Shown: positions 1 through 64,000 of the stretch, one piece after another
Numbering within the stretch: the first letter of the stretch is position 1
How the letters are laid out: the number at the start of each line of letters is the position of its first letter
DNA from: an uncultured archaeon
GTDB lineage: Archaea; Asgardarchaeota; Lokiarchaeia; Sigyniarchaeales; SOKP01
DNA length: 64,000 bases
Direction of reading: 5' to 3'
Assembly (NCBI GenBank): GCA_964493715.1
Contig: CAZBPC010000002.1
Location: forward strand, 64,001-128,000
Notes under the pieces: generated by a model
Told to the model about the DNA's origin: nothing
Seen by the model: the letters and a program-made list of their open reading frames with translations, nothing else
Databases searched by the model: none
Program-made: the position numbers and the translations under genes

Positions 1-506
1 TTGGAACTAGTGCTAATATTCAAATCCTTACAAAATCAAAATTAGTAACCAGAGATATAGAGTTATTCAAAAAATTTGAAAACATAAAAGTTGGAATTTC
101 GATAAACACATCAAGCGATAATTTTGCCAGAATTATCGAACCCGCTGCGTCTAAACCTTCAGAAAGATTAAGTGCAATAGAGCAAATTTCTAGAGAAAAT
201 ATAGAGACTTATGTATTTGTGTCCCCCTTTTTTCCAGAAATTACTGATTTTAAAGCTATATTAGAAAAAGCTGAGAATTATACTAAGAATTTTATTTTTG
301 AAAATTTAAACTTTAGACCCCATAATGTTCCAAGAATTTATCAGATAATTGATAAGTATTATCCAACATTACTCCCTAAATATAAAAAAATTCGACAAGA
401 TCAGAGTTATTGGGACTTTGTTGAATTAGAAATTAAAGAATTCTGTGAAAGTAAACAACTTAATTATGAAATTGAATTTCATCATGGTGGATTTTCAAAA
501 AGCTGA
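1..506 (+). CDS. Radical SAM protein, spore photoproduct lyase-like family, 5'-truncated by window edge
   Basis: Frame of the 219..506 ORF is open back to position 3: ILTKSKLVTRDIELF...VGISINT...IEPAASKPSERL...YVFVSPFFPEITD, typical C-terminal half of SPL-like radical SAM proteins; CxxxCxxC motif lies outside the window. Confidence 0.7.
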   Translation, partial: GTSANIQILTKSKLVTRDIELFKKFENIKVGISINTSSDNFARIIEPAASKPSERLSAIEQISRENIETYVFVSPFFPEITDFKAILEKAENYTKNFIFENLNFRPHNVPRIYQIIDKYYPTLLPKYKKIRQDQSYWDFVELEIKEFCESKQLNYEIEFHHGGFSKS

Positions 507-858
507 GTTAATGTATTAATGTCATTATGAAATAATAAGAAAGAGAATTATTATGAACAAGATTCTTTTTTAAGGACCTCCTTCATTCCTTTATTTTTTC
601 AAATTAATAATTGTCACAATTTTTTGTACAAAAAGCAATGTATTGGAGAATTGAATCAAAATGTATGTATTATAAAAACAAAATATAAATTATTTGATTT
701 ATTACTTCTTTTTAACAGAATTAAAATACAAGAAAAAATTAACGCAAATAAAAATCTGTATTCAGAAGTGTTTAGGTTCTGATTAGAGTTTTGCGGTTTA
801 TACAATTCCATAATATTTGAGCTAACATCTGTTGTAATATAAAGAAGGTGCATGAGAA

Positions 859-1575
859 ATGTTCAGTCAACAAGGTCGTGGATATGATATGGCTATAACG
901 CAATTTTCGCCTGAAGGAAGATTATTTCAGGTAGAATATGCTATTGAAGCCGTTAGACGCGGTACTACTGCTATAGTTTGTACCAACAAGCATTCTGTTG
1001 TATTTGCAGTAGAAAAGAAAAGTTTAGAACTTCAAGAGGTTCGCGGTTCAGAGAAAATTTTTAAGATTGATGACCATATTGGTGTAGCTATTGCTGGACT
1101 CACGGCAGATGCCCGCGTGTTGGTTGACCGTGCAAGAGTTCAAGCACAAGTTAATTTATTAAATTATGATGAAAAAATTTCAGTAAAAGATTCAACCTTG
1201 AACATATGTGAATATCTTCAAATGTTTACCCAGAATGCTGGGGTTAGACCTTTTGGAGTAAGTCTTCTGGTTGCTGGAATTGATTCAGATGGAAGCACTT
1301 CCTTATACTTAACAGATCCAAGTGGAGCAATGTGGGGATATAAAGCTTTTGCGATAGGGGCAGGTGCAAATGAAGCAAGAGCATACCTTGAAGAGAATTA
1401 TAAAGAAGATATGAGTGATGAAGAATTAAAATTATTACCATTACGAACTTTAAAAGAATTAATGGGTGAAAATTTAACATCACGCACATGTGATGTAACT
1501 TATATTTTGAAAGATGATGTGAAGTTTAAATTATTGAGCGTTGAAGAAAAAGAAGAATTATTAGGTATGCTATAA
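859..1575 (+). CDS. psmA: Proteasome subunit alpha
   Basis: YDMAITQFSPEGRLFQVEYA N-terminal alpha signature; RPFGVSLLVAG; TDPSG. Confidence 0.97.
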   Translation: MFSQQGRGYDMAITQFSPEGRLFQVEYAIEAVRRGTTAIVCTNKHSVVFAVEKKSLELQEVRGSEKIFKIDDHIGVAIAGLTADARVLVDRARVQAQVNLLNYDEKISVKDSTLNICEYLQMFTQNAGVRPFGVSLLVAGIDSDGSTSLYLTDPSGAMWGYKAFAIGAGANEARAYLEENYKEDMSDEELKLLPLRTLKELMGENLTSRTCDVTYILKDDVKFKLLSVEEKEELLGML

Positions 1576-1669
1576 TATAGAAACATCCTCAAGGTAACCC
1601 TTTATAATTATAATCAATAACATAGACAAAGAATAGACGAGATAAAAATTTATAATTAAAGAGCAATAT

Positions 1670-2473
1670 TTGATAAAGCGTATGATTGATAGAGCAAGAA
1701 TTGATTTAGGTGGATATATCATTGGACGCATCGAAAAAGAAGGAAGGACTTTTGAAATGTTATTAGACCAAGAAAAAGCATGGGATGCAAAAAAAATCAT
1801 ACGAGATGAAATAAGCAATAACCTAAAAAGTGGAAGTGATAAATCTCGTCTTTCCGTTCAAGATATATTAAACGACCCTAGAATTTCCGTAGATCTCATT
1901 TTTGAAAGTTTTTCGGTTTTTGAAGATCTTAAAAGAGGAAAAAAAGCTACTGATGGTGATATGGAGGCAGTTTTTAACTCTACTGAGGGCAGGACGATTG
2001 CTGCTCATATTTTATTAGATGGAGAGATTCATTGGACTAAGACACAGAGAGAAGAAGAAAGAGAGAAAAAACTAAAGCAAATAATTACGATTATAAGCAA
2101 GAATGCGATAAATCCACAGAATAAAAAACCCCATCCATATCAGAGAATTGAAAAAGCTATAGAAGAAGCAAAAGTTAAAATCTCTTTGATGAAAAATGCT
2201 GAGGAACAAGTTGAAGATGTTGTAAAAAGTCTACAATCTATTATCCCAATTCGAATGGAACAAGTAGAGATTGCACTTAAAATTCCATCATCATTTACCG
2301 CAAAAGGATATAATGTTGTTGCTCAAATGGCTCAAATTAAAAAAGAAGAATGGCAAGCTGACGGATCATGGGTATCTGTAATTAACATTCCTGCAGGTCT
2401 TCAAATGGAATTGATTGATAAACTGAATAAGCTCACACATGGAAGAGTTCAAACAAAACTCTTAAAATCCTAA
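1670..2473 (+). CDS. sdo1: Ribosome maturation protein SBDS/Sdo1
   Basis: NPQNKKPHPYQRIEKAIEEA, EEWQADGSW motifs; canonical position after psmA; start TTG 1670 or ATG 1682. Confidence 0.95.
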   Translation: MIKRMIDRARIDLGGYIIGRIEKEGRTFEMLLDQEKAWDAKKIIRDEISNNLKSGSDKSRLSVQDILNDPRISVDLIFESFSVFEDLKRGKKATDGDMEAVFNSTEGRTIAAHILLDGEIHWTKTQREEEREKKLKQIITIISKNAINPQNKKPHPYQRIEKAIEEAKVKISLMKNAEEQVEDVVKSLQSIIPIRMEQVEIALKIPSSFTAKGYNVVAQMAQIKKEEWQADGSWVSVINIPAGLQMELIDKLNKLTHGRVQTKLLKS

Positions 2474-2558
2474 ACTTTCGTAGTTTAACTAATTTTTTTA
2501 GCGCTATATTTTTTCATTTAGACAAAAGAAAAAACGTAAAGAGTGTGAAATTATACAA

Positions 2559-3389
2559 ATGAGTTTTAAAGATGAAGAACAAAGACTTAAAGATGATAAT
2601 CAAGAAGAAGAGGCGGTAAATACTGAAGAAGATTCTGATCCTGATGAATTTGAGGATGAGGAAACCACTCGTAATTTAGTTGTACCAGGTGAAATCCTTA
2701 CTACAGATACAAAAACTTACTTACCCGGAAGAGGAACAATACTTAGTCAGGATCGCTCTAAAATAATATCACTTAATATTGGATTAAAACAAACAAAAAA
2801 GAATTACATCAACGTTATCCCTCTAAGAGGATTCTATACTCCACGTCCCGGAGATAAAGTATTAGCATTGGTAATTGATAAAAATCCTGTAAAATATAGG
2901 TGTGATATTAACGCTAAAGATGATGCTATTCTTAAACCTAAAAATACAATGAAACGGGGGAGAATATCCAGAGGAATGAGAGGAGGTCCTCCAGATCGTG
3001 ATAATTCAAATGCTGAAATGTATGATATTGGGGACATATTGATTGCCAAGATAGTCTCTGCAGATAGATTAAATGCCCCTGAATTAACTACCGTTGGTAA
3101 GTATTTAGGAAAAAAGAATAATGGGATTGTTATATCAATTGATCCCCCAAAAATTCCTCGTGTTATAGGAAGAGACGGATCTATGATTAAAAATTTAAAA
3201 AATTTAACTAAAAGCACAATTTTCGTAACACAAAATGGGCGTATCTGGTTAAAAGGTGAAGATATTGCTCACGAGCGATTATTAATTGATGCAATAAGAA
3301 AAATCGAACGAGAAGCCCATACAGTTGGATTAACAGATAGAATGGTAGATTATATTGAAAATGAAAAAAAAAAGAGAGGTTTGAAATAA
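2559..3389 (+). CDS. rrp4: Exosome RNA-binding subunit Rrp4 (S1+KH), acidic N-terminal extension
   Basis: LVVPGEIL, YTPRPGDKV, KIPRVIGRDGSMI, VTQNGRIW; operon context. Confidence 0.93.
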   Translation: MSFKDEEQRLKDDNQEEEAVNTEEDSDPDEFEDEETTRNLVVPGEILTTDTKTYLPGRGTILSQDRSKIISLNIGLKQTKKNYINVIPLRGFYTPRPGDKVLALVIDKNPVKYRCDINAKDDAILKPKNTMKRGRISRGMRGGPPDRDNSNAEMYDIGDILIAKIVSADRLNAPELTTVGKYLGKKNNGIVISIDPPKIPRVIGRDGSMIKNLKNLTKSTIFVTQNGRIWLKGEDIAHERLLIDAIRKIEREAHTVGLTDRMVDYIENEKKKRGLK

Positions 3390-4151
3390 ATGCCGTTAGT
3401 AATTAATGATGAATATCCTGAAAAGTTATTTCGTGATGATGGAAAAAGGTTAGATGGGCGAGATAAGACTGAATTAAGACCGATTAAAATGGAAGTAGGC
3501 GTTATAGAGAATGCAGATGGTTCTGCTTATTTGGAATGGGGAAATAATAAGATTTATGCAGCTGTATATGGTCCACGAGAAGTACACCCGCATCATTTAG
3601 CCAAACCTGATAGTGGAATTTTACGCGTCTTTTATAGAATGACAACATACTCCGTATTCGAGAGAAAGCGACCTGCTCCAGGTCGTAGAGAAAAAGAGAT
3701 TTCTATGGTGATAACTGATTGCTTGAAACCACTTTTATTTCTAGAATTATATCCCGGCACATCTTTCGAAGTTTTTATTGAAGTTATGGATGCTGACGGT
3801 GGAACAAGATGTGCAGCAACTACAGTAGCAGCTCTAGCTTTAGCAGATGCAGGAATTCCGATGAAAAGTTTGGTGACAGCAGTAGCTGTTGGAAAGATTG
3901 ATAACGAATTAGTCGTGGATCTATCAGGTATCGAAGATAAAGCAGGACAAGCGGATTTGCCATGTGCTATAACATGGTTTAATGAAGAATTATCTTTATT
4001 ACAGTTTGATGGAGATATGAATCTTGAAGAAATGGAAGAATTTCTGTCATTAGCAAAATCTGCCTTATCAGATATATACGAAATACAATTAGCCGCCTTG
4101 AAAAAGAAATACATTGACATTCAAGAAGAAGTTAGTGGAGGTAATAGTTAA
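3390..4151 (+). CDS. rrp41: Exosome catalytic subunit Rrp41
   Basis: RLDGR..ELRPIK, ADGSAYLEWG, GPREVHP, DADGGTRCA RNase PH motifs. Confidence 0.96.
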   Translation: MPLVINDEYPEKLFRDDGKRLDGRDKTELRPIKMEVGVIENADGSAYLEWGNNKIYAAVYGPREVHPHHLAKPDSGILRVFYRMTTYSVFERKRPAPGRREKEISMVITDCLKPLLFLELYPGTSFEVFIEVMDADGGTRCAATTVAALALADAGIPMKSLVTAVAVGKIDNELVVDLSGIEDKAGQADLPCAITWFNEELSLLQFDGDMNLEEMEEFLSLAKSALSDIYEIQLAALKKKYIDIQEEVSGGNS

Positions 4152-4152
4152 A

Positions 4153-4980
4153 ATGATGAATATAAAGCGCGTCATTTCTGCAATAGAAAAGAATTACATA
4201 ATTCAAAATCTTAGAAAAGAAGAACGGTTTGATGATCGAGGTCTATGGGATTACCGAAAAATTTCTATTAAGCACGATGTCATTGCTTCAGCTGAGGGAT
4301 CTGCTGATGTGTCTTTAGGTAAAACAAGAATAGTCACTGGATTAAAATATGAAGTCGGGGAACCCTTTCCAGATATGCCTAATGAGGGTGTATGTACAGT
4401 TATGGCGGAGTTGTTGCCTATAGCATCCCCACTCTTTGAAAGAGGTCCGCCTGATGAACAATCTATTGAATTAGCACGCGTAGTCGACCGAGGAATCAGA
4501 CATGCTGATTGTGTTCAAACTAAGAAATTATGCATAGAACCTAATAAAGCAGTTTACATTCTCTTTGTTGATATGTATGTGTTGAATTATGCGGGAAATT
4601 TAATTGATGCAGGAGGAATAAGTGCGTTAACCTCATTGATATCGAGCCATATTCCAGAAGGTAAAATGGAAGAGGGAAAACTCGTGTGGACTGGGAAATA
4701 TTTAGATGGAGAATATATTGTAAAGGAACTTCCTTTAGTTTTAACTTACGGTAAGATTGATAATATGATCTTTCTGGATCCTAGTTTACCCGAAGAATTA
4801 ATCTGCGACGGAAAAATCTCAATATCTGTAACAGAAGATAAAATCACTTCTATTCAAAAAAGTGGTGAAGCAACATTTTCCTTTGATGAAATAAAAATGT
4901 TAATCAAAAAGTCGATGGAAATAGGTAAAAAATTGCGGAAAGATTTGAACTTTTGGCAATACAAAGTAAATTATGAATAA
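4153..4980 (+). CDS. rrp42: Exosome subunit Rrp42
   Basis: RFDDRGLWDYR, AEGSA, GPPDEQSIELARVVDRGIR; ATG 4153 after GGAGGT chosen over track start 4114. Confidence 0.95.
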   Translation: MMNIKRVISAIEKNYIIQNLRKEERFDDRGLWDYRKISIKHDVIASAEGSADVSLGKTRIVTGLKYEVGEPFPDMPNEGVCTVMAELLPIASPLFERGPPDEQSIELARVVDRGIRHADCVQTKKLCIEPNKAVYILFVDMYVLNYAGNLIDAGGISALTSLISSHIPEGKMEEGKLVWTGKYLDGEYIVKELPLVLTYGKIDNMIFLDPSLPEELICDGKISISVTEDKITSIQKSGEATFSFDEIKMLIKKSMEIGKKLRKDLNFWQYKVNYE

Positions 4981-5008
4981 TTTTTTTTTCTGTTTTTTGA
5001 TCTTTTTT

Positions 5009-5980
5009 TTAATTTCTAACTTTCCTTAAAGTCTCAAAAGTTCCGTATCCTCCTTTAATTCCATCTAATTCAAATTTTCCAAATGCTTGGACTAATATTG
5101 ATTTATTTCCCTCTTCATCTTTAAATGGTACTGGAATTATAGGTCCGACCTGGGCTTTTAAGTTATGCTCTTCTCCCAGATTATCAATTATATGTAGTTC
5201 AGAACTAATGGGATAAACGCCTTGTTCATCATATTCTTGTTTTATGATGTTAATAGAACGTAATGGAATATTTTTACCATCCTTGAATAAAAATCCACCA
5301 ATAGATAATCTTTCATCATCAGTAACAATTGCAGCTGGATTAATCGTTAAGTTTTCATTAAACCATACAACATAATATAACCAATCCCCCACTCCTGTCC
5401 AATCACGCACTCCATAAGTATGATCCCTCTGACCTATTACTGAATTTACAATGTAATCCTCTTTTCCAATACTAATTTTACCTTTTACTCTTCCTATTTG
5501 TTCCCAATGCTTGTCTCCCGATTTCTTCCCAATTTCTAAAGATTCCGGTGTCATGTATTCACTATATTCGTAAATTTCATTTAGAGGGTTAAAAGTTAGG
5601 TCCATCAATACTTTATTTGATTTGAGAATTAATTTGGGATTCGCTCGGACTTTAGGTAAATTTAAAGGATCAGCAACAAATATCATTGTTCCTTTAAAGA
5701 GGTATTTCCAAGACTCATCATCTTGCCAATTATGGGACATCCCCCCTACGTGTAAATTTTCAGAAAAATTTTTTAGTTTAATCTCTTTATGATATCCTGC
5801 TGCAGATCCATCAGCTAAGAACAGAAAAAAAAAAGTCATTCCCTCACTCTTATTTGGCTTAAAACCAATTCTAGACATTCCTCCTATATTATTGGTTTTA
5901 TCGAAAAAAACAAAATAATAACTTTCATTCCATTCAGGATGATCAGTTAATTTACCTTTATGTATGATTTTTTCCATCAA
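5009..5980 (-). CDS. Uncharacterised protein, possible lipocalin/tocopherol-cyclase-like beta-barrel family
   Basis: 323 aa ORF with WNESYYFVFFD, HWEQIGRV and GQRDHTYGVRDW motifs; fold assignment is inference. Confidence 0.55.
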   Translation of the reverse strand: MMEKIIHKGKLTDHPEWNESYYFVFFDKTNNIGGMSRIGFKPNKSEGMTFFFLFLADGSAAGYHKEIKLKNFSENLHVGGMSHNWQDDESWKYLFKGTMIFVADPLNLPKVRANPKLILKSNKVLMDLTFNPLNEIYEYSEYMTPESLEIGKKSGDKHWEQIGRVKGKISIGKEDYIVNSVIGQRDHTYGVRDWTGVGDWLYYVVWFNENLTINPAAIVTDDERLSIGGFLFKDGKNIPLRSINIIKQEYDEQGVYPISSELHIIDNLGEEHNLKAQVGPIIPVPFKDEEGNKSILVQAFGKFELDGIKGGYGTFETLRKVRN

Positions 5981-5993
5981 AATCTCTCAATTT

Positions 5994-8690
5994 TCAATTT
6001 AATATTACTTCTCCATTATATCCATTCAATGTAATTACTTGTCCATTTTTAATTAGCTTTCTGGCATTTGTGATATTAGTCACTGCAGGAATACCATATT
6101 CTCTTGACACGACAGCACCGTGTGAGAGAATTCCTCCAGTTTCAGTAATTAATCCTCCAATCTTTGAAAAGATAGGTGTCCAGCCTGGATCTGTTCTTGG
6201 AACTACGAGTATTTCCCCTGAATGAACACTTAAGATTTCATTGACATCATTCAATATGCGTACAGGAGCAGTTATTATTCCATGACTTGCTGGTATCCCC
6301 CTTAATATCTCACTATCTCCACTGAATGGGAATACATCATCATATTCTCTTGAACCTAAAAGGAATTTAGGAGGAATTAGATTTTCATACCTCTTGAATT
6401 CTTCCAATCTCATTTTGATCATTTTCTTTAGATTATTAATTTCGGAAAAATTGTATTTATTATTTATAAGAATCTCTAATTCGAGTCTATGAAAGAAAAA
6501 TATTTCCTTTTCTTCATTTAGTATTTCTTTATCAACTAATATTTTAGCGATCTCCAAAAAAACACTCCTATTTCGGGTAATCCACTTATCAAGGTTAAAT
6601 CGTTGATTTTCTCTAAATATGATATACTTGCGACTATTCTTCAAAATTGTAGAGAATAATTTCCATTTAATAAGACCAAATTTTTGATTTTTAACTTTAG
6701 TCTCAACCAGACTTTGAATTATCATTCTCTGTTTTTCATCATTTAATTCCGATTTATCAGAGAAGCTAAAATTATCTCTAACCAAAGATTTACAAATATC
6801 CAACACCAAATAAGGAGATTCTCTCCATCGAGGGTAATAAATCTCTCTAGTATAACCTCTATCACCATATTCCTCAAGAAAAATGTTCAATGTCTTCAAA
6901 AAATCTTGAGTGATTTTACTAGAATCAGATTTTAAAATGCTATAGATGTTTCGTGAATCATTATTTAAAAAAATATTTCTGAGATATTCAGATTCTTGAA
7001 TAATAGATGCCATTTTATATATGCTTTCATTTGTTAAAGTTAATTTATGTTCGAGGCCAGAAATTAAGATTGGGAAGGTCTTTTGGCACTCTTCTTTACC
7101 TAAGAATCGATTAAGGAGATATTGAGTCAATAAATTCATGCCGATATTATGTACTGGTATACCATACCTAACTAATCTAAAATGTGCAATCATTATTTCA
7201 TCCAATTCGTCTATTAAATGCAGCAGATTAAGTTCATCACTTGTTTTTATGATATTTTCCATTTTAATATCAAATAATTTTAAATAAGGATCAAATACTT
7301 CATTTGTCCAATTTTCATATACTTCTGCAGTTCGTGACATTGCTCCATCAGGATCATGAAATTTTACTCTTAATTGAGCAATTAAATAACTTTTAAGATG
7401 GAAGGGAAGCTTCTTAATGGTTTCCTTTCCAAATGGACCAGACCCATCGGGAAAATAATTCAAAACATCTTCAAATCGCATAAAAGTAGGGATTTCATAT
7501 TCTACTTTGCTTTTCAATACGTTCAAATTAAAGTACACATGACTCTTGAATAATTTGAGCAGTCGAAAATCCATCTTTCGATAACCCATAATGCTATTTA
7601 ATTCTACGTTTACTATGTTCGTAAGATGATTTCCTAATAGATCAAAAAATAAAGGAGAAGTATTATCATTCCAATAATCATCCGAATAACCTCTACTCCA
7701 TAAAATTTCTTCAGTATCAATTTTATGCCTCAAAGAAGTAATTGGTCTAGATTGCACAATATTTATTCTTGAATGATTGTCTATAACCCATTCTATATCT
7801 TGAGGATTCCCTCCAAACGCTTCTTCTAAATCAATTCCTATTCTTACTAATTTAATTATTGTTTGGTCTGAAAGAGAAACTCTATTCCTTTCAAAATCAG
7901 ATACTTCATTAAATTCTACACCTATTTCATTGGATTTTGGATTAGCCACAAGATTTTTGAAGCCAATTTTTTTGTTTAGAATTTTAAAACCTTTTATTTT
8001 ACCTAATCTCTTAATTAGGAATTGATCTGGACTAACTCGTCCAGAAACAATAGATTCTCCTAACCCAAAATTTGATTCAATAACTAATTCAGATTTTTCT
8101 GACGTTAGAGGATTAGCTGTAAATAAAATCCCAGAACTATTTGCTTGAACCATTTTTTGAATAATTACAGCGATCTCTGGTTCTTCATGAGTTAAATTAT
8201 TATTAAATCGATAATTGAGAGCACGTTCACTCCAAAGTGAAGCAAAACATTTTTTAATATGAAAAAAAATTTGTTCCATTCCTTTAATGTTAAGATATGT
8301 ATCATATTGACCCGCGAAAGAAGTATTCGGTAGATCTTCTAATGTTCCAGATGAACGGATAGCAAGAGGCTCATTATTAAAGAGATCTAAATTTGTTTTA
8401 ATTTGTTCTACTAAGCGATCTTGTAATTTACCATTCTCAATTGCAGCAATAATCTTGCTTGATAGATTTTTTATTGATTGGGAATTTTTTCCATCAAATG
8501 AATTCAAATTTTGATCAATCAATTCAGTTAGGTTATTAAATTCAATAAAATCTTTATAAGCTTTTATAGTCAAAACAAAACCATCTGGAATTGGAAAATC
8601 CTTTTGATTTAAAAAAATAAGATTAGCTGCTTTTGTTCCAACTATATTTGCTGATACTTTATCTTTCGATGATAAGCTTATCGTATACAT
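5994..8690 (-). CDS. PEP synthase / rifampicin-phosphotransferase-like enzyme (ATP-grasp N domain, large central domain, C-terminal phosphohistidine swivel domain)
   Basis: VGTKAANL, AIRSSGTLEDLPNTSFAGQYDT, QDIEW, VQSRPIT; C-terminal TDPGWTP...GGILSHGAVVSREYGIPAV. Confidence 0.88.
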   Translation of the reverse strand: MYTISLSSKDKVSANIVGTKAANLIFLNQKDFPIPDGFVLTIKAYKDFIEFNNLTELIDQNLNSFDGKNSQSIKNLSSKIIAAIENGKLQDRLVEQIKTNLDLFNNEPLAIRSSGTLEDLPNTSFAGQYDTYLNIKGMEQIFFHIKKCFASLWSERALNYRFNNNLTHEEPEIAVIIQKMVQANSSGILFTANPLTSEKSELVIESNFGLGESIVSGRVSPDQFLIKRLGKIKGFKILNKKIGFKNLVANPKSNEIGVEFNEVSDFERNRVSLSDQTIIKLVRIGIDLEEAFGGNPQDIEWVIDNHSRINIVQSRPITSLRHKIDTEEILWSRGYSDDYWNDNTSPLFFDLLGNHLTNIVNVELNSIMGYRKMDFRLLKLFKSHVYFNLNVLKSKVEYEIPTFMRFEDVLNYFPDGSGPFGKETIKKLPFHLKSYLIAQLRVKFHDPDGAMSRTAEVYENWTNEVFDPYLKLFDIKMENIIKTSDELNLLHLIDELDEIMIAHFRLVRYGIPVHNIGMNLLTQYLLNRFLGKEECQKTFPILISGLEHKLTLTNESIYKMASIIQESEYLRNIFLNNDSRNIYSILKSDSSKITQDFLKTLNIFLEEYGDRGYTREIYYPRWRESPYLVLDICKSLVRDNFSFSDKSELNDEKQRMIIQSLVETKVKNQKFGLIKWKLFSTILKNSRKYIIFRENQRFNLDKWITRNRSVFLEIAKILVDKEILNEEKEIFFFHRLELEILINNKYNFSEINNLKKMIKMRLEEFKRYENLIPPKFLLGSREYDDVFPFSGDSEILRGIPASHGIITAPVRILNDVNEILSVHSGEILVVPRTDPGWTPIFSKIGGLITETGGILSHGAVVSREYGIPAVTNITNARKLIKNGQVITLNGYNGEVILN

Positions 8691-8914
8691 TTTTTACAAT
8701 CAACATTTTGTAGTTTAGGAAAACTCATTCTATTATCCCAATAAACAGTTTTAATCTCCCCTTCCTTAAAACTCTTTATATATTGACTTCAAGATGGTTA
8801 GGAATTGTCCAAATGAATATTGGTTAAAGAAATAGAAAAATTAATTTATCAATAAATATTTGAAGTATTAATATTGAATTTGTAATATTTTTAATTAAAA
8901 ACTAATGTGATTAT

Positions 8915-9202
8915 ATGCCAAAAAAGAAAGTAACTATAGACGGTCGTTTTGGACCTCGCTACGGTGCAAATGTTAGGAAAAAATGGCGCTTGGTGATGGA
9001 AAAAGAAAAAAGCGGCAAAATTTCTTGTCCTAAATGCGAAACTATTGGATCTATTAATAGAATTTCAACAGGAATTTGGCATTGTCGAAAGTGTGGAGCA
9101 AAATTCACAGGAGGCGCCTATTATACAGAAACCCCTCGTGGAGCCGAATCCTATAGGATTTCAAAACGTAAGCAACGAGAAATAGAAGCTATTGAGGAAT
9201 AA
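8915..9202 (+). CDS. rpl37ae: 50S ribosomal protein eL43 (L37ae)
   Basis: GRFGPRYGA, CPKC...GIWHCRKCGAKFTGGAY. Confidence 0.96.
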   Translation: MPKKKVTIDGRFGPRYGANVRKKWRLVMEKEKSGKISCPKCETIGSINRISTGIWHCRKCGAKFTGGAYYTETPRGAESYRISKRKQREIEAIEE

Positions 9203-9462
9203 TGGAAAATCAAAAAATTTTTTCCATTGAATCACAAGTAGTTTTAAAATTTTCTAATTCTGATTTATGCAATATAGCTTATCAATCGTTTTTACCAGAT
9301 TTCAACACAAAAGTATCCTCACGTTCAAAAATAACAATGGATAAAAAAAATTCCTCAATGATCTTTAAGATTAATAGTGTTGATATCACTGCTTTTAGAG
9401 CCTCAATTAATGAAATAATAAATTTGGGTCGGATTATTTTAGAAATTTATGATATAATGTAA
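9202..9462 (+). CDS. pcc1: KEOPS subunit Pcc1
   Basis: SRSKI...DITAFRASIN motif, 86 aa, canonical position between rpl37ae and pfdB. Confidence 0.85.
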   Translation: MENQKIFSIESQVVLKFSNSDLCNIAYQSFLPDFNTKVSSRSKITMDKKNSSMIFKINSVDITAFRASINEIINLGRIILEIYDIM

Positions 9463-9536
9463 TACTTTTTAAAGTAGTAAATTTCATATTATTATTTACA
9501 TTTTTTCATTCATAATAACTATAAGTGATATCTTAC

Positions 9537-9893
9537 ATGACTATAAATTTAGACCAATTAGATGAGGCCACTAAGAAAAAAATACAAGATCTAAACAATC
9601 TCAGTCGGAATTTGGAAATTTTAACTCAACAAAATTTGCAGATCGAAAACTCGATGAGTGAAGCTTCCCTCGCAATTGAGGAGTTAGAAAAAGCAGACCC
9701 TAATACCATTGTATATAAAAATATTGGTGGAATTATGGTGAAAAGTGAAAGAAACAAGCTACTTGATGAAAAAAAATCACTAAAAATAACACTTGAAATG
9801 AGATCTAAAACGCTTGCTCAAAATATCAATAGAACCAAAAGTAATTTGGAAACTATGCAAAAATCTCTTCAAAACGATCTACAAATTAATTAA
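9537..9893 (+). CDS. pfdB: Prefoldin beta subunit
   Basis: Coiled coils flanking AIEELEK...VYKNIGGIMVK; operon context. Confidence 0.92.
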   Translation: MTINLDQLDEATKKKIQDLNNLSRNLEILTQQNLQIENSMSEASLAIEELEKADPNTIVYKNIGGIMVKSERNKLLDEKKSLKITLEMRSKTLAQNINRTKSNLETMQKSLQNDLQIN

Positions 9894-9906
9894 CACTGTT
9901 TAGTAT

Positions 9907-10911
9907 ATGTATAATTCTAAAATTGACGAGCTAATTCAATTTTTAAAGGACAAGACGCCTTTAATCACTACTCATAATCTAGTCGATATTGATGCACTCG
10001 CCTCAACACATATTTTCAAGTATTTTCTTAATCAAATTTGGCCAAACAAGAATGTATTCTTAACCTATTCTAAATTCAAGAAATCAACAAAGAGTTTCAT
10101 TTTAAAATTCAATCAGAAATTTCCCAAAATTGATCTATATGGAGACAAAGATTACGATCTTTCTCAAATTGATGTAATAATAATTTTAGATTCAAATAAT
10201 TACAATCAAGTAATTATAAACGGAGTAGAAAATATTACAAAACTGGAAATCCCCTTCATTTTTATTGATCATCATTTAAATTTAAATCCAAATAGCTCTG
10301 CATTTAATTTAATAGATGATACACGATATTCTACTTCAGAAATAATTTATGAATTTTATGCCCAAAAATCTTTAAAATTGTCAACACCTTACATTTTTCT
10401 TCTTATAGCAGGCATTTTAACTGATACAGGTTTTTTTAAATATAGTGATAATGATTCAATAAAACTTATTTCAAGTTTACTAACACCAAAAATTGAGTTC
10501 CAAGAGGTAAAGAAGTTAATAGAAATTGAAAAAGACATCTCAGAGAAAATTGCTGAAATTAAAGGGCTGCAAAGAGTAAAATTAATTCGTGTAGAAGATT
10601 GGTTAATTGGTATAACCCAAGTGAGTAATTTTAGAGCTTCTGTTGCATCTACTTTATTAAACGTTGGATTTGATGTAAGTATTGTATATTCAATCGATAA
10701 AACGGGTATTAGAATAACTACGAGGGCAAAAAATGCTGTATGTCAGAAATCAAGATTGCATCTTGGTAAAATTTTAAATGAATTACATCAAGGTAGCGGG
10801 GGTGGGCATAATGGGGCTGCTAGCGTATATATTAAAGATAAGACTGATGAAATTCTTGATGAATTGATACAAGAAATAAAACAAACTTTAATTAACGACC
10901 TTTCGTTATAA
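9907..10911 (+). CDS. DHH family phosphoesterase (NrnA-like)
   Basis: THNLVDIDALAS, IDHH, GILTDTG, GGGHNGAA motifs. Confidence 0.9.
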   Translation: MYNSKIDELIQFLKDKTPLITTHNLVDIDALASTHIFKYFLNQIWPNKNVFLTYSKFKKSTKSFILKFNQKFPKIDLYGDKDYDLSQIDVIIILDSNNYNQVIINGVENITKLEIPFIFIDHHLNLNPNSSAFNLIDDTRYSTSEIIYEFYAQKSLKLSTPYIFLLIAGILTDTGFFKYSDNDSIKLISSLLTPKIEFQEVKKLIEIEKDISEKIAEIKGLQRVKLIRVEDWLIGITQVSNFRASVASTLLNVGFDVSIVYSIDKTGIRITTRAKNAVCQKSRLHLGKILNELHQGSGGGHNGAASVYIKDKTDEILDELIQEIKQTLINDLSL

Positions 10912-10939
10912 ATAAAAGAAAAGTAGACCCGTTAACACG

Positions 10940-11776
10940 ATGAGCTTAGTTAAGTTTCATAATTTTTATTTTCGGTATAAAGGAAATGAGATCTATGCTT
11001 TAAATGATATTAATTTATCAATTGAAAATGATAAATTTATATTATTGGCTGGAGAAACCGGTTCAGGAAAGACTTCCTTAATACGGTGTATGAATGGGTT
11101 AATTCCTCAATTTTATACAGGGTATTATAAAGGGTGTGTTGAAGTTCAAGGTAGAGAAACGACATCAACATCTATCGCAGCTCTCTCTTCTGAAGTAGGA
11201 GTTGTTTTTCAAAATCCTGAGAATCAGTTAATTACAATGAATGTAGAACATGAACTTGCCTTTGGATTGGAAAATATTGGAATTTCCCCTAAAATCATTA
11301 AAGATAAAATCCAAGAGGTTGTAGAATTAACTGAAATTAAGAATCTTTTATCTAAAGCTCCATTTGAATTAAGTGGTGGAGAACAGCAAAGAGTTGCAAT
11401 TGCTTCTATTTTAATATTAGAACCAAAACTCATCATTCTGGATGAACCGACTGCTAGTTTGGATCCCCTATATGCTCAAAAAATTATTAGCTTATTAAAA
11501 AAAATACAAGAAGAAAAAAAGGTGACCATTATAATTAGTGAACATAGATTAGATTTACTTATATCTTTAATTGATGAGATTATTTTAATGAAAGAAGGAA
11601 GGGTTCTTATTCATGACTCAACAGAAAAGGTATTAGAGAGTGAGGTTTTCGATAATTTGAATATAAATAAACCTATAATTTATTCGATCTTTAATCAATT
11701 AAATGTATACCAAAAATCAATCCCTTTTTCTCTTGATCAAGCATTAAAAAGGTGCGCTCTTAAAAATGGTAAATGA
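10940..11776 (+). CDS. ecfA1: ECF transporter ATPase A
   Basis: Walker A GETGSGKT, FQNPENQ, LSGGEQQR, ILDEPT. Confidence 0.92.
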   Translation: MSLVKFHNFYFRYKGNEIYALNDINLSIENDKFILLAGETGSGKTSLIRCMNGLIPQFYTGYYKGCVEVQGRETTSTSIAALSSEVGVVFQNPENQLITMNVEHELAFGLENIGISPKIIKDKIQEVVELTEIKNLLSKAPFELSGGEQQRVAIASILILEPKLIILDEPTASLDPLYAQKIISLLKKIQEEKKVTIIISEHRLDLLISLIDEIILMKEGRVLIHDSTEKVLESEVFDNLNINKPIIYSIFNQLNVYQKSIPFSLDQALKRCALKNGK

Positions 11777-12620
11777 TATTAATTCATTAATACGCTTTCA
11801 AGATGTTAATTTTTCCTACCCCAATGGAACGATAGCATTAAAGGAGATAAATCTTAAAATTAGTAGAGGTGAAAAAATTGCAATTATGGGGCAAAATGGG
11901 GCAGGAAAAACAACTTTAATTCGAATGTTAAATGGATTACTTCGACCTACATCTGGTCGAGTTTTGATTGAAGGAATTGATATCATTAATTCTACAATAG
12001 GTTCATTATCAAAAAAAGTAGGTATTATATTTCAAAATCCTATGCACCAATTATTTTCAAATACTGTAGCAGAAGAAATTAAATTTTCCTTGAAGAGTTT
12101 GGATTTAGGTAAAGAAGAAGTAGAAGAGAAAACTAATACTATTTTAAGGGAGTATGGTTTTGAAAAATATGCGGATCATTCACCAATGAATTTGTCTGGC
12201 GGTGAATCAAAAAAATTAGCGAATGCTTCAATTATGTGCCGTGATCCGGATGTTTTGGTCTTTGATGAACCAACTCTCGGTCAAGATGCTAATGAAATTA
12301 AAATTTTTCTAGATATGCTTGAAAAAGAGGGTAGGAAGAAAAAAACAATAATAATGGTTACTCATAATGTAGAATTTGCATTTGAACATGTTCCACGAGT
12401 AGTTTTAATGACTAACGGAAGAATTCTCGCAGATGGACCTACAACCAGATTATTAACTAATGAAACTCTTGTTCATCGTTCCTCATTAATATTACCTCAA
12501 GTTTTTAGGTTAAAATTAGGGTTGAAAACCCTAGGATTGGAAGTACCCGATAATGTAATAAATCAAGCAGATATGGTAAAATTCCTCTCTAACTATTTTG
12601 AGACGGAAAGTAAGAGGTGA
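11766..12620 (+). CDS. ecfA2: ECF transporter ATPase A'
   Basis: GQNGAGKTT, FQNPMHQ, LSGGESKK, VFDEPT. Confidence 0.92.
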   Translation: MVNDINSLIRFQDVNFSYPNGTIALKEINLKISRGEKIAIMGQNGAGKTTLIRMLNGLLRPTSGRVLIEGIDIINSTIGSLSKKVGIIFQNPMHQLFSNTVAEEIKFSLKSLDLGKEEVEEKTNTILREYGFEKYADHSPMNLSGGESKKLANASIMCRDPDVLVFDEPTLGQDANEIKIFLDMLEKEGRKKKTIIMVTHNVEFAFEHVPRVVLMTNGRILADGPTTRLLTNETLVHRSSLILPQVFRLKLGLKTLGLEVPDNVINQADMVKFLSNYFETESKR

Positions 12621-12624
12621 AAAA

Positions 12625-13383
12625 TTGTCATTACAATTTTTGAATGCTTTTAGATTTTTAAAGAAGAATACTTTAATACACAACCTTGATCCACGCGCTA
12701 AACTCTTATTTGCTATTATTTATACTTTAAATGCTTTAATGTTTAATGAGATATTACCTTTAATGATATTGTTTATTAGTTTAATACCTCTCATCCTTCT
12801 TGGTAAATTATTCAAATCATGGTTTAAAAGCTTAAAAGGCATGTCCTTTCTCTTTATCATCATTATCCTGTTAAATACCTTATTTATTTCATTGAATTTT
12901 GCAATTGCAATGACCCTTAGAATATCGATAATGCTATCCGCATTCTCTGTTTTTTTTCTAACTGTCGATCCAAATGATTTAGCTTTATCTTTAATATCCA
13001 TGAAAGTTCCATACGAATTTGCCTTCTCATTTTCATTAGCATTTAGATTTGTTCCTACTATTGCAATAGAAGCCCAAAATATTATGGATGCACAACAAAG
13101 TAGGGGGTATGAAATGCAGCAGAAAGGTATAATTAACCAAGTGAAAAATCTATTTCCTCTCTTAGTCCCTCTAATAATAAGCTCTATAAAGAGAGCTTTC
13201 AATGTGGCAGAAGCGTTGGAATCAAGAGCTTTTGGAAGTGAAAAGAAGCGTACGTATTATTTTACGATTAAATACACAGCTAAAGATTGGTTATTCACGT
13301 TGTATTTATTAGCATTAATATCTATACTAATTATCATAAGGATTAATATGCCGATCTGGCTTTATTGGAGTATTCCAGTATGA
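12625..13383 (+). CDS. ecfT: ECF transporter transmembrane component T
   Basis: LDPRAKL, AFRFVPT, AQQSRG and ALESRAF motifs; TTG 12625 after GAGGTGA. Confidence 0.92.
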   Translation: MSLQFLNAFRFLKKNTLIHNLDPRAKLLFAIIYTLNALMFNEILPLMILFISLIPLILLGKLFKSWFKSLKGMSFLFIIIILLNTLFISLNFAIAMTLRISIMLSAFSVFFLTVDPNDLALSLISMKVPYEFAFSFSLAFRFVPTIAIEAQNIMDAQQSRGYEMQQKGIINQVKNLFPLLVPLIISSIKRAFNVAEALESRAFGSEKKRTYYFTIKYTAKDWLFTLYLLALISILIIIRINMPIWLYWSIPV

Positions 13384-14036
13384 TTACAAGAGCAATTATA
13401 ATTAGTGAATTCGATTTGAAATATAGTGTTGGTATCTCGAAAATCCAATTGGGATTAAGTTCCTTGAGTTTGGAGGGACTCGTTAAATTGATTGAGGATA
13501 TTCAAAAAGACAAGAAAGGATCTATGATACAATTTTTTAATGAGGAGTTCATTCTAAACTCAGAACACGTGTTTAACGCCGCTTATTTTACAATTAAAGC
13601 GTTTCATAATGGGATAAACATATCTAATCAAAAAAATTTAGAATTTATCCTTTATTTAGCATCAAAAAGACAAATAAAACAATGTTTACAAGATTTTGGA
13701 TTAAAACCTATACACATATCTAACAAAGAACTCACATATTGCATTATATCTTCTTCAACGGAGCTCTCTCTAATAGATGAAGTCATCCTTCAAAAATTAA
13801 ATGCTAAACATTTGCCTCTCGATTTGAATAAAATTAATTATGATAAATTTAAACGTGTTAAAGATTATTTCCAAATATCGGACAATCAAATTTCAGTTGT
13901 CTTAAAAACATATAGTTTGAAATTTCTATCGGAAACACCCTCTAAAGAAGATTTAATTAGTTTATACCAAGTAATAAATGACTTATTATGTGAAAAAATG
14001 GCACTGTTAAGTTTAGAGAAAATAAAGGTTAATTAA
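13380..14036 (+). CDS. cgi121: KEOPS subunit Cgi121
   Basis: IQFFN...HV..A, NISNQKNLEFILYLASKRQIK..L..FG; near pcc1 and sua5. Confidence 0.82.
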   Translation: MITRAIIISEFDLKYSVGISKIQLGLSSLSLEGLVKLIEDIQKDKKGSMIQFFNEEFILNSEHVFNAAYFTIKAFHNGINISNQKNLEFILYLASKRQIKQCLQDFGLKPIHISNKELTYCIISSSTELSLIDEVILQKLNAKHLPLDLNKINYDKFKRVKDYFQISDNQISVVLKTYSLKFLSETPSKEDLISLYQVINDLLCEKMALLSLEKIKVN

Positions 14037-14566
14037 ATCTTACAATTCTCTTTAGAAGCTTTAATGATATCATTTACTTGTAAAAATGATATTCCACAAA
14101 AATTTCCTAAAATTTCTATCCTTATTATCTTATCAGGATTGTCCAAATCCACTTTATTGTTAAAAATTTCTGCGATAACCTTAATTAACTGAGTTCTATT
14201 AATAATTTCATTATTCCGTCTTTTCAAATCTATCCGAAAGGACGCATTTTCCTTAAGATATTCTTTATGATGCTTTAGGATAATTTCTTTTATGACATCA
14301 ACATTAGTTTCACATACAAAATCAATTGGAACTATTTTTAAAATATATTGAAAAAAATTTGGATCTGTTTTCAATAATTCTTTAATTTTAGAAATTACCT
14401 CCTCTCTTCTAAGAGCTGTAAATACAGTTAATAAACCTTGAAATTCTAGACTGGAAATAATTGGATAGCGATCTCCACATATTAAAAAAGTAAACCATAA
14501 TTCTGCCTTAGCATTAATCTCATTAAAACGGGAAGTTGATACTAAAAAATTGAAATTATTCGTCAT
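14033..14566 (-). CDS. THUMP domain RNA-binding protein
   Basis: LKIVPID, SFRIDLKRR, KVDLDNPDKIIRIEILG. Confidence 0.85.
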   Translation of the reverse strand: MTNNFNFLVSTSRFNEINAKAELWFTFLICGDRYPIISSLEFQGLLTVFTALRREEVISKIKELLKTDPNFFQYILKIVPIDFVCETNVDVIKEIILKHHKEYLKENASFRIDLKRRNNEIINRTQLIKVIAEIFNNKVDLDNPDKIIRIEILGNFCGISFLQVNDIIKASKENCKI

Positions 14567-14579
14567 GTTCTTTAGATCA

Positions 14580-15248
14580 TTAATATTCTGTTTTTTTCAA
14601 TACATCGAGAACCTCTTCTTCCGAAATTGCACCTATTCTTAGAAATTTCGGTTCTTGGGAAGTACAATCTACAATAGTGGTAGATATTTTAGATTTTGAT
14701 TTACCCCCATCAATAATAAAATCAATTGGACTTAAAAATTTATGGGCAACCTCATCTCCACTAATTGAAGGAGGTTCTCCTGAATAATTCGCTGAGGTTC
14801 CAATGATTCCTCCAAAACTTCCTCTGGCTTTTAACTTTTCCAGTATTTTCATAATTATGTTATTTTCTGGAACTCTAATACCAAGGGTGTTTTGAAATGC
14901 GGAGACCTCTTCTGGAATAATACATGATTCCCTCCTTTTTAATATCAATGTCAATTGTCCCGGCCAATAGTGTTTTACTAAAATTTTTGCCATTTTATTG
15001 AATTGAGCTATTTTAATTGCCTCTTCATAATTAGAAACTAATAATAATAACCCTTTTTTTCGATCTCGAAATTTTATTTCAAAAATCCTTTCAATTACAT
15101 CTTTATTGAGAGGATCACCTCCAATTCCATATACAGAATCAGTTGGAAAAGCGATCAATTTACCCTCAATGATGTTATCTACAGCAACCTCAAGGTATAA
15201 ATCAATTTCATTAAGTGTTTTTTTGTTAAGCTTTATTAGAAAACCCAT
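14580..15248 (-). CDS. sua5: Threonylcarbamoyl-AMP synthase (Sua5/TsaC YrdC domain)
   Basis: AFPTDSVYG, IKFR..KK, WPGQLTLIL, GIRVP, TSANYSG, STTIVD. Confidence 0.93.
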   Translation of the reverse strand: MGFLIKLNKKTLNEIDLYLEVAVDNIIEGKLIAFPTDSVYGIGGDPLNKDVIERIFEIKFRDRKKGLLLLVSNYEEAIKIAQFNKMAKILVKHYWPGQLTLILKRRESCIIPEEVSAFQNTLGIRVPENNIIMKILEKLKARGSFGGIIGTSANYSGEPPSISGDEVAHKFLSPIDFIIDGGKSKSKISTTIVDCTSQEPKFLRIGAISEEEVLDVLKKTEY

Positions 15249-15306
15249 TAGAACTCTCTTTAATAATAATTTTGTAAAAAAATCTGAAATATAATAATAA
15301 AAAAAT

Positions 15307-16245
15307 TTAGGTAGAATTTTCTTGGCATTTTATTTCATTGGCGATTTTTACCCATTGAAGATCAAGTCTCTCTTGAAGTTCAATTAGAACTTTCTCTGAT
15401 ACTTTAGAAAATCTTTTTTGGCGGGACAAATAATCTATTAATGGCGCTCTTTTTGAAGGATCTAATAATGGTTTACTCTTTTTTGATAAGCTCATAACCC
15501 CATTTTCAATTTCATATAAAATCCAAGATCCTGTCTTAACTGCAAGACGAGGAATTTCTATAGAATCTTCAGAGGGTATTCCCCATCCTGGGGGACAAGA
15601 TGCTAACACATGGATATATTTACATCCTTCAATAGATTTCGCTTTCTTAAATTTCTCGAAAAGATCTAAAGGTTCACTGACAGAACAAGTAGCAACATAG
15701 GGAATTTCATGTGCTGCCATTATTTGCGGAAGATTTTTTTTGTATTGTTCCTTTCCCAAAGTGGTAGTTGTTGTAATTGCACCATGGGGTGTACTTGATG
15801 AACGCTGAATTCCCGTGTTCATATATGCTTCATTATCATAACAACAATATATGATATTTGAATTTCTCTCAGCAGCACCACTTAATCCTTGAATTCCTAT
15901 ATCAGTTGTTCCTCCATCACCTGCAAAAACTAAAGTTGTCATTTTTTCCCACACTTTACCAGGAAACCTATAAGCTTTTGCTTTAAAGGCTGCAGAAACA
16001 CCCGTTGCTGCAGCAGCGCCTGCTGCAAATGCCATATTAATAAATGGGAAGTTTGGAGCTGCTTTAGGCCATAATCCTACAACTACATTTAAACAACTTG
16101 CAGGTGTGACTAAAGATGTATTTGGTCCAAGAGCTTTCATTGCCCATCTTAAAGCAATTTCAAGTCCACAACCAGCACAAGTAGAGTTCCCTGGTAGAAA
16201 AAATTCCTCTTTATAGTTCTCTAAAGCTTCTTTTATTGAAACCAT
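15307..16245 (-). CDS. porB: Pyruvate/2-oxoacid:ferredoxin oxidoreductase beta subunit
   Basis: CAGCG, TPP motif GDGGTTDIG...YDNEAYMNTGIQRSS. Confidence 0.93.
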   Translation of the reverse strand: MVSIKEALENYKEEFFLPGNSTCAGCGLEIALRWAMKALGPNTSLVTPASCLNVVVGLWPKAAPNFPFINMAFAAGAAAATGVSAAFKAKAYRFPGKVWEKMTTLVFAGDGGTTDIGIQGLSGAAERNSNIIYCCYDNEAYMNTGIQRSSSTPHGAITTTTTLGKEQYKKNLPQIMAAHEIPYVATCSVSEPLDLFEKFKKAKSIEGCKYIHVLASCPPGWGIPSEDSIEIPRLAVKTGSWILYEIENGVMSLSKKSKPLLDPSKRAPLIDYLSRQKRFSKVSEKVLIELQERLDLQWVKIANEIKCQENST

Positions 16246-16247
16246 TT

Positions 16248-17504
16248 TTATTCTACCTCCAATAAGCCATCCCAGAAAGTTCCATCAATCATCTCCCTTG
16301 GGAGTTCCCCAGTTTCATTCAACTTTATCAACATTTTAAGCTGGTTCTTTTGCTGTTCTAAGCTTACTTCTCTTCCTCCCAAACCCATAATGATTGGCAA
16401 AACTTGTGTAGAGACACCTGAATTATATAATGCCGATTTCACTTCACTACTTAAAGGTCCACCAGTAGGAGAACCAAATGCTGTAGCTCTATCCGCTACC
16501 CCAAGAACTTTGACTTTCCTCGCAATATTTATAACATCTTCTACAGGAAAAGGTCTAAAATAACGTAATTTAACACAACCCACTTTATATCCTTCTTCTC
16601 TTAAATCATCAACTGCTTGTTCCATTTGCATGGCTAATTCTCCATAATTTATTATTGCTACATCAGCATCATTCATTCTATACTCTTGAATCAATCCATT
16701 CCCGTACTGTCTTCCAAAAGTGGTTCCAAATTCGTCCGTAACTTCTTTTATTTTTTCTTTAGCTAATAGCATTGTATGGTGAATTTTCAATCTAAACTCA
16801 TTATAAAAACCAGAAGGCATTATTAAATTTCCATGCATCATTGGTCTTTCTGGATCAAGAAATATATGTGGCCAACCTCTTTCATCTGGAAGTGGTGGTA
16901 AAAATTTATCGACTGCGTCTTGATCTTCTATGGTTACTGGTTTAGATGTGTGAGATAGCGTAAATCCACCATATGCGACGAATTTTGGTAATAAAATATC
17001 GTAATCTTCACTGATCTTATAAGACATTAAAATATCATCATAAATTTCTTGATGATTTGCTGCAAATGAAATCATCCATCCAGTATCTCTGCAACTCATT
17101 ATATCTGTAAAATCTGCCCAAATATTCCAAGGTGGTGCTGGTCCTCGTGAAGCTATTGTTGTTACAATGGGTAAACGAGCACCTGCGGCCCAATGAACCA
17201 TCTCATACATATAAAATAATCCTTGTCCCGAAGTAGCTGTGAAAGTGCGAGTTCCTGCAGTACTTGCACCAATAATTGAAGCCATCACTGAGTGTTCTGA
17301 TTCTACTTTAATATATTCTGTTCCAGGCATCTCACCATTATCCACAAACTCGGATAGTTTTTCTACCACAGTAGTTTGTGGAGTAATTGGATAAGCACTT
17401 ATCACTTGAACACGCGCGGACTTTGCAGCGTATGCTGCTGCCACGTTCCCCTTTATTATTTTGGTTTCTCTTTCTTGCACAAAATCTTCTTGTGTTTCCA
17501 CCAT
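16248..17504 (-). CDS. porA: Pyruvate/2-oxoacid:ferredoxin oxidoreductase alpha subunit
   Basis: AYPITPQT, VESEHS, TATSGQGL. Confidence 0.93.
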   Translation of the reverse strand: MVETQEDFVQERETKIIKGNVAAAYAAKSARVQVISAYPITPQTTVVEKLSEFVDNGEMPGTEYIKVESEHSVMASIIGASTAGTRTFTATSGQGLFYMYEMVHWAAGARLPIVTTIASRGPAPPWNIWADFTDIMSCRDTGWMISFAANHQEIYDDILMSYKISEDYDILLPKFVAYGGFTLSHTSKPVTIEDQDAVDKFLPPLPDERGWPHIFLDPERPMMHGNLIMPSGFYNEFRLKIHHTMLLAKEKIKEVTDEFGTTFGRQYGNGLIQEYRMNDADVAIINYGELAMQMEQAVDDLREEGYKVGCVKLRYFRPFPVEDVINIARKVKVLGVADRATAFGSPTGGPLSSEVKSALYNSGVSTQVLPIIMGLGGREVSLEQQKNQLKMLIKLNETGELPREMIDGTFWDGLLEVE

Positions 17505-17505
17505 A

Positions 17506-17844
17506 TTAATCTTCACTCTCCCTTACCATTTCTATACTTTTAGTTGGGCATTCTTTAGCACATATTCCACATCCCTTACAATATACATAATCGACTTCAA
17601 ATTCTCCTTCTTCATTTCTGATTATAGTAGCTTCGGGGCAATACATCCAGCAAATCCCACATTTTGTACAAGTATCTCTATTAACGACTGGTTTAAACGT
17701 TCTCCAATCTCCTGTCGTACCTATACTGCCTTTAATAGGAAATGATATAGGAATTGGAGGTAATTCTTTCCAGTTATGATATTCTTGTACTTCTGGTCTT
17801 TTATCTTTATCTTCACATATATTTTTCCATTTCACTTTGATCAT
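17506..17844 (-). CDS. porD: Pyruvate/2-oxoacid:ferredoxin oxidoreductase delta subunit (2x[4Fe-4S])
   Basis: TGDWRTFKP, CTKCGICWMYCP, YCKGCGICAKECP. Confidence 0.93.
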   Translation of the reverse strand: MIKVKWKNICEDKDKRPEVQEYHNWKELPPIPISFPIKGSIGTTGDWRTFKPVVNRDTCTKCGICWMYCPEATIIRNEEGEFEVDYVYCKGCGICAKECPTKSIEMVRESED

Positions 17845-18419
17845 TCATACTCAACCTCCTTAACACTATTGTATGCTTCAATAGCAACATCCATATTTTT
17901 CTTGCCTCGACTCTCTCCAAATTCTTTATATATAACTTTTTTCATTGTATCGATGTCATAATAACCCGTCATTTTACCAAATGCTCCTAACATGGGAATA
18001 TTTAGTATGGGTCCACTGGAATGCATGAAATTTTGTTTAATACATATACCAGTAGCATCTACTATGAAATATTTGACATTTTCAGGAAAATCACAGGTAT
18101 CAATTGGATTTTTGCTGTTAATAAGTAAAGTAACTCCACTTTTTATAGTGGCCATAATAGCAGGAATATCTAATAATGATGTATCAAAAATTATCATATA
18201 ATCGGGAGTTTTCACGCTATCAAAGGTCTTTATTTGTTTATTCCTCGATAACTTAGAAAATGCTTGAATGGGGGCCCCTCTCCGTTCTGCACCTATTATA
18301 GGGATTGCTATAGCGTCTTTAAATCCTTTTTCATAGGCAAGTTGTGCTAATAATTGGCTCGCGGTAATTGCTGTTTGCCCACCGCGACCATGGAAAGTTA
18401 CCTCTACAATTTTTTCCAT
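17841..18419 (-). CDS. porG: Pyruvate/2-oxoacid:ferredoxin oxidoreductase gamma subunit
   Basis: HGRGGQ, GAERRGAP; ATG 18419 chosen. Confidence 0.92.
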   Translation of the reverse strand: MEKIVEVTFHGRGGQTAITASQLLAQLAYEKGFKDAIAIPIIGAERRGAPIQAFSKLSRNKQIKTFDSVKTPDYMIIFDTSLLDIPAIMATIKSGVTLLINSKNPIDTCDFPENVKYFIVDATGICIKQNFMHSSGPILNIPMLGAFGKMTGYYDIDTMKKVIYKEFGESRGKKNMDVAIEAYNSVKEVEYE

Positions 18420-18638
18420 ATTCGTATCATTCCTCATATTAATCAACACATTTAGAAGAAAAATAATTAACATTCCATTAAAAATTTCTGGAAAAGAATC
18501 ATAAGTATACGTTTTAATAAGAATAAATCATTTGAAATATCTTAGTTGACAATAAATAGTAAATCTCTTCATATTTTAAAGAATTATACATGAGATACAA
18601 TAGAAAAAATCAAGAAATAAACGTTAAAATGTGAGCCA

Positions 18639-19214
18639 ATGTCTGAAAAAGCCAAAGAAATGGAAGAAGAATTTTCATTCAAATGTCCTATTTGTAATAG
18701 TGGAACGATCGAAATAACTAAAACAGTTTATGATATGACTGACGGAGACAAGATGCTAATTGTTAAATTTGAATGCAATAAATGCACGTTTATAAAAAAT
18801 GACGTGGTTCCATTAACAACTAGAATTGAACCCGGAATTATATCATTACAGGTGATGAATGAAAATGATCTCAAATCTAAAGTTTATCGTTCACCAGTTG
18901 GCATATTAGAGATTCCTGAATTAGAAGTGTCAGTGGAACCGGGTCCACGTGCAGACTTTTATTATACAAATATAGAAGGAATCTTGGAGCGATTTCAGAA
19001 AGCAGTGCAAATTTATCGAAATGATCTTGATGAAAATGAAGAAAAACAAGCAGAAATCGATGAAATATTAAATAATATTGATAAAGCTATGAAGGGTGAT
19101 TTTAATTTCACCTTAAAGATAACTGATACGGGTGGAGGTAGCTATATAATTCCTCAAGATGAATCAAAATATTCCTTTCAAAAAATAGATCTTCCTTTAA
19201 CCATGGATGAGTAA
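18639..19214 (+). CDS. ZPR1 zinc-finger protein
   Basis: CPIC...CNKC, IPELEVSVEPGP, TNIEGILER, FTLKITDTGGGSYI. Confidence 0.9.
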   Translation: MSEKAKEMEEEFSFKCPICNSGTIEITKTVYDMTDGDKMLIVKFECNKCTFIKNDVVPLTTRIEPGIISLQVMNENDLKSKVYRSPVGILEIPELEVSVEPGPRADFYYTNIEGILERFQKAVQIYRNDLDENEEKQAEIDEILNNIDKAMKGDFNFTLKITDTGGGSYIIPQDESKYSFQKIDLPLTMDE

Positions 19215-19652
19215 AAAAGGAACATCATAATTTATTTGAATAGTTAATACTACTATGAGCTTTATTTTTCTTAAAAAATAAATTGAGATTTATAAAGATA
19301 TAAAGATAAAAAATATTGAATAAATTTAATTTAAAATTAAGATGGTGAATTAACAGAGAAGATTTGAAGGAAATAAAAAAAATAGGAATAGATCATTATA
19401 ACAGATAAAAGTGAATTTAATTGTTCAGATCCTAATCGATCCAAAAGACAAGAAATTAATCCCGGGTTATGTTATTTTGAATATCCTTTAAATAAATCTA
19501 GAAAGGATTTTCTTGACAAAGATGTTAATTTTTTAGAGATAATAGAATCAAAACATTATAATAGATGTTTAACTGACAATATTCAGACTTATCTAAAAAG
19601 TCTTGAGGGTGAAATCAGAATTTTATTCGAACCTTTCATAGAATTTAAGAAT

Positions 19653-20609
19653 ATGGGTGCACTTTTTGGGCTTCATAATAATTACATGCCAAATAATAGG
19701 ATGTATAAAAATTGTAAAAAAATTATAGCTAAAAGTACTTTAGATGAAATGCGAGTTAATTTCAAAAAAAATATTGAAAATTACACAAAGAAATTTCCAC
19801 ATTTGGTAGAGTTATTATTATTGTTTCATTCTGAAATTTTGAAATTTATTAATGAATATGAGATAATTCTTCAACCAAAACCTACTCCAGATTATCAAAT
19901 GTTCAATCACCATCCTAATCTTAAAAGAGATTATTTTGAAATAATTGATACATATGAAAAAGCGTACTGGCTTGGATTTCTATTTGCTGATGGATGGATA
20001 GCAATAGAACATAAAAAATCTGGAGATTATTATCGAATGGGGCTCCAATTATCATATAAAGACAAGGATGTGCTTCAGAGGTTTTGTAAAAGTATTGGAT
20101 TAAATCCTAAATATATAAAAAATCGTCTTGTTGGAAGTGATTTTAGCACAAAATTATATCATATAGGTGAAATTAGATGGGGAGATCAAAAAATAGCTCA
20201 AGATCTTGTAAAATTAGGGATAATATATGGATACAGTGAACAAAAAGGAAGGCGCGTTAAAACCCCTAGACTTCCAATACTACAGAACCGAAAACTGATG
20301 TTGGCATTTTTATCAGGTTTCTATGATGGTGATGGCACTCTTGGATTTGATAAGAAGACAGGCAAAATTCGTCCAAGAATTGCCTCTTCTGAAATAGACT
20401 TTTTACATCAAATAAAGCAATATTTCGGAATAAAGTATCAAATTTCTACAACAGAAATGGTTAAATTTAATATAAGAACAGAGAAAATGGTTAATATAAT
20501 AGGTAGTAGACTAGATGTTGATAAAGAAATATTTAAAGAAATGTTAAGTATATTTAAGAATAGTCTTGAAAGAAAGAGAGTTCCAATAGATTTCTTTAAT
20601 GAAAAATAG
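19653..20609 (+). CDS. Free-standing LAGLIDADG homing endonuclease-like protein (two motifs)
   Basis: KAYWLGFLFADG and LAFLSGFYDGDG motifs; frame is open upstream to 19392 without a standard start codon; no intein motifs and no interrupted host gene. Confidence 0.82.
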   Translation: MGALFGLHNNYMPNNRMYKNCKKIIAKSTLDEMRVNFKKNIENYTKKFPHLVELLLLFHSEILKFINEYEIILQPKPTPDYQMFNHHPNLKRDYFEIIDTYEKAYWLGFLFADGWIAIEHKKSGDYYRMGLQLSYKDKDVLQRFCKSIGLNPKYIKNRLVGSDFSTKLYHIGEIRWGDQKIAQDLVKLGIIYGYSEQKGRRVKTPRLPILQNRKLMLAFLSGFYDGDGTLGFDKKTGKIRPRIASSEIDFLHQIKQYFGIKYQISTTEMVKFNIRTEKMVNIIGSRLDVDKEIFKEMLSIFKNSLERKRVPIDFFNEK

Positions 20610-20693
20610 CAAGTTTTTTTTATAGATTGCTTTCTTATTAAAATTGTAAGTATTTAGGAGAAAAATTTGAATAGAATTAAAAAGGTAGATTTA

Positions 20694-21880
20694 ATGGCTA
20701 AAAATGTAAAGCGAATAGGAATTTTAACGGGTGGTGGAGTTTCATTTAAGATACATCTTTTTGAACCACAGACTGTCCCGGATTAAATTCAGTGATTTAT
20801 GGGATAATGCTGAAAGCTTACGATGCGGATGTAGAATGCGTAGGAATTCTAAAAGGATGGAAAGGTTTTGTTGAAAATTTAACGATTCCCTTAAACATTG
20901 CAGAACATGACGATCTTCATACCAAGGGAGGGACAATATTGTATACAAGTCGTACTAATCCATTTAAAGGAGTTGAGGCTAAAGAGGAAAAAGCAAAGCA
21001 ATTAACTAATCAATTCAATGTGTTAGGTATAGATGCATTAATTGCTATCGGTGGAGATGATACTCTTGGAGTAGCAGATACCATGTATAAAATTGCTAAT
21101 GCAAATGTAGTAGGGGTTCCAAAAACGATAGATAATGACTTGAAGGGTACTCATTACACTTTTGGGTTCTGGAGCGCTGTACAATTAGCTTCTAATGCGA
21201 TGGATAATCTCACAACAACCGCACGTTCACACCAGCGTGTTTTTGTAGTTGAGATTATGGGAAGAGATGCTGGTTTTTTAACCATGTATAGTGGAATTTC
21301 AGCAGGAGCTGATATAATATTGGTTCCTGAAACCCCCTTTAGTTTAGAAAAAGATATTGTTGACGTACTCAAAAAAAGAGCTAATGCTGGGTATAAATAT
21401 CACATCATTGCCACATCTGAAGGAGCTCATCCTCATATCGATTCATTAAATCGAGATTTCAAGACAATTTCAAAGGAAACAATTGATAAATTACCTAAAG
21501 ATACATTTGGGAATCCTTTATTAGCAAAGTTAAACATTTCACAAATTATCGTTGATGAATTAAATTTAAGAGACGATCTAAAAGAAGTATTTCTCCAAAA
21601 TGACGTCGAATTCGAATGCAGGAGCGTAGTTTTGGGACATACAATGCGAGCTGGAACACCTAATTCGTTCGATAGAATTTTGGGATTGAGATTTGGATTA
21701 GCAGCCATGAATATGGTTTTAGAGTCTAAATTTGGGAACATGGTTTCGCTTCAAGGTAATAAAATTAAAACCATGCCGCTTTCGGAAGGGGTAAAAAAGA
21801 AATATATTACCTCAGATAGTGATAAAATGGAATTAAGAGATTTACTTGTAAAAGTGCGGTATCTATCGAAACAAAAATAG
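20694..21880 (+). CDS. pfkA: 6-phosphofructokinase (PfkA family, probably PPi-dependent), join(20694..20739,20772..21880), 384 aa after splicing
   Basis: Exon 1 MAKNVKRIGILTGGG joins DCPGLNSVIYG to give the GGGDCPGLN motif; GGTILYTSR, GGDDT, PKTIDND, EIMGR, LGH..R. GGDD + PK signature suggests PPi use. Confidence 0.93.
20740..20771 (+). other. Putative bulge-helix-bulge (BHB) mRNA intron, 32 nt, in pfk
   Basis: Central helix GTGG(20734-37)/CCAC(20766-69); bulges AGT(20738-40) and AGA(20770-72); inner stems TTCA/TGAA and AAGA/TCTT; cuts AG^T and AG^A rejoin GGA G|AC TGT CCC. Confidence 0.85.
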
Positions 21881-22090
21881 AATTTTACGTCATTTTTTAT
21901 ATTTATCCGAACTGCTTTTCTTCTTCCACATCGCTATCAAGAGTATTTTTCTCTAAATATCTGTCAAGCCCATTTTACGTTAGAATACCACTTCCAGAAG
22001 GGGTAAAAAAGAAATATATTACCTCGGATAGTGATAAAATGGAATTAAAAGATTTGCTGGTAAAAGTTAGAGATTCATCTAAAAAATTAA
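21773..22090 (+). repeat. Diverged direct repeat of pfk 3' end (21773-21880 vs about 21985-22090)
   Basis: GAAGGGGTAAAAAAGAAATATATTACCTC(A/G)GATAGTGATAAAATGGAATTAA occurs twice, 212 bp apart; second copy reads IPLPEGVKKKYITSDSDKMELKDLLVKVRDSSKK. Confidence 0.93.
21903..21978 (-). pseudogene. Remnant of acyl-CoA dehydrogenase 3' end
   Basis: Minus strand reads KW(+1 nt)LDRYLEKNTLDSDVEEEKQFG*, matching [23 protein letters not shown] at the end of 23345..24589. Confidence 0.8.
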
Positions 22091-23307
22091 AATATTAAAT
22101 CCTTAGGCCTAACATCAGGAGCTTTAAGAAGAATTAACCCTGATATAACCGTTATACAAGCTGCTACTGCAAAAGGAGTCCATCCTATTATTTCTATTAG
22201 TGATCCTCCTCTCATTATTGTAATACTTGATAAATCTACAATATATCCCATAAATATCGGACCAAACACAAAACCTATATCTCCAATCGTACGATACACG
22301 CCCATATAAATTTCAAGTTTATCCTGAGGCGCAATATCAGTCACATAAGCAGCTATTGGCCCTGAAAGCCCAATCAAAGCTCCATAAATAAACATAACAA
22401 AAGAAATGTAAATCAGATTTGAAGTAAAAGGAATCCAAAGGGTTACTGGTGCAGAAACGACAAGTGATAATAAAAGAGGAGTTCGTCGCCCAATTTTGTC
22501 TGAAATCAAGCCAATAGGTAACATGGTAATTGTAGTTGCAATAGCCGCTATGGTTAATAATATACCAATATCAAATTCATTTAAACCAAGGTTATTACCC
22601 GAAAAAAGTGGTACAAGAGTGTTTCGCACTCCCGTCCGTATAAAGAATAACGAAAAAATTGAGGGAAGAACTGGAATGAATGATGGATCTCTTAAACTGA
22701 ACCTTACTTGATGATAGAGATCTTGAATCTTAATAGGTTCCTTTTCATTCGAATTATTCACTCTTGGCAACGTAAGAGTGGGAACGATCCCTATAGCAGA
22801 TATAATAGCATAAGCAAAAAATGGAGCGTTTATACCATATAAATCTGCAATAAAACCACCAAAACTTGGCCCAAAAATGGATCCCAATAATAAAAAACCA
22901 GAATAAATGCTCATTAAAAAACCTCGTCTTTCTGGGCTAGCAACTAATGCAATAAAAATGGTTGCAATTGTTACATAAATTGCAGAACCAAAACCTTCAA
23001 TAAATCGAGCTAAAAGTAAAATCCAATAATATTGAGCTGATCCCGCCAAAATTGAGGATCCCGATATGAGTATTAATCCCAAAAGCATCAAATTCTTTTT
23101 ATTATATCTTTGAGATAAGAAACCAGCTGGTAAATCAATGAACATGCGAGCAATTCCAAATGCAGACACCACAAGTCCAATAAGCGTATAATTAACATTA
23201 AAAGATTCGGCATAAAAAGGTAAAATTGGAGCAATTATGCTTAATCCCAATAATACGAGAAAGGTGACAACCGCAAGGTTTAATGTGATTATAAGGTCTC
23301 TTTTTAT
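22087..23307 (-). CDS. MFS transporter (DHA1-like)
   Basis: About 12 TM segments, GLISDKIGRR motif A; frame extends upstream of TTG 23250 through TM1 (IKRDLIITLNLAVVTFLVLLG) to a probable ATA start at 23307. Confidence 0.88.
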   Translation of the reverse strand: MKRDLIITLNLAVVTFLVLLGLSIIAPILPFYAESFNVNYTLIGLVVSAFGIARMFIDLPAGFLSQRYNKKNLMLLGLILISGSSILAGSAQYYWILLLARFIEGFGSAIYVTIATIFIALVASPERRGFLMSIYSGFLLLGSIFGPSFGGFIADLYGINAPFFAYAIISAIGIVPTLTLPRVNNSNEKEPIKIQDLYHQVRFSLRDPSFIPVLPSIFSLFFIRTGVRNTLVPLFSGNNLGLNEFDIGILLTIAAIATTITMLPIGLISDKIGRRTPLLLSLVVSAPVTLWIPFTSNLIYISFVMFIYGALIGLSGPIAAYVTDIAPQDKLEIYMGVYRTIGDIGFVFGPIFMGYIVDLSSITIMRGGSLIEIIGWTPFAVAACITVISGLILLKAPDVRPKDLIF

Positions 23308-23344
23308 ATCACATCTCCCCTTGTTATGATTTTAGCATAACTAA

Positions 23345-24589
23345 TTAACCAAAATGTTTTTCTTCTTGATGATCTGAATCAATTGCGTCTTTCTCAACAT
23401 CACGATCAACCCATTTTTCGCTTAGTAATTCTTTATAGTATTCATGTTGTATTATCATGTTCATGATCTCTGTGGTTCCCGTCCACAATTCACCTATCCT
23501 TGAATCGCGTAAAATTTTTTCGATGGGATAGACTGTGGTATAACCAATACCCCCCATGATCTGCATCGCATTGTTTATGACTTTCCAACAAGATTTAGTT
23601 GAAAATTTTTTCGATTCTGAGACTAACCTTCTTTGTAAAGCAGGTGGTGCTCCTGCATCAATCGTTCTAGCAGTATTAAGAACAATTGCTCTTGCAGCGT
23701 CTAAAAGTGTAATACTATCTGCAACTTTAAAATTTATTGCTTGGAAGTTTTTTATTGTTTGTCCAAAAGCTTTTCTTTTAGTTGAATATTTGGTAGCAAT
23801 ATGAAGACAAGTTCTTGCTGATCCTAATGAACCCGCTGCCGTTGTGAGACGTTCAGGAACCATCATTTGATAAAAAATTCTTCCTCCTTGTCCTTCTCCC
23901 ATAATGATATTCTCTTTCGGTACTTGAACATTTGTAAATTTGAGTCTTCCAGCACCCCCACCTCTAGTTCCTAATAAACCATAAATGTACTCCGTTTCTA
24001 CACCTTCGCTACGATCCACGATAAATAGACTAAGAGATGATCGAGAATCCGATTTCGGATCCAAGTTAGTTTTAGCATAAACTAAAAAAAAGTCAGCTCC
24101 CTCAGCTCCCACAACAAAACGTTTTTCCCCATTCAGGATATAATAATCCCCTTCTTTAACAGCGGTGCAAGTTGCTCCAAAAAAATCAGATCCTCCTCTT
24201 GGTTCTGTTAGAGCTTCTGCAGTATACTTTTTACCCTCACACATTGGCTTCAAGTAATTTAATTTTTGACCTTCAGAGCCAAATAAATTCATGGCTTCTC
24301 CAGTAATAATAGGAAGAGAATATAAGCATGGTAATGAGCTCCCAAGTACGCCTACTTCTTCAAGAGCAACAACTTCACATTCCCAATTTAAGCCTCGACC
24401 ACCAAATTCCTTGGGAAACCTTAATCCTATAAGATTTTTTTTGCCAAGATTCTGCAGGAATTCAGTTGGATAATTGATTTCTTCTTTATCCATTTTTTTA
24501 ATTAAGGTGTGAGGAACATCGTCTCTTACAAATGAACGTACTTCTTCTTTTATTTTTTTAGCATCTTCACTTATTATATAATCAAACAT
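23345..24589 (-). CDS. Acyl-CoA dehydrogenase
   Basis: [45 protein letters not shown]. Confidence 0.95.
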
Positions 24590-24811
24590 TCAAGATTCAC
24601 TTGATTAATTGTATTGTTCTATGATAATATATTCAAGATTATAATTATTTTTTATTATTTATTATATGTATCAAAATTAATTCATGAATTCATTCATACT
24701 TCACTTAAAGAATCTATTTTAAGTAGAAGTCGTTTTTATTCTAGGGTATAAATATCTGAATATATATAACTATATAAAAAAGTCATAAGAAAAATTATAA
24801 GTTAACCAATT

Positions 24812-26058
24812 ATGTTTACAAAAATAAAAAAAAATTATAAGAAATACCCAAATCCATTTAAAGTTCTGATTCTCGCCACATTCATCGATAGATTTGGAGG
24901 TTTTTTATTATTTCCCTTTTTTTCAGTGTCTCTTATAGAACATTTTAAAGTAACAATAATTGAGGTAGGATTTTTATTTTCTATATTTGCTGGTGGAAGC
25001 ATAATTGGTAGTACGATAGGAGGAGCATTAACTGATAAATATGGCCGTCGTTCGATGCTGTTATTAGGTTTAATTTCAAGTGGAATTGGTAGTATCTTAA
25101 TGGGTATAGTTAACGATTTATATCTTTTTTTATACTAGCAGCAGTTTTAGGCACATTAGGAGACTTGGGAGGTCCAGCCCGGCAAGCAATGGTTGTGGAT
25201 TTACTTCCAGAAGATAGACGAGCAGATGGATTTGGATTATTACGAGTGGCTGTAAATCTCGCAGCAGTAATGGGACCAATTCTTGGTGGAATGTTGCTAA
25301 ATAGTTCATATCTGTTCTTATTTATATTAGACGCAGTATGTCGCTTAATTACTGCCTTAATTGTATTCATAGTCATTCCAGAAACAAAACCTGAAAAACC
25401 AGAAGGCAAACTGGAAGAATCTGTAATGAAAACTATAGCTGGATATGAGGAGGTCCTTAAAGATGGATTGTATATATCATTTCTTTCCATTTCTGCTTTG
25501 ACGGTACTAGTTTACATGCAAATGAGCAGTACGTTATCGGTATTTTTGTGGGACGTGTACGAGTTTCCATTAAGCTTGTTTGGTGTGTTGTTGAGTATGA
25601 ATGCGCTGATGGTGGTATTCTTTCAGTTCTTGATAACTAGAATGACCGCAAAGTATGCACCCATGAAAATGATGGCTTTCGGCACACTTCTTTATATGAT
25701 TGGTTTTGGGATGTATGGTTTTGTCTCCTTACCATACTTGTTTTTCGTGGCTATGGCAATTCTAACAGTTGGAGAAATGATTGTAATACCCGTATCACAA
25801 GCTACAGTAGCTCATTTTGCTTCTGAAGATAAACGAGGGCGATATATGGCAGTGTTTGGTTTTCACTGGTCGATTCCAACCTTATTTGGAGTCTCAGCTG
25901 CTAGTTTTGTCTATATTTCGCTTGGTCCGAATTGGGTATGATATTTAGCTGGAATTTTATGCCTGATTGCTATCATCGGTTTTTTAATACTCAATGGTAT
26001 CGCAAAAGATCGTTTTTCGAATCCGACAGAAATTTTGGTTGAAAAATTTAGTGAATAA
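24812..26058 (+). pseudogene. MFS transporter, disrupted (frameshift plus in-frame stop)
   Basis: T7 run at 25125-25131 is one T short of joining DLYLF to FILAAVLGTLGDLGGPARQAM; TGA at 25939-41 (likely from TGG) is followed in frame by YLAGILCLIAIIGFLIL...EKFSE* to 26058. Confidence 0.8.
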
Positions 26059-26199
26059 CAAATATTCCATTGATTTTTTTACTTTTTTTAGAGATTATTA
26101 AGGTAATATAGAGATCTATCTTAAAGTATTACGAAGGTATATATTAAAGTGCGTGAAAGTTTAGTTTCACGAATTCATTAATGTAAAAAATCTTGAATT

Positions 26200-26496
26200 T
26201 TAAATCTCGAATATTTCTTTAGCTTTTTCTTCTATAATTTTGTTATTTACTAGATCCCATATTTCAGAGTAATAAAACTCATCATCATTTTTTACTATTA
26301 AAGGAATACTTTCTACACATGCACTCATATCGCAATATAGACTGTTAAAGGTCGGATTTTTCATCAAAGGATCATTAAAATCATTTGGATCTTGGTAATC
26401 AAGAATCTTATAATCAATGTTCTTATCTTTTAGCCATTCTTTCAAGATTTCACAGAAAACACAATGCTTCTTAATAACAATTTTAAATTTAGCCAT
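26200..26496 (-). CDS. Glutaredoxin-like protein
   Basis: KKHCVFCEILKEWL CxxC motif plus SIPLIV cis-Pro-like motif, 98 aa. Confidence 0.7.
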   Translation of the reverse strand: MAKFKIVIKKHCVFCEILKEWLKDKNIDYKILDYQDPNDFNDPLMKNPTFNSLYCDMSACVESIPLIVKNDDEFYYSEIWDLVNNKIIEEKAKEIFEI

Positions 26497-26547
26497 AATA
26501 AAATATATTTTAGTAATAATTTAAATTTTTATTTAAAAAAACCAATG

Positions 26548-27699
26548 CTAATCTTCAATTTCAAAAATAATCTTTAAGTATTCATATTTAGAATTGAGTA
26601 ATTTTAATATTTTACGAGAAAAATCTCTCAAATTTTTTGCGTGAATGGGTTTTTCTTCTGCTTGTTCATGGTAAAAATCATGCAGCATCTTTCTAGTTTC
26701 ATCTGGACCATTATCTTCTAAAAATTTAACCCAATGGGTCGATATTCTACAATATATCTTCAAATTCTCATCTGGATGTTTGGATTTATCAAAAATGGAA
26801 TCATTATATTTATTCAATTCACTACTCACTTTTTCAAGATGACTAGCGATTGCTAAAGAACTGCGACATAAACTGATTAAATTGGAGGTGGTTCTTGAAT
26901 TTCTAGTATTTACTGCTTCTTCGAATGCACTCCAACTTTCTAACCATTCATCTTTATGTATTCCTTCTTTTCCATCATTGATCATTGCTACATTTATAAT
27001 ATCGCTTAAATCAACATCATGACCTCTTTTGATTTTTTTATCAAAAATCTGTTTTAGATGTGAGCCTTCGAGAAAAGCACCTGCTCCAAAATCAAGCAAT
27101 TGATTAAGATTATTTGCAGCAAATAATAATTCATTTTTTTTTTCTTCTGAGTTAAGTTTTACCCAATTAACTTTCTTTTCCCATTCTCCAGTTTTTTTAT
27201 TTCTTATGAAATTACATTCCTTTAATTTCGAGTCTAAAAGACTAGTTTGGAACATCCAAAAATCAATATCATCAGTAAATCTTTTCCTTCTCCAATCTCT
27301 AGTGGTATATTTCCCAAGATATAACTTTAAAGTACCCCTAATTACGTTTAATTTCCCATTTTTCAAAGCATTACGCGCCTCTTTACAGTAATAGTGATTT
27401 GGATCATTTGAGCACAATTCTATTTTATTTAATACTTTTCTAGCTTCATTTGCAACAATATCACAAGGAATACTCCCATCAGATGGATAAGCTCTAGACC
27501 CCCCTCTTATAAAATCTTCAAATAAATCATATTCATCATCAGGAATCGAGTACCAAGGATTATTAAAAAAAAATTTTGTAAAGACATAATGAGTGAATTG
27601 ATTTTCATCTTTCCAAGTTTTTTCTACAATGGGAGAAACATCTCTAAGATTATCACCTTTTGCTCTAACATCAGCTTTTATATCCCAAATTCCATTCAT
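26548..27699 (-). CDS. Hypothetical protein, possible nucleotidyltransferase-fold
   Basis: 383 aa ORF; GT...RFTDDIDFW and KIKRGHDVDLSDI resemble DNA-pol-beta-like/AbiEii NTase motifs (inference). Confidence 0.5.
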   Translation of the reverse strand: MNGIWDIKADVRAKGDNLRDVSPIVEKTWKDENQFTHYVFTKFFFNNPWYSIPDDEYDLFEDFIRGGSRAYPSDGSIPCDIVANEARKVLNKIELCSNDPNHYYCKEARNALKNGKLNVIRGTLKLYLGKYTTRDWRRKRFTDDIDFWMFQTSLLDSKLKECNFIRNKKTGEWEKKVNWVKLNSEEKKNELLFAANNLNQLLDFGAGAFLEGSHLKQIFDKKIKRGHDVDLSDIINVAMINDGKEGIHKDEWLESWSAFEEAVNTRNSRTTSNLISLCRSSLAIASHLEKVSSELNKYNDSIFDKSKHPDENLKIYCRISTHWVKFLEDNGPDETRKMLHDFYHEQAEEKPIHAKNLRDFSRKILKLLNSKYEYLKIIFEIED

Positions 27700-27827
27700 T
27701 TGAAATTCTTTTTAGTTTAATATTACTAATAAAATTAAATGAACAAACCAAACTTAAATCTTTTTTCTATAAAATAAAGAAGTAATCAAGCATATAGTAT
27801 AAATAGAATATCTATTTCTTTCTCAAT

Positions 27828-28511
27828 ATGAAAGAACTCTTTTCAGTTTTTGTATATGCACCTTGGGATAAGCTCAAAACAAAGAAGCTAACAGAAATTA
27901 GATTATTATCTCTCAAAAGCATATTTGAAAAATATCCCGTAATTGAACGGAAATTTTTTGATGATCTATCAGAAAACATTAGCAAAAACATCCATTATTC
28001 TTGGTTCGAATGTATTAAAAGAATTGTAGGCCCTGACAAAGAAGATTATGAAATTCAAAGTTGGAATATTATTTGGGCAATGGATACGGATAATAGAATC
28101 TACCAATTCTTATTCCAAAAACTAGAGGATTCTGATGAATCTCAAGCAATTATGGTTGGTTTGGCTCCTCCAGAGCTTGGGAAGTTATTTTCAGAATATA
28201 GAGATGATGCAATTCTTAGGATTTTATCCGTATTGAATAATCCAACAAAATTAAAATTCTTGATGGGATTAGCTCCAAAAGGCATATCAATAGCTCAAGA
28301 ACAACAACTTATACAGGCTAATAAAAATAATCTGGACAAGATCAACTTCGTAAACTCACTAAAAGAACTACCAAACATCCAAGGGCAATGGTTTTTTCCT
28401 CGTAATCCAATGTGTCCATTTTGTAAAGGATTGCTGGTTGAGAAAATGGATTATGATATTAGTTGTCAAAAGCTAGTGTGTCCTCAATGCAACTATGAAA
28501 GAAAGAAATAG
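27828..28511 (+). CDS. Hypothetical protein with C-terminal zinc ribbon
   Basis: 227 aa ORF ending CPFC-x-CPQC. Confidence 0.65.
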   Translation: MKELFSVFVYAPWDKLKTKKLTEIRLLSLKSIFEKYPVIERKFFDDLSENISKNIHYSWFECIKRIVGPDKEDYEIQSWNIIWAMDTDNRIYQFLFQKLEDSDESQAIMVGLAPPELGKLFSEYRDDAILRILSVLNNPTKLKFLMGLAPKGISIAQEQQLIQANKNNLDKINFVNSLKELPNIQGQWFFPRNPMCPFCKGLLVEKMDYDISCQKLVCPQCNYERKK

Positions 28512-28592
28512 GATATTAACAATAACAATTTTATTAAATATTAGAATATATAATTTATAACGAAAAATATATTATTTTGGTAGATAATTAAC

Positions 28593-30122
28593 ATGCCATA
28601 TATTGTAGCACTCGATTTAGGCACCACAGGTTGTCGCACTTTTATATTTGACTTATCTGGAAGTATATTAGCAAGTGATTATCAAGAATGGGAGAGTATT
28701 TATCCTGCTCCATCACATGTAGAGCAAGATGCAAATGTTTGGTGGGACTCAATTAAAAGAACAATTGAGAGAGCTATTAAGAAGAGTGGTATTGATAAAA
28801 CTGAAATTGTCAGTTTATCCATAACAAATCAGAGAGAAACTATTGTTCCTGTAGATAAAATGGGAAATCCTTTACACAATGCGCTAGTTTGGCAAGATAG
28901 AAGAACAACGGAACAAGTTGAATATATCAAGAAAAAAATTGGCGTTGAAAAGATATATAAAACAACTGGTTTAACCATAGATCCATATTTTTCCGCTACT
29001 AAAATACTTTGGTTTAAAAATAATAAACCTGAAATCTATAACCAAACTCACAAATTTTTATTGGTCTCAGATTTCATAATACATAAACTCACGGGACAGT
29101 TTGTAACTGATCATTCAAATGCTTCACGAACCATGCTTTTCGATATAAACAATTTGAAATATTCTGAAGAAATTGCTTCTGAATTGGAAATTGACCTTGA
29201 TAAAATGCCAGAATCAATGGAAAGTGGAGTTGATGTTGGAGAAATCGTGTCCAACGAGACTGATTTTGATAAGAAGACGTTAGTTATCACTGGAGCTGGA
29301 GATCAACAATCAGCAGCATTAGGAGTGGGTGTGGTATCACCAGGGGAGATTAAATGCACAACTGGGACGGGTAGTTTTATCCTCGCCTTCCTAGAAGAAC
29401 CTAAATTTGATCCTGAGAGAAGAGTCTTATGTAGTTGTCATGCTGTACCAGGAAAATGGGTTCAAGAGGCAAGCATTTTTACTTCAGGAGCTGTATTAAG
29501 ATGGTTTAGAGACCAAATTGCTGTTGATGAATGTCAAAAAGCTGAAGAATTGGGTCAAGATCCTTATGAAATAATGACATCGGAAGCTGAAAAATCCCCC
29601 ATAGGGTCTAATGGGCTGCTTTTTATACCTCATTTAGTAGGAGCAGGAGCACCTCATTGGAATCCTTATGCAAAGGGAATTTTATTCGGTTTATCACTAG
29701 GTCATCAAAGAAAAGATCTTTATAGAGCAGTTTTAGAAGGAGTAGCTTATGAAGTAAAAAAAAATATTCTTGTTTTTAAATCTCTAGGAATAGATCCGAA
29801 AGAATTAAAAATTACTGGAGGAGGTTCTCGTTCTGATTTATGGAATCAAATATATGCTGATACCTTAGGAATATCTTGTGTAAGAAATGTTAATGAAGAA
29901 GCTACATCTTTGGGGGCAGCAATATTAGCCGCATATGGAGCAGGGTTATTTCCAAATATATCTAAAGCTGCAGAAAATATTTGTAAAGTTGATAAACGAT
30001 GGTCTCCAAATGAAAATCACGCTGAGATTTATGATAAAATATTCCGTTTTTCAAACAGATTGTATTCAATTCTGAGTGAAAATGAGGTTTATAAGAACTT
30101 TAATGATATATTTCAAATTTGA
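28593..30122 (+). CDS. FGGY carbohydrate kinase (xylulokinase/glycerol kinase-like)
   Basis: DLGTTGCR, TNQRET, WQDRRT, SNASRTML, GAGDQQ, GAPHW, GGGSRS. Confidence 0.93.
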   Translation: MPYIVALDLGTTGCRTFIFDLSGSILASDYQEWESIYPAPSHVEQDANVWWDSIKRTIERAIKKSGIDKTEIVSLSITNQRETIVPVDKMGNPLHNALVWQDRRTTEQVEYIKKKIGVEKIYKTTGLTIDPYFSATKILWFKNNKPEIYNQTHKFLLVSDFIIHKLTGQFVTDHSNASRTMLFDINNLKYSEEIASELEIDLDKMPESMESGVDVGEIVSNETDFDKKTLVITGAGDQQSAALGVGVVSPGEIKCTTGTGSFILAFLEEPKFDPERRVLCSCHAVPGKWVQEASIFTSGAVLRWFRDQIAVDECQKAEELGQDPYEIMTSEAEKSPIGSNGLLFIPHLVGAGAPHWNPYAKGILFGLSLGHQRKDLYRAVLEGVAYEVKKNILVFKSLGIDPKELKITGGGSRSDLWNQIYADTLGISCVRNVNEEATSLGAAILAAYGAGLFPNISKAAENICKVDKRWSPNENHAEIYDKIFRFSNRLYSILSENEVYKNFNDIFQI

Positions 30123-30235
30123 AATCCAAATCATTATTTATTTCTTTTGTCTAATTACTTGATTCTGGGGTTAATGAACAATTTTATATAGTTAAATTGT
30201 TATTCATTCTATACATAACAGATCAAGTGAAATTT

Positions 30236-30823
30236 ATGGAAACTCTTAAAGAAATAGATTATAGTTCTAACCAAAAAGCTGTAGGTGAATTATTTTATAT
30301 CTTTATGGTGATAGCATGCATTGGAATTGTGATCGGGGTTGTATGGTCTATTTTAGATTTTGTTATGCCTTTAGGGAAATTTGACATATTCCTTGCATTA
30401 AATCTAGGATACCAGATTGCGATAATAGCTGGATTTTTAGCCGCATTATTTTTGCTTTTGATCTTTTTCTTTGGTTTATTCAAAAAAGGAGCAAAAGGAG
30501 TATTAAGATTTATTTTTAGAGAAAGAGAACTAGAAGAAAGGTATAAAAATCGTCTTGATGTTAAGATTGCAGCAGGAGGATTATTACTTAGCATCATGGC
30601 AGTAATAGTCGGCATAATAATTGCTATCATACAAGATGTCGTAGCAGGATCCGGTTCTTCACCTTTAGCAAGCTTATTTACTGAATTTTCTGCTGGTAAT
30701 TGGGTATTATTTGGAGGTATAGCATTCTTAGCGTTAGTAGGATTGTCATTATTTTTGATATTTTTCTGGAAAAATGGAAATTATGCCATCATGAAAATCG
30801 TGGGAATTCTCGAAAAAGAATAA
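30236..30823 (+). CDS. Hypothetical membrane protein (4 TM, internal two-fold repeat)
   Basis: Two similar halves ending LLIFFFGLFKKG and LFLIFFWKNG. Confidence 0.7.
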   Translation: METLKEIDYSSNQKAVGELFYIFMVIACIGIVIGVVWSILDFVMPLGKFDIFLALNLGYQIAIIAGFLAALFLLLIFFFGLFKKGAKGVLRFIFRERELEERYKNRLDVKIAAGGLLLSIMAVIVGIIIAIIQDVVAGSGSSPLASLFTEFSAGNWVLFGGIAFLALVGLSLFLIFFWKNGNYAIMKIVGILEKE

Positions 30824-30912
30824 TCTCTCTTTTCTTTCTATTTTATGGTTTGAAATTAGAAAATTAAAGCAGTTATTTCATTTTTATTTCATACTTATCC
30901 TTTTTTAACTCA

Positions 30913-32439
30913 ATGAGTGTTAAAGTGGGTACAGTTTTTAATTTCCTTCAATTACCAGATGTACATCAATTTCCATTTGTTATTGACAAATTAAATAATG
31001 AAAATATGGTTAAAAAAGGACAATTTGTTTACACTATCTCAATTGAAGGATTTTTAATTGGAATGATTGAAAAAATCATTCTCTTAAACGAATATTTTTC
31101 AGATGCACTCACGATCAAGGCATATAATAGTAGTAGTAATCCTAATATCCTTAAAGGGTTATTCCCAAGCGATGAATTTGAATATGCCATTGCTATAGTG
31201 AAAAATTTAGGAATTATCGAATTTAAAGACGAAGACAAGACGGAGATTAAATTAATAAAAAGAATGACATATCCCGCAAGTCCTGGAAAGAAAGTCTTCT
31301 TAGTCGAAGTAAATATCCTTAAAAAATTCATAGGACTTGATAATGAAAATGGTTTAAATATTGGGAATTTAAAAATTGCGAAGATTGAAGCAAAAATTAA
31401 CATTAACAGGTTACTCAATAAACACTTTTCAATTCTTTCTATTTCGGGAGGAGGAAAAAGTTATTTAACTTCAATTCTCTTAGAGGAATTACTCTCGCGT
31501 CCTAATTCAATAGGTACACCAGCAATAGTTCTCATAGACGTGCATGGAGAATATGCATACCTTAAATCAATTCCAGAACTTCAAGATAAGATTAAATTAT
31601 TCGATGCTTTGTATCTTCAAATTTCTGTCCCCCAGATGAATGCTTATAACTTTCGAAAATATCAAACGCAAATTTCCAGCGTCCAAGTTAGAGAACTCAA
31701 TAATTTTATTAAAAAATTAAAGCAAGATAAATCTAATAATGGTAATTATTCCCTAAAAGATATCATTACTCTTATTGATGATGAGAATGAAGGGAATAAA
31801 AGTACTCGTCAAGCTTTAGTCGGGTGGTTAGCAGAATTAGAAAGATTAAATGTATTTGGGATCCAAGAAAATCCCATAATAAAAAACTCCATTAAACCTG
31901 GAGAATTAACAATTTTTAATTTTCAAAATGAGATTTCAATCAGAAAAAAACAAATTTTGGTAGACTATCTATGCAATCGACTCTTTTATATGCGACGGAT
32001 GGATGAATTACCTCCTTTTCTTCTCATAATTGAAGAAGCTCATCAATTTTGTCCTGAAGCAGCTCAATCTAAAGCGATTTCAAAATCAATAATTGAAACT
32101 ATAGCACGAGAAGGTAGAAAATTTATGGCTTGTTTATGTCTAATTAGTCAAAGACCTAAAAAACTAAGTAGTACTGCACTTTCTCAAATGAATTCGAATA
32201 TGATCTTAAACATTAAAAATCCTTATGATTTAAAGCACCTTATGGATAGTTCTGAAGCCATAACTAAGGAATATGCCGATATGATTTCAAGTTTGGGTGT
32301 AGGTGAAACTTTACTTATGGGTAATGCGATAAATTATCCGATCTTTATTGAAATTAGACCAAGAAAGTACAAATCTAAAGTTGAAGACCTTACATTATCT
32401 CAAGTATGTTTAAAGTGGAATGACAAACAATTAACTTAG
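30913..32439 (+). CDS. HerA/DUF87 family ATPase
   Basis: N-terminal HAS-barrel-like region, HFSILSISGGGKS, IDVHGEY, IIEEAHQF, IAREGRKF, SQRP. Confidence 0.9.
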   Translation: MSVKVGTVFNFLQLPDVHQFPFVIDKLNNENMVKKGQFVYTISIEGFLIGMIEKIILLNEYFSDALTIKAYNSSSNPNILKGLFPSDEFEYAIAIVKNLGIIEFKDEDKTEIKLIKRMTYPASPGKKVFLVEVNILKKFIGLDNENGLNIGNLKIAKIEAKININRLLNKHFSILSISGGGKSYLTSILLEELLSRPNSIGTPAIVLIDVHGEYAYLKSIPELQDKIKLFDALYLQISVPQMNAYNFRKYQTQISSVQVRELNNFIKKLKQDKSNNGNYSLKDIITLIDDENEGNKSTRQALVGWLAELERLNVFGIQENPIIKNSIKPGELTIFNFQNEISIRKKQILVDYLCNRLFYMRRMDELPPFLLIIEEAHQFCPEAAQSKAISKSIIETIAREGRKFMACLCLISQRPKKLSSTALSQMNSNMILNIKNPYDLKHLMDSSEAITKEYADMISSLGVGETLLMGNAINYPIFIEIRPRKYKSKVEDLTLSQVCLKWNDKQLT

Positions 32440-32703
32440 TTTTTCCATCACTTCATCTCTTATCTCTTGATTTGTCTTATTAAGAACTATCATATTCTTG
32501 TTCTTTGAGACTCTAAATAGATTAATAATATTTCTACTCTCAAGTTTCATAAATATTTCTTCTAGTAACAGACTATTGACAAAAGGGAACTCCTTCTTTA
32601 ATAATTCTTCCAAACGTTTGTCTAGGATTTCCCCTCTATTTTCTATCAAGATCTCAATAATAGAGTTAACGATTGGCTTTTGATTCCAGCGATTTGATTC
32701 GAT
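32431..32703 (-). CDS. Small hypothetical protein, winged-helix-like
   Basis: Track ORF 32431..32649 extends in frame to ATC 32703 (IESNRWNQKPIVNSIIEILIENRG...LMKLESRNII), 5 nt after a GGTGAT SD-like site. Confidence 0.65.
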   Translation of the reverse strand: MESNRWNQKPIVNSIIEILIENRGEILDKRLEELLKKEFPFVNSLLLEEIFMKLESRNIINLFRVSKNKNMIVLNKTNQEIRDEVMEKLS

Positions 32704-32780
32704 TTCATATCACCTTTTATTTTAAATAGAAATAGCTTGTATATAAATAAATATTGAATTTTAAATTAAGTTTGTGAATA

Positions 32781-35012
32781 TTACACAAACAATCTATCCT
32801 CTTTTGATTTCTCAATTATTCGACTTTTGAGTTTTTCTCCAAATTGAGTATACCACTTGATCATTTCTGCTGAGATACTAGGGTTGGTAATTTCTCTGGC
32901 CTCTTTAAAATGTTCTAATGTTACTTTTCGAGCACGCATATTTTCCCTTAATGCAATCATTGCAGCTTCTCGACACAAGGTTTCAATATCTGCTCCAGAA
33001 AATCCCTTAAGCCTTTCATTTAATTTTTTAATAGTAATGTCATTTGCGAGTGGCATTTTTTTTGTAAATATCTTTAAAATTGCTTCCCTCTCTGCTTCAT
33101 CTGGAGGAGGAACCAATAAGATTCGATCGATCCTTCCAGGTCTAATTAAGGCAGGATCTAAAATGTCTGGACGATTTGTTGCGGCAATCACTAAAATGTC
33201 TTTTGTAATTTCTAGCCCATCCAATTCAGTCAAGAATTGAGATAATACTTTTTCTGTCACTCCCGAATCTGAAGTGTACCTACCCCTGCTTGGTGCGATG
33301 GAGTCAAATTCATCAAAGAAAATAATGCATGGTGCTGCTAATTTTGCCATTCGAAAGACTTCTCGAATTGCTTTTTCACTTTCTCCTACGAATTTTGATA
33401 AGAGTTCTGGACCTTTGACAGAAATGAAATTTGCTTTACTTTCATTAGCAACTGCTCTAGCAAGAAGCGTCTTTCCACATCCAGGAGGCCCGTAAAGTAA
33501 TATTCCCTTTGGAGGGGTAATTCCCATTCTAGAAAATATATTAGGGTGTGATAAAGGCCAATCTACTGATTCTATTAATTTTTGTTTTAAATCCTCTAAT
33601 CCACCAATTTGATCCCACTTAACATTTGGTACCTCTACAAATACTTCTCGTATACCTGAAGGTAAAACTTCTTTCATTGCATTTTCAAAATCTTCCTTGG
33701 TAACACTAATTTGTTCCAATAATTCGGGATCAATACTATCAGATTCTAAATTTATTTGAGGTAAATATCGTCTCAATGATGACATGGCCGCTTCTCTGCA
33801 AACAGCTGAAATATCTGCTCCAACAAAACCATGGGTGATGTTAGCAAATTCTTTCAGTTGAATTTTCTTCTCTAAAGGCATGTTTCTAGTATGTATCATG
33901 AAAATTTCCAACCTCCCTTTTTCATTAGGTACTTTTATTTCAATCTCGCGATCAAATCTTCCCGGTCGCCTTAGAGCAGAATCTAAGCTATTCGGTCTAT
34001 TTGTTGCTCCAATTACGATGACCTTTCCTCTACCATGAAGACCATCCATTAATGCAAGTAACTGAGCTACAACTCTACGCTCAACTTCTCCCGTAACAGT
34101 TTCTCTTTTAGGAGCTATTGCATCAATTTCATCAATAAATATAATCGAAGGGCTTTTTTCTTCAGCTTCTTCAAAAAGTTTACGTAATTTTTTTTCGGAT
34201 TCGCCATAAAATTTACTCATTATTTCAGGTCCGTTAATAGATATAAAATGAGCCTCACTTTCATTCGCAACTGCTTTAGCTAATAGTGTTTTACCACAAC
34301 CTGGGGGACCTCTTAATAAAACTCCTTTTGGAGGATCAATACCTAATCTTTTAAACAAAGAGGGATGTCTAAGAGGTAGTTCAACCATTTCTCTTACTCG
34401 TTCAATCTCTCTATCCAAACCACCTACATTTTCGTAAGTAAGGTATTCAGAGCCTTTCTCTTCATCATCTGTAACGACTTCACTGATATTTAATTGCGTT
34501 TCGGGTTTAATCAAACACACACCATTAGGTCTCATGCTTATAACCTTAAATGCAATTTCTCTACTAATTCCTATTGAAATATAGATAAAATCATCAATAG
34601 TTATAGGATAATTATTTAAGCGCCTTTTTACGAAATTTTCAAAACGGGGATTCGTTCTAATTTTTACATTGGAGGGTGCTAATACAATATTTTGAGCAGG
34701 TAATGCCTTGACCTTCCGAATTTCGATGGTGTCATCTATGCTCGTACCTGTATTTTTTCGTAGTCTGGAATCGATTCTAATTATCCCTAAACCACTATCT
34801 TGAGGATAACTAGGCCACGCAATTCCCGCACTTTCCTTTTTTCCAATCAATGAAATCACATCACCAGTTTTAATCAGTAATTTCTCCATCGTAAGTGGAT
34901 CAATTCTAATGATATTCCTTCCAATATCTCTTTTTTTTGCTTTTTGGACTCTTAAAGTTAATTTTTGTCCTCCTTTTTCATCTTTCCCATTTTGATTATC
35001 TTTTGTTGACAT
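32781..35012 (-). CDS. cdc48: CDC48/VAT AAA+ ATPase
   Basis: N domain plus two AAA modules (GPPGCGKT twice, IDEID/FDEFD, RPGRFDR); C-terminal ...RLFV. Confidence 0.97.
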
Positions 35013-35091
35013 CTTCGATCGATTCTTTTTTAAAAGTTTATTTTAATAATAATTAAATTTGTAAAAATTTTTCCATTTTATAATAAATATT

Positions 35092-36141
35092 TTATTTGAA
35101 AAAACTATCCAAAGATATTTGCTTTTTTGCTGAATCTAAATCCTTTAACTTTTTAAGAGCACTATCAATTCTATTTTGAGAAAAATTATGCTTTTCTACA
35201 AGCAGTTCATCTACTTTATCATAATCTACTTTTCCCCATAAAATCTTTGGATAATTAGAATTAATGGTTGGATTCAAAAAGATATCTTTAACACGTTGAA
35301 CTAATTCTATATCGAAATTTATTTTTTTTCCAGATACTTGGATATTATTCTTGAGAATGTTTTCTAATGAATTGTGCTTTTTTATCAAATCTAATGCTTT
35401 ATGTTGCCCGATTCCTTTAATGCCTGGGAAAAAATCTGTACCAATAAGGATTCCCATATCTATGAGCTGTTCCCGAGTAATTCCCAAATTAATTAAAAAT
35501 TTAGAAAGAGAAATATATTCAATATCTAAGGAAACTGTTGTATCTTTTACTTTTTTACTACGGTTTACACTAAAGTTGCGTAGAAATCGTTCACATCCAA
35601 ATAATAAAGTGTCATAATCTTGAGATGCACTAGCCCAAGCATCTCCTCTATTTACTAAATACGCAGCTTGTGCTTCCCCTTCTGAAGCTGCCTCTATAAC
35701 GGGAATGCCCATGTATAACAGCAATGATTTACTTTCTTCAATCATATCATGATCCAATTTGGAGGTTAATTGAGCAAATTTTCTAGCTTCTCTAAAATCT
35801 TCTTCTTCCTGAGCCTTTATCATTTTCTCTTGCGCTTCTACTTTAACTTTTCGCCTTTCGTTAATTGTTTCTAATTTCAATTCTGGTGGTTTTCCATCAA
35901 ATACATAAATTGGTTTAATGTTATACTCTAAAAACTTAATATTCCGATAAAATAATCCCGATAAATGAGAAGTTACATTTCCTTCCAAATCCATCAGCAA
36001 AGTACCATCTCGTTGCCGAATAATTGCTAAAAATTGGTAAATAGTGTTAAATGCATCAATCGCTATCTTTTTATTTAACAGATTTTCGAAAGAGATAGTT
36101 TTCCGTACATCTTTTACTAATTCATTTATCTTGACTCCCAT
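35092..36141 (-). CDS. fen: Flap endonuclease 1
   Basis: MGV, IDAFNTIYQFL, TSHLSG, SEGEAQAA, SQDYD, GTDF, PIP box QISLDSFF. Confidence 0.97.
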   Translation of the reverse strand: MGVKINELVKDVRKTISFENLLNKKIAIDAFNTIYQFLAIIRQRDGTLLMDLEGNVTSHLSGLFYRNIKFLEYNIKPIYVFDGKPPELKLETINERRKVKVEAQEKMIKAQEEEDFREARKFAQLTSKLDHDMIEESKSLLLYMGIPVIEAASEGEAQAAYLVNRGDAWASASQDYDTLLFGCERFLRNFSVNRSKKVKDTTVSLDIEYISLSKFLINLGITREQLIDMGILIGTDFFPGIKGIGQHKALDLIKKHNSLENILKNNIQVSGKKINFDIELVQRVKDIFLNPTINSNYPKILWGKVDYDKVDELLVEKHNFSQNRIDSALKKLKDLDSAKKQISLDSFFK

Positions 36142-36203
36142 TTTGTCATCTTCTCAAGTATTTCAATATATGAGTAGGCATGTTTATTTATAATTTCCAC
36201 CAT

Positions 36204-36761
36204 TTAATTTTGAATATCTATTTTAGGTCTCCTTTTAAGCCGAGAACCACAATCTTCACATAATTCGTTTAATTTTTCATTTTTATGAATTGTTTGGCAA
36301 TGAGGACAATAAACTTCGAATATAATTTGGTGTTCAATTCCGTTTTTAAATAAAGATCTTACAGTAATATTTAGCTCAAAACAAAGATTTTGGATTGAAT
36401 AATCATTTGTGAAGATTTCTACATCAAAGGAATTCATTAATTCTAAAGCAAGTGCTATGATACTATAATCTTGATCAGATAACGCTTTTAAGTCTCCTGT
36501 ATTTTTTGCTATGCTTTTCGCGTGGCTAATATATTTTTCAGTAGGATTTTTAATAACTAATTTCCTACTCTCCACAGCAGCTTCTATTCTATTGATAATA
36601 TTCCTATTACGAGATTCATATCTTATAACTTCAATCTCATTAATAATATCTGGGGTAGTATATATCTTGTTTGGAAACAAGTTAAAATCAACGCCCAAGA
36701 GAAATATGTTGGTATCAAAAATTAGAATTGAACTCTTCTTCTGATTCCGGGCTGTCATCAA
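36204..36761 (-). CDS. nob1: Nob1 endoribonuclease (PIN + zinc ribbon)
   Basis: FDTN, TGDLKALSDQD, TNDYSIQN, CPHC...CEDCGS. Confidence 0.92.
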   Translation of the reverse strand: MMTARNQKKSSILIFDTNIFLLGVDFNLFPNKIYTTPDIINEIEVIRYESRNRNIINRIEAAVESRKLVIKNPTEKYISHAKSIAKNTGDLKALSDQDYSIIALALELMNSFDVEIFTNDYSIQNLCFELNITVRSLFKNGIEHQIIFEVYCPHCQTIHKNEKLNELCEDCGSRLKRRPKIDIQN

Positions 36762-37647
36762 GAGGAACTCTTACTGTACCTATAATTTTTTTTCTTAATC
36801 GGTTTATATAGTTAGTACTTAGATCTTTCGATAAACGTATAAATTTGGAATTAGAATTGGATTTGCGAATCTTGATTATTGTATTAGGTTGTATTTTTTT
36901 AAATGTTCTCTGCCCATCAATAATTATTTTTGCGTTTAACCTTGGTCTTAGCAATTGAATTTCGATTTCACTGCTAATAGGAAGGATGATGGGTTTAAGA
37001 CCAGATCTGGCATAACTATTAATGGGTGTTAATTCCATTATATCTACTGAAGGATCAACAATTGCCCCGCCCGCGCTTAAATTATATGCTGTTGAACCCA
37101 CAGAGGTTGAAATTATAATACCATCCAAATAACTTCTGTTTAAGTAAGTTCCATTGATTTTTACAGAGACTAAGAGTACTTTTGAACTTTTAGATGAAAC
37201 AATTAAGATTTCATTTAGAGCATTATTAAGTTTTATCTCATCAGATTCTCTAACGATATATGCGGCTATTTTAGAGCAGGTCTCGATTATAAATTCACCA
37301 TTCAATATTTTGATTAAATCATTGAACACCGTTCTTTCATTAGTTTCATCTAAAAAGCCGATAGAACCGATATTTATACCTAAGATTGGAGGAGGATTCC
37401 GTTGAGACAATCCACTAGCTACTCTCAACACTGTACCATCACCTCCAGCAGAAATAATAAATTTTGTATTCTCTGCCGTCATCTCTTTTAGATCCATTCC
37501 ATTATGAGGTAATATTTTAGGTGCTATTCTAGTTTCTAAATGTACTATTTCGCCTTTTTTTATCAAGAATTCAAAAATATCCTTAGTTAATTTAATTGCT
37601 CTTTCCGAATCCATCCTACACGCTAAACTTATAGCTTTTTTCTCCAT
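36715..37647 (-). CDS. nadK: NAD kinase
   Basis: GGDGTVL, GSIGFL, ALNE, DGIIIST..GSTAYNLSAGG. Confidence 0.95.
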   Translation of the reverse strand: MEKKAISLACRMDSERAIKLTKDIFEFLIKKGEIVHLETRIAPKILPHNGMDLKEMTAENTKFIISAGGDGTVLRVASGLSQRNPPPILGINIGSIGFLDETNERTVFNDLIKILNGEFIIETCSKIAAYIVRESDEIKLNNALNEILIVSSKSSKVLLVSVKINGTYLNRSYLDGIIISTSVGSTAYNLSAGGAIVDPSVDIMELTPINSYARSGLKPIILPISSEIEIQLLRPRLNAKIIIDGQRTFKKIQPNTIIKIRKSNSNSKFIRLSKDLSTNYINRLRKKIIGTVRVPLDDSPESEEEFNSNF

Positions 37648-37734
37648 TTAACTCAAGATTTAATCGGATTATGAAACTCAAATAACAAAATTTGAATATG
37701 AATTAATAAAAATAAAGTATTGTCTTAAATATCC

Positions 37735-38163
37735 TTAATTTATTATAACTCTATTAATTAATGACTTCCCTGCAAGTTGCCAATACTCTACTTGAGCAGT
37801 AGACAGCTTTTTTGGATTTGCTTGTAATTCCTTTAATTTTGCGATTGAATCCTCATCTTTGGGCCAAGCAACATCCACCGATTCATAAGTTTGGAGATTC
37901 ATTATATTGATTAATTTCTCTTCAATAAAATTAATCTGAGCATTATCTTTTATGATTTCTGGTACTTCACACATGTGTCCACTTGGAATCGTAATTGATC
38001 TTTTACCATTGTCAAATACTCCCACACAAACAACTCTGACTTTTGCGTGTCCGTGTTTACCTGATTTGCTTCTTTCTGTGGCCTTGATTATGCAAGGTTC
38101 ATCATCTACCATTATATATTGACCTGTCTTTAATTTCTGAATCTCAATTCGCTTTATTGACAT
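37735..38163 (-). CDS. eif5a: Translation factor aIF-5A
   Basis: SKSGKHGHAK hypusine motif. Confidence 0.96.
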   Translation of the reverse strand: MSIKRIEIQKLKTGQYIMVDDEPCIIKATERSKSGKHGHAKVRVVCVGVFDNGKRSITIPSGHMCEVPEIIKDNAQINFIEEKLINIMNLQTYESVDVAWPKDEDSIAKLKELQANPKKLSTAQVEYWQLAGKSLINRVIIN

Positions 38164-38387
38164 TTTTGTTATACCACCTATTCTCCAAATATTTTAAAAA
38201 ATTGTATTTATTTTTTCTGATATTCAATAATATGTTTATTCTAAAATAAGTTTTTTATATGTTTTTAAAATTGTTTATATTTTTAAAGTTTTAAGATGTG
38301 TCAATTATCTGAAACATTAAATAAGAATTTAATATTATCACAGATTTAAATATATTAAGTATAAAAAACGCGAGTTATGATTCTATA

Positions 38388-39761
38388 ATGGTTCTAGAGC
38401 AACTTGGTAGATCCTTGGATAATATTTTACGGAAAATAAGGAGATTACCTCAAATAGATAAAGAAGCAATTAATGCACTTATGCAAGAAATACAGCGTAG
38501 CTTGTTTCAGGCTGATGTAAAGGCAGAATTAGTCCTTGAAACGACTGAAAACATAAAAAAAGAAGCAATGAATACCACACTTAAACGCGCTCAAAGAAAA
38601 GATTATATAATCAAACTTATTCACGATCAACTTATTAAAATTCTCGGAGGAAAACCCGCACCAATAAGAATAAAGTCGGGGAAACACAATGTGATTTTAC
38701 TTGTAGGTATTCAAGGTTCAGGTAAAACCACGACTATTGGGAAGTTAGCTCGCTTTTATAAAAGCAAAGGTTATAAAGTTGCATCAGTCACCACAGACAC
38801 GTGGAGACCAGGTGCATATGAGCAGCTAGTTCAATTGTCTGATCAGGTTGGAATCAAGTGTTATGGAAACCCGACTGAGAAAAATGCTATTAAGATAGCA
38901 GTGAAAGAAACTAAAAAAGCAATAAATGATGGACACGATATAATTCTTGTTGATACAGCTGGGCGTCATAAGGAAGAAAAAGAATTAATGAAAGAAATGA
39001 CTCAAATTGAAAGTGCTTTAAAACCCAATGAAGTTATTCTGGTTATTGATGGAACATTGGGGCAGCAAGCTTATAATCAAGCAGAAGCATTTTCGAAATC
39101 TACTAATATTGGAAGTATTATCGTTACCAAATTGGATGGAAGTGCCAAAGGTGGAGGCGCTCTATCTGCATGTGCCGCTACGGGTCAATCAATAAGGTTT
39201 ATAGGAGTTGGAGAAAAAATTGATGAATTGGAAGAATTTCAACCAACTGCATTTGTCGGAACATTATTAGGAAAACCCGACTTAGAAGGGTTGGTTAAAG
39301 CAGTGCAAGACGCAGAAGTAGATATAGATTCCGATATGCAAAAACGGATGATGAGGGGAAAGTTCACATTGGAAGATCTCTATTATCAATTAAAAAGCAT
39401 TAAGAAAGTAGGAAAAATGAAGCAAATTTTAGCAATGATGGGGGGCGGTAATATCCCAGATGTATTAAAAGAAGATGCCGAGAAAAATCTGGAACGATGG
39501 GAGGTTGTACTCAATTCGATGACATCAGAAGAAAAAGAGGACCCAAAATTAATTAAAAAAACTAGAAAACGACGGATCGCGATTGGAAGCGGTACAGATT
39601 ACTCAACTATAAATAAAATGCTTGATCAATACAACCAAATGAAGAAATTTATGAAGCGATTCCTACAAATGCAAAAAAAAGGTAAAGGTAAAGGAATGCC
39701 AGGCTTAGGAAACATTGATCCTTCCTTTTTAAATAAACTAGGAAAGGATTTTAAATTTTAA
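38388..39761 (+). CDS. srp54: Signal recognition particle protein SRP54
   Basis: GIQGSGKTT, DTAGR, TKLDG, Met-rich M domain with RIAIGSG. Confidence 0.97.
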   Translation: MVLEQLGRSLDNILRKIRRLPQIDKEAINALMQEIQRSLFQADVKAELVLETTENIKKEAMNTTLKRAQRKDYIIKLIHDQLIKILGGKPAPIRIKSGKHNVILLVGIQGSGKTTTIGKLARFYKSKGYKVASVTTDTWRPGAYEQLVQLSDQVGIKCYGNPTEKNAIKIAVKETKKAINDGHDIILVDTAGRHKEEKELMKEMTQIESALKPNEVILVIDGTLGQQAYNQAEAFSKSTNIGSIIVTKLDGSAKGGGALSACAATGQSIRFIGVGEKIDELEEFQPTAFVGTLLGKPDLEGLVKAVQDAEVDIDSDMQKRMMRGKFTLEDLYYQLKSIKKVGKMKQILAMMGGGNIPDVLKEDAEKNLERWEVVLNSMTSEEKEDPKLIKKTRKRRIAIGSGTDYSTINKMLDQYNQMKKFMKRFLQMQKKGKGKGMPGLGNIDPSFLNKLGKDFKF

Positions 39762-39776
39762 AATGAAAATAAGTAA

Positions 39777-40400
39777 ATGATAAATTTGCTATTATTCTTA
39801 ATTTTAAATAATAGTTATACTAAATATAATAAGAAAGATATTGATATAGGCAATACCCCTCTTGATGTATATAAATTATGCTCTGGAATCCGAGAATTTT
39901 TTTGTTTATCCTACGCAATAAGGAAGAGTAACATATTATATTTATACTTTCATTCAGATCTCAAAATTATTAAATTAGATGGATCTAAACTAAGATTTTT
40001 AGGATCAGATGAACGATCTCAAGCATTATTATTATTAAAAGCATTAGAGAAATCGAGCACCTTAATTAATGAAAAATGGGAGAGATCGACTCCGGGTATT
40101 TATATGATGAAATTATTAAAACCGCTAAATATTGATTGGCTTATTAAGAACTTGAGTTTTGAACGGATTTTCTTAATCAATCAATCAAAAAATTTTTGTC
40201 TCCAAAATGAATTTAATAATAATAATTTCACATCCCAAGATCTTTTTATTATTGTAAACGATTTAGGTGATGAATTTGTAAGAGAATTGTTTGATAATAT
40301 GGATTCCTCAACTAATATAATACAAATAAGCTTTTCAGGAATAAAATCTTTAGAAAACAAAATATTATATATTAATTATCTACTAGATCAACTAAAATAA
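39777..40400 (+). CDS. TrmY-like SPOUT protein (divergent)
   Basis: LDV...FCLSYAIRK, LRFLGSDERS resemble TrmY N-terminal motifs; next to srp54; C-terminal SAM-binding knot not recognisable. Confidence 0.55.
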   Translation: MINLLLFLILNNSYTKYNKKDIDIGNTPLDVYKLCSGIREFFCLSYAIRKSNILYLYFHSDLKIIKLDGSKLRFLGSDERSQALLLLKALEKSSTLINEKWERSTPGIYMMKLLKPLNIDWLIKNLSFERIFLINQSKNFCLQNEFNNNNFTSQDLFIIVNDLGDEFVRELFDNMDSSTNIIQISFSGIKSLENKILYINYLLDQLK

Positions 40401-40420
40401 TAAGTAAAATAGCGTTTCTA

Positions 40421-41830
40421 ATGATTTTAAAGAATGCGAAAATATTTATTGAAAATAAATTAATAGACGGAGCGCTATTTATCCAATCAGGCAAAATTCA
40501 ATCAATAATTAAATTCCCCAATGAAGAAAAAATTGAAAAGATTAGATCGAATAATAGAAAAATAGTTGAGATTGATTGTGAAAAGAGAATTATTTTACCC
40601 GGTATAATCGATATTCATGCTCATTTACGTGATATGGGGCAAGAAGAAAAAGAAACTTTTCAAACTGGGACTAAAGCAGCGTTATTTTCGGGAATAACAA
40701 CCGTATTGAATATGCCAAACACTAAACCTCCTGCTATATCAGAAGACCAAGTTAAAAAATGGATGGAGCGAGCGCGAGATAATATCTATACTAATGTAGG
40801 ATTCATTTCAGGCGTTCCTAAAAACATTAGTGAGGAGGAAATAAAAAAAATATTAGATTTAGGAGTATTTGGATTTAAAATCTATCCTTTATCACCAATA
40901 AGTGATATTGATTGGAACGATCCAGATAATTTATTAAATATCCTTAGAATTTCAGCTAAATATAGTATTCCAATTTTCATCCATGCAGATTATCCTTTAC
41001 TCGAAGAAGAAAAAGATAAAATAAAGCAAAAAATAAAAAATAACAATGTCAAATTTCTAAAAATTCATAATGATCTTTATCCTGAGGAAAATGAGGCTAA
41101 ATTTATAAAATACGTTCTAACTAATTATGATAAAGTCATTAATGATAATAAATCACAAATTAGGAATCTTCCAGTAATACATTTTTGTCATGTTAGCTGT
41201 AAACAGAGTTATGAATTATTATCTAACTTATCTAAAGATTACGATATTTCTTTTGAAGTGACACCTCACCATTTATTACTTTCTCAAGAAATTTTATTAG
41301 AAAACGAGAGTTTTGGTAAAGTACTTCCTCCACTGAGGAAAAAAAGTGAAGCAGAATTCCTTTTCAGTAAATTAAAAAAAGGAGAGATTAAATTTATTGG
41401 AACTGATCATGCTCCCCATACAATGAATGAGAAATCTCAGCATTTTTTTGAAGCGCCATCAGGTTTTCCCGGTTTTGAAACATATGCTCTCAAAATACTT
41501 GAAAAAGTTTTTGAAAATATTTTACCTCTTGAGTATTTCGTAAAAGCAGCATCTGAAAATCCCGCTAAGAGGTTTAACATTATTAGGAAGGGATTTATCA
41601 AAAAAGGTTATGATGCTGATTTACTAATTATCGAAAAAATTACTCCTACTCATTTAAACTCCAAACTATTTATATCTAAAGCTAAGTTTACTCCATTCGA
41701 AAACTTAAACAGTTCAGACAGAAGCTCTAATGTTTTAATATGGAAAATCTTTTTAGAAGGTTCTGAAATTTCGTTGAATGAAACTTTTCCAAAAGGTAAA
41801 ATGATATATAGAAGTACAATAAAAATATAA
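40421..41830 (+). CDS. pyrC: Dihydroorotase
   Basis: PGIIDIHAHLR, MPNTKP, HVS, EVTPHHL, PPLR, GTDHAPH. Confidence 0.9.
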   Translation: MILKNAKIFIENKLIDGALFIQSGKIQSIIKFPNEEKIEKIRSNNRKIVEIDCEKRIILPGIIDIHAHLRDMGQEEKETFQTGTKAALFSGITTVLNMPNTKPPAISEDQVKKWMERARDNIYTNVGFISGVPKNISEEEIKKILDLGVFGFKIYPLSPISDIDWNDPDNLLNILRISAKYSIPIFIHADYPLLEEEKDKIKQKIKNNNVKFLKIHNDLYPEENEAKFIKYVLTNYDKVINDNKSQIRNLPVIHFCHVSCKQSYELLSNLSKDYDISFEVTPHHLLLSQEILLENESFGKVLPPLRKKSEAEFLFSKLKKGEIKFIGTDHAPHTMNEKSQHFFEAPSGFPGFETYALKILEKVFENILPLEYFVKAASENPAKRFNIIRKGFIKKGYDADLLIIEKITPTHLNSKLFISKAKFTPFENLNSSDRSSNVLIWKIFLEGSEISLNETFPKGKMIYRSTIKI

Positions 41831-41880
41831 GATTTGAAATTCTAAATTAATTAAAAAAACAATAACTATCTTGAATTAAA

Positions 41881-42513
41881 ATGTTTAAAGACAAAGAATT
41901 TGGATTAGACGATGGAAAAACCCTTATTAAATTTGCTCGAGAAAATATTGAGCATTATTTGAAAACATCACAAAGAATGGAAGTACCATCAAACATCAAA
42001 AATAAATATTATGATAAATATGGTGTTTTTGTAACCTTAAATGAATACAATGCTGAGGGAAACCCCTTAAGAGGGTGTATAGGTTATATCGAGCCCGTAT
42101 ACCCACTATATGAAGTCATTCATAGGGTATCGATTAGTTCCGCAGTAGAGGATTATCGATTTAATTCAGTTACTTTTAAAGATATGGATAATATAATCAT
42201 CGAAATTTCTATTTTAACACCTCCAAAATTAATTGAAGTTATGGACCCAAAAGAATATTTTGATAAAATAGTAATTGGAAGGGATGGGCTAATAGCTGAA
42301 AAAGGAATGAAGCGTGGTCTACTTCTACCTCAAGTTCCTATAGATCATGGGAGGAATTGGGATGTAGAGACATTCCTTAAACATACTTGTAATAAAACTG
42401 GGCTTTCTGAGAATGCTTGGAAAGATAAGCAAACAAAAATTTTTTCATTTCAAGCAATACTTTTTGAAGAGCTTAAACCAAGAGGAGAAGTTGTGAGAAA
42501 ATATTTAATTTAA
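41881..42513 (+). CDS. AMMECR1 domain protein
   Basis: GVFVTL, LRGCIG, GRDGL, GLLLPQV. Confidence 0.93.
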   Translation: MFKDKEFGLDDGKTLIKFARENIEHYLKTSQRMEVPSNIKNKYYDKYGVFVTLNEYNAEGNPLRGCIGYIEPVYPLYEVIHRVSISSAVEDYRFNSVTFKDMDNIIIEISILTPPKLIEVMDPKEYFDKIVIGRDGLIAEKGMKRGLLLPQVPIDHGRNWDVETFLKHTCNKTGLSENAWKDKQTKIFSFQAILFEELKPRGEVVRKYLI

Positions 42514-44241
42514 TCACCCCATACCATTAGCCTCTCGCATGATTTCGAACATTTCTTTTTCATCTTTTTCTGCTTCTTCTGGGAGAGCATAAATCGTACC
42601 TAATAAAGAGGCTCGATATTGAATTTTTGCTGCAAATTCCACTAGTTGTAACACTGTATATGCATGTTTTATGTCCGTTCCAATACATATATTACCATGA
42701 TTAGGTAAAAATACAGCATAATTATTTCCTAATGCTACTAAAGCCTTTTGAGAGAGTTCTTCAGTCCCTGCCATTCCATACTGTGCTACTTCGCAACCTC
42801 CAATGAATGGTATAATTTCATCAACAATAGGACCTAATGGCATCCGCGCGATTGAAAGTATAGTAGAATATGGCGCATGAGAATGTATAACAGCATTCAC
42901 ATCTCTTCTTGATTGTAATATCTTCACGTGAAGATGCTTTTCTGAAGTAGGATTTCGAATTCCCGCAATTACATTAAGATTTTTATCAATTAATACCATA
43001 TCATCTACTGTCATATCTTCATAGGGAACTGTACTTGGAGTTAAAAGAAATCCATCTTCTCCGTTTGGTAATTTAATTCGCATTGATATATTACCCGCTG
43101 TACCTACAATAAAACCTTTCTCGACCATAGTTTTACAAACGTTAAGGATTTCATTACTTTCTGTTTTATAACCGGATAAGGTTAATGGGATCTCTTTTCC
43201 TTTCTCTGGGAGGTTGTATCTATCAGCAGAATATCCCGGTAGCACTTCTGGATTTAGAATGTTAGAAGGGATTTCATTATTCATTAATTTTTCTATATCC
43301 TTAACAATCATCATACTATGGTTCTGATTTGTCTCAAAGGTGTTACCTCCTATATGGGGAGTTACAATTACGTTTTCTAATTGGAGGAATTCATTATATT
43401 GATCTACAGGTTCTACATTGAATACATCTATAGCAGCACCCGCAATTTTTTTTGCTTTAAGAGCTTGATAAAGAGCATCCTCATCCGTTATAGATGCACG
43501 TCCAAGATTTATAAAAAATGCACTTGATTTCATTAAATCTATTTGTTCTTGCCCTACAAGTCCATCAGTTTCATCCGTGGGGGAACAATGAATTGAAATA
43601 ATATCAGATTTTGCCATTAAAGTATTTAAATCAACCAGTTCTCCATTGATATATCTCAACCTTGATTCTTGAACATAGGGATCATAGATTAAAAATTCAA
43701 CTTCAAAACATTTCAAGCGTTTTGCTACTTCAAATCCAACGTTTCCTAATCCAATAATGCCAATAATTTTACCCTTTAACTCATTTCCTTTAAATTGGTT
43801 GTAATAATCAACATAATCAGTAAAGTCATCAACTTTAAATTGATTAGAATGTAGTATCTGTGATATTTTATGCACTCTTCGCATTAAAGCAAGCATAAGA
43901 GTAATAGTCATCTCAGCAACAGCATTTTTATTCCTACCAGGTGTAAAAAGTACAGGAATCCCCTTTTCTGTAGCAGTAAATAGGTCTATATTATTTGGAT
44001 CATCACGAGTAGAGCCAATAATTTTAAGATCAACATTTTCTATAACATCCTTCTTAACATTATCACCCTCACATATTAAGATTTCTGCATTATTCTCCTT
44101 TAACTTACTTACTAATTCTTTAGCATCGAAATACATGTTCCTTGTATCACGCCAGCTTTCATAAAAAACCTCATCTTGTAATAAATCTTTCAGTTTTTGT
44201 ATTGATTCTGGAGTCATTTGAGCTGTAATAAATGCCTTCAT
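42514..44241 (-). CDS. Fusion of D-2-hydroxyacid dehydrogenase and class II aldolase
   Basis: N part AVAEMT, GIIGLGNVG, INLGR, VTPHIGG; C part GTAGNIS, PTSEKHLH, VIHSH, LPNHG. Confidence 0.9.
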   Translation of the reverse strand: MKAFITAQMTPESIQKLKDLLQDEVFYESWRDTRNMYFDAKELVSKLKENNAEILICEGDNVKKDVIENVDLKIIGSTRDDPNNIDLFTATEKGIPVLFTPGRNKNAVAEMTITLMLALMRRVHKISQILHSNQFKVDDFTDYVDYYNQFKGNELKGKIIGIIGLGNVGFEVAKRLKCFEVEFLIYDPYVQESRLRYINGELVDLNTLMAKSDIISIHCSPTDETDGLVGQEQIDLMKSSAFFINLGRASITDEDALYQALKAKKIAGAAIDVFNVEPVDQYNEFLQLENVIVTPHIGGNTFETNQNHSMMIVKDIEKLMNNEIPSNILNPEVLPGYSADRYNLPEKGKEIPLTLSGYKTESNEILNVCKTMVEKGFIVGTAGNISMRIKLPNGEDGFLLTPSTVPYEDMTVDDMVLIDKNLNVIAGIRNPTSEKHLHVKILQSRRDVNAVIHSHAPYSTILSIARMPLGPIVDEIIPFIGGCEVAQYGMAGTEELSQKALVALGNNYAVFLPNHGNICIGTDIKHAYTVLQLVEFAAKIQYRASLLGTIYALPEEAEKDEKEMFEIMREANGMG

Positions 44242-44266
44242 TTACATTACCATTAACATATTCTAT

Positions 44267-45082
44267 TTAGAACATTAACTTACGTAATTTTAAAAGATTT
44301 TTCATCTTCCCTTTAACTTCAAGTCCTCCACTACTATAGGCTTTGATAGGATTAATTTGTTTTGCCATTATTTTAATGTATAGGCCTGAATCTAAAATTA
44401 CTTGCACAGCAGCATCCTCTTCAAAACCTTCCTCTAAAATAATTCCTTGATCTTTATTGATCTTAAACAAGTATGATCTTTCAAGGTCTGGAAATGTCAT
44501 CATTAGCGTATTTTGCCAATCACTAAACACTTTGGATACATTTGGGTTATTATATCGATCTACGATCTTTTGTAATGCTTCTTCGAGTGAAATATCAAGA
44601 ACTGTATTTTGTGGGTTTTCCACTTTTTTAACTACTGGAACTGTTTCTTTAGAAACAATTTGTGGAGTTGATATTTGTTGTTTTGGACTTGGAAAACTAC
44701 TCTTCATGGATTCAGTTTCAATCACAGGTATGCTAGGTCTAATAACTCGTAAACCTCCACCAATACCAGATAATTGATCTTTATTTTTCTCCAAACTTAA
44801 ATCCCTCCCCTCAAGAAAAAGATCGATAATGTTTTTAATTTTAATCATTATTAATAAGGATTCAAAAGCTCCTAAAGATATCAAAATAAATCCAAATATA
44901 ATCATTAGCATCACAAGATTTTGAAATAATTCATTTGTAATAATCACAGTATATTGCTCAAAACTAATAAAAAACCCAATCAAAATTAGAAATATCCCAA
45001 CTAAGAATAATGATAATAGAGCGGTTATTAAATAAGCATTTAGCGCTTGAATGATACCTTTTTGTTTATTTGAAGAAATCAT
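44267..45082 (-). CDS. Membrane-anchored SCP2 (sterol carrier-like) domain protein
   Basis: Two N-terminal TM helices, low-complexity linker, C-terminal INPIKAYSSGGLEVKG.MKNLLKL SCP2-type motif. Confidence 0.72.
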   Translation of the reverse strand: MISSNKQKGIIQALNAYLITALLSLFLVGIFLILIGFFISFEQYTVIITNELFQNLVMLMIIFGFILISLGAFESLLIMIKIKNIIDLFLEGRDLSLEKNKDQLSGIGGGLRVIRPSIPVIETESMKSSFPSPKQQISTPQIVSKETVPVVKKVENPQNTVLDISLEEALQKIVDRYNNPNVSKVFSDWQNTLMMTFPDLERSYLFKINKDQGIILEEGFEEDAAVQVILDSGLYIKIMAKQINPIKAYSSGGLEVKGKMKNLLKLRKLMF

Positions 45083-45156
45083 CGATTTGTATATAGTTGT
45101 TTATTATTTAATTTATTTATGAACATAAACATTTAAGCTAATAAATTTGTATTTAA

Positions 45157-46737
45157 TCATCCCAAACGGTATTTGTAATATTGTTGATAAATATTTAACC
45201 AACTATTATATCTACTAACTAATTTCTGTATCATCAATTTTCGTGGTTCAAATTTATTTATGAGTTTTAGTTCATAATTTCGAGATTTGAGATCATCCAA
45301 TGATCTTATTCTATTTGCAGCAACATCACACAACACAAGCATTCCTTGGATAGAGCATTCATAATTAGTAGATGAGATAATAGGAGATTGGAGAAGGTCT
45401 GAAAATCGTTGTAAAAGGGTCAAATTTCGAGTAATCCCTCCCATAAATGCATAAAACGGATTCTGAATTTTTGCTAGTTTAATGAGATATTCAATATTTC
45501 GCATTATGGCAAACTGTATATTATCGAAAACTGCAGCAATAAATGCATTCTTTTTATGAAAAACCTCTTCCACACCTCCAGGACTTTCAAAATGAAAAAA
45601 TCCAGGTGGAAGGCCCATTTGAGTGCTTGCAAATGGTGAAGGACCAAGTAAAGAATATACTGACGATTCTCTTATTTGGTCTGAAGTTGCTTGTAATTCG
45701 AATTGGTCATAATGTTCAAATGCTTCATCTAATTTTTGAAATTTTTGTTTTGAGGTCGAACTCTCTTCTCCATAAAATAAATTTGCCGCCCATTTCAATA
45801 ACTGTCCTGTTATTCCAGTACTAGCCTCTAAATAATAATGATCGAATAAGTCCTTACAAGCAAATATTCCACTCCATGTTTTTTCCTCGGGATCAAAATA
45901 AGGGTTTTTTGTTACTGCTTGCACTGGTGAAGTAGTGCCTAAAACAGCCCCAATTGAGCCTATTTCCATGCATTGGCAACCTAACAATGCTGCTTGAGTA
46001 TCTGAAATTCCTGCAACCAATTGAACTTCAGAATTAAGGTCAAGTTCTTTTTGATACTGCTCAGAGACCGTACCAATTATTTCACCTGGTAAAACTGGCC
46101 ATGGAAAAAAATATTCTGGTAAATCAAGAAGATCCTCCCAAGCAGGATGCCATAATTTTGTTTCTATATCAAAGAATCCAGATTCTCCTGCGCTGGTTAT
46201 ATTGGCATGAATCTCGCCCCCAAATTTTACCAAAATCCAACTATCCATAGGAAGGTATTGTGAAATCTTATGGTACCTCTCCTCTTCTTTTTTCTCTTCT
46301 TTAAAATATTTATATCGAGCTGGTAAAAATAATAAAGAGGGAAAATGTCCAGAACTCTCATAAAATGATTTTCCCGTTCTTTCTAAGAATTCTTTGTCAA
46401 TTTCTTCGGCATAATCGATTCCCCTAAGTTCAAAACTTGCTCCAATATAAACAGCATTATTGTTTTCATCAGTAAATACGCAACTTGGACGCATTGAGGT
46501 GGCAGTAATATATTTTAAGTCTTTTGGATTAATTTTTGCAGCATTTATAGTAACTTTTGTAAGCTCAATCAAATTATTCCAATAATTCTTGTAATTCCAT
46601 TCACGGTGGAAGCCATCCTTACTTTGAACAATTTTGCTTCTCCAAGATTTTAAAGCGATAATGTTCCCTGAATCATCTGCTATTGCACACTTCAATAGAG
46701 TACTGCCAGAATCATAAACCATCCGATATTCTGTCAT
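45157..46737 (-). CDS. FGGY carbohydrate kinase (LsrK-like)
   Basis: DSGSTLLKC, TSMRPS, GISDTQAALLG, GTTSP. Confidence 0.85.
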   Translation of the reverse strand: MTEYRMVYDSGSTLLKCAIADDSGNIIALKSWRSKIVQSKDGFHREWNYKNYWNNLIELTKVTINAAKINPKDLKYITATSMRPSCVFTDENNNAVYIGASFELRGIDYAEEIDKEFLERTGKSFYESSGHFPSLLFLPARYKYFKEEKKEEERYHKISQYLPMDSWILVKFGGEIHANITSAGESGFFDIETKLWHPAWEDLLDLPEYFFPWPVLPGEIIGTVSEQYQKELDLNSEVQLVAGISDTQAALLGCQCMEIGSIGAVLGTTSPVQAVTKNPYFDPEEKTWSGIFACKDLFDHYYLEASTGITGQLLKWAANLFYGEESSTSKQKFQKLDEAFEHYDQFELQATSDQIRESSVYSLLGPSPFASTQMGLPPGFFHFESPGGVEEVFHKKNAFIAAVFDNIQFAIMRNIEYLIKLAKIQNPFYAFMGGITRNLTLLQRFSDLLQSPIISSTNYECSIQGMLVLCDVAANRIRSLDDLKSRNYELKLINKFEPRKLMIQKLVSRYNSWLNIYQQYYKYRLG

Positions 46738-46828
46738 CGTTTTACCACTATTAAAAAATTAAAATATTTTATTCTATATTAAGAATATTTCCTATATCTA
46801 ATTCTAACAAATAAACATAGATTAATAT

Positions 46829-47182
46829 TTACTGATAAAGTACACAAACCATTATTGTAAAACCCCAGGGTGAATTTTCCTTTTCATAAATCAAGCTTTT
46901 GACTTCTTCATGCGGGGCTATTCCGGTATTATCTGAAAATAATTTCCAAGCAAGTTTTCCTATTATTTCTTCTTCCTGCAAGATTTCAAGAAAATTCTGC
47001 TTAATTCCCCCCCAATATATCCGCTTTACGTCCATAATTTCCTTTAATTCAGATAATTCCATTAATCCTGCAAAAATGAGATTTTCTGTAACATTAGAGA
47101 AATGTGTAATAAAATTAGCTGAAACATCTTGAGGGGATCCCTCATTTCGATCATATAAAAATACTAATCCAATCGCTTTCAT
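46829..47182 (-). CDS. Hypothetical protein
   Basis: 117 aa ATG-started ORF filling the gap; no motif recognised. Confidence 0.6.
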   Translation of the reverse strand: MKAIGLVFLYDRNEGSPQDVSANFITHFSNVTENLIFAGLMELSELKEIMDVKRIYWGGIKQNFLEILQEEEIIGKLAWKLFSDNTGIAPHEEVKSLIYEKENSPWGFTIMVCVLYQ

Positions 47183-47409
47183 GATGTTATAGAAATGAAT
47201 TATGTTAATTATATTCAGTAATTTAGAGTAATTATAACTTGAGGTTATTATTTAAAACTTCTTATCCAAAAAGTAAACCATAAAGTAAAAATCAGAAAAT
47301 ATTTGTTTATACAATTATATTTTATTATCAAAGCAAATAAGGTATTATTAATATTTATGAAATGAATTAATAACCTTACTTACCTGAAATTAATAATTAA
47401 GTTGATTAC

Positions 47410-47865
47410 ATGTCAGAAATAATGGATAAATTTATTGGAAAACTTTATGATAAAGCTGAAATTGAAAATTGGAATTTACCAGAAAAGACTAAGGAACAAA
47501 TTGGTCTAAAAGAAAATAAGTACTTTTTTTTAACCTCTTCACGAGAGGAAAAACACGGAATGAGGCATGTACATTTCTCCATATATCCAACAAAGTATGA
47601 AAAGGTTTATTTTATTTTTGTTAAATTGCCAGAAATTAAGCCTCAAATATTGAGCAATGTATTAAATTATTTAAAAAAGTCTAATTTTGATATATTCAAC
47701 TCAACGGGTTTTTGCTCTCAGGAAAATACCTGCTTTTTCGGTATATACTTCTCCTTTTATGAAGATCTTAATAAAGGCAAAATAATTGGAGATGTGGGTG
47801 AATTTAAAAACATCCAAGAAGTTAAATTATTTAAATATACTTGTATAGGATGTAATGAAGAATAA
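47410..47865 (+). CDS. Hypothetical protein, C-terminal ACT-like domain possible
   Basis: 151 aa; PQILSNVL..LKK..DIFNSTGFC pattern resembles ACT-like folds (inference). Confidence 0.55.
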   Translation: MSEIMDKFIGKLYDKAEIENWNLPEKTKEQIGLKENKYFFLTSSREEKHGMRHVHFSIYPTKYEKVYFIFVKLPEIKPQILSNVLNYLKKSNFDIFNSTGFCSQENTCFFGIYFSFYEDLNKGKIIGDVGEFKNIQEVKLFKYTCIGCNEE

Positions 47866-48291
47866 TTACCAAAACGCTTTTTGGAATTTTTGAATCGTTT
47901 CTTCCAAACTGTCCTCGATTTCTTTTTCAAAATCATGGAAAATTGCTACATCTCCTTCCCACGTTTCCAAGATTTCTATTGGATATAAATCGAAAAAATG
48001 GTCAACTATTGATTGCAATTCTTCAATTACTTTTTTCATTTTGATTTTATTAGAAGAACTTGCCACGAATAGTATGTCATATTTCCTTATTAGAGTATAT
48101 CTTTTGTCTTGTAATTCAAAATTAGAAAGCCCCTCATTTGTTAATTCTTCTGCGAAGGAATTTAAAGCACTCATAAGTCCCCCAAATAGCTGATCATCAA
48201 ATTTTTCATTAAAAATACGATGATATAGCACGATACCTCCTTCCGAAATTATATAGAGATCTTGCAAGACCTTAACCAAGATATTCACCAA
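47866..48291 (-). CDS. Longin/roadblock-like small protein (Asgard type)
   Basis: LYIISEGGIVLY...QLFGGLMSALNSFAEEL...F..FEKEI pattern typical of Asgard longin-like proteins. Confidence 0.7.
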   Translation of the reverse strand: MVNILVKVLQDLYIISEGGIVLYHRIFNEKFDDQLFGGLMSALNSFAEELTNEGLSNFELQDKRYTLIRKYDILFVASSSNKIKMKKVIEELQSIVDHFFDLYPIEILETWEGDVAIFHDFEKEIEDSLEETIQKFQKAFW

Positions 48292-48379
48292 AAAAATTGA
48301 TGTATGAATATTATATTTTGAAAACGTCTTAAATTTATAGTTACAAAATTAAAATTAAAAAAAAATTTTTCGCTAGTAT

Positions 48380-49123
48380 TTATTCGCTTGTTTTTGGCCG
48401 AATATACCCAAAATATGACGCTATCATTCCTAACAACACGAAAATCCACGCTAAAAAATAAAACGGAGAAAATCCAGGTCCACCAAAAAGGATTAATAGT
48501 CTATCGATCAAAAAATTAAACGGTACTAGTATATAAAAGATGGACATCAAAGCTAATGATATAAATGCATTTTTGAAAGTTTTCCCTTCAGCTAACTTGA
48601 AAGATTTATATGAACTTATAAAGAATGGAACATAAATCATTGCCATGAATAGGAATATCAACAAGAATGCGAATGCATCCAGCAGAGTATTTCCTCTTTC
48701 ATATACTAGCAAACTGAATGTTAAAGTGATAATCCCGTAAATAATCACGATTATCTTATGAACTCGATTGTATCCCTTTTCGAAAACATTTACTTTCAAA
48801 ACATAGGATATAAAAATAGCAATAGTTAGGAAGAAAAAACTAAATCGAAAATCAGTGATTCTCAAAACGAACCAAGACTGTATAGTTCCCGGATCAGCAA
48901 GAGTAGTATTGTAAATGTATTCTACTCCCGAATATAATACTAGAACTTTAGATAACCATGAAAAGATTATAGCAATCATGTAAAACAAGAATATCAAGAA
49001 TAAGTATAGAGTAAATTGGTGTTTTTTTTGGAAATATTTCATTAATATTAAACCAAGTATAAATGCAGCTATGATAATAATCGTTGTTTCAAATACCATG
49101 CCAATGAATATTAAATCGGGCAT
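48380..49123 (-). CDS. Hypothetical 7-TM membrane protein
   Basis: 247 aa with about seven hydrophobic segments. Confidence 0.7.
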   Translation of the reverse strand: MPDLIFIGMVFETTIIIIAAFILGLILMKYFQKKHQFTLYLFLIFLFYMIAIIFSWLSKVLVLYSGVEYIYNTTLADPGTIQSWFVLRITDFRFSFFFLTIAIFISYVLKVNVFEKGYNRVHKIIVIIYGIITLTFSLLVYERGNTLLDAFAFLLIFLFMAMIYVPFFISSYKSFKLAEGKTFKNAFISLALMSIFYILVPFNFLIDRLLILFGGPGFSPFYFLAWIFVLLGMIASYFGYIRPKTSE

Positions 49124-49316
49124 ATTAAAATCATAAAATTTGCATTATTTATACTTTAAGTTTACCAAATAAAATAATTCAAGTTGGATTAAAACTTTAG
49201 TATAAATATTATAATATTAATTTAAAACATTTTTTTGATTCCGAACCACATCAAAAATTTTATTGCTTTTTCAATATTTTAAGCTATTGTATCAATAAAT
49301 CTATTATACCTCCAAT

Positions 49317-50240
49317 ATGATATCCACTATGACAACATACCATCAGGAATTGAAATTAGCAACCGAAATTGTAAATACAGCTTCAAAAATAACTGAATGG
49401 TTTAGAAATGTTGGTTTCCAATCTTTTCAGAAAGAGGATGATTCTCCTGTAACTATCGCTGATTATGCGAGTCAAATATATATAATTAATAAGATCTCGG
49501 AACAATTTCCCGAAGATCAAATAATTGCTGAAGAAGATGATAATTCTTTTTTTGATAATGAAGTAAAAAGATCGATTAATTCTTGTTATAAATCTTTAAA
49601 TATTGGAGAAAATATCAATATTGAAAAAGCAATAATCGCGAAAGATAACAAAAAAACCTCCCGTCAGTGGACAATAGATCCAATTGATGGTACAAAAGGG
49701 TTCCAGAAAGGATTATCATATGCAATAGGTATAGGGTTTATGATAAATTCCGATCCAAAAATATGTGCAATCGCAGTTCCAAACTATAAGAAATATGGTA
49801 AAGCAATTTTTATCGCTGAAAAAGATAACGGTAGTAAAGTTGCTATTGAAGCTTTAAAGTTCAAAAAAATTAAAGTAAGTAATCAATTTCAGCTTAAACA
49901 AGCTAAATTGTGCCATTCATTGCACTATGATGAACCTTGGGTTATGGATTTTGCATCACGGGCGGAAATAACAAATTTCATTCAAATAGACAGTATGGTT
50001 AAATTTTGCATGGTTGCCGATGGAACTGCTGACTTGTATGTAAAACCAATGAATCCAAGTAGATCTTTTGTTTGGGATTTCCTTCCTGGAATCTTGTTAG
50101 TGCAAGAAGCTGGAGGAACTGTTACTGATTTGCGTGGAAACTCAATTGAATTTAATGATGATAAATGCATACTAACAACACCCGGATTGATCGCATCTAA
50201 TTCTATAATCCATAGTGATATTATAGCAAAATTAGCGTGA
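49317..50240 (+). CDS. Inositol monophosphatase family, 3'(2'),5'-bisphosphate nucleotidase-like
   Basis: KEDDSPVTIADY, AEE, WTIDPIDGTKGF, VWD...VQEAGG.VTD. Confidence 0.9.
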   Translation: MISTMTTYHQELKLATEIVNTASKITEWFRNVGFQSFQKEDDSPVTIADYASQIYIINKISEQFPEDQIIAEEDDNSFFDNEVKRSINSCYKSLNIGENINIEKAIIAKDNKKTSRQWTIDPIDGTKGFQKGLSYAIGIGFMINSDPKICAIAVPNYKKYGKAIFIAEKDNGSKVAIEALKFKKIKVSNQFQLKQAKLCHSLHYDEPWVMDFASRAEITNFIQIDSMVKFCMVADGTADLYVKPMNPSRSFVWDFLPGILLVQEAGGTVTDLRGNSIEFNDDKCILTTPGLIASNSIIHSDIIAKLA

Positions 50241-50264
50241 TCTGAAATTTTTAAGAAAAATGGT

Positions 50265-51353
50265 TTACCCTTTTAAATAACTAAGTAAATCTTTTTGAAT
50301 AATGGTTGATCTCGAAATCAAATTCGATAATTTGATTCCAACTAATCTAATTTTACGTTTGTCATTGGAAAATTCTTTAAACAATTCGAGAATTATCTTG
50401 ATTGTTTTTTCCTTGTTTTGTGTATGATTTGGAAGCGTCTTAGATCGAGTAAATGTTAAAAAACCTTCCAGTCGAATTTTTAAAGTAATTGTCTTATAGG
50501 AAATATTATCATTCTTGACTTTTTTATGGAGTTTTTCATTAATTTCATCAAATTTTGTTAATATCTCTTGAAAATCATTTGTATCTTTAAAAAATGTTCT
50601 CTCCTTGCTTATCGATTTTCTTTCCCTCATTGAATTCTTTACTTCTCTTTTATCCATTCCATTCGCAATATCCCAAACCCATTTTCCATTTTTTCCGAAT
50701 TTTTCTATCATTCTGTGAAGGGGAGTATTAATTATGTCTCCGATAACTTTAATTCCTTGGTTATTATAATATTCTTTGGATTTTTTTCCAATTCCAGGAA
50801 TGCGAGTAATATCCAAGGGTGATAAGAATTCCTTGAATTTCTCTGGTTTTACAATAGTGATACCATTAGGCTTTTTAAAATCTGAAGCTATTTTTGCAAT
50901 TGATTTAGTAGGAGCACATCCAATTGATAGGGTTATTCCCACCTCATCTAAAACTCTACTTTGAATTTCTTTTGCAACAATGAATGCATCCTCATAAGTT
51001 CTGCAGTTTTCAGAGATATCTATATATGCTTCATCAATACTAACTTGCTGAAAAATTGAACTGACTGAATTTATGATTCCCATTACCTTTTCTGAAGCTT
51101 CTTGGTATTTTGTAAAATCAGGACGTAAATATATACCATAAGGGCATTTTTTATATGCAATTGAAATTGGCATTGCGGAGTGAAGACCATATTTTCTCGC
51201 TTCATAATTACACGTAGAAACCACTCCCCTTCCTTTTCCAGCTTTAGGATCTGCTCCAACTATAACGGGCTTATCTTTATAATCTGGATTATCTCTAACC
51301 TCAACAGCAGCGAAAAAAGCATCCAAATCGCAATGTAGGATTATTTGATTCAT
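50265..51353 (-). CDS. dinB: DNA polymerase IV (Y family)
   Basis: HCDLDAFFAAVE, CNYEARKYG, SIDEAYID, AKIASDFKKPNG, IPGIGKK. Confidence 0.96.
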   Translation of the reverse strand: MNQIILHCDLDAFFAAVEVRDNPDYKDKPVIVGADPKAGKGRGVVSTCNYEARKYGLHSAMPISIAYKKCPYGIYLRPDFTKYQEASEKVMGIINSVSSIFQQVSIDEAYIDISENCRTYEDAFIVAKEIQSRVLDEVGITLSIGCAPTKSIAKIASDFKKPNGITIVKPEKFKEFLSPLDITRIPGIGKKSKEYYNNQGIKVIGDIINTPLHRMIEKFGKNGKWVWDIANGMDKREVKNSMRERKSISKERTFFKDTNDFQEILTKFDEINEKLHKKVKNDNISYKTITLKIRLEGFLTFTRSKTLPNHTQNKEKTIKIILELFKEFSNDKRKIRLVGIKLSNLISRSTIIQKDLLSYLKG

Positions 51354-51507
51354 ATTTTTAATTAGAGGAATTAATAACCAATTTCACAAGCATAAAGTGT
51401 TTTTATTAATATAAAAAATGCCTCATCAAGAATTTTTTAATTTGGAAAGTTTAGTATTTATTGGACATAAGCAAAATCTATTTATTTCAAATATTAAAAT
51501 CAAATAT

Positions 51508-52185
51508 ATGAGTTTAATTGATGAAGATCAAATGCGTTTAGTGATAGTGAACGCATCAAAAAAGATATATAGCAGAGGATTAGTTCAAGCAGGAGAGGGT
51601 AATTTAAGCCTTAGAATCCCTGGTAAAAATGAAATGTTTATCACTCCTACTTACAATACTTATGAAGACTTACAAAAAGCAAATTTAGTGCAAATCAATT
51701 TTGATGGCATCCTTGTAAATTCCACGAGACAACCCTCTTCAGAATACAGATTACATGTTGATTTATATAAAGCGCGTCCCAAGGTGATGGCAATCATCCA
51801 CACTCACTCACCCTATGCTACAATGCTTTCTGTTGCTAGAATGAAAATTCCAGTTTTAATTGAAGAGCAAGTCATATTTCTTGGTGGTCATATCGATGTT
51901 TCCGAGTTTGCTTCTGCCCATACTGAAGAATTTAGTAATAATGCAATAAAAGGACTAGGAACAAGAAATGCAACTTTGATGGCTAATCATGGAGTTCTAG
52001 CTTGTGGTAAATCAATGAGTGACGCTATTAAAATGGCAGAATTAGTAGAAAAATTAGCTTGGATTTATTATGGTGCAAAATTAATGGGTGGTCCCGTAAG
52101 TATTTCTGATAAATCTTGCCCTATGTTTATTGAAGTGTTTGAAGAAAAATTTGCCACACATGAAAAGTTAATTAGTGATTGTTAG
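51508..52185 (+). CDS. Class II aldolase/adducin family (FucA-like)
   Basis: GEGNLS, PSSEYRLH, IIHTHS, MANHG. Confidence 0.92.
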   Translation: MSLIDEDQMRLVIVNASKKIYSRGLVQAGEGNLSLRIPGKNEMFITPTYNTYEDLQKANLVQINFDGILVNSTRQPSSEYRLHVDLYKARPKVMAIIHTHSPYATMLSVARMKIPVLIEEQVIFLGGHIDVSEFASAHTEEFSNNAIKGLGTRNATLMANHGVLACGKSMSDAIKMAELVEKLAWIYYGAKLMGGPVSISDKSCPMFIEVFEEKFATHEKLISDC

Positions 52186-52226
52186 GTTTGAATTAGCTTT
52201 TTTAATCTTTTTTAATTTATTTATAT

Positions 52227-52901
52227 ATGGAACCAGAAAAAATTAGGGAATTGAGAAATGCTGTTGTAGATGCCGCTAAATCGATTTTTTCTAAAGGTTT
52301 GGTTGAAAATAATGAAGGTAATGTTAGCATCCGTGTTGGGAAAAATGAAGAATATTTAATTACTCCAACCGCAAATCAATATGATACACTCACCGAAGAT
52401 CAGATTGTTCATATGGCTTTTGATGGAACTCCTTTAAGTTCTGGAAAATTGCCATCAAGTGAAACCAAACTACATACAGCAATTTTTAAATCAAGACCAA
52501 AAGTTCAATGCGTTATTCATACCCATTCAACCTTTGCCACAATGCTATCAGTTGTAAGAAAAGGTATCCCAATAATAATGGAGGAACAAATAATTTATTT
52601 AGGGGGGTCCATTGATGTGTCAAATTATGGAGAAGCTCATACTGATGATATTGGAGAAGTTGCCCTTAAAGCTTTAGGTTATAAGAATGGTGCGATATTA
52701 GCAAATCATGGAGTTATAGTATGTGGGAAATCGGCTTCTAATGCAATAAAAAACGCAGAATTAGTTGAAAAATTCGCAAAGATCTATTGGGGAAGCCTTC
52801 TTATTGGAGAGCCTCAACTCTTGATTGATGAGGATTTAGAAAGATTTCATAAAATGTTTCAACAATTATTTGCTAATTGCCCAAGAAAATTATTAAAATA
52901 A
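52227..52901 (+). CDS. Class II aldolase/adducin family (FucA-like), tandem paralog
   Basis: NEGNVS, PSSETKLH, VIHTHS, LANHG. Confidence 0.92.
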   Translation: MEPEKIRELRNAVVDAAKSIFSKGLVENNEGNVSIRVGKNEEYLITPTANQYDTLTEDQIVHMAFDGTPLSSGKLPSSETKLHTAIFKSRPKVQCVIHTHSTFATMLSVVRKGIPIIMEEQIIYLGGSIDVSNYGEAHTDDIGEVALKALGYKNGAILANHGVIVCGKSASNAIKNAELVEKFAKIYWGSLLIGEPQLLIDEDLERFHKMFQQLFANCPRKLLK

Positions 52902-52917
52902 ACCTAAAGAAGAAATC

Positions 52918-53745
52918 ATGTTATTAGGGATTAGTACTTTAGCACATTTAATAGACAATGTCTCCAAAAAAACTGGTAGTCTTTTTGATAATTTTTTTAA
53001 AGCAACAGAAGGTTGTTTTAATTTTGCTGAAGAAAATGATATTCTTGTTGTAGAAATTGTTATAGAACCTCAGACTATCATTAGAGGTGAAAATAAACAT
53101 AAATTCATTGATTTAGTTAACTCATACTCGCTTCAAAAACAAGTGCATGGACCTTATATCGATATCAATTTATGTTCTCATAATAATACTATTTCTATGG
53201 CATCAGTTGAATCATATTTAGAAACGTATAATATCTGTAAAGAAATTAATATTAATCTGATGACCGTTCATCCGGGACAAGCCAACCCCATGATGACTTC
53301 AATAGGATAATATAATAAAATACAGCTTGCAGAAGGTGTATCGAAAATATTAGACACAATTAATAATTCAGAGTTTACGATTTGCCTTGAGAATATGCCA
53401 AAAAGCACATTTATTATGCTTGATCAGAATGATATTGAAGTTGTTCTAAAGAAAATTAATCGATCTGATTTAAAATTGACCTATGATACTAGTTATTTCT
53501 ATACTAATGATGGTAATATTAAGTTTTATGGGATAAATATCATAAAATTATTAAACATGTCCACCTTGTTGAAAACTTTTCAAAATTTTCAGATACTCAT
53601 CCAACCTTAGGGACTGGAAAAATTAATTTCCAAGAAATTTTCAATCAACTCAAAAAATTTCAATATGGGGGATCTTTAATTATTGAATTAGCATCATCGA
53701 TTAATCTACAAACGAGTATTCAATATATTTATCAATTTTTAAAGT
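52918..53745 (+). pseudogene. Sugar-phosphate isomerase/epimerase (xylose isomerase-like TIM barrel), disrupted; end approximate
   Basis: VHGPYIDINL, TVHPG, LENMP, YDTS, HVHL..DTHPTLGTG motifs; in-frame TAA at 53308-10 and frameshift at T4 53524-27. Confidence 0.8.
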
Positions 53746-53819
53746 TAGTTAGAAGGGAACATTATTTTCTTTATTTTCGTTTAAAATTTATAATAAAATC
53801 TACCTTAATAATTGTAATT

Positions 53820-54212
53820 ATGAAAATAATTTCTTTGCAAATTAGCGATGATTTATTAGTTAGATTTGAAAAAGTTAGATTCAGAAGTGGATTTAATTCA
53901 AAAAGTGAAGCCTTGAGGGATGCAATTGTAAAATTCATTGAGAATTATGAGAAATTTGAAAATCTGAATGGATATAAGATAATGACAATAAATTTGGTTT
54001 ATCCATTTAAAAATATCATATCAGATGAGATTTCAGAATTATATAACCAATTCAACGCGATTATAAAAGCAATTACTGATTGGAGAATTGTAGAAAAAAA
54101 AATAGAAGTTGTATTAACAGTGGGAGAATTTGGACTTATTAAGGATTTGTATCAATCTCTGGCCAAAATAAAAGATGTATCTTGCTCAATTCATGAGATT
54201 GTTATCGATTAA
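53820..54212 (+). CDS. NikR/CopG family ribbon-helix-helix regulator
   Basis: MKIISLQISDDLL...GFNSKSEALRDAI plus C-terminal ACT-like domain; Ni-binding His residues not evident. Confidence 0.82.
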   Translation: MKIISLQISDDLLVRFEKVRFRSGFNSKSEALRDAIVKFIENYEKFENLNGYKIMTINLVYPFKNIISDEISELYNQFNAIIKAITDWRIVEKKIEVVLTVGEFGLIKDLYQSLAKIKDVSCSIHEIVID

Positions 54213-54221
54213 ATTGTTCAA

Positions 54222-55091
54222 TTAGTCAAATCGAAGTGAAATATCGACTTTTTCAGGAGGAAATTGGGTTAATTCACTGGAGCTTATAATATCTGGTTCA
54301 GCAATCACATAATCGACGAAATTTTCTAATGTAATACCTCCTGAAACTTCAATTATTACCATTCCACGAACTTTATTCCTTTTCAATGTACTAATTGCAT
54401 TCCCTACTTGATCAGGGGTCATATTATCGAGCATGATGATGTCTGCCCCTAATTTAGCTGCAATTAAAACATCTTCAACCCTTTCAATTTCAATTTCAAT
54501 TTTTTTTGTGAAACTAGCACTCTTTTTTATTTCTCTCATCATTTCCTCTATGTTTCCATTGTAATATTTTAAATGTGTATCTTTCAATAATATCATATCA
54601 TCGAGTGAAAAACGATGTGTTTCCCCTCCACCGAGAAAAACTGCTTTCTTCTCAAAAATACGCAATCCTGGAAGCGTTTTACGTGTACATGCTATCTTTA
54701 CAGCTTTTCCAGAATTTTTAATAATTTCTACATACTTACGAGTAGTAGTAGTTATGGCACTCATATGAGAGAGCAAATTTAGAGCTGTTCGTTCTCCAAA
54801 TAGTATTGATTGTGTTTCTCCTTTTAGATGGGCAAGGATATCTCCTTTCTTCACTCGATCTCCATCTTCTTTAACAAGGTTCACGGATACATTTAAAATG
54901 TCATATATTAAATTCAATTCTTCTAATCCACTAATATAACCACTGCTTTTTGCTATAACTTTTGCAGAACTAATTGCAATTTCGGGAATTATACTTGAAC
55001 TCACGTCACTGAAATGACAATCTTCTTCAAGAAATTCTCTAATTTTTCTCTCTAAAATTAAGTTATTAAACTTCACTTTGATGATCACCAA
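54222..55091 (-). CDS. nadC: Nicotinate-nucleotide pyrophosphorylase (carboxylating)
   Basis: ERTALN, TRKTLPG, HRFSLDD..LLKDTH, IMLDN, EVSGGI. Confidence 0.95.
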   Translation of the reverse strand: MVIIKVKFNNLILERKIREFLEEDCHFSDVSSSIIPEIAISSAKVIAKSSGYISGLEELNLIYDILNVSVNLVKEDGDRVKKGDILAHLKGETQSILFGERTALNLLSHMSAITTTTRKYVEIIKNSGKAVKIACTRKTLPGLRIFEKKAVFLGGGETHRFSLDDMILLKDTHLKYYNGNIEEMMREIKKSASFTKKIEIEIERVEDVLIAAKLGADIIMLDNMTPDQVGNAISTLKRNKVRGMVIIEVSGGITLENFVDYVIAEPDIISSSELTQFPPEKVDISLRFD

Positions 55092-55131
55092 CTGTAGTAT
55101 AATTATTATAGAATCAAATCTAATTAAAATT

Positions 55132-55788
55132 ATGCTAATGATTCAAGGTAATGAAGTATCTTTAGAAGCGGAGATTTTTCAGTCAGGAAATGAATTTAAC
55201 AATACTGTAGTCTTAATATGCCATCCTCATCCTCAATTTCTGTAGGGTTTCCTAAGAAAGGGAAAATATGGAGGATCGATGCATAATAATGTTATATCTT
55301 ATATTTTCAATCATTTAGTTAAAAATGATATCTCGTGTTTACGTTTCAATTTCAGAGGTGTAGAAAGATCAACTGGAAAACATTCAGGAGGAAGTGGAGA
55401 GTTATCTGATGTTCATAGTTGTATTACATTTCTCCAAAAAAGAGAGATACAAAGGATAATAATATGTGGGTATTCTTATGGTGCCGCTATCGGATGCTCA
55501 GCTGTAAATTTTTCAGAATCAATCATAGGATTCTGCGCGATTTCTTTTCCGTGGGATTTTATGGGAAAAAATTACAAAAATCTCTCACAAACTGAAAAAC
55601 CTAAACTATTTATTCAAGGGGATCAAGATTCTATTGCTAGTTTTGATAATTTCTTGTCTCATTATAATTTCTATAAGGAACCCAAAGAAAAAATTATTAT
55701 CAAGGGAGCTGATCACTTCTATTGGGGATTAGAAGGAATTTTAGCAGATAAAGTGGTTAAATTTGTAAAAAAGTTCAATCCATCTTAA
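55132..55788 (+). CDS. Alpha/beta hydrolase, join(55132..55235,55266..55788), 208 aa after splicing
   Basis: Exon 1 MLMIQGNEVSLEAE...VVLICHPHP joins QYGGSMHNNV to give the family motif CHPHPxxGGxMxN; LRFNFRGV, GYSYG nucleophile elbow, QGDQD, GADHF. Confidence 0.9.
55236..55265 (+). other. Putative bulge-helix-bulge (BHB) mRNA intron, 30 nt, with in-frame TAG
   Basis: Central helix TCCT(55230-33)/GGGA(55260-63); bulges CAA(55234-36) and AAA(55264-66); inner stems TTTCT/AGAAA and TAGG/CCTA; cuts CA^A and AA^A rejoin CCT CA|A TAT GGA GGA. Confidence 0.83.
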
Positions 55789-55818
55789 CCAACAACATTT
55801 AATCATATGAAATCTGAC

Positions 55819-56217
55819 TTAAATAGTTGATAATTTCTCTAAATCTTGAAAACTGTTTTGTACAGCCCAATCAAGCAGTTGTTCATAATATCTCTCAATA
55901 TCATCCGATTCTGGTGGCTTAGAGAGAACAGCTAATAAAAATTGAGTTTTATCGTCTTTCATAATAATATTTCTGCAAATAATAAAATCATTAACATACT
56001 TGATCTTCAAACTTGCTAATAGAGATAAACTTAATTCTTCAGATGCTTTATATGCGGCATCACTCAGTAAGGATCCCATAGCCGCTATTACTCTTTCATC
56101 AACCTCATCTACTTTTTGTGAAGCTAAAACAAGTCCTGTAGAAGTAGAAAAAAGAGACGCTCGAAAATTACCATTATCATTGAGTTCTTTCAGAATCATC
56201 TCAAGTTTGCCAACCAT
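55819..56217 (-). CDS. Roadblock/LAMTOR-like domain protein
   Basis: LE.IL..L...FSTSTGLVLAS...IAAMGSLL..AA.KA..EL pattern. Confidence 0.75.
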   Translation of the reverse strand: MVGKLEMILKELNDNGNFRASLFSTSTGLVLASQKVDEVDERVIAAMGSLLSDAAYKASEELSLSLLASLKIKYVNDFIICRNIIMKDDKTQFLLAVLSKPPESDDIERYYEQLLDWAVQNSFQDLEKLSTI

Positions 56218-56347
56218 TTTAAATTTCCACTTTCGTTAAATTGATTTATAAATATGTAAATTATAAGCTCTTTACTATATTTAACATTAACTGATTTCTA
56301 ATTTTATACGATTACAATCATATTTTGATTCTAAAAAAAAAATAGCA

Positions 56348-56872
56348 TTAACCTAATTTTAGATTTATGATATAAGTAGATAAAATGTTATTTTCATCAA
56401 TAGACATGGTTATCACGCTCGGTCTCGCAACGGGTTTATCAAATCCTCGTTTTTGAGCTGGAGCCTTAGGATTTGTAGGGCTACCTGGATTTATAAGTAA
56501 TGTGTTAAATCTGGTCCCTTTGATTAATTGTTGATGAGAGTGACCTATGATCAATATATGAATTTCATTACTTTTAAAGAAATTCTCCAAATCTTTGGGT
56601 TCTTCGTGAATAACACCGATGTTATATTTTCCCGCGGGAAACTTAATGAATCTTTCAAGATCTTTTATGTTATCGTCATGACCTTTAACAGATATAGTTG
56701 GAGCAATCATATTTAAATCCTTTAGAAAATTCTTGCTACAAATATCTCCTGCATGAATAATTTGATCAACATCTTTGAAAACTCTTTTTAACTCATATAA
56801 CAATTCATTAGTCTTAGTTACATCATCATTTTCAGTAATGTGTGTATCTGAAATTATTCCATATTTAACCAT
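56348..56872 (-). CDS. Metallophosphoesterase, YfcE/MJ0936/Vps29-like
   Basis: ISDTH, IHAGD, VKGHDD (usually GNxD), GHSH, NPGS. Confidence 0.88.
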   Translation of the reverse strand: MVKYGIISDTHITENDDVTKTNELLYELKRVFKDVDQIIHAGDICSKNFLKDLNMIAPTISVKGHDDNIKDLERFIKFPAGKYNIGVIHEEPKDLENFFKSNEIHILIIGHSHQQLIKGTRFNTLLINPGSPTNPKAPAQKRGFDKPVARPSVITMSIDENNILSTYIINLKLG

Positions 56873-56884
56873 GCTATCGCACCA

Positions 56885-57940
56885 TTAATAAAAAACTACT
56901 CCTATAATAAAAATAAGAAATCCAAACAAAAAGTCGAGCATTATTCGTATTATTTTAGATTTAGTATTTTCTCTAATTTGAGCATCATTTTTGAAATATA
57001 GTTTTATATCTTTTGTACCTATTGAAAAGCTTTCTTTAATGAGAGGAAATTCTAATAATAATAAAACAATACCAATAACCATTAATGGAAGATAAAGAAA
57101 CAATGCTAGAATCATAAAGTCATTTCCTTGAAGATAATTCCAAATTGCATGTGCAGATATAATATTATTAATACCGTGTGCGAATATAGCGGGAAAAATC
57201 CATCGCCGCCTTAAAACAGTCATCGAAAGGATCATTCCTATAAAAAATGCTTCAATCATCCATATAAAAGGAAAAAATATTGGAGCTCTTGGACTTGCAG
57301 GGCTAAATAAATAAGCAAAATGACCCATACCAAAATAAAAGGAAGAAATTACGACTGCCGACATTTTAGAAACATAATCACTTCCCCTATTTGCTAAAAA
57401 TCCCCTAGTTAGAGATTCCTCATAAAAAGCGACTGAAAATTGTATGATTATTACTGAACCTAAAAATATGAGATATGGCTCAAAAAAATAGGAATTTGTG
57501 ACGTTAAAGGTTAAGACCAAAGCAGAATATTCAAGCATTTGTGGCGCAAAAAAATAAGTTAAGAAATCAATTGGAATAAAAACTAAAAATAAAATCAAAA
57601 TCCCATATAATAATTGAAACTTAAAATTCGATCTTTTTATAACAAATAAACCGAGAAAATTTCGAGATGGGCTCGTATCTCTCTCTAATATAAGTTCTCC
57701 TCGCTTCCCATATAAGGCAAAATTAGAAACATACAGGAATAAAGTAATAGCTACAATCACTATCATAGCTCTTACTAGAAAATATGAGATGCCATAAATT
57801 GCTCCATAATTTTGAAGAAATGATAATGGAAGTAATATAATTGAGGTAATGAGGATGCCCAGAAAAATGAGGACAGTCTCAAGTAAAAAATAGAATCTTT
57901 GTATAACCATTTTTTTCGTTGAACTTCGTTTTCTTGTCAT
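56885..57940 (-). CDS. CPBP (CAAX/Abi) family intramembrane glutamic endopeptidase
   Basis: EESLTRG, FGMGH, AHGINN motifs in a multi-TM protein. Confidence 0.88.
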   Translation of the reverse strand: MTRKRSSTKKMVIQRFYFLLETVLIFLGILITSIILLPLSFLQNYGAIYGISYFLVRAMIVIVAITLFLYVSNFALYGKRGELILERDTSPSRNFLGLFVIKRSNFKFQLLYGILILFLVFIPIDFLTYFFAPQMLEYSALVLTFNVTNSYFFEPYLIFLGSVIIIQFSVAFYEESLTRGFLANRGSDYVSKMSAVVISSFYFGMGHFAYLFSPASPRAPIFFPFIWMIEAFFIGMILSMTVLRRRWIFPAIFAHGINNIISAHAIWNYLQGNDFMILALFLYLPLMVIGIVLLLLEFPLIKESFSIGTKDIKLYFKNDAQIRENTKSKIIRIMLDFLFGFLIFIIGVVFY

Positions 57941-58049
57941 AGAGGAATTACCTTAATAGATTAATTTAGAAATTATAATATAATTAATAGTATAAATATT
58001 ATCGTTTCATTGTTAAGTTTATCATCAGTATTTAATCATCTAGTTGTAG

Positions 58050-59237
58050 TTAATTATATTCAAAAGAACCAAATTCTGATTTAATTTCAACGACATTTTT
58101 TTTAGCACTTGGGGATTCTTCACAGAAACCAATAATTTTTGATTCAATTGCAAACTTTCTACAGATCTCCATAATTTTTTTTGCATTGGACTCACTACAG
58201 TAGATTTCTAAACGATTCCCCATATTAAAAACTTGATACATATCTCTCCACGGCGTTTCAGAGGAGTTCTGAATAATTTCGAAAATTTTGGGTGCTTTAA
58301 ATAGGTTATTCTTTATATATTTTATCCCCTTACCAAAATTTAGAACCTTAGTTTGCCCTCCTCCTGTATTTTGAATAATGCCATGAATTTCTTTTCTAAA
58401 ATTATGTAAAATTTCAATTAATACTGGAGCATAAGTTCTAGTTGGAGATAGAAGAGATTTACCTATATCTAATTCTAATCCTGGAAGCTTATCTGTTAAT
58501 AAATGTATACCAAAAAAGAGTAATTCCTCATTAGTCTCTCTATCAAAACACTCGGGATATGTTTCGTGGTATTTATGAGCCAGTACACCATGGCGAGCAA
58601 GTGTTAACCCATTACTCCCTATACCACTGTTATATTCATCCTCATATACTGCCTTTCCATCACTAGCTAATCCTAATATTACGTCACCGGGTTGAATATT
58701 TGATGCATCTATCACATCTTTTCGCTCCATTGTTGTAAACATTGACGCGTCAACTAATAAAGTCTTTACAATATCCCCCACATCAGCAGTTTCGCCTCCA
58801 CACATAATCACTTTTAAGCCGAGTTCCGTCAATTTACTACTATAGGACTGATATTCATTAATAATTTCATTAACAATTTGTCCTGAAATGTAATGACTAT
58901 TTCTCCCGATATTGTTTGATAAGAAATAATCCCCCGTTGCTCCTACGCATAGCATATCATCAATATTCATGACCATCGCGTCTCTAACAATACCTCTAAA
59001 TACAGAGATGTCATTTGTTTCTCTATAATACATGTATGCTAAACTGCTTTTGGTTCCTGCCCCATCGGAATGAAATATTGAACAATATTTAGTTCTCATT
59101 CTTACATCTTCCACGATCTTACAAAAAGCTCCAGGAAATAATCCTTTATTGATATTTTCTATTGCATTGTGAACAACTTCTTTTTTAGATGAAACACCTA
59201 ATTGGGAGTAAATATTTTTCTCATCTGGCATTTTCAT
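58050..59237 (-). CDS. purM: Phosphoribosylformylglycinamidine cyclo-ligase (AIR synthase)
   Basis: YSQLGV, DGAGTK, MNIDD, GGETA, SNGLTLAR, TGGG, VFNMG. Confidence 0.92.
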   Translation of the reverse strand: MKMPDEKNIYSQLGVSSKKEVVHNAIENINKGLFPGAFCKIVEDVRMRTKYCSIFHSDGAGTKSSLAYMYYRETNDISVFRGIVRDAMVMNIDDMLCVGATGDYFLSNNIGRNSHYISGQIVNEIINEYQSYSSKLTELGLKVIMCGGETADVGDIVKTLLVDASMFTTMERKDVIDASNIQPGDVILGLASDGKAVYEDEYNSGIGSNGLTLARHGVLAHKYHETYPECFDRETNEELLFFGIHLLTDKLPGLELDIGKSLLSPTRTYAPVLIEILHNFRKEIHGIIQNTGGGQTKVLNFGKGIKYIKNNLFKAPKIFEIIQNSSETPWRDMYQVFNMGNRLEIYCSESNAKKIMEICRKFAIESKIIGFCEESPSAKKNVVEIKSEFGSFEYN

Positions 59238-60592
59238 ATTGTATATTTATTTCTCAATATTTCTATTAAATGATCAATTTGAGCTTCTGCTAACCCAGTA
59301 TATTGATGAGGATCCAATAAATCTTTCAATTCTTTTTCAGAGAATTTTTGCTTTATTTTAGAATTATTACTTAAAATTTCTTCTATGAACTTATTTTCAT
59401 TTATAGCATGCATTACAGCTTGTCTTAGTATTTCGTGTCCTTCTTGTCTTCCAATTCCTCGATTAACAAGTTCTAACATAATTTTTTCACTTAAACAAGC
59501 CCCTTTAGTAAGATTTAAATTTTTTTCTACGTTAATTTCGTTAAATTCAACTCCTTGAAGAATTGAAATCATCTGTTGAATAATATAGTCTAAAAGTATG
59601 AAATTTTCAGCAAAAATTATTCGTTCATTGGCTGAATTCGTAAGATCCCTTTCATCCTCTAAAATAATGTTATCTAAAGCAGGAATAACGTTAGATTTTA
59701 ACACTCTCGCCAAACTACAAATTCTTTCCGATTTATGAGGATTTCTTTTGTGAGGCATTGTTGAACTACCTACTTGACTTTTCTTGAACGGTTCAAACAT
59801 TTCAGCAATTTCATTTCTTTGAAGGATACGAAATTCTCTGGCTATTTTTGCTATAGATTGACCAATTAATGATGTTAATATAATTACTTCAGCATGACGG
59901 TCTCTTTGTATTATTTGATTTGCGATTAGAACAGCATTTAAATCAAGAAGTTGCATTAATTTTGTTTGTAATTTAATGCCTTTTTCTCCAAAGCTTGCCA
60001 TTGTTCCCACTGCTCCAGACATTTTTCCAAAAGATATTCTTTCTAAAATTTGCTCTAATCGATCAAGATGCCTACTTATTTCATAAGCCCAAACTCCAAA
60101 TCGCATCCCATAAGTGGTAGGAATAGCATGTTGTCCATGAGTTCTTCCAATACATACCAAATTTTTTTTTTCTTCAGCTATCTTTACAATTACCATTAAT
60201 AATTTGGTTAATGATTTCTTAATGTAGGTTAAAGCCTCTCGAAGTTGTAAAGCTGTAGCTGTATCCTCAATATCATAGCTAGTTGCCCCTAAATGGATGT
60301 ATTTACCTGCATTTCCTTCACATTGCTCTGTTAAAGCTTTAACCATCGCCATTAAATCATGATGAATTTCATCATCAATTTCTTTGACTCTTTCAAGTTT
60401 AACGTATTTCAAGTTAGCCTTTTTATTAATCTCTTCTGCTATTTTTAAAGGAATGATATTCAATTGGGCATTAACGGTCGCTAAAACAGCTTCAATTTTT
60501 AGCCAATTTTTTAATTTAGTCTCCTCCGTAAAAATTGAAGCAATATCGGTTCGGTATCGATTTTCAATTGGATTTACAAATTGATGATTCAT
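59234..60592 (-). CDS. purB: Adenylosuccinate lyase
   Basis: HHD, HLGATSYD, GRTHGQHA, GSSTMPHKRNP. Confidence 0.96.
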   Translation of the reverse strand: MNHQFVNPIENRYRTDIASIFTEETKLKNWLKIEAVLATVNAQLNIIPLKIAEEINKKANLKYVKLERVKEIDDEIHHDLMAMVKALTEQCEGNAGKYIHLGATSYDIEDTATALQLREALTYIKKSLTKLLMVIVKIAEEKKNLVCIGRTHGQHAIPTTYGMRFGVWAYEISRHLDRLEQILERISFGKMSGAVGTMASFGEKGIKLQTKLMQLLDLNAVLIANQIIQRDRHAEVIILTSLIGQSIAKIAREFRILQRNEIAEMFEPFKKSQVGSSTMPHKRNPHKSERICSLARVLKSNVIPALDNIILEDERDLTNSANERIIFAENFILLDYIIQQMISILQGVEFNEINVEKNLNLTKGACLSEKIMLELVNRGIGRQEGHEILRQAVMHAINENKFIEEILSNNSKIKQKFSEKELKDLLDPHQYTGLAEAQIDHLIEILRNKYTI

Positions 60593-60723
60593 AATTTCAA
60601 TTTAACATTAAATAATTTCGATAATTAAAGTAATCTCCAATCTTTTAATACTTTTTGGCTGGTAAGATAATAAACTTGATTTGATTCAATAAATCAGGAT
60701 AAATTTACAAAATTAAAAGAATT

Positions 60724-61416
60724 TTAGAGTGAATTACTGCTAGTTAATAATACCATTATGTAATCAGCTACTGATTCAATAGAATCTGATATCGCTTCTA
60801 ATATATCAAACACGTTCCCGACTGTAAAGATCGTGAAGAAGTTAACTTTATATTCCGTATCTTGAAGACTCTTCCGCAATCTAATATTGAGAAGATCAAC
60901 AGCGTGTTCTTTTTGGTTAATCTGGGTAGTATATTCTTTAACATGTTCTCTATCTTTAAGAAGGTCTATCAATATTTTATCTAAGAATACTGAGCATTCA
61001 ACGGTAATATCCATTATTTCTAAGATAATATCTATTGTTTCGTCACTGCTTTGTTCCCAAAAAATAAATGGAATAGTGACTATCCTACGAGCAACTCCTG
61101 TGCAACAATTTGCAACATCATCCATTCTTTTAACTAAATGGGAAAGATTTTGCCTTACACTGGGATTTAATTCTCCGCGAGAGACATCTTTTTGTATCTT
61201 TCTTCTAAGAACGTCTGCTTCTTTTTCGAGATTATCAACATTTTGCAGAATTTTGTGAGATTTTTCCTCTTCCTTTTCTCTCAATAACAATTTTAAACCA
61301 TTATTCAATTCCTTGACACACTCTTGAACTATCTGAGCGTGTTTTATCGACTTTTCTAATGCATTCAGTGTTGTTTCTCGTTTCAAAAATTCTATTAACG
61401 AACCCATTTTTTTCAC
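60724..61416 (-). CDS. DUF47/PhoU-like phosphate transport regulator
   Basis: LEKEADVLRR...MDDVAN and KEHAVD...ISDSIE repeats. Confidence 0.85.
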   Translation of the reverse strand: MKKMGSLIEFLKRETTLNALEKSIKHAQIVQECVKELNNGLKLLLREKEEEKSHKILQNVDNLEKEADVLRRKIQKDVSRGELNPSVRQNLSHLVKRMDDVANCCTGVARRIVTIPFIFWEQSSDETIDIILEIMDITVECSVFLDKILIDLLKDREHVKEYTTQINQKEHAVDLLNIRLRKSLQDTEYKVNFFTIFTVGNVFDILEAISDSIESVADYIMVLLTSSNSL

Positions 61417-61475
61417 TTCCCTTCTATCTTAATTTTATAATCATATCTTTTATAACTTATGATTTGAAAATTTTC

Positions 61476-62519
61476 CTAAATAAAACCTATTGATATTGAT
61501 CCAAAATATAATAATCCTGCCATGATCGCTGCAATAGGAAATGTAAGAACCCAATAGATTGCCATTCTGCCAAGCCCCTTGGTATCGACTTCTTTCTTTT
61601 GAGCGAGAGTTAAGCCTATAATGCAAAATACAATCACATGACTATGAGATATTGGTAAACTTAGTAATGTTGCAATCATAAGTATAATTGCGGAACTTGT
61701 TTGAATGACCAATCCTTCACTTGGACGGGAATCAGTCATTTGAGAAGCTAAATTTTTTATTACATAGCGAGCAGCAATATAAATTCCTAAGAATGCAAAA
61801 ATTCCGCATGATATAGCATATAAAAAATATTGATCGACCCCAATCGAACCATTATCTAGCAAACCATATAGAATTCCCAATGCTTCACCAGAATTTGCCC
61901 CCACCCATATTTCTGCGAATATCACCGCAACGAGAAGAATCCACTTGAAATATTGTTCTGACGTTTCAATTTGATTAAGGCCCTTTAATCGTTTAAGATA
62001 TACTTTTGTAATAATTTTAAAAATTAAATAAGTAATTATTAGTCCAGATATCGGAGATATGAACCAGCTAAGTATTACATTACCTAATTTCTCCCAATTA
62101 AAGGCTGTTTGAGGATCCACCCCTCCTTGAAAGATCGAATAAGTAATAACTACTCCAAAGACGCTACCTATTAAAGCGTGCGTGCTACTAAGAGGCATTC
62201 CAGCAAAGCTACCGATAACCAACCATAAAATGCTACTAATTAATACGGTTAAAAGCATGCTAGTAGTATAAACAAGCCCTTCTCCTAAAATATCAGATCC
62301 CACTGTTTTTGCTACAAATCCCCCGCTAGTTGAGATCATTCCTCCTCCAATTGCCATCCCCCCAATAATTAGAGCTAATCTAAATTTTATTACTCCAGTA
62401 CCAACTAAGGCAGATAATGTTTCATCATTCGCACCTATAGAAAATGCCAATGCAATAGCAAGAACGATTAAAACAATAATGATAATCTGATCTATCCCAT
62501 CTGCCAATTTTATCCCCAA
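61476..62519 (-). CDS. PiT family inorganic phosphate transporter
   Basis: IGANDET, PLSSTH, VGANSG, PISHSH signature motifs. Confidence 0.92.
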   Translation of the reverse strand: MGIKLADGIDQIIIIVLIVLAIALAFSIGANDETLSALVGTGVIKFRLALIIGGMAIGGGMISTSGGFVAKTVGSDILGEGLVYTTSMLLTVLISSILWLVIGSFAGMPLSSTHALIGSVFGVVITYSIFQGGVDPQTAFNWEKLGNVILSWFISPISGLIITYLIFKIITKVYLKRLKGLNQIETSEQYFKWILLVAVIFAEIWVGANSGEALGILYGLLDNGSIGVDQYFLYAISCGIFAFLGIYIAARYVIKNLASQMTDSRPSEGLVIQTSSAIILMIATLLSLPISHSHVIVFCIIGLTLAQKKEVDTKGLGRMAIYWVLTFPIAAIMAGLLYFGSISIGFI

Positions 62520-62527
62520 GAAGACAA

Positions 62528-63193
62528 TTATTTGAATATTAAATATTTAACAGCAAGAAATTGGATGTATTCTGAAAAATTTTTAATGTGATCCGCTAAC
62601 ATCATAATATCTCCAACCATATCTTTGAGATACAGAAAAGTTCTTGATAGATAATCCATATCATAATGATATAACCTTTGAATTAGTTGAAATTCAAGCT
62701 TGCGCATTTTTCTTCTTTCTTCTTTTATTTCCTCACATATGTCATGAGCTTTTTTCAAATCAGTTCCTATTAAATTTACAGAAGTTGCTAGATCATTTGA
62801 AATGAATTTTAATGATTCGAGAATACGAGATACTCGTAACTTAAATTCATCGTCAGGAAAGATTATACGATATACAAGCATCCTGTTAGCCATATATTCC
62901 GCGATAGTTTTTATATCATTGATTTTATTGAATAACTTGAGGCGATCTGCTTTTGAAAACATTAATTTTGATGTGAATATCTTGGATTCAAACACTTTCT
63001 TAACTTGAACTTCTGTTGTGGTTTCGATTACAAAAGTCATATTCTTTTTAAAATGTTCATAATTTTCTTCAATTAGATACTCAATACCTTCAATTAATAT
63101 GAAATTCTGTTTATTAATAATATCCATGAATAAGTGAGTTAACTCATCAATGCTCTTTTTCTTCAATTCATTTTCTTCATATTCTTGTACCAT
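62528..63193 (-). CDS. DUF47/PhoU-like protein (divergent)
   Basis: DRLKL...INDI...AE and EER...LADHI pattern; helical; cluster context. Confidence 0.7.
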   Translation of the reverse strand: MVQEYEENELKKKSIDELTHLFMDIINKQNFILIEGIEYLIEENYEHFKKNMTFVIETTTEVQVKKVFESKIFTSKLMFSKADRLKLFNKINDIKTIAEYMANRMLVYRIIFPDDEFKLRVSRILESLKFISNDLATSVNLIGTDLKKAHDICEEIKEERRKMRKLEFQLIQRLYHYDMDYLSRTFLYLKDMVGDIMMLADHIKNFSEYIQFLAVKYLIFK

Positions 63194-63361
63194 AAAAATC
63201 ACCTACATTAAACTATAAAAAATAATTGTAAGTAAATTAATGCCGTTTTTTATTATTAATACAAAAATATGCTAAATATTTTTGGATTTCTAGGTTTAAA
63301 TTCAAAATCAATAAAACTATCTTAACTTATAATTCAGGATTGAGAAAAAAAAATAAAAAAG

Positions 63362-64000
63362 TTAACCTCGTTTAGCTGCTGTTAGCATAATAATATAGTC
63401 AGCGACATCTTCAGCATTATCTGTTATCGTTTCGAGAGCATCAATACAATCATGAATTTCTATAGCTGTAAAAGCATTTTCTATTGGATTATTTGATACT
63501 AATAATCTGTTTATTGCAAAATGTAATTCATCACATTGATGTTCTAATCTATTTACCTCCTCTCCCAATCTATGAATTTCAACATCTTCTGAGGAGATCA
63601 ATTTATTTACCATAAGATTTAGCTTTTTAATAGCAGTTACAGAAATTCTAACAATTTCAAGCATTTTTTGATGAACATCATTTTCCAATTTTTGAAATGC
63701 AGTTTGATCTAAATATATTAAAATTCTAGCTGAAGCATTTGTTGCATTAGCAATATCATCAATTCTGTTGGCTAACTGAGTTAAGTTTTGGTGTACTCTT
63801 GTTGGCAATTCCGCTTTTGAAAGCATATTAAGTATATTTCTTCTAATACCATCCGCTTGGTGTTCTAATTCCGTGACTCGAAAAAGAACCTTCAGAGCAA
63901 GATCTATGTTTTTTTCCTCAATCAAATAAGATAATGCTTTTTCAAACTCGACAACACATTCTAAAACCTTTTGCATGTGTACGAAAATTTTATTTATGGC
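63362..64000 (-). CDS. DUF47/PhoU-like phosphate transport regulator, 5'-truncated by window edge
   Basis: LEHQADGIRR...IDDIAN and LEHQCD...ITDNAEDVAD; frame open to 64000. Confidence 0.87.
   Translation of the reverse strand, partial: AINKIFVHMQKVLECVVEFEKALSYLIEEKNIDLALKVLFRVTELEHQADGIRRNILNMLSKAELPTRVHQNLTQLANRIDDIANATNASARILIYLDQTAFQKLENDVHQKMLEIVRISVTAIKKLNLMVNKLISSEDVEIHRLGEEVNRLEHQCDELHFAINRLLVSNNPIENAFTAIEIHDCIDALETITDNAEDVADYIIMLTAAKRG

Follow-up and report, generated by a model that had tools for sequence, protein, structure and literature searches.

Probable mRNA micro-introns of the bulge-helix-bulge type in protein genes of a Lokiarchaeia-type archaeon

Described systems closest to the Asgard introns

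The closest precedent for introns in Asgard mRNAs is the intron of the crenarchaeal cbf5 gene. Passages of PMC2738675 describe it as an insertion of 16-44 bp in a protein-coding gene of Desulfurococcales and Sulfolobales, which forms a relaxed bulge-helix-bulge (BHB) motif, is cut between the second and third bulge residues, is credited to a hetero-oligomeric EndA and has been gained and lost among related species; according to the same passages, splicing had as of 2009 been confirmed for no archaeal protein gene besides cbf5. As far as those passages describe it, the cbf5 intron resembles the introns analyzed here in its shortness, relaxed BHB motif, cut rule and patchy gain and loss. Unlike the cbf5 intron, known from one gene in Crenarchaeota, the present introns occupy at least 12 genes of one Asgard genome, with up to three per gene, among them genes of central metabolism, genes of translation and that of the splicing ligase. 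The cbf5 gene of this genome is intron-free, both TruB_N stretches lying in one 343-aa frame with no stops. We found no report of mRNA introns of this type in Asgard archaea in the literature, and what is new here is an mRNA-intron repertoire much wider than the known cbf5 case.

Some Asgard classes have intron-rich tRNA genes, as described in passages of bioRxiv 10.64898/2026.10.13.758758 and PMC11291895 that concern tRNA genes only. The introns analyzed here share the motif of archaeal tRNA and rRNA BHB introns, to the extent that these sources cover them, and presumably their enzymes, but the substrate is an mRNA, and the exon half of the motif consists of codons, with no tRNA body aiding recognition. 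In eukaryotes, HAC1 and XBP1 mRNAs are cleaved by IRE1, which recognises twin stem-loops, and are ligated by RtcB or Trl1. In the features compared, the Asgard case would be similar in the spliceosome-independent excision of a very short mRNA intron, the involvement of a tRNA ligase and the change of frame; it would differ in that IRE1 acts on twin stem-loops of one regulated transcript, whereas here EndA would act on BHB motifs in many housekeeping genes.

Anatomy and conservation of the pfk and hydrolase introns

Two genes of the window, the 64,000-nt stretch of DNA that we analyzed, are each interrupted within a conserved motif by a short insertion, and all of their features lie on the + strand. 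In pfk, exon 1 (20694..20739) comprises 15 codons and the first base of an Asp codon; the frame from ATG 20694 encodes MAKNVKRIGILTGGG and, without splicing, ends at the stop codon 20784-20786. Another frame is open from 20765 (DCPGLN...) to the stop at 21880, and exon 2 (20772..21880, stop codon included) matches positions 10-276 of the 277 of the Pfam PFK profile (E=2.7e-83). The 32-nt, frame-shifting micro-intron (20740..20771) was delimited by BHB enumeration, and orthologues that lack it are continuous at the same point. In its central helix, GTGG of exon 1 (20734..20737) forms four Watson-Crick pairs with CCAC (20766-20769). The 5′ bulge is AGT (20738..20740), with the predicted cut after 20739; the 3′ bulge AGA (20770-20772), which together with the intron strand of the helix spans 20766..20772, would be cut after 20771. 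The intron hairpin, or inner helix (20741..20765), pairs 20741-20744 with 20762-20765 and 20748-20751 with 20756-20759, and the outer helix consists of a single pair (20733/20773) followed by a shifted stem (20728-20731 with 20777-20780). Excising 20740-20771, with each cut after the second bulge nucleotide, gives GGA G|AC TGT and restores the motif GGG|DCPG exactly.

In the alpha/beta hydrolase gene, exon 1 (55132..55235; start ATG 55132 or 55138) ends in ...CHPHPQ(CA), and exon 2 (55266..55788, stop codon included) matches Pfam Abhydrolase_11 (E=9.1e-10). The 30-nt micro-intron between them (55236..55265), located by BHB enumeration and by its presence and absence in relatives, carries an in-frame TAG (55243-55245) at which the unspliced exon 1 frame terminates. 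TCCT of exon 1 (55230..55233) pairs with GGGA (55260-55263), one pair being G.U; the 5′ bulge CAA (55234..55236) and the 3′ bulge AAA (55264-55266, the intron strand and bulge spanning 55260..55266) predict cuts after 55235 and 55265. The hairpin (55237..55259) pairs 55237-55241 with 55255-55259 and 55243-55246 with 55251-55254, and the outer helix again has one pair (55229/55267) and then a shifted stem (55223-55228 with 55271-55276). Removing 55236-55265 yields CAT CCT CA|A TAT GGA GGA (HPHPQYGG), with the motif HPHPQ|YGGSM exact. The preliminary description had reported two BHB micro-introns in these genes; the architecture that it gave, including an outer helix of "1 bp then shifted stem", is accurate in both, and its cut rule, which is that of the passages of PMC2738675, does restore frame and motif. 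It had also taken the organism for a probable Asgard archaeon, which it is: the nearest pfk loci (72-88% protein identity) belong to Promethearchaeota / Promethearchaeia, a phylum within the kingdom of the 'Asgard group'.

Pairing exceeds chance in both intron structures. Standard pairs make up 91.9% of the pair cells in the hydrolase alignment (16 sequences) and 99.4% in the pfk alignment (15 distinct sequences), as against at most 73.6% and 53.9%, respectively, when the 3′ partners were slid by 1-3 columns, and for hydrolase and pfk alike the covariation score was matched by 0 of 500 shuffles, the structures having been derived from the same related sequences that were scored. The pfk central helix itself covaries (GTGG/CCAC versus GCGG/CCGT, TCGT, CCGC) and is paired in all 15 distinct sequences. 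Three pfk pairs are compensatory, among them a T-A to C-G change in the central helix, and the first two pairs of the inner helix differ on both sides between two intron types. Among the 16 hydrolase sequences, five hairpin pairs and 14 cells are changed on both sides, and the central helix is unchanged throughout.

Both introns are distributed patchily. At site 1, the pfk intron is present in 5 of 21 congener loci and in 16 of 79 readable named loci, while the other 16 congener loci and 8/8 out-of-genus loci are uninterrupted at the exact point. A second pfk site (IGG|DDT) is occupied in 6 of 21 congener loci and 15 of 79 readable named loci, the introns of the congeners having just 2-3 central helix pairs. 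The hydrolase intron, of 30, 31 or 33 nt, occurs in 16 of 22 genus loci and is missing from the remaining six and from 8/8 out-of-genus loci. The exons of both genes are under strong purifying selection: dN/dS is 0.08-0.22 in the 13 of 15 hydrolase comparisons with unsaturated dS and 0.04-0.06 in 5 of 6 pfk comparisons, and no exon stop was present in any of the 21 comparisons.

Further introns and the splicing enzymes of the genome

The expectation of the preliminary description that more introns exist genome-wide was borne out by 12 further introns of 29-31 nt, first chosen by eye from known motifs and tested afterwards. They share one architecture and lie in 10 further genes, namely rtcB, rps8, leuS, nadE, those for an EF-2 paralogue, an oxidoreductase beta subunit, an acyl-CoA synthetase and a Ras-like GTPase, and two thiolase genes, one of them with three introns. 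The genome thus holds at least 14 introns of 29-32 nt in 12 genes. The arrangement that EndA recognizes, 4 bp between two 3-nt bulges, is present in 14/14, with all four central pairs formed in 11 and three of four in the other three. The inner helix is strong, usually 9 bp; the outer helix is broken or runs to just 0-4 contiguous pairs, and it lacks covariation in hydrolase and pfk. This weakness fits relaxed BHB motifs, matching forms described in PMC5829648.

Cut sites defined by the rule restore conserved motifs exactly in the 14 cases. Pfam coordinates run on across the junctions, with 1-46|48-426 for RtcB, 3-143|144-242 for NAD_synthase, 4-46|48-135 for tRNA-synt_1g, 14-49|52-143 for Thiolase_C_1, 9-37|48-187 for GTP_EFTU, 9-208|223-312 for AMP-binding and 2-43|93-126 for Ribosomal_S8; 2 of the 12 genes have Pfam support for a single exon, OFOR-beta exon 1 and exon 2 of the thiolase on C145 being without it. 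Only once its three introns are excised does the thiolase gene on C28 read as one 395-aa ORF free of internal stops. The rtcB intron is present in 2 of 29 readable loci, and no intact second copy of rtcB or rps8 exists in this genome, which is rated 100% complete. Counted genome-wide, BHB-like motifs that would fuse two ORFs on excision were no more numerous than in controls with cuts shifted by 1-2 nt; a modest excess was seen for motifs of 29-33 nt with long hairpins (15 versus a mean of 9.6, and 19 versus 9-14). Among 84 Ras-family matches one is interrupted, which suggests that roughly one gene in a hundred is interrupted; two cases in 64 kb do not fix the density. Intron-bearing protein genes are a genome-wide trait in this organism.

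Asgard archaea possess an (alpha-beta)2 EndA with an L1 loop, which is the EndA type that acts on relaxed motifs (PMC5829648). The tRNA machinery invoked by the preliminary description is encoded in the genome: two EndA genes (PF01974), alpha on contig C5 and beta on contig C58, and adjoining genes for RtcB and archease. The best solved relative of alpha is 3p1z_B, the A. pernix alpha chain (E=1e-36, gapless alignment), and beta matches EndA chains more weakly than alpha does. The tRNA introns detected by ARAGORN are 11-39 nt long, four of them 29-30 nt. From PMC5829648 and the position of the loop, we take the EndA here to carry the broad-specificity loop.

It is highly probable that the insertions are real mRNA introns, probably spliced by EndA and RtcB. 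Each gene would be transcribed together with its insertion of 29-33 nt; the last four exon 1 bases before the 5′ bulge would pair with four bases near the insertion 3′ end, and the remainder would fold as a hairpin, typically of 9 bp with a 4-5 nt loop, placing the two 3-nt bulges on opposite strands of the folded transcript. The heterotetramer-type EndA (alpha from C5, beta from C58) may then cut between the second and third nucleotides of each bulge, RtcB, assisted by archease, would ligate the exons, and only the ligated mRNA would encode the full protein. We infer this cleavage and ligation, as well as any regulatory role and how splicing is timed against translation, from the sequences; the tRNA-splicing enzymes must probably process these mRNAs before working proteins form. 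For rtcB, the RtcB product would be needed for the maturation of its own mRNA, a circular dependency that counts against splicing by this route. Because archaeal ribosomes can start on RNA that is still being transcribed, truncated peptides would be expected from unspliced messages, an expectation that also counts against it.

Competing explanations and biological meaning

A nuclease other than EndA, a ligase other than RtcB, or both could also remove the hairpins from the RNA, for instance a different structure-specific RNase or an additional ligase that would resolve the circular dependency of rtcB. The interruption of rtcB in two genomes (G000 and G001) seemingly calls for a ligase-independent start, and the weakness of the outer helix points the same way, but the EndA geometry with a cut after the second nucleotide fits exactly in 14/14, and inherited RtcB protein would be enough to keep the rtcB loop going, making other enzymes improbable.

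Less probable still is translational bypassing or recoding, whereby the ribosome would hop the ~30-nt hairpin or read through its stop and the RNA would stay uncut. Hop-type gaps of similar size are known from phage T4 gene 60 and the yeast mitochondrial 'byps', which like the present insertions are short hairpins inserted in ORFs and missing from the protein, and several of our insertions have a stop shortly after the take-off point. Bypassing, however, demands matching take-off and landing codons, and the last exon codon and last three intron bases mismatch in all six phase-0 introns (GAC/AAA, GAT/AAA, AAT/TAA, GAT/TAA, ATG/AAA and GAA/AAG). Hopping also cannot rebuild a codon that the gap splits (G|AC, CA|A, T|AC), as is the case in pfk, hydrolase, rtcB and others, and a covarying helix that joins exon 1 to the insertion 3′ end between fixed 3-nt bulges has the form of the EndA motif rather than that of a hop signal. 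Simple read-through is ruled out by the 32-nt pfk form and by the 31-nt hydrolase introns of three loci, whose length is not a multiple of three.

Decaying pseudogenes or assembly and sequencing artefacts, which gene callers would likewise return as truncated or frameshifted genes and which an assembly of 160 contigs with 3.85% contamination might harbor, are scarcely credible and already contradicted, as many genomes, each assembled separately, show identical insertions, which are common to several species, their borders are base-exact against intron-less orthologues (pfk, hydrolase, rtcB), single-copy rps8 and rtcB are among the interrupted genes, and the exons are intact, without stops and with dN/dS of 0.04-0.22, showing none of the pseudogene-like decay by which the preliminary description could have failed.

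Splicing of mRNA introns by EndA and RtcB is the reading that we carry forward, and it is likely that a whole Lokiarchaeia-type genus expresses part of its core genes by way of mRNA splicing without a spliceosome. If so, glycolysis, a ribosomal protein, an aminoacyl-tRNA synthetase, NAD synthesis, small GTPases and RtcB would be affected, the rtcB intron forming a self-dependent loop, and protein genes would be gaining and losing species-specific BHB introns of 29-33 nt by the dozen. This would be the first set of intron-bearing protein genes among the prokaryotes most closely related to eukaryotes, and a natural system where splicing must compete with coupled translation. Because annotation calls interrupted genes truncated, frameshifted or pseudogenes, metabolic reconstructions of Asgard archaea may miss working enzymes (pfk, nadE, thiolases, acyl-CoA synthetase).

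To our knowledge, archaeal mRNA splicing by EndA and RtcB has so far been based on one crenarchaeal gene; with at least 14 introns, including that of rtcB, its specificity, timing and possible regulation become testable. It has long been proposed that protein-gene introns forced transcription and translation apart, and in an Asgard lineage with interrupted protein genes and no nucleus it can be asked how unspliced messages avoid the ribosome. The patchy distribution at the species level offers a rare view of ongoing intron gain and loss.

Interrupted pfk and hydrolase genes

Read from its ATG at window position 20694, pfk gives MAKNVKRIGILTGGG, followed by unrelated codons up to a stop at 20784-20786, and a second frame, open from 20765, reads DCPGLN... 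to a stop at 21880. This second frame matched positions 10-276 of the 277 in the Pfam PFK profile, only the first few being missing. The alpha/beta hydrolase gene reads ...VVLICHPHPQF up to a TAG at 55243-55245 and is found again in the same frame with GGSMHNNV.... The preliminary description had placed one bulge-helix-bulge (BHB) micro-intron in each gene, and enumeration left a single geometry per gene that fits the protein. In pfk, the central helix lies at 20734-20737/20766-20769 (plus strand), with bulges AGT and AGA and an intron at 20740-20771 (32 nt); in the hydrolase gene, it lies at 55230-55233/55260-55263 (plus strand), with bulges CAA and AAA and an intron at 55236-55265 (30 nt). 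The architecture had been described accurately for both genes, down to the outer helix, in which a lone pair precedes a shifted exon-exon stem. When every 3-nt bulge is cut between its second and third nucleotides, frame and motif are restored, as had been claimed, giving GGA G|AC TGT (GGG-D-C) in pfk and CA|A TAT GGA GGA (Q-Y-G-G) in the hydrolase gene.

Around pfk, a free-standing LAGLIDADG-type endonuclease ORF (19653-20609, plus strand; LAGLIDADG_3, E=2.3e-8; LAGLIDADG_1, E=1.8e-5) lies upstream, its end 85 nt from the pfk start, and the upstream flanks in relatives appear different from this one. Just 3′ of the pfk stop, a partial copy of the last 35 residues (80% identity) occupies window positions 21982-22086 on the plus strand (contig C2, 85982-86086), within a 90-aa open frame.

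A survey of relatives, as the preliminary description had proposed, found the pfk, hydrolase and rtcB sites both with and without the intron. An insertion occurs at exactly the same point of pfk (site 1) in 5 of the 21 other congener loci, and the motif GGxGGxGGx|GAY is uninterrupted in the remaining 16 and in all eight out-of-genus loci. Among the best 80 pfk matches in named genomes, a set that overlaps the congeners, 16 of the 79 readable loci carry the site 1 intron. These 80 loci share 72-88% identity and are almost all from Promethearchaeota/Promethearchaeia, a phylum held in the kingdom that NCBI calls the 'Asgard group', which bears out the suspected Asgard host. The 15 distinct site 1 intron sequences have two hairpin types, and the motif is retained in every one; the source genome has GTGG/CCAC as its central helix, and elsewhere GCGG is matched with CCGT, TCGT or CCGC. 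Standard pairs filled 99.4% of the pair cells in their alignment, compared with at most 53.9% when the partner was slid by 1-3 columns, and three pairs were altered on both sides, with a covariation score matched by none of 500 shuffles. A second pfk site (IGG|DDT) holds a 30-nt insertion with stops in 6/21 congener and 15/79 named loci, but not in the source genome, and no more than 2-3 pairs make up the central helix at this site.

The hydrolase intron is carried by 16 of 22 loci in the genus (33 nt in ten, 31 nt in three, 30 nt in three) and is missing from the other six and from all eight loci outside it. Here 91.9% of the cells pair, a share that sliding the partner lowers to 73.6% or less; five pairs (14 cells) are altered on both sides, and the score was again matched by 0/500 shuffles. 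Variation is found in the loop, and none in the central helix or the stretches that flank it. Over some 60 kb of synteny in five congeners and the source genome, we found no protein-gene introns beyond the two pfk sites and the hydrolase site. In that region, a major-facilitator transporter beside pfk in one congener (G016, contig C70, about 23.5 kb in) switches frame at a T run that has no BHB, likely a 1-nt frameshift or an assembly error, and a tRNA intron differs between two of the relatives (G012 and G016).

These comparisons bear on readings that do without splicing. Read-through of the insertions is impossible for the 31- and 32-nt forms. Ribosomal hopping over them also fails, because the codons do not match and are instead rebuilt across the gap. 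Pseudogene decay, which the preliminary description had named as a possible refutation, would leave its mark on the exons; dN/dS between the source genome and intron-bearing orthologues was 0.04-0.06 for pfk (the five of six pairs with unsaturated dS) and 0.08-0.22 for the hydrolase gene (13 of 15 pairs), an overall range of 0.04-0.22, and stops were absent from every exon comparison (6 and 15 pairs). Presence and absence, covariation and exon selection at these two sites thus exclude artefact and decay, and conservation and recurrence in independent assemblies likewise count against such a reading.

An interrupted rtcB and further introns

The source genome (3.68 Mb in 160 contigs, GC about 31%, rated 100% complete) contains further cases, as the preliminary description had predicted. 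The rtcB gene (C2:10967-12540, minus strand), which lies some 52 kb ahead of the window, is split by a strict BHB intron of 29 nt (C2:12136-12164), in which TTGG pairs with CCAA, the bulges are ATA and AGA, and the hairpin has 9 bp. Profile positions 1-46 and 48-426 fall in two frames, 29 nt apart, and removal of the intron joins ...SPGGVG-Y|DINCGVR. Among 29 readable orthologous loci, the intron was found only here and in one relative (G001). Scanning the genome for ORF-joining BHB motifs, reading the junction peptides and testing candidates with Pfam added introns in leuS, nadE, rps8, an EF-2 paralogue and genes for an acyl-CoA synthetase, a Ras-like GTPase, the beta subunit of a 2-oxoacid:ferredoxin oxidoreductase and two thiolases. 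One thiolase gene (C28:22053-23331, plus strand), directly after an HMG-CoA synthase-like gene, has three introns (31, 30 and 30 nt) and becomes a stop-free ORF of 395 aa only when all three are excised. Profile coordinates were continuous across the junction in eight genes. Pfam gave no match for exon 1 of the oxidoreductase or exon 2 of the other thiolase, on contig C145; these two introns were assigned by motif reading, together with a match of the C145 exon 1 to Thiolase_N 3-52. Neither rtcB nor rps8 has a second copy in the genome. Short open frames suggest that rps8 may be interrupted in three relatives (G003, G004 and G023) too, and this sign is missing from the three closest relatives. 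For occurrence outside the genus, the analysis covered the sites in pfk, the hydrolase gene and rtcB only.

The 14 introns, each of 29-32 nt, are built alike: a single bulge base, then a hairpin of some 22-25 nt, four exon-complementary bases and finally two bulge bases. In most, the hairpin is a 9-bp stem with a loop of 4-5 nt; the outer helices are weak. When 11 introns were compared (leaving aside thiolase introns i and ii and the GTPase intron), we detected neither mutual sequence similarity nor extra copies in the genome, and the comparison did not lend support to an origin from a family of repeated mobile elements.

Enumeration on both strands yielded 1.57 million BHB-like motifs. Those whose excision joins two ORFs were tallied, as were control sets made by moving the cut sites 1-3 nt. 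Taken as a whole, the real sites were not enriched (16,010 in one comparison, where the controls averaged 16,190), and the strong-hairpin set fell even below its controls. A modest excess appeared only for 29-33 nt introns with long hairpins, and in the length histogram the 30-nt class had a surplus of about ten cases. The statistic is unenriched because adjacent same-strand genes swamp the signal, and this noise means that no genome-wide total can be given. The catalogue, found partly by eye and biased towards introns that carry stops or shift the frame and towards families with recognised motifs, is a lower bound. Of the 84 Ras-family matches in the genome, a single one has an in-frame stop, a hint that roughly 1% of genes are interrupted.

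Several candidates were rejected. Those in cysS, a nifS-like gene, HMG-CoA synthase, msrA and the HSP70 gene on contig C159 proved to be ordinary uninterrupted or neighbouring genes, as, by reading, did those in an actin-like gene and rpS12; leuC/leuD, hisB/hisH and other pairs read as adjacent genes. The two HSP70 genes lie on very small contigs (C159 and C160), which may represent contamination or an unassembled region. In an HdrA-like candidate (C39, minus strand, reverse-strand index 10960), the in-frame stop is probably a selenocysteine TGA; it falls at what we take to be the CxxC/Sec motif position after FPT(N/D)D of relatives.

Splicing machinery and interrupted tRNA genes

The search for endA and rtcB recommended in the preliminary description identified two genes matching PF01974 (EndA, the tRNA splicing endonuclease), the rtcB ligase gene and, adjoining it, a gene for the RtcB helper archease (C2:10541-10960). 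The EndA product encoded on contig C5 (207 aa) aligned end to end with Aeropyrum pernix chain 3p1z_B (E=1e-36) and has the Tyr, His and Lys positions that we take to be those of the catalytic subunit. The product encoded on C58 (205 aa) matched EndA chains more weakly, and its His is missing. PMC5829648 attributes to Asgard archaea an (alpha-beta)2 EndA with an L1 insert, and states that relaxed motifs are cut only by this type. ARAGORN reported only 27 tRNA genes, and in 12 of these it placed an intron of 11-39 nt in the anticodon loop. For a genome rated 100% complete this is a low count, which suggests that many tRNA genes carry interruptions that ARAGORN cannot model, probably at non-canonical positions.

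Relation to known archaeal mRNA introns

Among known cases, the nearest is an intron in cbf5, found in Desulfurococcales and Sulfolobales. It measures 16-44 bp, has an unconventional BHB, is handled by a hetero-oligomeric EndA and has been gained and lost among species, according to PMC2738675, whose authors state that splicing of other archaeal mRNAs had not been confirmed. The cut rule given there for cbf5 also works for pfk and the hydrolase gene. By contrast, the cbf5 intron is a crenarchaeal feature, and cbf5 is uninterrupted in the source genome. Recent Asgard intron work, as far as the consulted portions of its reports extend, concerns tRNA introns only (bioRxiv 10.64898/2026.10.13.758758; PMC11291895). 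The preliminary description knew of no such introns in these genes or in Asgard archaea, and in the full-text literature searched, which takes in only a minority of subscription journals, we found none described for Asgard protein genes.

A search for RNA sequencing runs over window positions 16000-25999 listed none. Processing by a nuclease or ligase other than EndA and RtcB is a possible though improbable alternative. We consider it very probable that these are mRNA introns of the EndA/RtcB type, cleavage and ligation being deduced from sequence. The original observation is confirmed, and its interpretation as mRNA splicing by the tRNA machinery is supported. The proposed mechanism, of EndA/RtcB type, is known; what is new is the scale, the lineage and the set of genes, which includes the ligase itself. 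Through the intron in rtcB, production of RtcB would depend on RtcB, a genuine puzzle, and inherited RtcB protein could sustain this self-dependence.

What the first reader, a model, noticed from the sequence alone, without database searches (positions are those of the whole stretch)
20728..20786. 32-nt BHB intron splitting the GGG-D motif of phosphofructokinase
Seen: ATG 20694 gives MAKNVKRIGILTGGG. The insert TTTCATTTAAGATACATCTTTTTGAACCACAG (20740-20771) then shifts the frame to TAA 20784-86, so the unspliced product is 30 aa. Pairings: GTGG 20734-37 with CCAC 20766-69; bulges AGT and AGA; TTCA 20741-44 with TGAA 20762-65; AAGA/TCTT closing loop TACA; outer G20733-C20773 and CGGG 20728-31 with CCCG 20777-80. 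Cuts AG^T and AG^A give GGT GGT GGA GAC TGT CCC GGA TTA AAT = GGGDCPGLN, the PfkA N-terminal motif. The remaining gene is intact with all catalytic motifs, which argues it is functional. The ORF-track protein starting at 20792 lacks this essential loop.
Basis: partly seen in the sequence, partly recalled or inferred. Interest (0 to 1): 0.92.

Follow-up and report, generated by a model that had tools for sequence, protein, structure and literature searches.

The report
Mini-intron splits Lokiarchaeal phosphofructokinase gene
A 32-base insert that breaks the phosphofructokinase gene of an Asgard (Loki-type) archaeon has the shape cut out by the archaeal tRNA-splicing enzyme, which would make it one of very few introns known in archaeal protein-coding genes.

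Summary
ATG 20694 opens 15 codons plus one base. A 32-nt insert (20740-20771) then shifts the frame to TAA 20784. Removing exactly those 32 nt gives the join found in intron-less orthologs.

- Of 81 orthologous loci from Promethearchaeota (Lokiarchaeia) MAGs, 63 lack the insert and read GGNGGNG|AYTGYCC at that point.
- The other 18 carry a 31-32-nt insert at the same phosphodiester bond.
- All 18 keep a 4-bp helix flanked by two 3-nt bulges, with one compensatory swap (U-A in the window, C-G elsewhere).
- Exon codons that build the motif are fixed only in insert-bearing alleles.
- Three independent DNA runs contain the insert.
- The genome encodes two EndA paralogs and RtcB.

A second insert site in the same gene occurs in relatives. 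Similar 29-31-nt inserts split RtcB, proteasome alpha and a thiolase-like gene in this genome.

Caveats:
- No RNA data were available.
- Folding energy is not unusual.
- RNAalifold prefers a competing helix register.

Verdict: a real bulge-helix-bulge (BHB) intron, confidence about 0.85. It is a new member of the kind so far known from crenarchaeal cbf5.

The parts
20694..20739 (+). Exon 1 of the PfkA-family phosphofructokinase gene: ATG, 15 codons and the first base of the Asp codon.
   Evidence: It aligns with the first 46 nt of intron-less orthologs.
20740..20771 (+). 32-nt intervening sequence, the proposed BHB intron (phase 1).
   Evidence: Absent from 63 of 81 orthologous loci. A 31-nt counterpart sits at the same bond in 17 others. 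Contigs from three independent DNA runs contain it.
20772..21880 (+). Exon 2 of phosphofructokinase: the last two bases of the Asp codon through stop TAG 21878-21880. The annotated-style ORF from GTG 20792 lies inside it.
   Evidence: Pfam PF00365 E = 2.9e-78, covering profile positions 18-276 only.
20734..20737 (+). 5' strand of the 4-bp central helix (GUGG). It pairs with 20766-20769.
   Evidence: MFE fold. This helix is paired in 64 of 64 cells across 16 distinct alleles, with one U-A/C-G double change.
20738..20740 (+). 5' bulge A-G-U. The proposed cut is after G20739.
   Evidence: The bulge starts A-G in 18 of 18 alleles.
20741..20765 (+). Inner hairpin h'. UUCA 20741-44 pairs with UGAA 20762-65. 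The distal stem is AAGA 20748-51 with UCUU 20756-59, closing loop UACA.
   Evidence: The first two inner pairs show double changes in 2 of 16 alleles.
20766..20769 (+). 3' strand of the central helix (CCAC).
20770..20772 (+). 3' bulge A-G-A. The proposed cut is after G20771.
   Evidence: The geometry follows from the central helix. In the MFE this bulge merges into a 7-nt unpaired stretch.
20728..20733 (+). Exon-1 side of the outer helix h. It is irregular in this allele.
   Evidence: CGGG 20728-31 pairs with CCCG 20777-80 in the MFE. In the alignment model, outer-helix cells are 97.5% paired over 16 alleles.
20773..20780 (+). Exon-2 side of the outer helix h.
   Evidence: The Asp codon is GAC in 17 of 18 insert-bearing alleles against 11 of 62 insert-less ones.
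19653..20609 (+). Free-standing LAGLIDADG endonuclease-like ORF (318 aa) inserted between the conserved upstream gene and the PFK gene. A link to the intron is possible but unproven.
   Evidence: Pfam PF14528 E = 2.3e-8 and PF00961 E = 1.8e-5. Homologs or remnants lie upstream of PFK in L063, L078 and L082, all insert-bearing.
21985..22067 (+). Relic copy of a PFK 3' end, about 100 nt downstream of the stop codon.
   Evidence: 90% identical to 21773-21855. The genome search reports 80% amino-acid identity to residues 327-361. It was found only in the window's locus among the 81.

Best explanation
The 32 nt at 20740-20771 are a bulge-helix-bulge (BHB) intron in the pre-mRNA of a PfkA-family phosphofructokinase of a Lokiarchaeal (Promethearchaeota) archaeon.

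Proposed mechanism, step by step:
1. The transcript folds so that exon-1 bases GUGG pair with intron bases CCAC.
2. This 4-bp helix is flanked by two 3-nt bulges on opposite strands.
3. An intron hairpin lies on one side and an exon-exon helix on the other.
4. The heteromeric splicing endonuclease EndA (two paralogs in this genome) cuts after the second base of each bulge, that is after G20739 and after G20771.
5. RtcB joins the exons and re-creates the Asp codon G|AC.
6. The join restores the N-terminal GGGDCPGLN loop, giving a protein of about 382 aa.

Shown here:
- the insert is real DNA;
- orthologs have an exact insert-less join;
- the BHB geometry is conserved, with a compensatory change;
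- exon codons in the motif are constrained;
- the exons are under purifying selection;
- the enzymes are encoded in the genome.

Inferred, not shown: that cutting and ligation actually happen, and which enzymes carry them out.
For: 1) Exact join. 63 of 81 orthologous loci lack the insert and read GGNGGNG|AYTGYCC at the predicted bond. A relative's contig in the same samples is joined at the same point.

2) Same-site inserts. 18 of 81 loci carry 31-32 nt there, forming 16 distinct sequences.

3) Geometry. 18 of 18 pass the canonical rule. Over the 16 distinct alleles:
- central-helix cells are paired 64 of 64;
- the outer helix is 97.5% paired and the inner helix 87.5%;
- 4 pairs have double changes, against a shuffle mean of 1.6 (7 of 500 shuffles reach 4);
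- slid registers give only 32-52% paired cells.

4) Exon codon constraint.
- Gly15 is GGA in 18 of 18 insert-bearing alleles and 33 of 62 insert-less ones.
- Gly13 and Gly14 are GGC in 17 of 18, against 3 and 9 of 62.
- Asp16 is GAC in 17 of 18, against 11 of 62.
- The identity excess among insert-bearing alleles is confined to about 15 nt either side of the site.

5) Purifying selection on the exons of insert-bearing alleles. Mean p-distances at codon positions 1, 2 and 3 are 0.153, 0.056 and 0.46 over 153 pairs.

6) The truncated ORF lacks Pfam profile positions 1-17. These are present in intron-less L044.

7) Machinery.
- Two EndA paralogs each have the N-terminal and catalytic domains.
- One paralog is closest to crenarchaeal heterotetramer chains.
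- RtcB is present.
- 12 of 27 ARAGORN tRNA calls have introns of 11-39 nt.

8) Other inserts of the same kind.
- A 30-nt insert with in-frame stops sits in the GGDD motif of PFK in 15 of 81 loci.
- A 29-nt canonical BHB splits RtcB in 2 of 29 aligned genus loci.
- A 31-nt insert splits proteasome alpha in 3 of 30 aligned loci, with a U-A to A-U swap.
- A 31-nt canonical BHB splits a thiolase-like gene.
Against: - No RNA evidence exists.
- Single-sequence folding is not better than shuffles (z = -0.18 and 0.01).
- The central helix with its bulges appears in the MFE of only 4 of 16 alleles (L003, L045, L078, L110).
- RNAalifold's own consensus picks a competing 6-bp helix shifted by 3 nt, made possible by the GGC-GGC repeat.
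- In the window's allele the outer helix next to the 3' bulge is a single G-C pair followed by an irregular stretch.
- The covariation rests mostly on two divergent alleles (L003, L045) among related sequences. The exon repeat lets the same changes fit both registers.
- The second PFK insert has only a relaxed motif: the central helix is 68% paired with no double changes.
- The RtcB gene of this genome is itself interrupted, so ligase supply needs pre-existing protein.
- A brute-force search for BHB plus ORF fusion showed no excess over decoys. Such introns are therefore few.
Confidence: 0.85

Rival explanations
1. The gene is inactivated, and the insert is a neutral or decaying insertion in a pseudogene. 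Alternatively, a truncated enzyme is made from GTG 20792 and the upstream 30-codon frame is irrelevant.
For: As written, the frame is broken and a 362-aa ORF with a GTG start exists. A relic of a PFK 3' end lies just downstream, showing past rearrangement at this locus.
Against: - Exon 1, with a start codon, and the rest of the gene are intact in the window.
- L042 and L080, flagged for stops by an exon-only alignment, also proved intact when checked.
- The 18 insert-bearing alleles are scattered over the gene tree.
- Codon position 3 diverges 8 times more than position 2.
- The insert keeps one geometry in 18 of 18 alleles.
- The 362-aa product lacks profile positions 1-17, which hold the Gly-rich loop.
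Confidence: 0.06
2. The insert is skipped or read through during translation, by ribosomal bypass as in T4 gene 60 or yeast mitochondrial byps, or by a programmed frameshift, not by RNA splicing.
For: The size (about 30 nt) and the hairpin resemble bypass elements (recalled knowledge, not tested). In the window's allele the intron ends in G, so a GAC triplet exists in the unspliced RNA.
Against: - In the 15 distinct 31-nt alleles the Asp codon exists only after exon-1 G is joined to exon-2 AC. The insert ends in C or T there.
- In the window, the triplet before that GAC is ACA, which does not match the take-off codon GGA.
- A frameshift would add about 10 residues inside an invariant loop.
- The second PFK insert contains in-frame TAA and TAG codons.
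Confidence: 0.02
3. The insert is mainly a DNA-level element. It interrupts the recognition site of the neighbouring LAGLIDADG endonuclease and spreads with it, and RNA splicing is only what makes it tolerable. This adds to the best explanation and does not replace it.
For: - A LAGLIDADG ORF or remnant lies upstream of PFK in 4 loci, all among the 18 insert-bearing ones: L003, L063, L078 and L082.
- Insertions of 490 nt or more upstream of PFK occur in 7 of 18 insert-bearing loci against 2 of 63 others.
- Insert presence is patchy on the gene tree.
- A PFK 3' relic lies in the window.
Against: - 11 of 18 insert-bearing loci have no large upstream insertion.
- L102, which has no insert, carries what looks like a remnant of the same cassette (read by eye).
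- No extended co-conversion tract is seen: the identity excess covers only about 15 nt either side.
- The RtcB, proteasome and thiolase inserts were not examined for neighbouring endonuclease genes.
- The enzyme's target is unknown.
Confidence: 0.2

Closest known systems
BHB intron in the cbf5 (pseudouridine synthase) pre-mRNA of Crenarchaeota. Sources: Watanabe et al. 2002 and Yoshinari et al. 2006, seen only in reference lists; Yokobori et al. 2009, PMC2738675, seen as search listing and start of abstract.
   Same: - A short intron in an archaeal protein-coding gene.
- BHB-type motif.
- A host with a two-subunit EndA.
- Presence and absence vary among related species.
   Different: - A different gene (a glycolytic kinase) and a different phylum (Asgard/Promethearchaeota).
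- cbf5 itself is uninterrupted in this genome.
- In this genus several genes carry such inserts.
- Splicing of cbf5 was shown experimentally; here it was not.
Archaeal tRNA BHB introns, including the heavy intron load of Asgard tRNA genes. Sources: bioRxiv 10.64898/2026.10.13.758758, passages; PMC11291895, passages; PMC5829648, passages.
   Same: - Same motif and the same presumed enzymes.
- Similar length: tRNA introns of 11-39 nt are called in this genome.
- Asgard EndA is reported as the (alpha-beta)2 type with the L1 loop (PMC5829648).
   Different: The host RNA is an mRNA. [quoted passage not shown] The passages read in those papers mention no mRNA introns in Asgard archaea.
Unconventional cytoplasmic splicing of HAC1/XBP1 mRNA in eukaryotes (IRE1 cut, RtcB or Trl1 ligation). 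Recalled knowledge; PMC5829648's reference list cites RtcB in HAC1 splicing.
   Same: - A short, non-spliceosomal, frame-changing intron in an mRNA.
- Cut by an endonuclease at stem-loops.
- Sealed by a tRNA ligase.
   Different: The nuclease and the RNA motif are different. Nothing here shows that removal is regulated.
Translational bypass elements: T4 gene 60 and the byps of Magnusiomyces mitochondria (recalled knowledge).
   Same: Inserts of tens of nucleotides that form hairpins inside conserved coding sequence.
   Different: Bypass needs matching take-off and landing codons and an intact next codon. In 15 of 16 distinct alleles here the Asp codon is split by the insert.
Collaborative homing of a free-standing homing endonuclease gene with a nearby intron in T4-like phages (recalled knowledge).
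   Same: A free-standing endonuclease gene lies next to an intron-bearing conserved gene, and both have a patchy distribution.
   Different: In the phage cases the intron is group I. Here the link is only a co-occurrence in 4 loci.

Membership tests
Archaeal bulge-helix-bulge (EndA-type) intron | [quoted passage not shown] | tested here: met
   Window MFE: central helix 20734-37 with 20766-69 and 5' bulge 20738-40. The rule is met in 18 of 18 alleles. Central-helix cells are paired 64 of 64. Caveat: the helix is in the MFE of only 4 of 16 alleles, and RNAalifold prefers another register.
Archaeal bulge-helix-bulge (EndA-type) intron | Flanking helices: inner h' (intron) and outer h (exon with exon). 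| tested here: met
   Inner: UUCA/UGAA plus a distal stem, 87.5% of cells paired. Outer: 97.5% of cells paired in the alignment model, which includes one bulged base. In the window's allele the outer helix is irregular, so the motif is best called slightly relaxed.
Archaeal bulge-helix-bulge (EndA-type) intron | Cuts at the symmetric bulge positions leave a functional, continuous product. | tested here: met
   The predicted join equals the sequence of 63 insert-less orthologs and of a co-occurring relative's contig. It supplies Pfam PFK profile positions 1-17. That the cut falls after the second bulge base is recalled knowledge.
Archaeal bulge-helix-bulge (EndA-type) intron | The host encodes the splicing endonuclease and an RNA ligase. 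| tested here: met
   PF01974 matches at C5 and C58, each with PF02778 as well. PDB neighbours are crenarchaeal EndA chains. RtcB matches PF01139 at 484 bits, but in two pieces.
Archaeal bulge-helix-bulge (EndA-type) intron | Excision and exon ligation observed in RNA (spliced mRNA, circular or linear intron). | not testable with these tools
   No RNA run is listed among the 24 runs that hold the stretch.
PfkA-family phosphofructokinase (Pfam PF00365) | Full-length match to the PFK profile, including the N-terminal Gly-rich loop. | tested here: met
   Exon 2 alone covers profile positions 18-276 with E = 2.9e-78. Exon 1 encodes the residues that align to positions 1-17 in L044. The best solved relative of the intron-less ortholog L044 is 44xa_A, a 6-phosphofructokinase, E = 2.1e-140. 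The phosphoryl donor (ATP or PPi) was not tested.

The most novel reading that the evidence does not exclude
About 30-nt EndA-type mini-introns form a small, actively gained and lost population in protein-coding genes of this Lokiarchaeal genus. At least four genes are affected in one genome. One of them is RtcB, the ligase that must seal the introns. The inserts lie preferentially after G-rich codons.

The PFK copy may spread at DNA level together with a free-standing LAGLIDADG homing endonuclease whose target it interrupts. That would be collaborative homing of a BHB intron in the closest prokaryotic relatives of eukaryotes.
Probability: 0.2. Interest if true: 0.92.

Novelty: new member of a known kind. 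Interest (0 to 1): 0.85.

Why it matters
As far as my six searches of the held library show, archaeal introns in protein-coding genes rest on one case from 2002, cbf5 in Crenarchaeota. None of the listings or passages I read reports one in Asgard archaea.

What these inserts would show if confirmed:
- The tRNA-splicing machinery of Asgard archaea also matures mRNAs.
- These include mRNAs for a central glycolytic enzyme, the proteasome and the RNA ligase itself.

Practical consequences:
- Gene callers truncate or split these genes. The 362-aa ORF here lacks its catalytic N-terminal loop, so metabolic reconstructions from Asgard MAGs can miscall them as broken or missing.
- The system gives a tractable way to ask how protein-coding introns are gained, tolerated and lost in the lineage nearest to eukaryotes.
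- It also allows a test of whether splicing can gate enzyme production.

Tried and rejected
- **RNA evidence.** The look-up of sequencing runs listed 24 holders and no RNA holder, so no junction reads could be sought.
- **Repeat or mobile-element idea.** blastn-short of the PFK and RtcB inserts against the genome gave no other copy. A 19-nt identity at C35 lies in ordinary coding sequence.
- **Brute-force genome scan.** BHB geometry plus fusion of two open frames gave 232,084 motif hits. There was no excess over decoys with a slid 3' site, so the method cannot pick out true cases.
- **Out-group comparison.** I used ORFs from 2.4 Mb of G032 as tblastn queries; 903 had strong hits.
  - Real splits: RtcB, proteasome alpha and two thiolase-like genes.
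  - Rejected: in-frame coding insertions at C102 and C40, a scaffold gap at C105, rRNA-like spurious frames at C23 and C24, and ordinary N-termini at C23:37367, C63 and C27. A further candidate, C3 93560-93720, was viewed and showed no obvious split.
  - PFK itself was recovered only by a terminal-exon search, scoring 46 against a decoy maximum of 44.
  - The reverse search (G000 ORFs against 2.0 Mb of G032, 993 strong queries) gave two candidates. Both are continuous coding insertions.
- **A 27-nt length difference in a divergent PFK clade** is a coding Lys/Glu-rich insertion, not an intron.
- **cbf5 is uninterrupted** in this genome.
- **In-frame stops in L042, L080 and L108.** An exon-only alignment flagged these three. 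For L042 and L080 they were alignment artefacts, because their exons are open. L108 was not rechecked.
- **Thiolase-like gene on C28.** It has 48% GC in a 31% GC genome, so it may be foreign or a binning contaminant. It has three interruptions, but a convincing in-frame BHB was found only for the third. I do not count it among the firm cases.
- **Not run.** Structure prediction, complex prediction, protein-atlas search and covariance-model searches. None would bear on whether the RNA is spliced.
Full report
**What is in the sequence.**
The window is AT-rich (about 31% G+C). It is C2:64001-128000 of a 3.68-Mb, 160-contig archaeal assembly. The relevant features:
- ATG 20694 opens a frame of 15 codons that ends with three Gly codons, followed by a lone G at 20739.
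- Thirty-two bases follow (20740-20771).
- The text then resumes with ACTGTCCC at 20772.
- As written, the frame runs into TAA 20784-86, giving 30 aa.
- A 362-aa ORF starts at GTG 20792.

This ORF is a phosphofructokinase, but it matches only positions 18-276 of the 277-position Pfam profile (E = 2.9e-78). The intron-less ortholog L044 matches positions 1-276 and begins MTIKKIGILTGGGDCPGLN. The same loop is present in the closest solved structure, 44xa_A. The folding energy is ordinary (z = -0.18).

**The organism.**
The 80 closest loci in the genome collection carry titles of Promethearchaeota or Promethearchaeia MAGs, with a few other Asgard labels and one evident mislabel. This is therefore a Lokiarchaeal genome.
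- It encodes two EndA paralogs, each with the N-terminal and catalytic domains.
- One paralog is closest to crenarchaeal heterotetramer chains; the other is more distant.
- PMC5829648 (passages read) reports that Asgard archaea have the (alpha-beta)2 enzyme with the L1 loop linked to broad substrate range.
- ARAGORN tRNA genes in the genome, 12 of them with introns of 11-39 nt.

**The insert is real DNA.**
In three independent salt-marsh runs, a contig covers 20500-20879 with no difference and no gap. In the fourth run laid, the contigs do not bridge the insert. The same three runs also hold a related contig that aligns from 20770 onward. Its upstream part reads as an insert-less exon 1, so a co-occurring relative has the predicted join.

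**Comparative test at the PFK site.**
I aligned 81 loci: the window's own locus plus 80 (one, L033, is masked by N at this spot). Results:
- 63 lack the insert and read GGNGGNG|AYTGYCC across the predicted bond.
- 18 carry an insert at exactly that bond: 32 nt in the window and 31 nt in 17 others. These make 16 distinct sequences.

All 18 satisfy a rule-based canonical motif: four Watson-Crick or G-U pairs in the central helix, two 3-nt bulges, the first two inner pairs and the first outer pair. On the 16 distinct sequences:
- the central helix is paired in 64 of 64 cells;
- the window's U-A replaces the C-G of the other 15;
- the first two inner pairs change on both sides in the window and in L045;
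- the whole model is 93.4% paired, against 32-52% when the 3' partners are slid by 1-3 columns.

L045 is the most instructive allele. Its insert shares the ends of the window's insert but has a different 9-bp inner stem. Its MFE is a textbook helix-bulge-helix-bulge-helix (z = -3.0).

**Coding sequence bends to the structure.**
The exon bases that build the motif are synonymous sites, and they are fixed only where the insert is present:

| Codon | Insert-bearing (18) | Insert-less (62) |
|---|---|---|
| Gly15 = GGA | 18 | 33 |
| Gly13 = GGC | 17 | 3 |
| Gly14 = GGC | 17 | 9 |
| Asp16 = GAC | 17 | 11 |

- Insert-bearing alleles are scattered over the gene tree, so this is not one clade's habit. 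The alleles are still related, so the counts are not independent trials.
- The identity excess among insert-bearing alleles is limited to about 15 nt either side of the site.
- The exons of insert-bearing alleles evolve under purifying selection: p-distances at codon positions 1, 2 and 3 are 0.153, 0.056 and 0.46 over 153 pairs.
- L042 and L080, which an alignment artefact had flagged, have open exons.

**Why the rival explanations fail.**
- Pseudogene: it would not keep start codon, exons and motif in 18 scattered alleles.
- Translational bypass or frameshifting: in the 15 distinct 31-nt alleles the Asp codon exists only after exon-1 G is joined to exon-2 AC. A frameshift would also put about 10 extra residues into an invariant loop.
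- Assembly error: and the many independent MAGs exclude it.

**Points against my reading.**
- Nothing shows splicing in RNA. No RNA holder is listed.
- Thermodynamics does not single out the motif.
- The central helix with its bulges is in the MFE of only 4 of 16 alleles. In several others the outer helix and inner hairpin form and the central region stays open.
- Because exon 1 reads GGC GGC GG, a competing 6-bp helix shifted by 3 nt is available. RNAalifold's unconstrained consensus chooses it, and some covarying changes fit both registers.
- Only the BHB register places both cut sites two bases past a 4-bp helix, as EndA requires (recalled knowledge), and only it fits the window and L045.
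- The outer helix of the window's allele is irregular.

**More inserts of the same kind.**

*(a) Second PFK site.* In 15 of the 81 loci, but not in the window, a 30-nt insert with in-frame TAA or TAG codons sits in the IGG|DDT motif.
- It follows the same exon words: GGNGGAG before the insert and ACGAT after it.
- It has an invariant 5-bp outer helix and a 7-bp inner helix.
- Its central helix is weak (68% of cells paired, no double change), so the motif is relaxed.

*(b) RtcB.* The profile hit in this genome is in two pieces and two frames, 29 nt apart.
- The insert folds, as its MFE, into a canonical motif: central UUGG/CCAA, bulges AUA and AGA, and a 9-bp inner stem.
- It splits GGVGY|DINCG.
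- Of 29 aligned genus loci, 2 have it and 27 are joined at the predicted bond.

*(c) Proteasome alpha (C4).* It is split between Pfam profile positions 98 and 101 by 31 nt.
- Of 30 aligned genus loci, 3 have the insert and 27 do not.
- The three inserts differ by compensatory changes in the inner stem and by a U-A to A-U swap in the central helix.
- Here the central helix has only 3 pairs.

*(d) Thiolase-like gene (C120).* It is split inside Thiolase_C_1 (profile 1-48 and 50-143) by a 31-nt insert. The insert has 4-bp outer and central helices and two 3-nt bulges. Relatives were not examined.

*(e) Thiolase-like gene (C28).* It has 48% GC and three interruptions, and is left as doubtful.

**How common these inserts are.**
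The firm cases came from 903 conserved out-group ORFs covering 55% of the out-group genome. The inserts are therefore rare, roughly one gene in 200 among conserved genes. This agrees with the failure of the brute-force scan to rise above its decoys. None was found in 2.0 Mb of the out-group itself. cbf5, the classical host of such an intron, is uninterrupted here.

**Neighbourhood of the PFK gene.**
- Between the conserved upstream gene (ending near 19190-19205) and PFK, the window carries about 1.4 kb that most loci lack. This stretch includes a 318-aa LAGLIDADG endonuclease-like ORF (19653-20609).
- A 72%-identical intact copy lies at the same place in L063, a frameshifted copy in L078 and a 50-aa remnant in L082. 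All four loci are insert-bearing.
- Upstream insertions of 490 nt or more occur in 7 of 18 insert-bearing loci and 2 of 63 others.
- The window alone also has a relic of a PFK 3' end about 100 nt past the stop codon.
- This suggests DNA-level mobility of the gene's 5' region, perhaps with the endonuclease. The numbers are small, one insert-less locus seems to hold a remnant, and no long co-conversion tract is seen. I rate the link at about 0.2.

**What is known.**
In the held library, protein-coding BHB introns are documented for cbf5 of Crenarchaeota. The evidence I saw was PMC2738675 (listing and start of abstract) and the 2002 and 2006 papers in reference lists only. Recent work on Asgard tRNA introns mentions no mRNA case in the passages I read: the preprint 10.64898/2026.10.13.758758 and PMC11291895. 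Six searches found no report of such introns in Asgard protein-coding genes. Subscription papers and supplements were not visible to me.

**Verdict.**
The interpretation as a BHB intron is supported at about 0.85 by comparative and structural evidence, and RNA proof is still lacking. It is a new member of a known kind, in a new lineage and a new class of host genes, with companions in the same genome. Interest: 0.85.

Noticed in passing
G000 contig C2, about 10967-12309, minus strand (outside the window; loci L113, L247): The only RtcB gene found is split into two frames by a 29-nt insert that folds as a canonical BHB. The insert interrupts the GGVGY|DINCG motif. The ligase that should seal such introns therefore seems to need splicing of its own mRNA. 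The insert is present in 2 of 29 aligned genus loci.
   Followed up: yes
G000 contig C4 19721-20465, plus strand (loci L246, L248): The proteasome alpha-subunit gene is split by a 31-nt insert between Pfam profile positions 98 and 101. The same site is occupied in 2 other genus members and empty in 27. The three inserts differ by compensatory changes. Their ends resemble those of the window's PFK insert.
   Followed up: yes
G000 contig C120 3237-4524, plus strand (locus L298, 1040-1160): A thiolase-like gene is split inside Thiolase_C_1 by a 31-nt insert with 4-bp outer and central helices and two 3-nt bulges. Relatives were not checked.
   Followed up: partly
G000 contig C28 22068-23316, plus strand (locus L299): A second thiolase-like gene has about 48% GC in a 31% GC genome. 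It is broken into four open pieces by three short AT-rich stretches. One stretch is at the same HDCFT site as in C120. The gene may be foreign DNA or a binning contaminant. A clean BHB was found for only one of the three stretches.
   Followed up: partly
Loci L042, L049, L052, L057, L068, L070, L074, L078, L080, L082, L083, L086, L091, L092, L096 (PFK, IGG|DDT motif): A second 30-nt insert with in-frame stop codons occurs in the PFK gene of 15 of 81 relatives, after the same exon word as the first insert. Its motif is relaxed: the central helix has a constant G-A mismatch. The window lacks this insert.
   Followed up: yes
window 19653-20609, plus strand: A free-standing LAGLIDADG endonuclease-like ORF sits directly upstream of PFK, inside about 1.4 kb that most relatives lack. 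Copies or remnants at the same place occur in three other loci, all with the PFK insert.
   Followed up: partly
window 21985-22067, plus strand: A relic of a PFK 3' end, 90% identical to 21773-21855, lies about 100 nt downstream of the PFK stop codon. It was seen only in this locus among the 81. It may be a scar of allele replacement by recombination.
   Followed up: partly
Five of the six insert sites for which I assigned cuts (PFK sites 1 and 2, RtcB, proteasome alpha, C120 thiolase): These five proposed introns lie in codon phase 1, and most follow a G-rich exon word (GGNGG or UUGG). All are 29-32 nt long. This might reflect an insertion-site preference or the need for a G-rich strand in the central helix. 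Phases were read by eye from the joins and were not tested statistically.
   Followed up: no
G000 contig C23, about 39996-40260, and C24, about 19554: Conserved spurious frames in GC-rich, rRNA-like sequence gave apparent split hits in the out-group comparison. Whether the rRNA genes carry introns was not examined.
   Followed up: no
Locus L048 (record title): One of the 80 related records is titled as a Nanopelagicaceae bacterium, yet it carries a Lokiarchaeal-type PFK locus 86% identical to the window's. The record is probably mislabelled or a mis-binned contig.
   Followed up: no

What the first reader, a model, noticed from the sequence alone, without database searches (positions are those of the whole stretch)
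55219..55281. 30-nt stop-containing BHB intron in the CHPHPQ-YGGSM motif of an alpha/beta hydrolase
Seen: ATG 55132 reads to ...VVLICHPHPQFL and stops at TAG 55243-45; the same frame resumes as YGGSMHNNV. Pairings: TCCT 55230-33 with GGGA 55260-63 (one G-U); bulges CAA and AAA; TTTCT 55237-41 with AGAAA 55255-59; TAGG 55243-46 with CCTA 55251-54 around loop GTTT; outer A55229-T55267 and ATCCTC 55223-28 with GAGGAT 55271-76. Cuts CA^A and AA^A remove 55236-55265 and give CHPHPQYGGSMHNN, the family's conserved N-terminal motif. Downstream catalytic Ser/Asp/His motifs are intact. This is independent support for the pfk case.
Basis: partly seen in the sequence, partly recalled or inferred. Interest (0 to 1): 0.9.

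Follow-up and report, generated by a model that had tools for sequence, protein, structure and literature searches.

The report
Short splicing-type intron inside hydrolase gene
An Asgard archaeon's hydrolase gene is interrupted by a 30-base, stop-containing insert with the shape that the archaeal tRNA-splicing enzyme cuts, and similar inserts interrupt at least five more of its protein genes, a kind of mRNA intron so far reported for essentially one archaeal gene.

Summary
An Abhydrolase_11 gene (window 55132-55788, +) has one in-frame TAG inside a 30-nt insert (55236-55265). All 17 full-length orthologs aligned lack exactly these 10 codons.

The insert is not a local mutation. It sits at the same site in 21 of 30 genus loci and in 45 metagenome contigs. 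There are 45 distinct alleles of 30-34 nt: 8 shift the frame and the other 37 all carry TAA, TGA or TAG. The flanking exons stay open and under purifying selection (dN/dS about 0.16-0.2).

Every allele folds into a bulge-helix-bulge: a 4-bp helix UCCU/GGGA, two 3-nt bulges and an inner hairpin. Nine of 19 pairs show compensatory changes (0 of 500 shuffles reach this). Cutting after the second bulge base restores HPHPQ[Y/F]GG in every allele.

The genome encodes two EndA paralogs and RtcB. Inserts of the same kind (29-32 nt) interrupt pfk, rtcB, nadE, a mevalonate-kinase-like gene and an EF-2-like gene (twice).

No RNA reads covered the gene, so splicing itself is inferred. Verdict: a bulge-helix-bulge mRNA intron, a new member of the cbf5 type and, in the literature searched, the first in Asgard archaea.

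The parts
55132..55235 (+). Exon 1 of the alpha/beta hydrolase gene (ATG to the second base of the 5' bulge). It encodes M...VVLICHPHP plus the first two bases (CA) of the Gln codon.
   Evidence: ATG start in 54 of 54 intron-bearing alleles assembled. For 28 codons of exon 1, median dN/dS is 0.42, below 1 in 90% of 1152 pairs.
55236..55265 (+). The 30-nt intron, containing the in-frame TAG 55243-45.
   Evidence: Exact 10-codon gap in 17 of 17 full-length orthologs. Homologous inserts of 30-34 nt at the same site in 45 distinct alleles, all untranslatable. Bulge-helix-bulge geometry.
55266..55788 (+). Exon 2. It supplies the third base of the Gln codon, then YGGSMHNN... through the catalytic GYSYG and GADHFY motifs to the stop codon.
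   Evidence: (Abhydrolase_11, E 1.5e-9). Open for 170-177 codons in all complete alleles.
55230..55233 (+). 5' strand (UCCU) of the 4-bp central helix. It lies in the second His-Pro codon pair of exon 1.
   Evidence: Pairs with 55260-63. Invariant in 47 of 47 alleles. The Pro codon is CCT in 21 of 21 intron-bearing genus alleles but in only 5 of 9 intron-less ones.
55234..55236 (+). 5' bulge CAA. The predicted cut lies between 55235 and 55236.
   Evidence: This cut position restores the frame in every allele.
55237..55259 (+). Inner hairpin of the intron: 55237-41 pairs with 55255-59, 55243-46 with 55251-54, loop 55247-50.
   Evidence: Present in the minimum-energy fold. Seven of 9 inner pairs show changes on both sides across alleles.
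55260..55263 (+). 3' strand (GGGA) of the central helix, inside the intron.
   Evidence: Invariant in 47 of 47 alleles.
55264..55266 (+). 3' bulge AAA (AAG in some alleles). The predicted cut lies between 55265 and 55266.
   Evidence: In alleles with AAG the junction codon becomes CAG, still Gln (read with the correction applied).
55223..55229 (+). 5' strand of the outer exon-exon helix (His-Pro codons).
   Evidence: Pairs with 55267 and 55271-76. In other alleles an ungapped register is used: pairs 9-61 and 12-58 of A2 show changes on both sides in 9 and 5 rows, but 13 and 12 rows are unpaired there.
55267..55276 (+). 3' strand of the outer helix (Tyr-Gly-Gly codons).

Best explanation
Window 55236-55265 is an archaeal bulge-helix-bulge (BHB) intron inside the coding region of an Abhydrolase_11-family serine hydrolase gene. 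The organism is an Asgard (Promethearchaeota) archaeon.

Proposed mechanism:
1. In the pre-mRNA, UCCU of the second His-Pro codon pair (55230-33) pairs with GGGA near the intron's 3' end (55260-63).
2. This 4-bp helix is flanked by two 3-nt bulges (CAA and AAA), an intron-internal hairpin, and an exon-exon helix formed by Pro (CCN) and Gly (GGN) codons.
3. The two-subunit splicing endonuclease EndA cuts after the second base of each bulge, at 55235|55236 and 55265|55266.
4. RtcB joins the exons. This creates the Gln codon CA|A and restores the family motif HPHPQYGG, so a 208-residue enzyme is made.

Shown here: the insert, its geometry, its conservation with covariation, the untranslatability of every allele, purifying selection on both exons, and the presence of EndA and RtcB genes.

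Inferred: the cleavage and ligation themselves, and the fate of the intron (probably circularised).
For: 1. Exact 10-codon gap in 17 of 17 full-length orthologs. Nine of 30 genus loci are intron-less and contiguous at the DNA level.
2. The insert is conserved but never translatable. It is present in 21 of 30 genus loci and in 45 metagenome contigs. Sixty-five of the 75 loci then held fit the insert-plus-motif pattern, giving 45 distinct alleles of 30-34 nt. Eight are not multiples of 3, and all the other 37 have an in-frame TAA, TGA or TAG. Exon 2 is open for 170-177 codons wherever the contig is complete.
3. Cutting at the BHB-defined sites restores HPHP[Q/E][Y/F]GG in all 21 genus alleles, whatever the intron length.
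4. Structure count on 47 distinct rows: 92% of cells paired; 9 of 19 pairs and 57 cells changed on both sides; 0 of 500 shuffles reach these values; slid controls give at most 11 such cells.
5. Purifying selection on the spliced reading frame: median dN/dS is 0.16 over 1065 pairs (60 codons from HPHP), and 0.046 for own versus L002 at dS 0.46. For exon 1 the median is 0.42.
6. Machinery: two EndA paralogs. The better one matches PDB 3p1z_B at 1e-36. RtcB is present. [quoted passage not shown]
7. The same kind of insert occurs in other genes of this genome. In rtcB it is 29 nt with a textbook hBHBh' form, found independently through a split Pfam match. In pfk it is 32 nt, and G025 shows a compensatory change in the central helix (GUGG/CCAC versus GCGG/CCGU). 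In nadE it is 30 nt, and the Pfam domain runs across it in one stretch; among the genus matches of about 700-735 nt, only G000 and G016 measure 735 nt with one stop inside, the others 699-711 nt with none. The remaining cases are a GHMP-kinase gene and an EF-2-like gene with two inserts.
8. DNA from another run reproduces the insert with 0 differences.
Against: - No RNA evidence. The three RNA runs laid covered only 55958-56200, the neighbouring gene, so neither spliced nor unspliced transcripts of this gene were seen.
- The local fold is not unusually stable (z = -0.74).
- In this allele the outer helix next to the 3' bulge is a single A-U pair followed by mismatches or a 3-nt offset, so the motif is of the relaxed kind.
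- The central helix is invariant, so it carries no covariation at this locus.
- The 45 metagenome contigs were retrieved with a pattern that required the conserved ends. They say nothing about prevalence and cannot test those positions.
- The alleles are relatives, so the shuffle control overstates significance.
- A genome-wide scan for ORF-joining BHB motifs showed no clear excess over wrong-geometry decoys: 259 against 178-250 overall, and 31 against 16-24 at 29-33 nt.
Confidence: 0.85

Rival explanations
1. The insert is never removed and the gene is split. The stop ends a 37-residue peptide, and the enzyme body is translated separately from the conserved Met (ATG 55279). The Gly-Gly codons (GGAGG) a few bases upstream would serve as a ribosome-binding site. 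Alternatively the gene is simply a pseudogene.
For: An ATG follows the insert by four codons, and gene callers do start there (P0002, 171 aa). GGAGG lies 5 nt upstream of it. No RNA data exclude this reading.
Against: - The truncated product would lack HPHP-x-x-GG and about 37 residues that are nearly invariant in the family.
- Exon 1 remains open, starts with ATG in 54 of 54 alleles and is under purifying selection.
- A split gene does not explain the conserved BHB with covariation.
- It does not explain why the structure-defined cuts restore the frame for insert lengths from 30 to 34 nt.
- It does not explain the equivalent inserts in rtcB and pfk, where no start codon follows closely.
- A dN/dS of 0.16-0.2 across deep branches excludes a pseudogene.
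Confidence: 0.06
2. Programmed translational bypassing, as in phage T4 gene 60. The ribosome takes off before the stop, slides over about 30 nt helped by the hairpin, and lands to resume at Tyr.
For: There is a short coding gap with a stop soon after the take-off region and a stable hairpin, which superficially resembles bypass elements.
Against: - No matched take-off and landing codons exist. The codon before the gap is CAA or GAA, and the codon before Tyr is AAA or AAG, in all 47 rows.
- The same holds for rtcB (TAC versus GAC) and pfk.
- Bypassing does not need two 3-nt bulges exactly 4 bp apart, yet this feature is invariant.
- That matched codons are required is recalled knowledge about gene 60, not something tested here.
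Confidence: 0.04
3. The TAG is read as an amino acid (pyrrolysine or another recoding) or is read through, and the 10 extra residues are part of the protein.
For: In this one allele the insert is a multiple of three and has a single TAG.
Against: Homologous inserts carry TAA or TGA instead, or have lengths of 31, 32 or 34 nt that shift the frame. No ortholog encodes the extra residues.
Confidence: 0.01
4. Sequencing or assembly artefact.
For: The source is a metagenome-assembled genome of 160 contigs.
Against: A contig from another run has an identical sequence. The same insert occurs in 21 genus genomes and in 45 metagenome contigs from many projects.
Confidence: 0.01

Closest known systems
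The cbf5 pre-mRNA intron of Crenarchaeota (Watanabe 2002; Yokobori 2009, PMC2738675, abstract and outline read)
   Same: A BHB intron inside a protein-coding gene, presumed to be cut by a hetero-oligomeric EndA. Its distribution is lineage-specific, with presence and loss among relatives, and it causes gene-prediction errors.
   Different: The phylum (Asgard rather than Crenarchaeota) and the gene (a serine hydrolase) differ. Here it is one of at least seven such inserts in six genes of one genome, all 29-32 nt. Splicing of cbf5 was shown experimentally; splicing here was not. PMC7714728 (passages read) says cbf5 was the only coding-region case reported up to 2020.
Non-canonical BHB introns of Asgard tRNA genes (bioRxiv 10.64898/2026.10.13.758758, passages read)
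   Same: Same motif, same presumed enzymes, same clade. [quoted passage not shown]
   Different: Those lie in tRNAs. The passages found by term search in that preprint contain no mention of mRNA introns: 'mRNA' occurs 0 times, and 'protein-coding' occurs once, in an unrelated sense.
The BHB intron in the 5' UTR of Haloferax volcanii HVO_1309 mRNA (PMC7714728, passages read)
   Same: An mRNA that is a substrate of the splicing endonuclease.
   Different: That intron lies in the untranslated leader and does not interrupt the reading frame.
HAC1/XBP1 unconventional mRNA splicing in eukaryotes (recalled; mentioned in PMC13149111, passages read)
   Same: Spliceosome-independent removal of a short frame-changing intron from an mRNA by a protein endonuclease, followed by an RNA ligase (RtcB in animals).
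   Different: The endonuclease is IRE1, it recognises two stem-loops rather than a BHB, and the process is stress-regulated. No regulation is known here.
Translational bypass of phage T4 gene 60 (recalled)
   Same: A short untranslated gap with a stop codon and a hairpin inside a reading frame.
   Different: No matched take-off and landing codons are present here, and the BHB geometry is conserved instead.

Membership tests
Archaeal BHB (EndA/RtcB-spliced) intron | A 4-bp central helix flanked by two 3-nt bulges on opposite strands, each bulge lying 3' of its helix strand | tested here: met
   UCCU 55230-33 pairs with GGGA 55260-63; bulges are 55234-36 and 55264-66. The feature is present in 47 of 47 alleles.
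Archaeal BHB (EndA/RtcB-spliced) intron | An inner flanking helix (h') of at least 2 bp next to the 5' bulge | tested here: met
   A 5-bp and a 4-bp helix. Seven of 9 inner pairs covary.
Archaeal BHB (EndA/RtcB-spliced) intron | An outer exon-exon helix (h) of at least 2 bp directly next to the 3' bulge (the strict hBHBh' form) | tested here: inconclusive
   In this allele there is one A-U pair, followed either by two mismatches and then 3 bp, or by a 3-nt offset and then 6 bp. Other alleles use the ungapped register with one mismatch. This is best called a relaxed (HBh'-like) motif.
Archaeal BHB (EndA/RtcB-spliced) intron | Cuts after the second base of each bulge give a functional product | tested here: met
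   The frame and the family motif are restored in all 21 genus alleles for intron lengths from 30 to 34 nt.
Archaeal BHB (EndA/RtcB-spliced) intron | The host encodes the splicing endonuclease and the RtcB ligase | tested here: met
   PF01974 matches twice (102 and 68 bits), with PDB matches to EndA subunits. PF01139 matches once, and that gene is itself interrupted.
Archaeal BHB (EndA/RtcB-spliced) intron | Spliced RNA, a circular intron, or in-vitro cleavage observed | not testable with these tools
Abhydrolase_11 (PF20408) alpha/beta hydrolase | Pfam match above the cut-off, with an intact nucleophile elbow and Asp/His | tested here: met
   38.3 bits against a cut-off of 27. GYSYG, D166 and D194-H195 are invariant in A1. 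GYSYG is present in 67 of 68 spliced products.
Programmed translational bypass (T4 gene 60 type) | Identical take-off and landing codons flanking the gap (recalled criterion) | tested here: not met
   CAA or GAA against AAA or AAG in all 47 rows.
Stop-codon recoding (Pyl/Sec or readthrough) | The same stop codon kept in frame, with the insert otherwise coding in relatives | tested here: not met
   TAA, TGA and TAG all occur, and 8 alleles shift the frame.
Group I / group II self-splicing intron or other Rfam family | A match to a curated RNA family | tested here: not met
   Only one weak, unrelated hit outside the gene (E 0.09). A 30-nt insert is far too short for a self-splicing intron.

The most novel reading that the evidence does not exclude
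This Asgard genus may carry a whole population of roughly 30-nt BHB introns in protein-coding genes. They appear to be gained and lost at the species level: the hydrolase intron is seen in about two thirds of the genus genomes that have the gene, while the rtcB and nadE introns were each seen in only 2 of the 36 genus genomes searched. That would make it a prokaryotic, spliceosome-free system of interrupted mRNAs in the closest relatives of eukaryotes. It includes an intron in rtcB, so the ligase mRNA would need ligase to mature. That is a built-in positive feedback, and it makes the cell depend on inherited protein.
Probability: 0.5. Interest if true: 0.9.

Novelty: new member of a known kind. 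Interest (0 to 1): 0.8.

Why it matters
Coding-region BHB introns have been treated as a curiosity of one crenarchaeal gene, cbf5. If this one is real, four things follow.

- Asgard archaea splice mRNAs with the tRNA-splicing machinery, at several loci in one genome.
- Intron presence and absence vary among close species. This gives a tractable system for studying intron gain and loss in the lineage nearest to eukaryotes.
- Standard gene callers truncate or split these genes. Database entries P0002 and P0003 are such mis-calls. Asgard gene inventories, including central enzymes such as PFK, RtcB, NadE and an EF-2 paralog, are therefore partly mis-annotated.
- An intron in rtcB poses a testable question about self-dependent expression.

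Tried and rejected
RNA evidence. One run search and one read-laying run were used. The RNA runs X22 and X23 covered only 55958-56200, and X24 laid nothing. This gives no information on splicing.

Spliced forms in the protein database. Among the 120 proteins returned, no contiguous full-length protein is more than 80% identical to any intron-bearing allele. The closest matches to these alleles are truncated gene calls. This is uninformative about splicing.

Genome-wide census.
- A loose scan (BHB plus ORF joining) gave 4700 hits against 4747 for a mirror-topology decoy. A codon-score filter did not help (813 against 792).
- A tighter scan gave 259 hits against 178 for the mirror decoy, and against 211-250 for five wrong-bulge-size decoys.
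- At 29-33 nt the count was 31 against 16-24.
- Two decoys (2_4 and 4_2) duplicated 2_2 and 4_4 by my construction and do not count as separate controls.
- Conclusion: the scan is underpowered because tandem-gene junctions dominate. The excess at 29-33 nt, about 10, is roughly the six cases recognised. No total number can be claimed.

False positives examined.
- Window 20783-20805 (23 nt, inside pfk).
- Window 25134-25165, in an MFS-type gene. The 'intron' is coding in another frame next to a T7 run, so this is a frameshift or a homopolymer error.
- Several candidates whose 'intron' encodes obvious protein sequence: small GTPase, actin-like and FAD-binding genes.

Other checks.
- The introns share no sequence family (blastn-short).
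- Rfam gave nothing relevant.
- The first dN/dS run used ungapped equal-length pairs. One misregistered pair (L001-L003) gave 1.40. The analysis was replaced by one anchored at the HPHP motif.
- The careful tree search did not finish in 300 s, so the tree cited is treekit's quick tree.
- The metagenome rows in that tree were selected by the intron pattern. The split of 54 intron rows against 14 without is therefore not a prevalence.
- Supplementary files of papers were not consulted. Supplements of the Asgard tRNA-intron preprint could hold relevant loci.
Full report
**What is in the sequence.** On the + strand, an ATG at 55132 opens a frame that reads ...VVLICHPHPQFL and hits TAG at 55243-45. 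The same frame continues as GFLRKGKYGGSMHNNV... to a stop at 55786-88. The read-through product matches Pfam Abhydrolase_11 (38.3 bits, cut-off 27). The window is G000:C2:64001-128000 of a 3.68-Mb assembly of 160 contigs with about 31% G+C. The nearest named relatives are Promethearchaeota MAGs, that is, Asgard archaea. The unconstrained minimum-energy fold contains the outer helix, both inner helices and half of the central helix. Its energy, however, is unremarkable: z = -0.74, and 46 of 200 shuffles fold as well.

**The ortholog test.** The 17 full-length orthologs in alignment A1 have an exact 10-residue gap between HPHP and Q[F/Y]GG. The two closest database proteins are truncated or mis-started gene calls (P0002 and P0003).

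I then searched 60 related genomes. In the same genus, the matches of 17 genomes carried one internal stop, variously TAA, TGA or TAG, and were about 30-39 nt longer than the 597-606-nt stop-free matches in 11 other genomes. Three more genomes had the match split between frames. One further genome (G014) had a partial match with a TAA, which I did not fetch. Matches in the 24 genomes outside the genus had no internal stops, but these are only 33-46% identical.

Reading the DNA of 30 fetched loci, 21 have an insert at exactly this site. The other 9 read ...CCN CAR TWY GGN GG... without interruption.

**The insert is conserved yet never translatable.** A pattern built from the conserved ends found 45 metagenome contigs. 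Sixty-five of the 75 loci then held fit the insert-plus-motif pattern, giving 45 distinct alleles. Their lengths are 33 nt (33 alleles), 31 (5), 30 (4), 32 (2) and 34 (1). The 8 whose length is not a multiple of three shift the frame, and all 37 others carry at least one in-frame stop. Exon 2 stays open for 170-177 codons wherever the contig is complete.

The spliced reading frames are under purifying selection. Median dN/dS is 0.20 over 426 ungapped pairs. Over 60 codons anchored at HPHP it is 0.16 across 1065 pairs, and 0.046 for this genome against L002 at dS 0.46. Exon 1 taken alone gives a median of 0.42, below 1 in 90% of 1152 pairs, and it starts with ATG in 54 of 54 alleles. GYSYG is kept in 67 of 68 products.

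These results exclude a pseudogene, stop-codon recoding and an assembly error. In addition, a contig from another sequencing run reproduces 54800-55636 with no differences.

**The structure.** In each of the 21 genus alleles, the four bases UCCU of the second His-Pro codon pair can pair with GGGA near the 3' end of the insert. Each strand is followed by a 3-nt bulge: CAA or GAA on the 5' side, AAA or AAG on the 3' side. Inside lies a hairpin; outside, Pro/His codons pair with Gly/Tyr codons. For three alleles this is exactly the unconstrained minimum-energy fold. This is the topology of the archaeal bulge-helix-bulge motif, with each bulge 3' of its central-helix strand. Cutting after the second base of each bulge removes exactly the insert, whatever its length, and yields HPHP[Q/E][Y/F]GG.

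On a MAFFT alignment of 47 distinct rows, the stated structure pairs 92% of cells. Nine of 19 pairs, and 57 cells, have changes on both sides. None of 500 column shuffles reaches these values, and sliding the partners by 1-3 columns gives at most 11 such cells. Seven of the covarying pairs are in the inner hairpin and two in the outer helix. The central helix never varies.

Caveats apply. The rows are relatives, and the metagenome rows were selected by the conserved ends. In this allele the outer helix next to the 3' bulge is a single pair followed by mismatches or an offset, which makes it a relaxed motif.

For scale, the core geometry occurs at about 5e-5 of all (position, length) combinations in this genome (17,902 hits). 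Only four registers give the ortholog-defined deletion.

**Machinery.** The genome has two EndA-domain genes, of 207 and 205 aa. One matches crenarchaeal EndA chain 3p1z_B at 1e-36; the other is more divergent, with its best match 1a79_A at 9e-21. This fits the two-subunit enzyme that PMC5829648 (passages read) assigns to Asgard archaea, together with the L1 loop linked to broad substrate range. RtcB is present at one locus. ARAGORN finds only 27 tRNA genes, 12 of them with an intron called. That is in line with a preprint on heavily interrupted Asgard tRNA genes (passages read).

**The same thing in other genes.**
- rtcB. The RtcB search returned a split match: profile positions 1-47 and 48-426 in different frames, about 29 nt apart. 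The gap (G000:C2:12136-12164, minus strand, outside the window) is a textbook hBHBh'. It has a UUGG/CCAA helix, bulges AU|A and AG|A, a 9-bp inner helix and two outer G-C pairs. Its removal gives ...GGVGY|DINCG..., as in the intron-less relatives. Of the 36 genus genomes searched, only G000 and G001 have it.
- pfk. Window 20740-20771 (32 nt, frame-shifting) separates GGG from DCPGLN, which are contiguous in 19 genus genomes. G025 has a 31-nt insert at the same site, and its central helix differs by a compensatory change (GUGG/CCAC versus GCGG/CCGU). Other relatives have stop-containing inserts of 30-36 nt elsewhere in pfk.
- nadE. My scan found a 30-nt insert in nadE. The Pfam NAD_synthase domain runs across it in one stretch. 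Among the genus matches of about 700-735 nt, only G000 and G016 measure 735 nt with one stop inside; the others measure 699-711 nt with none.
- A GHMP-kinase gene, with the junction ...ILFGE|HFVVYG... That this is a contiguous mevalonate-kinase motif is recalled, not tested.
- An EF-2-like gene. Inspecting it revealed a second insert of 31 nt inside AHID|HGKTT, with one mismatch in the central helix.

All seven inserts are 29-32 nt with G+C of 0.17-0.38, and they share no sequence family.

**How many in total?** I could not determine this. ORF-joining BHB candidates are not clearly more frequent than wrong-geometry decoys: 259 against 178-250 overall, and 31 against 16-24 at 29-33 nt. Tandem-gene junctions dominate the background. 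The small excess is about the size of the set I recognised.

**History.** On a quick maximum-likelihood tree of 68 spliced or contiguous products (54 with the intron, 14 without), the state needs 6 changes by parsimony. Well-supported branches force at least 2. The careful search did not finish, and the metagenome rows are biased towards intron carriers. Intron-bearing lineages are separated by branch lengths of 0.2-0.6, so the intron is old within the genus and has been lost or gained more than once. This resembles what was described for cbf5 (PMC2738675, abstract).

**Rivals.**
- A split gene re-initiated at Met 55279 is conceivable, because GGAGG lies 5 nt upstream. It does not explain the conserved geometry, the selection on exon 1, or the rtcB and pfk cases.
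- Translational bypassing lacks matched take-off and landing codons in all 47 rows.

**Literature.** Six full-text searches found no report of BHB introns in Asgard protein-coding genes. PMC7714728 (passages read) states that, besides a 5'-UTR intron in Haloferax, only the crenarchaeal cbf5 mRNA intron had been reported. The library does not include most subscription journals, and I did not see supplementary files.

**Verdict.** This is very probably (0.85) a BHB intron in an mRNA. It is a new member of the cbf5 kind, in a new phylum, and one of several in this genome. Cleavage and ligation are inferred and await RNA or enzyme data.

Noticed in passing
window 20740-20771 (+), pfk gene starting at ATG 20694: A 32-nt frame-shifting insert lies between GGG and DCPGLN of a PFK-family gene. 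It has BHB geometry (GUGG/CCAC helix, bulges AG|U and AG|A, TTCA/TGAA plus AAGA/TCTT hairpin) and a weak outer helix. Nineteen genus genomes are contiguous at this site. G025 has a 31-nt insert at the same site with a compensatory change in the central helix.
   Followed up: yes
G000:C2:12136-12164, minus strand (L078/L145; upstream of the window on the same contig): A 29-nt canonical hBHBh' insert with a stop and a frame shift lies inside rtcB, the RNA ligase presumed to join spliced exons. It is shared only with G001 among the 36 genus genomes searched. The two introns differ at a single base although the exons differ at many synonymous sites.
   Followed up: yes
G000:C39:8748-8777 (+) (L142): A 30-nt stop-containing insert in nadE. 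The Pfam NAD_synthase domain aligns across it in one stretch. Among the genus matches of about 700-735 nt, only G000 and G016 measure 735 nt with one stop inside.
   Followed up: yes
G000:C21:19953-19982 (-) (L141): A 30-nt stop-containing insert after codon 15 of a GHMP-kinase (mevalonate-kinase-like) gene, with BHB geometry. No ortholog comparison was made.
   Followed up: partly
G000:C76:5211-5240 and 5334-5364 (-) (L143 and upstream): An EF-2-like GTPase gene carries two short inserts about 95 nt apart. One is 30 nt, before EEEQARGITI. The other is 31 nt, inside AHID|HGKTT, and has one mismatch in the central helix, so strict scans miss such cases.
   Followed up: partly
G000:C53:2033-2062 (-): A further 30-nt candidate with a 10-bp hairpin just before a C-x-G-C-G motif of an oxidoreductase-like gene. 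It was seen only in the scan list.
   Followed up: no
L130, L131, L132, L137, L138 (pfk of G009, G005, G029, G032, G021): These pfk genes are contiguous at the GGG|DCPG site. Their matches are nevertheless 30-36 nt longer and contain two stops elsewhere, which suggests a second intron position in pfk in other species.
   Followed up: no
window 25134-25165 (+), MFS-type transporter gene: The reading frame changes next to a run of seven T. The stretch my scan flagged as an 'intron' is coding in the other frame. This looks like a frameshift or a homopolymer error rather than an intron.
   Followed up: partly
window 19653-20609 (+): The 318-aa ORF directly upstream of pfk contains two LAGLIDADG-like motifs (...GFLFADGW......GFYDGDGT...). 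Reading it as a homing-endonuclease-like protein rests on recall. It was not searched.
   Followed up: no
whole genome G000: ARAGORN finds only 27 tRNA genes, 12 of them with an intron called, in a genome rated 100% complete. Many tRNA genes are probably too interrupted to be detected.
   Followed up: no
window 55825-55872 (-): A weak Rfam hit to the Na+ riboswitch aptamer (20.9 bits against a gathering score of 40.5, E 0.09), inside the 3' end of the Roadblock/LC7-like gene. This is probably chance.
   Followed up: no
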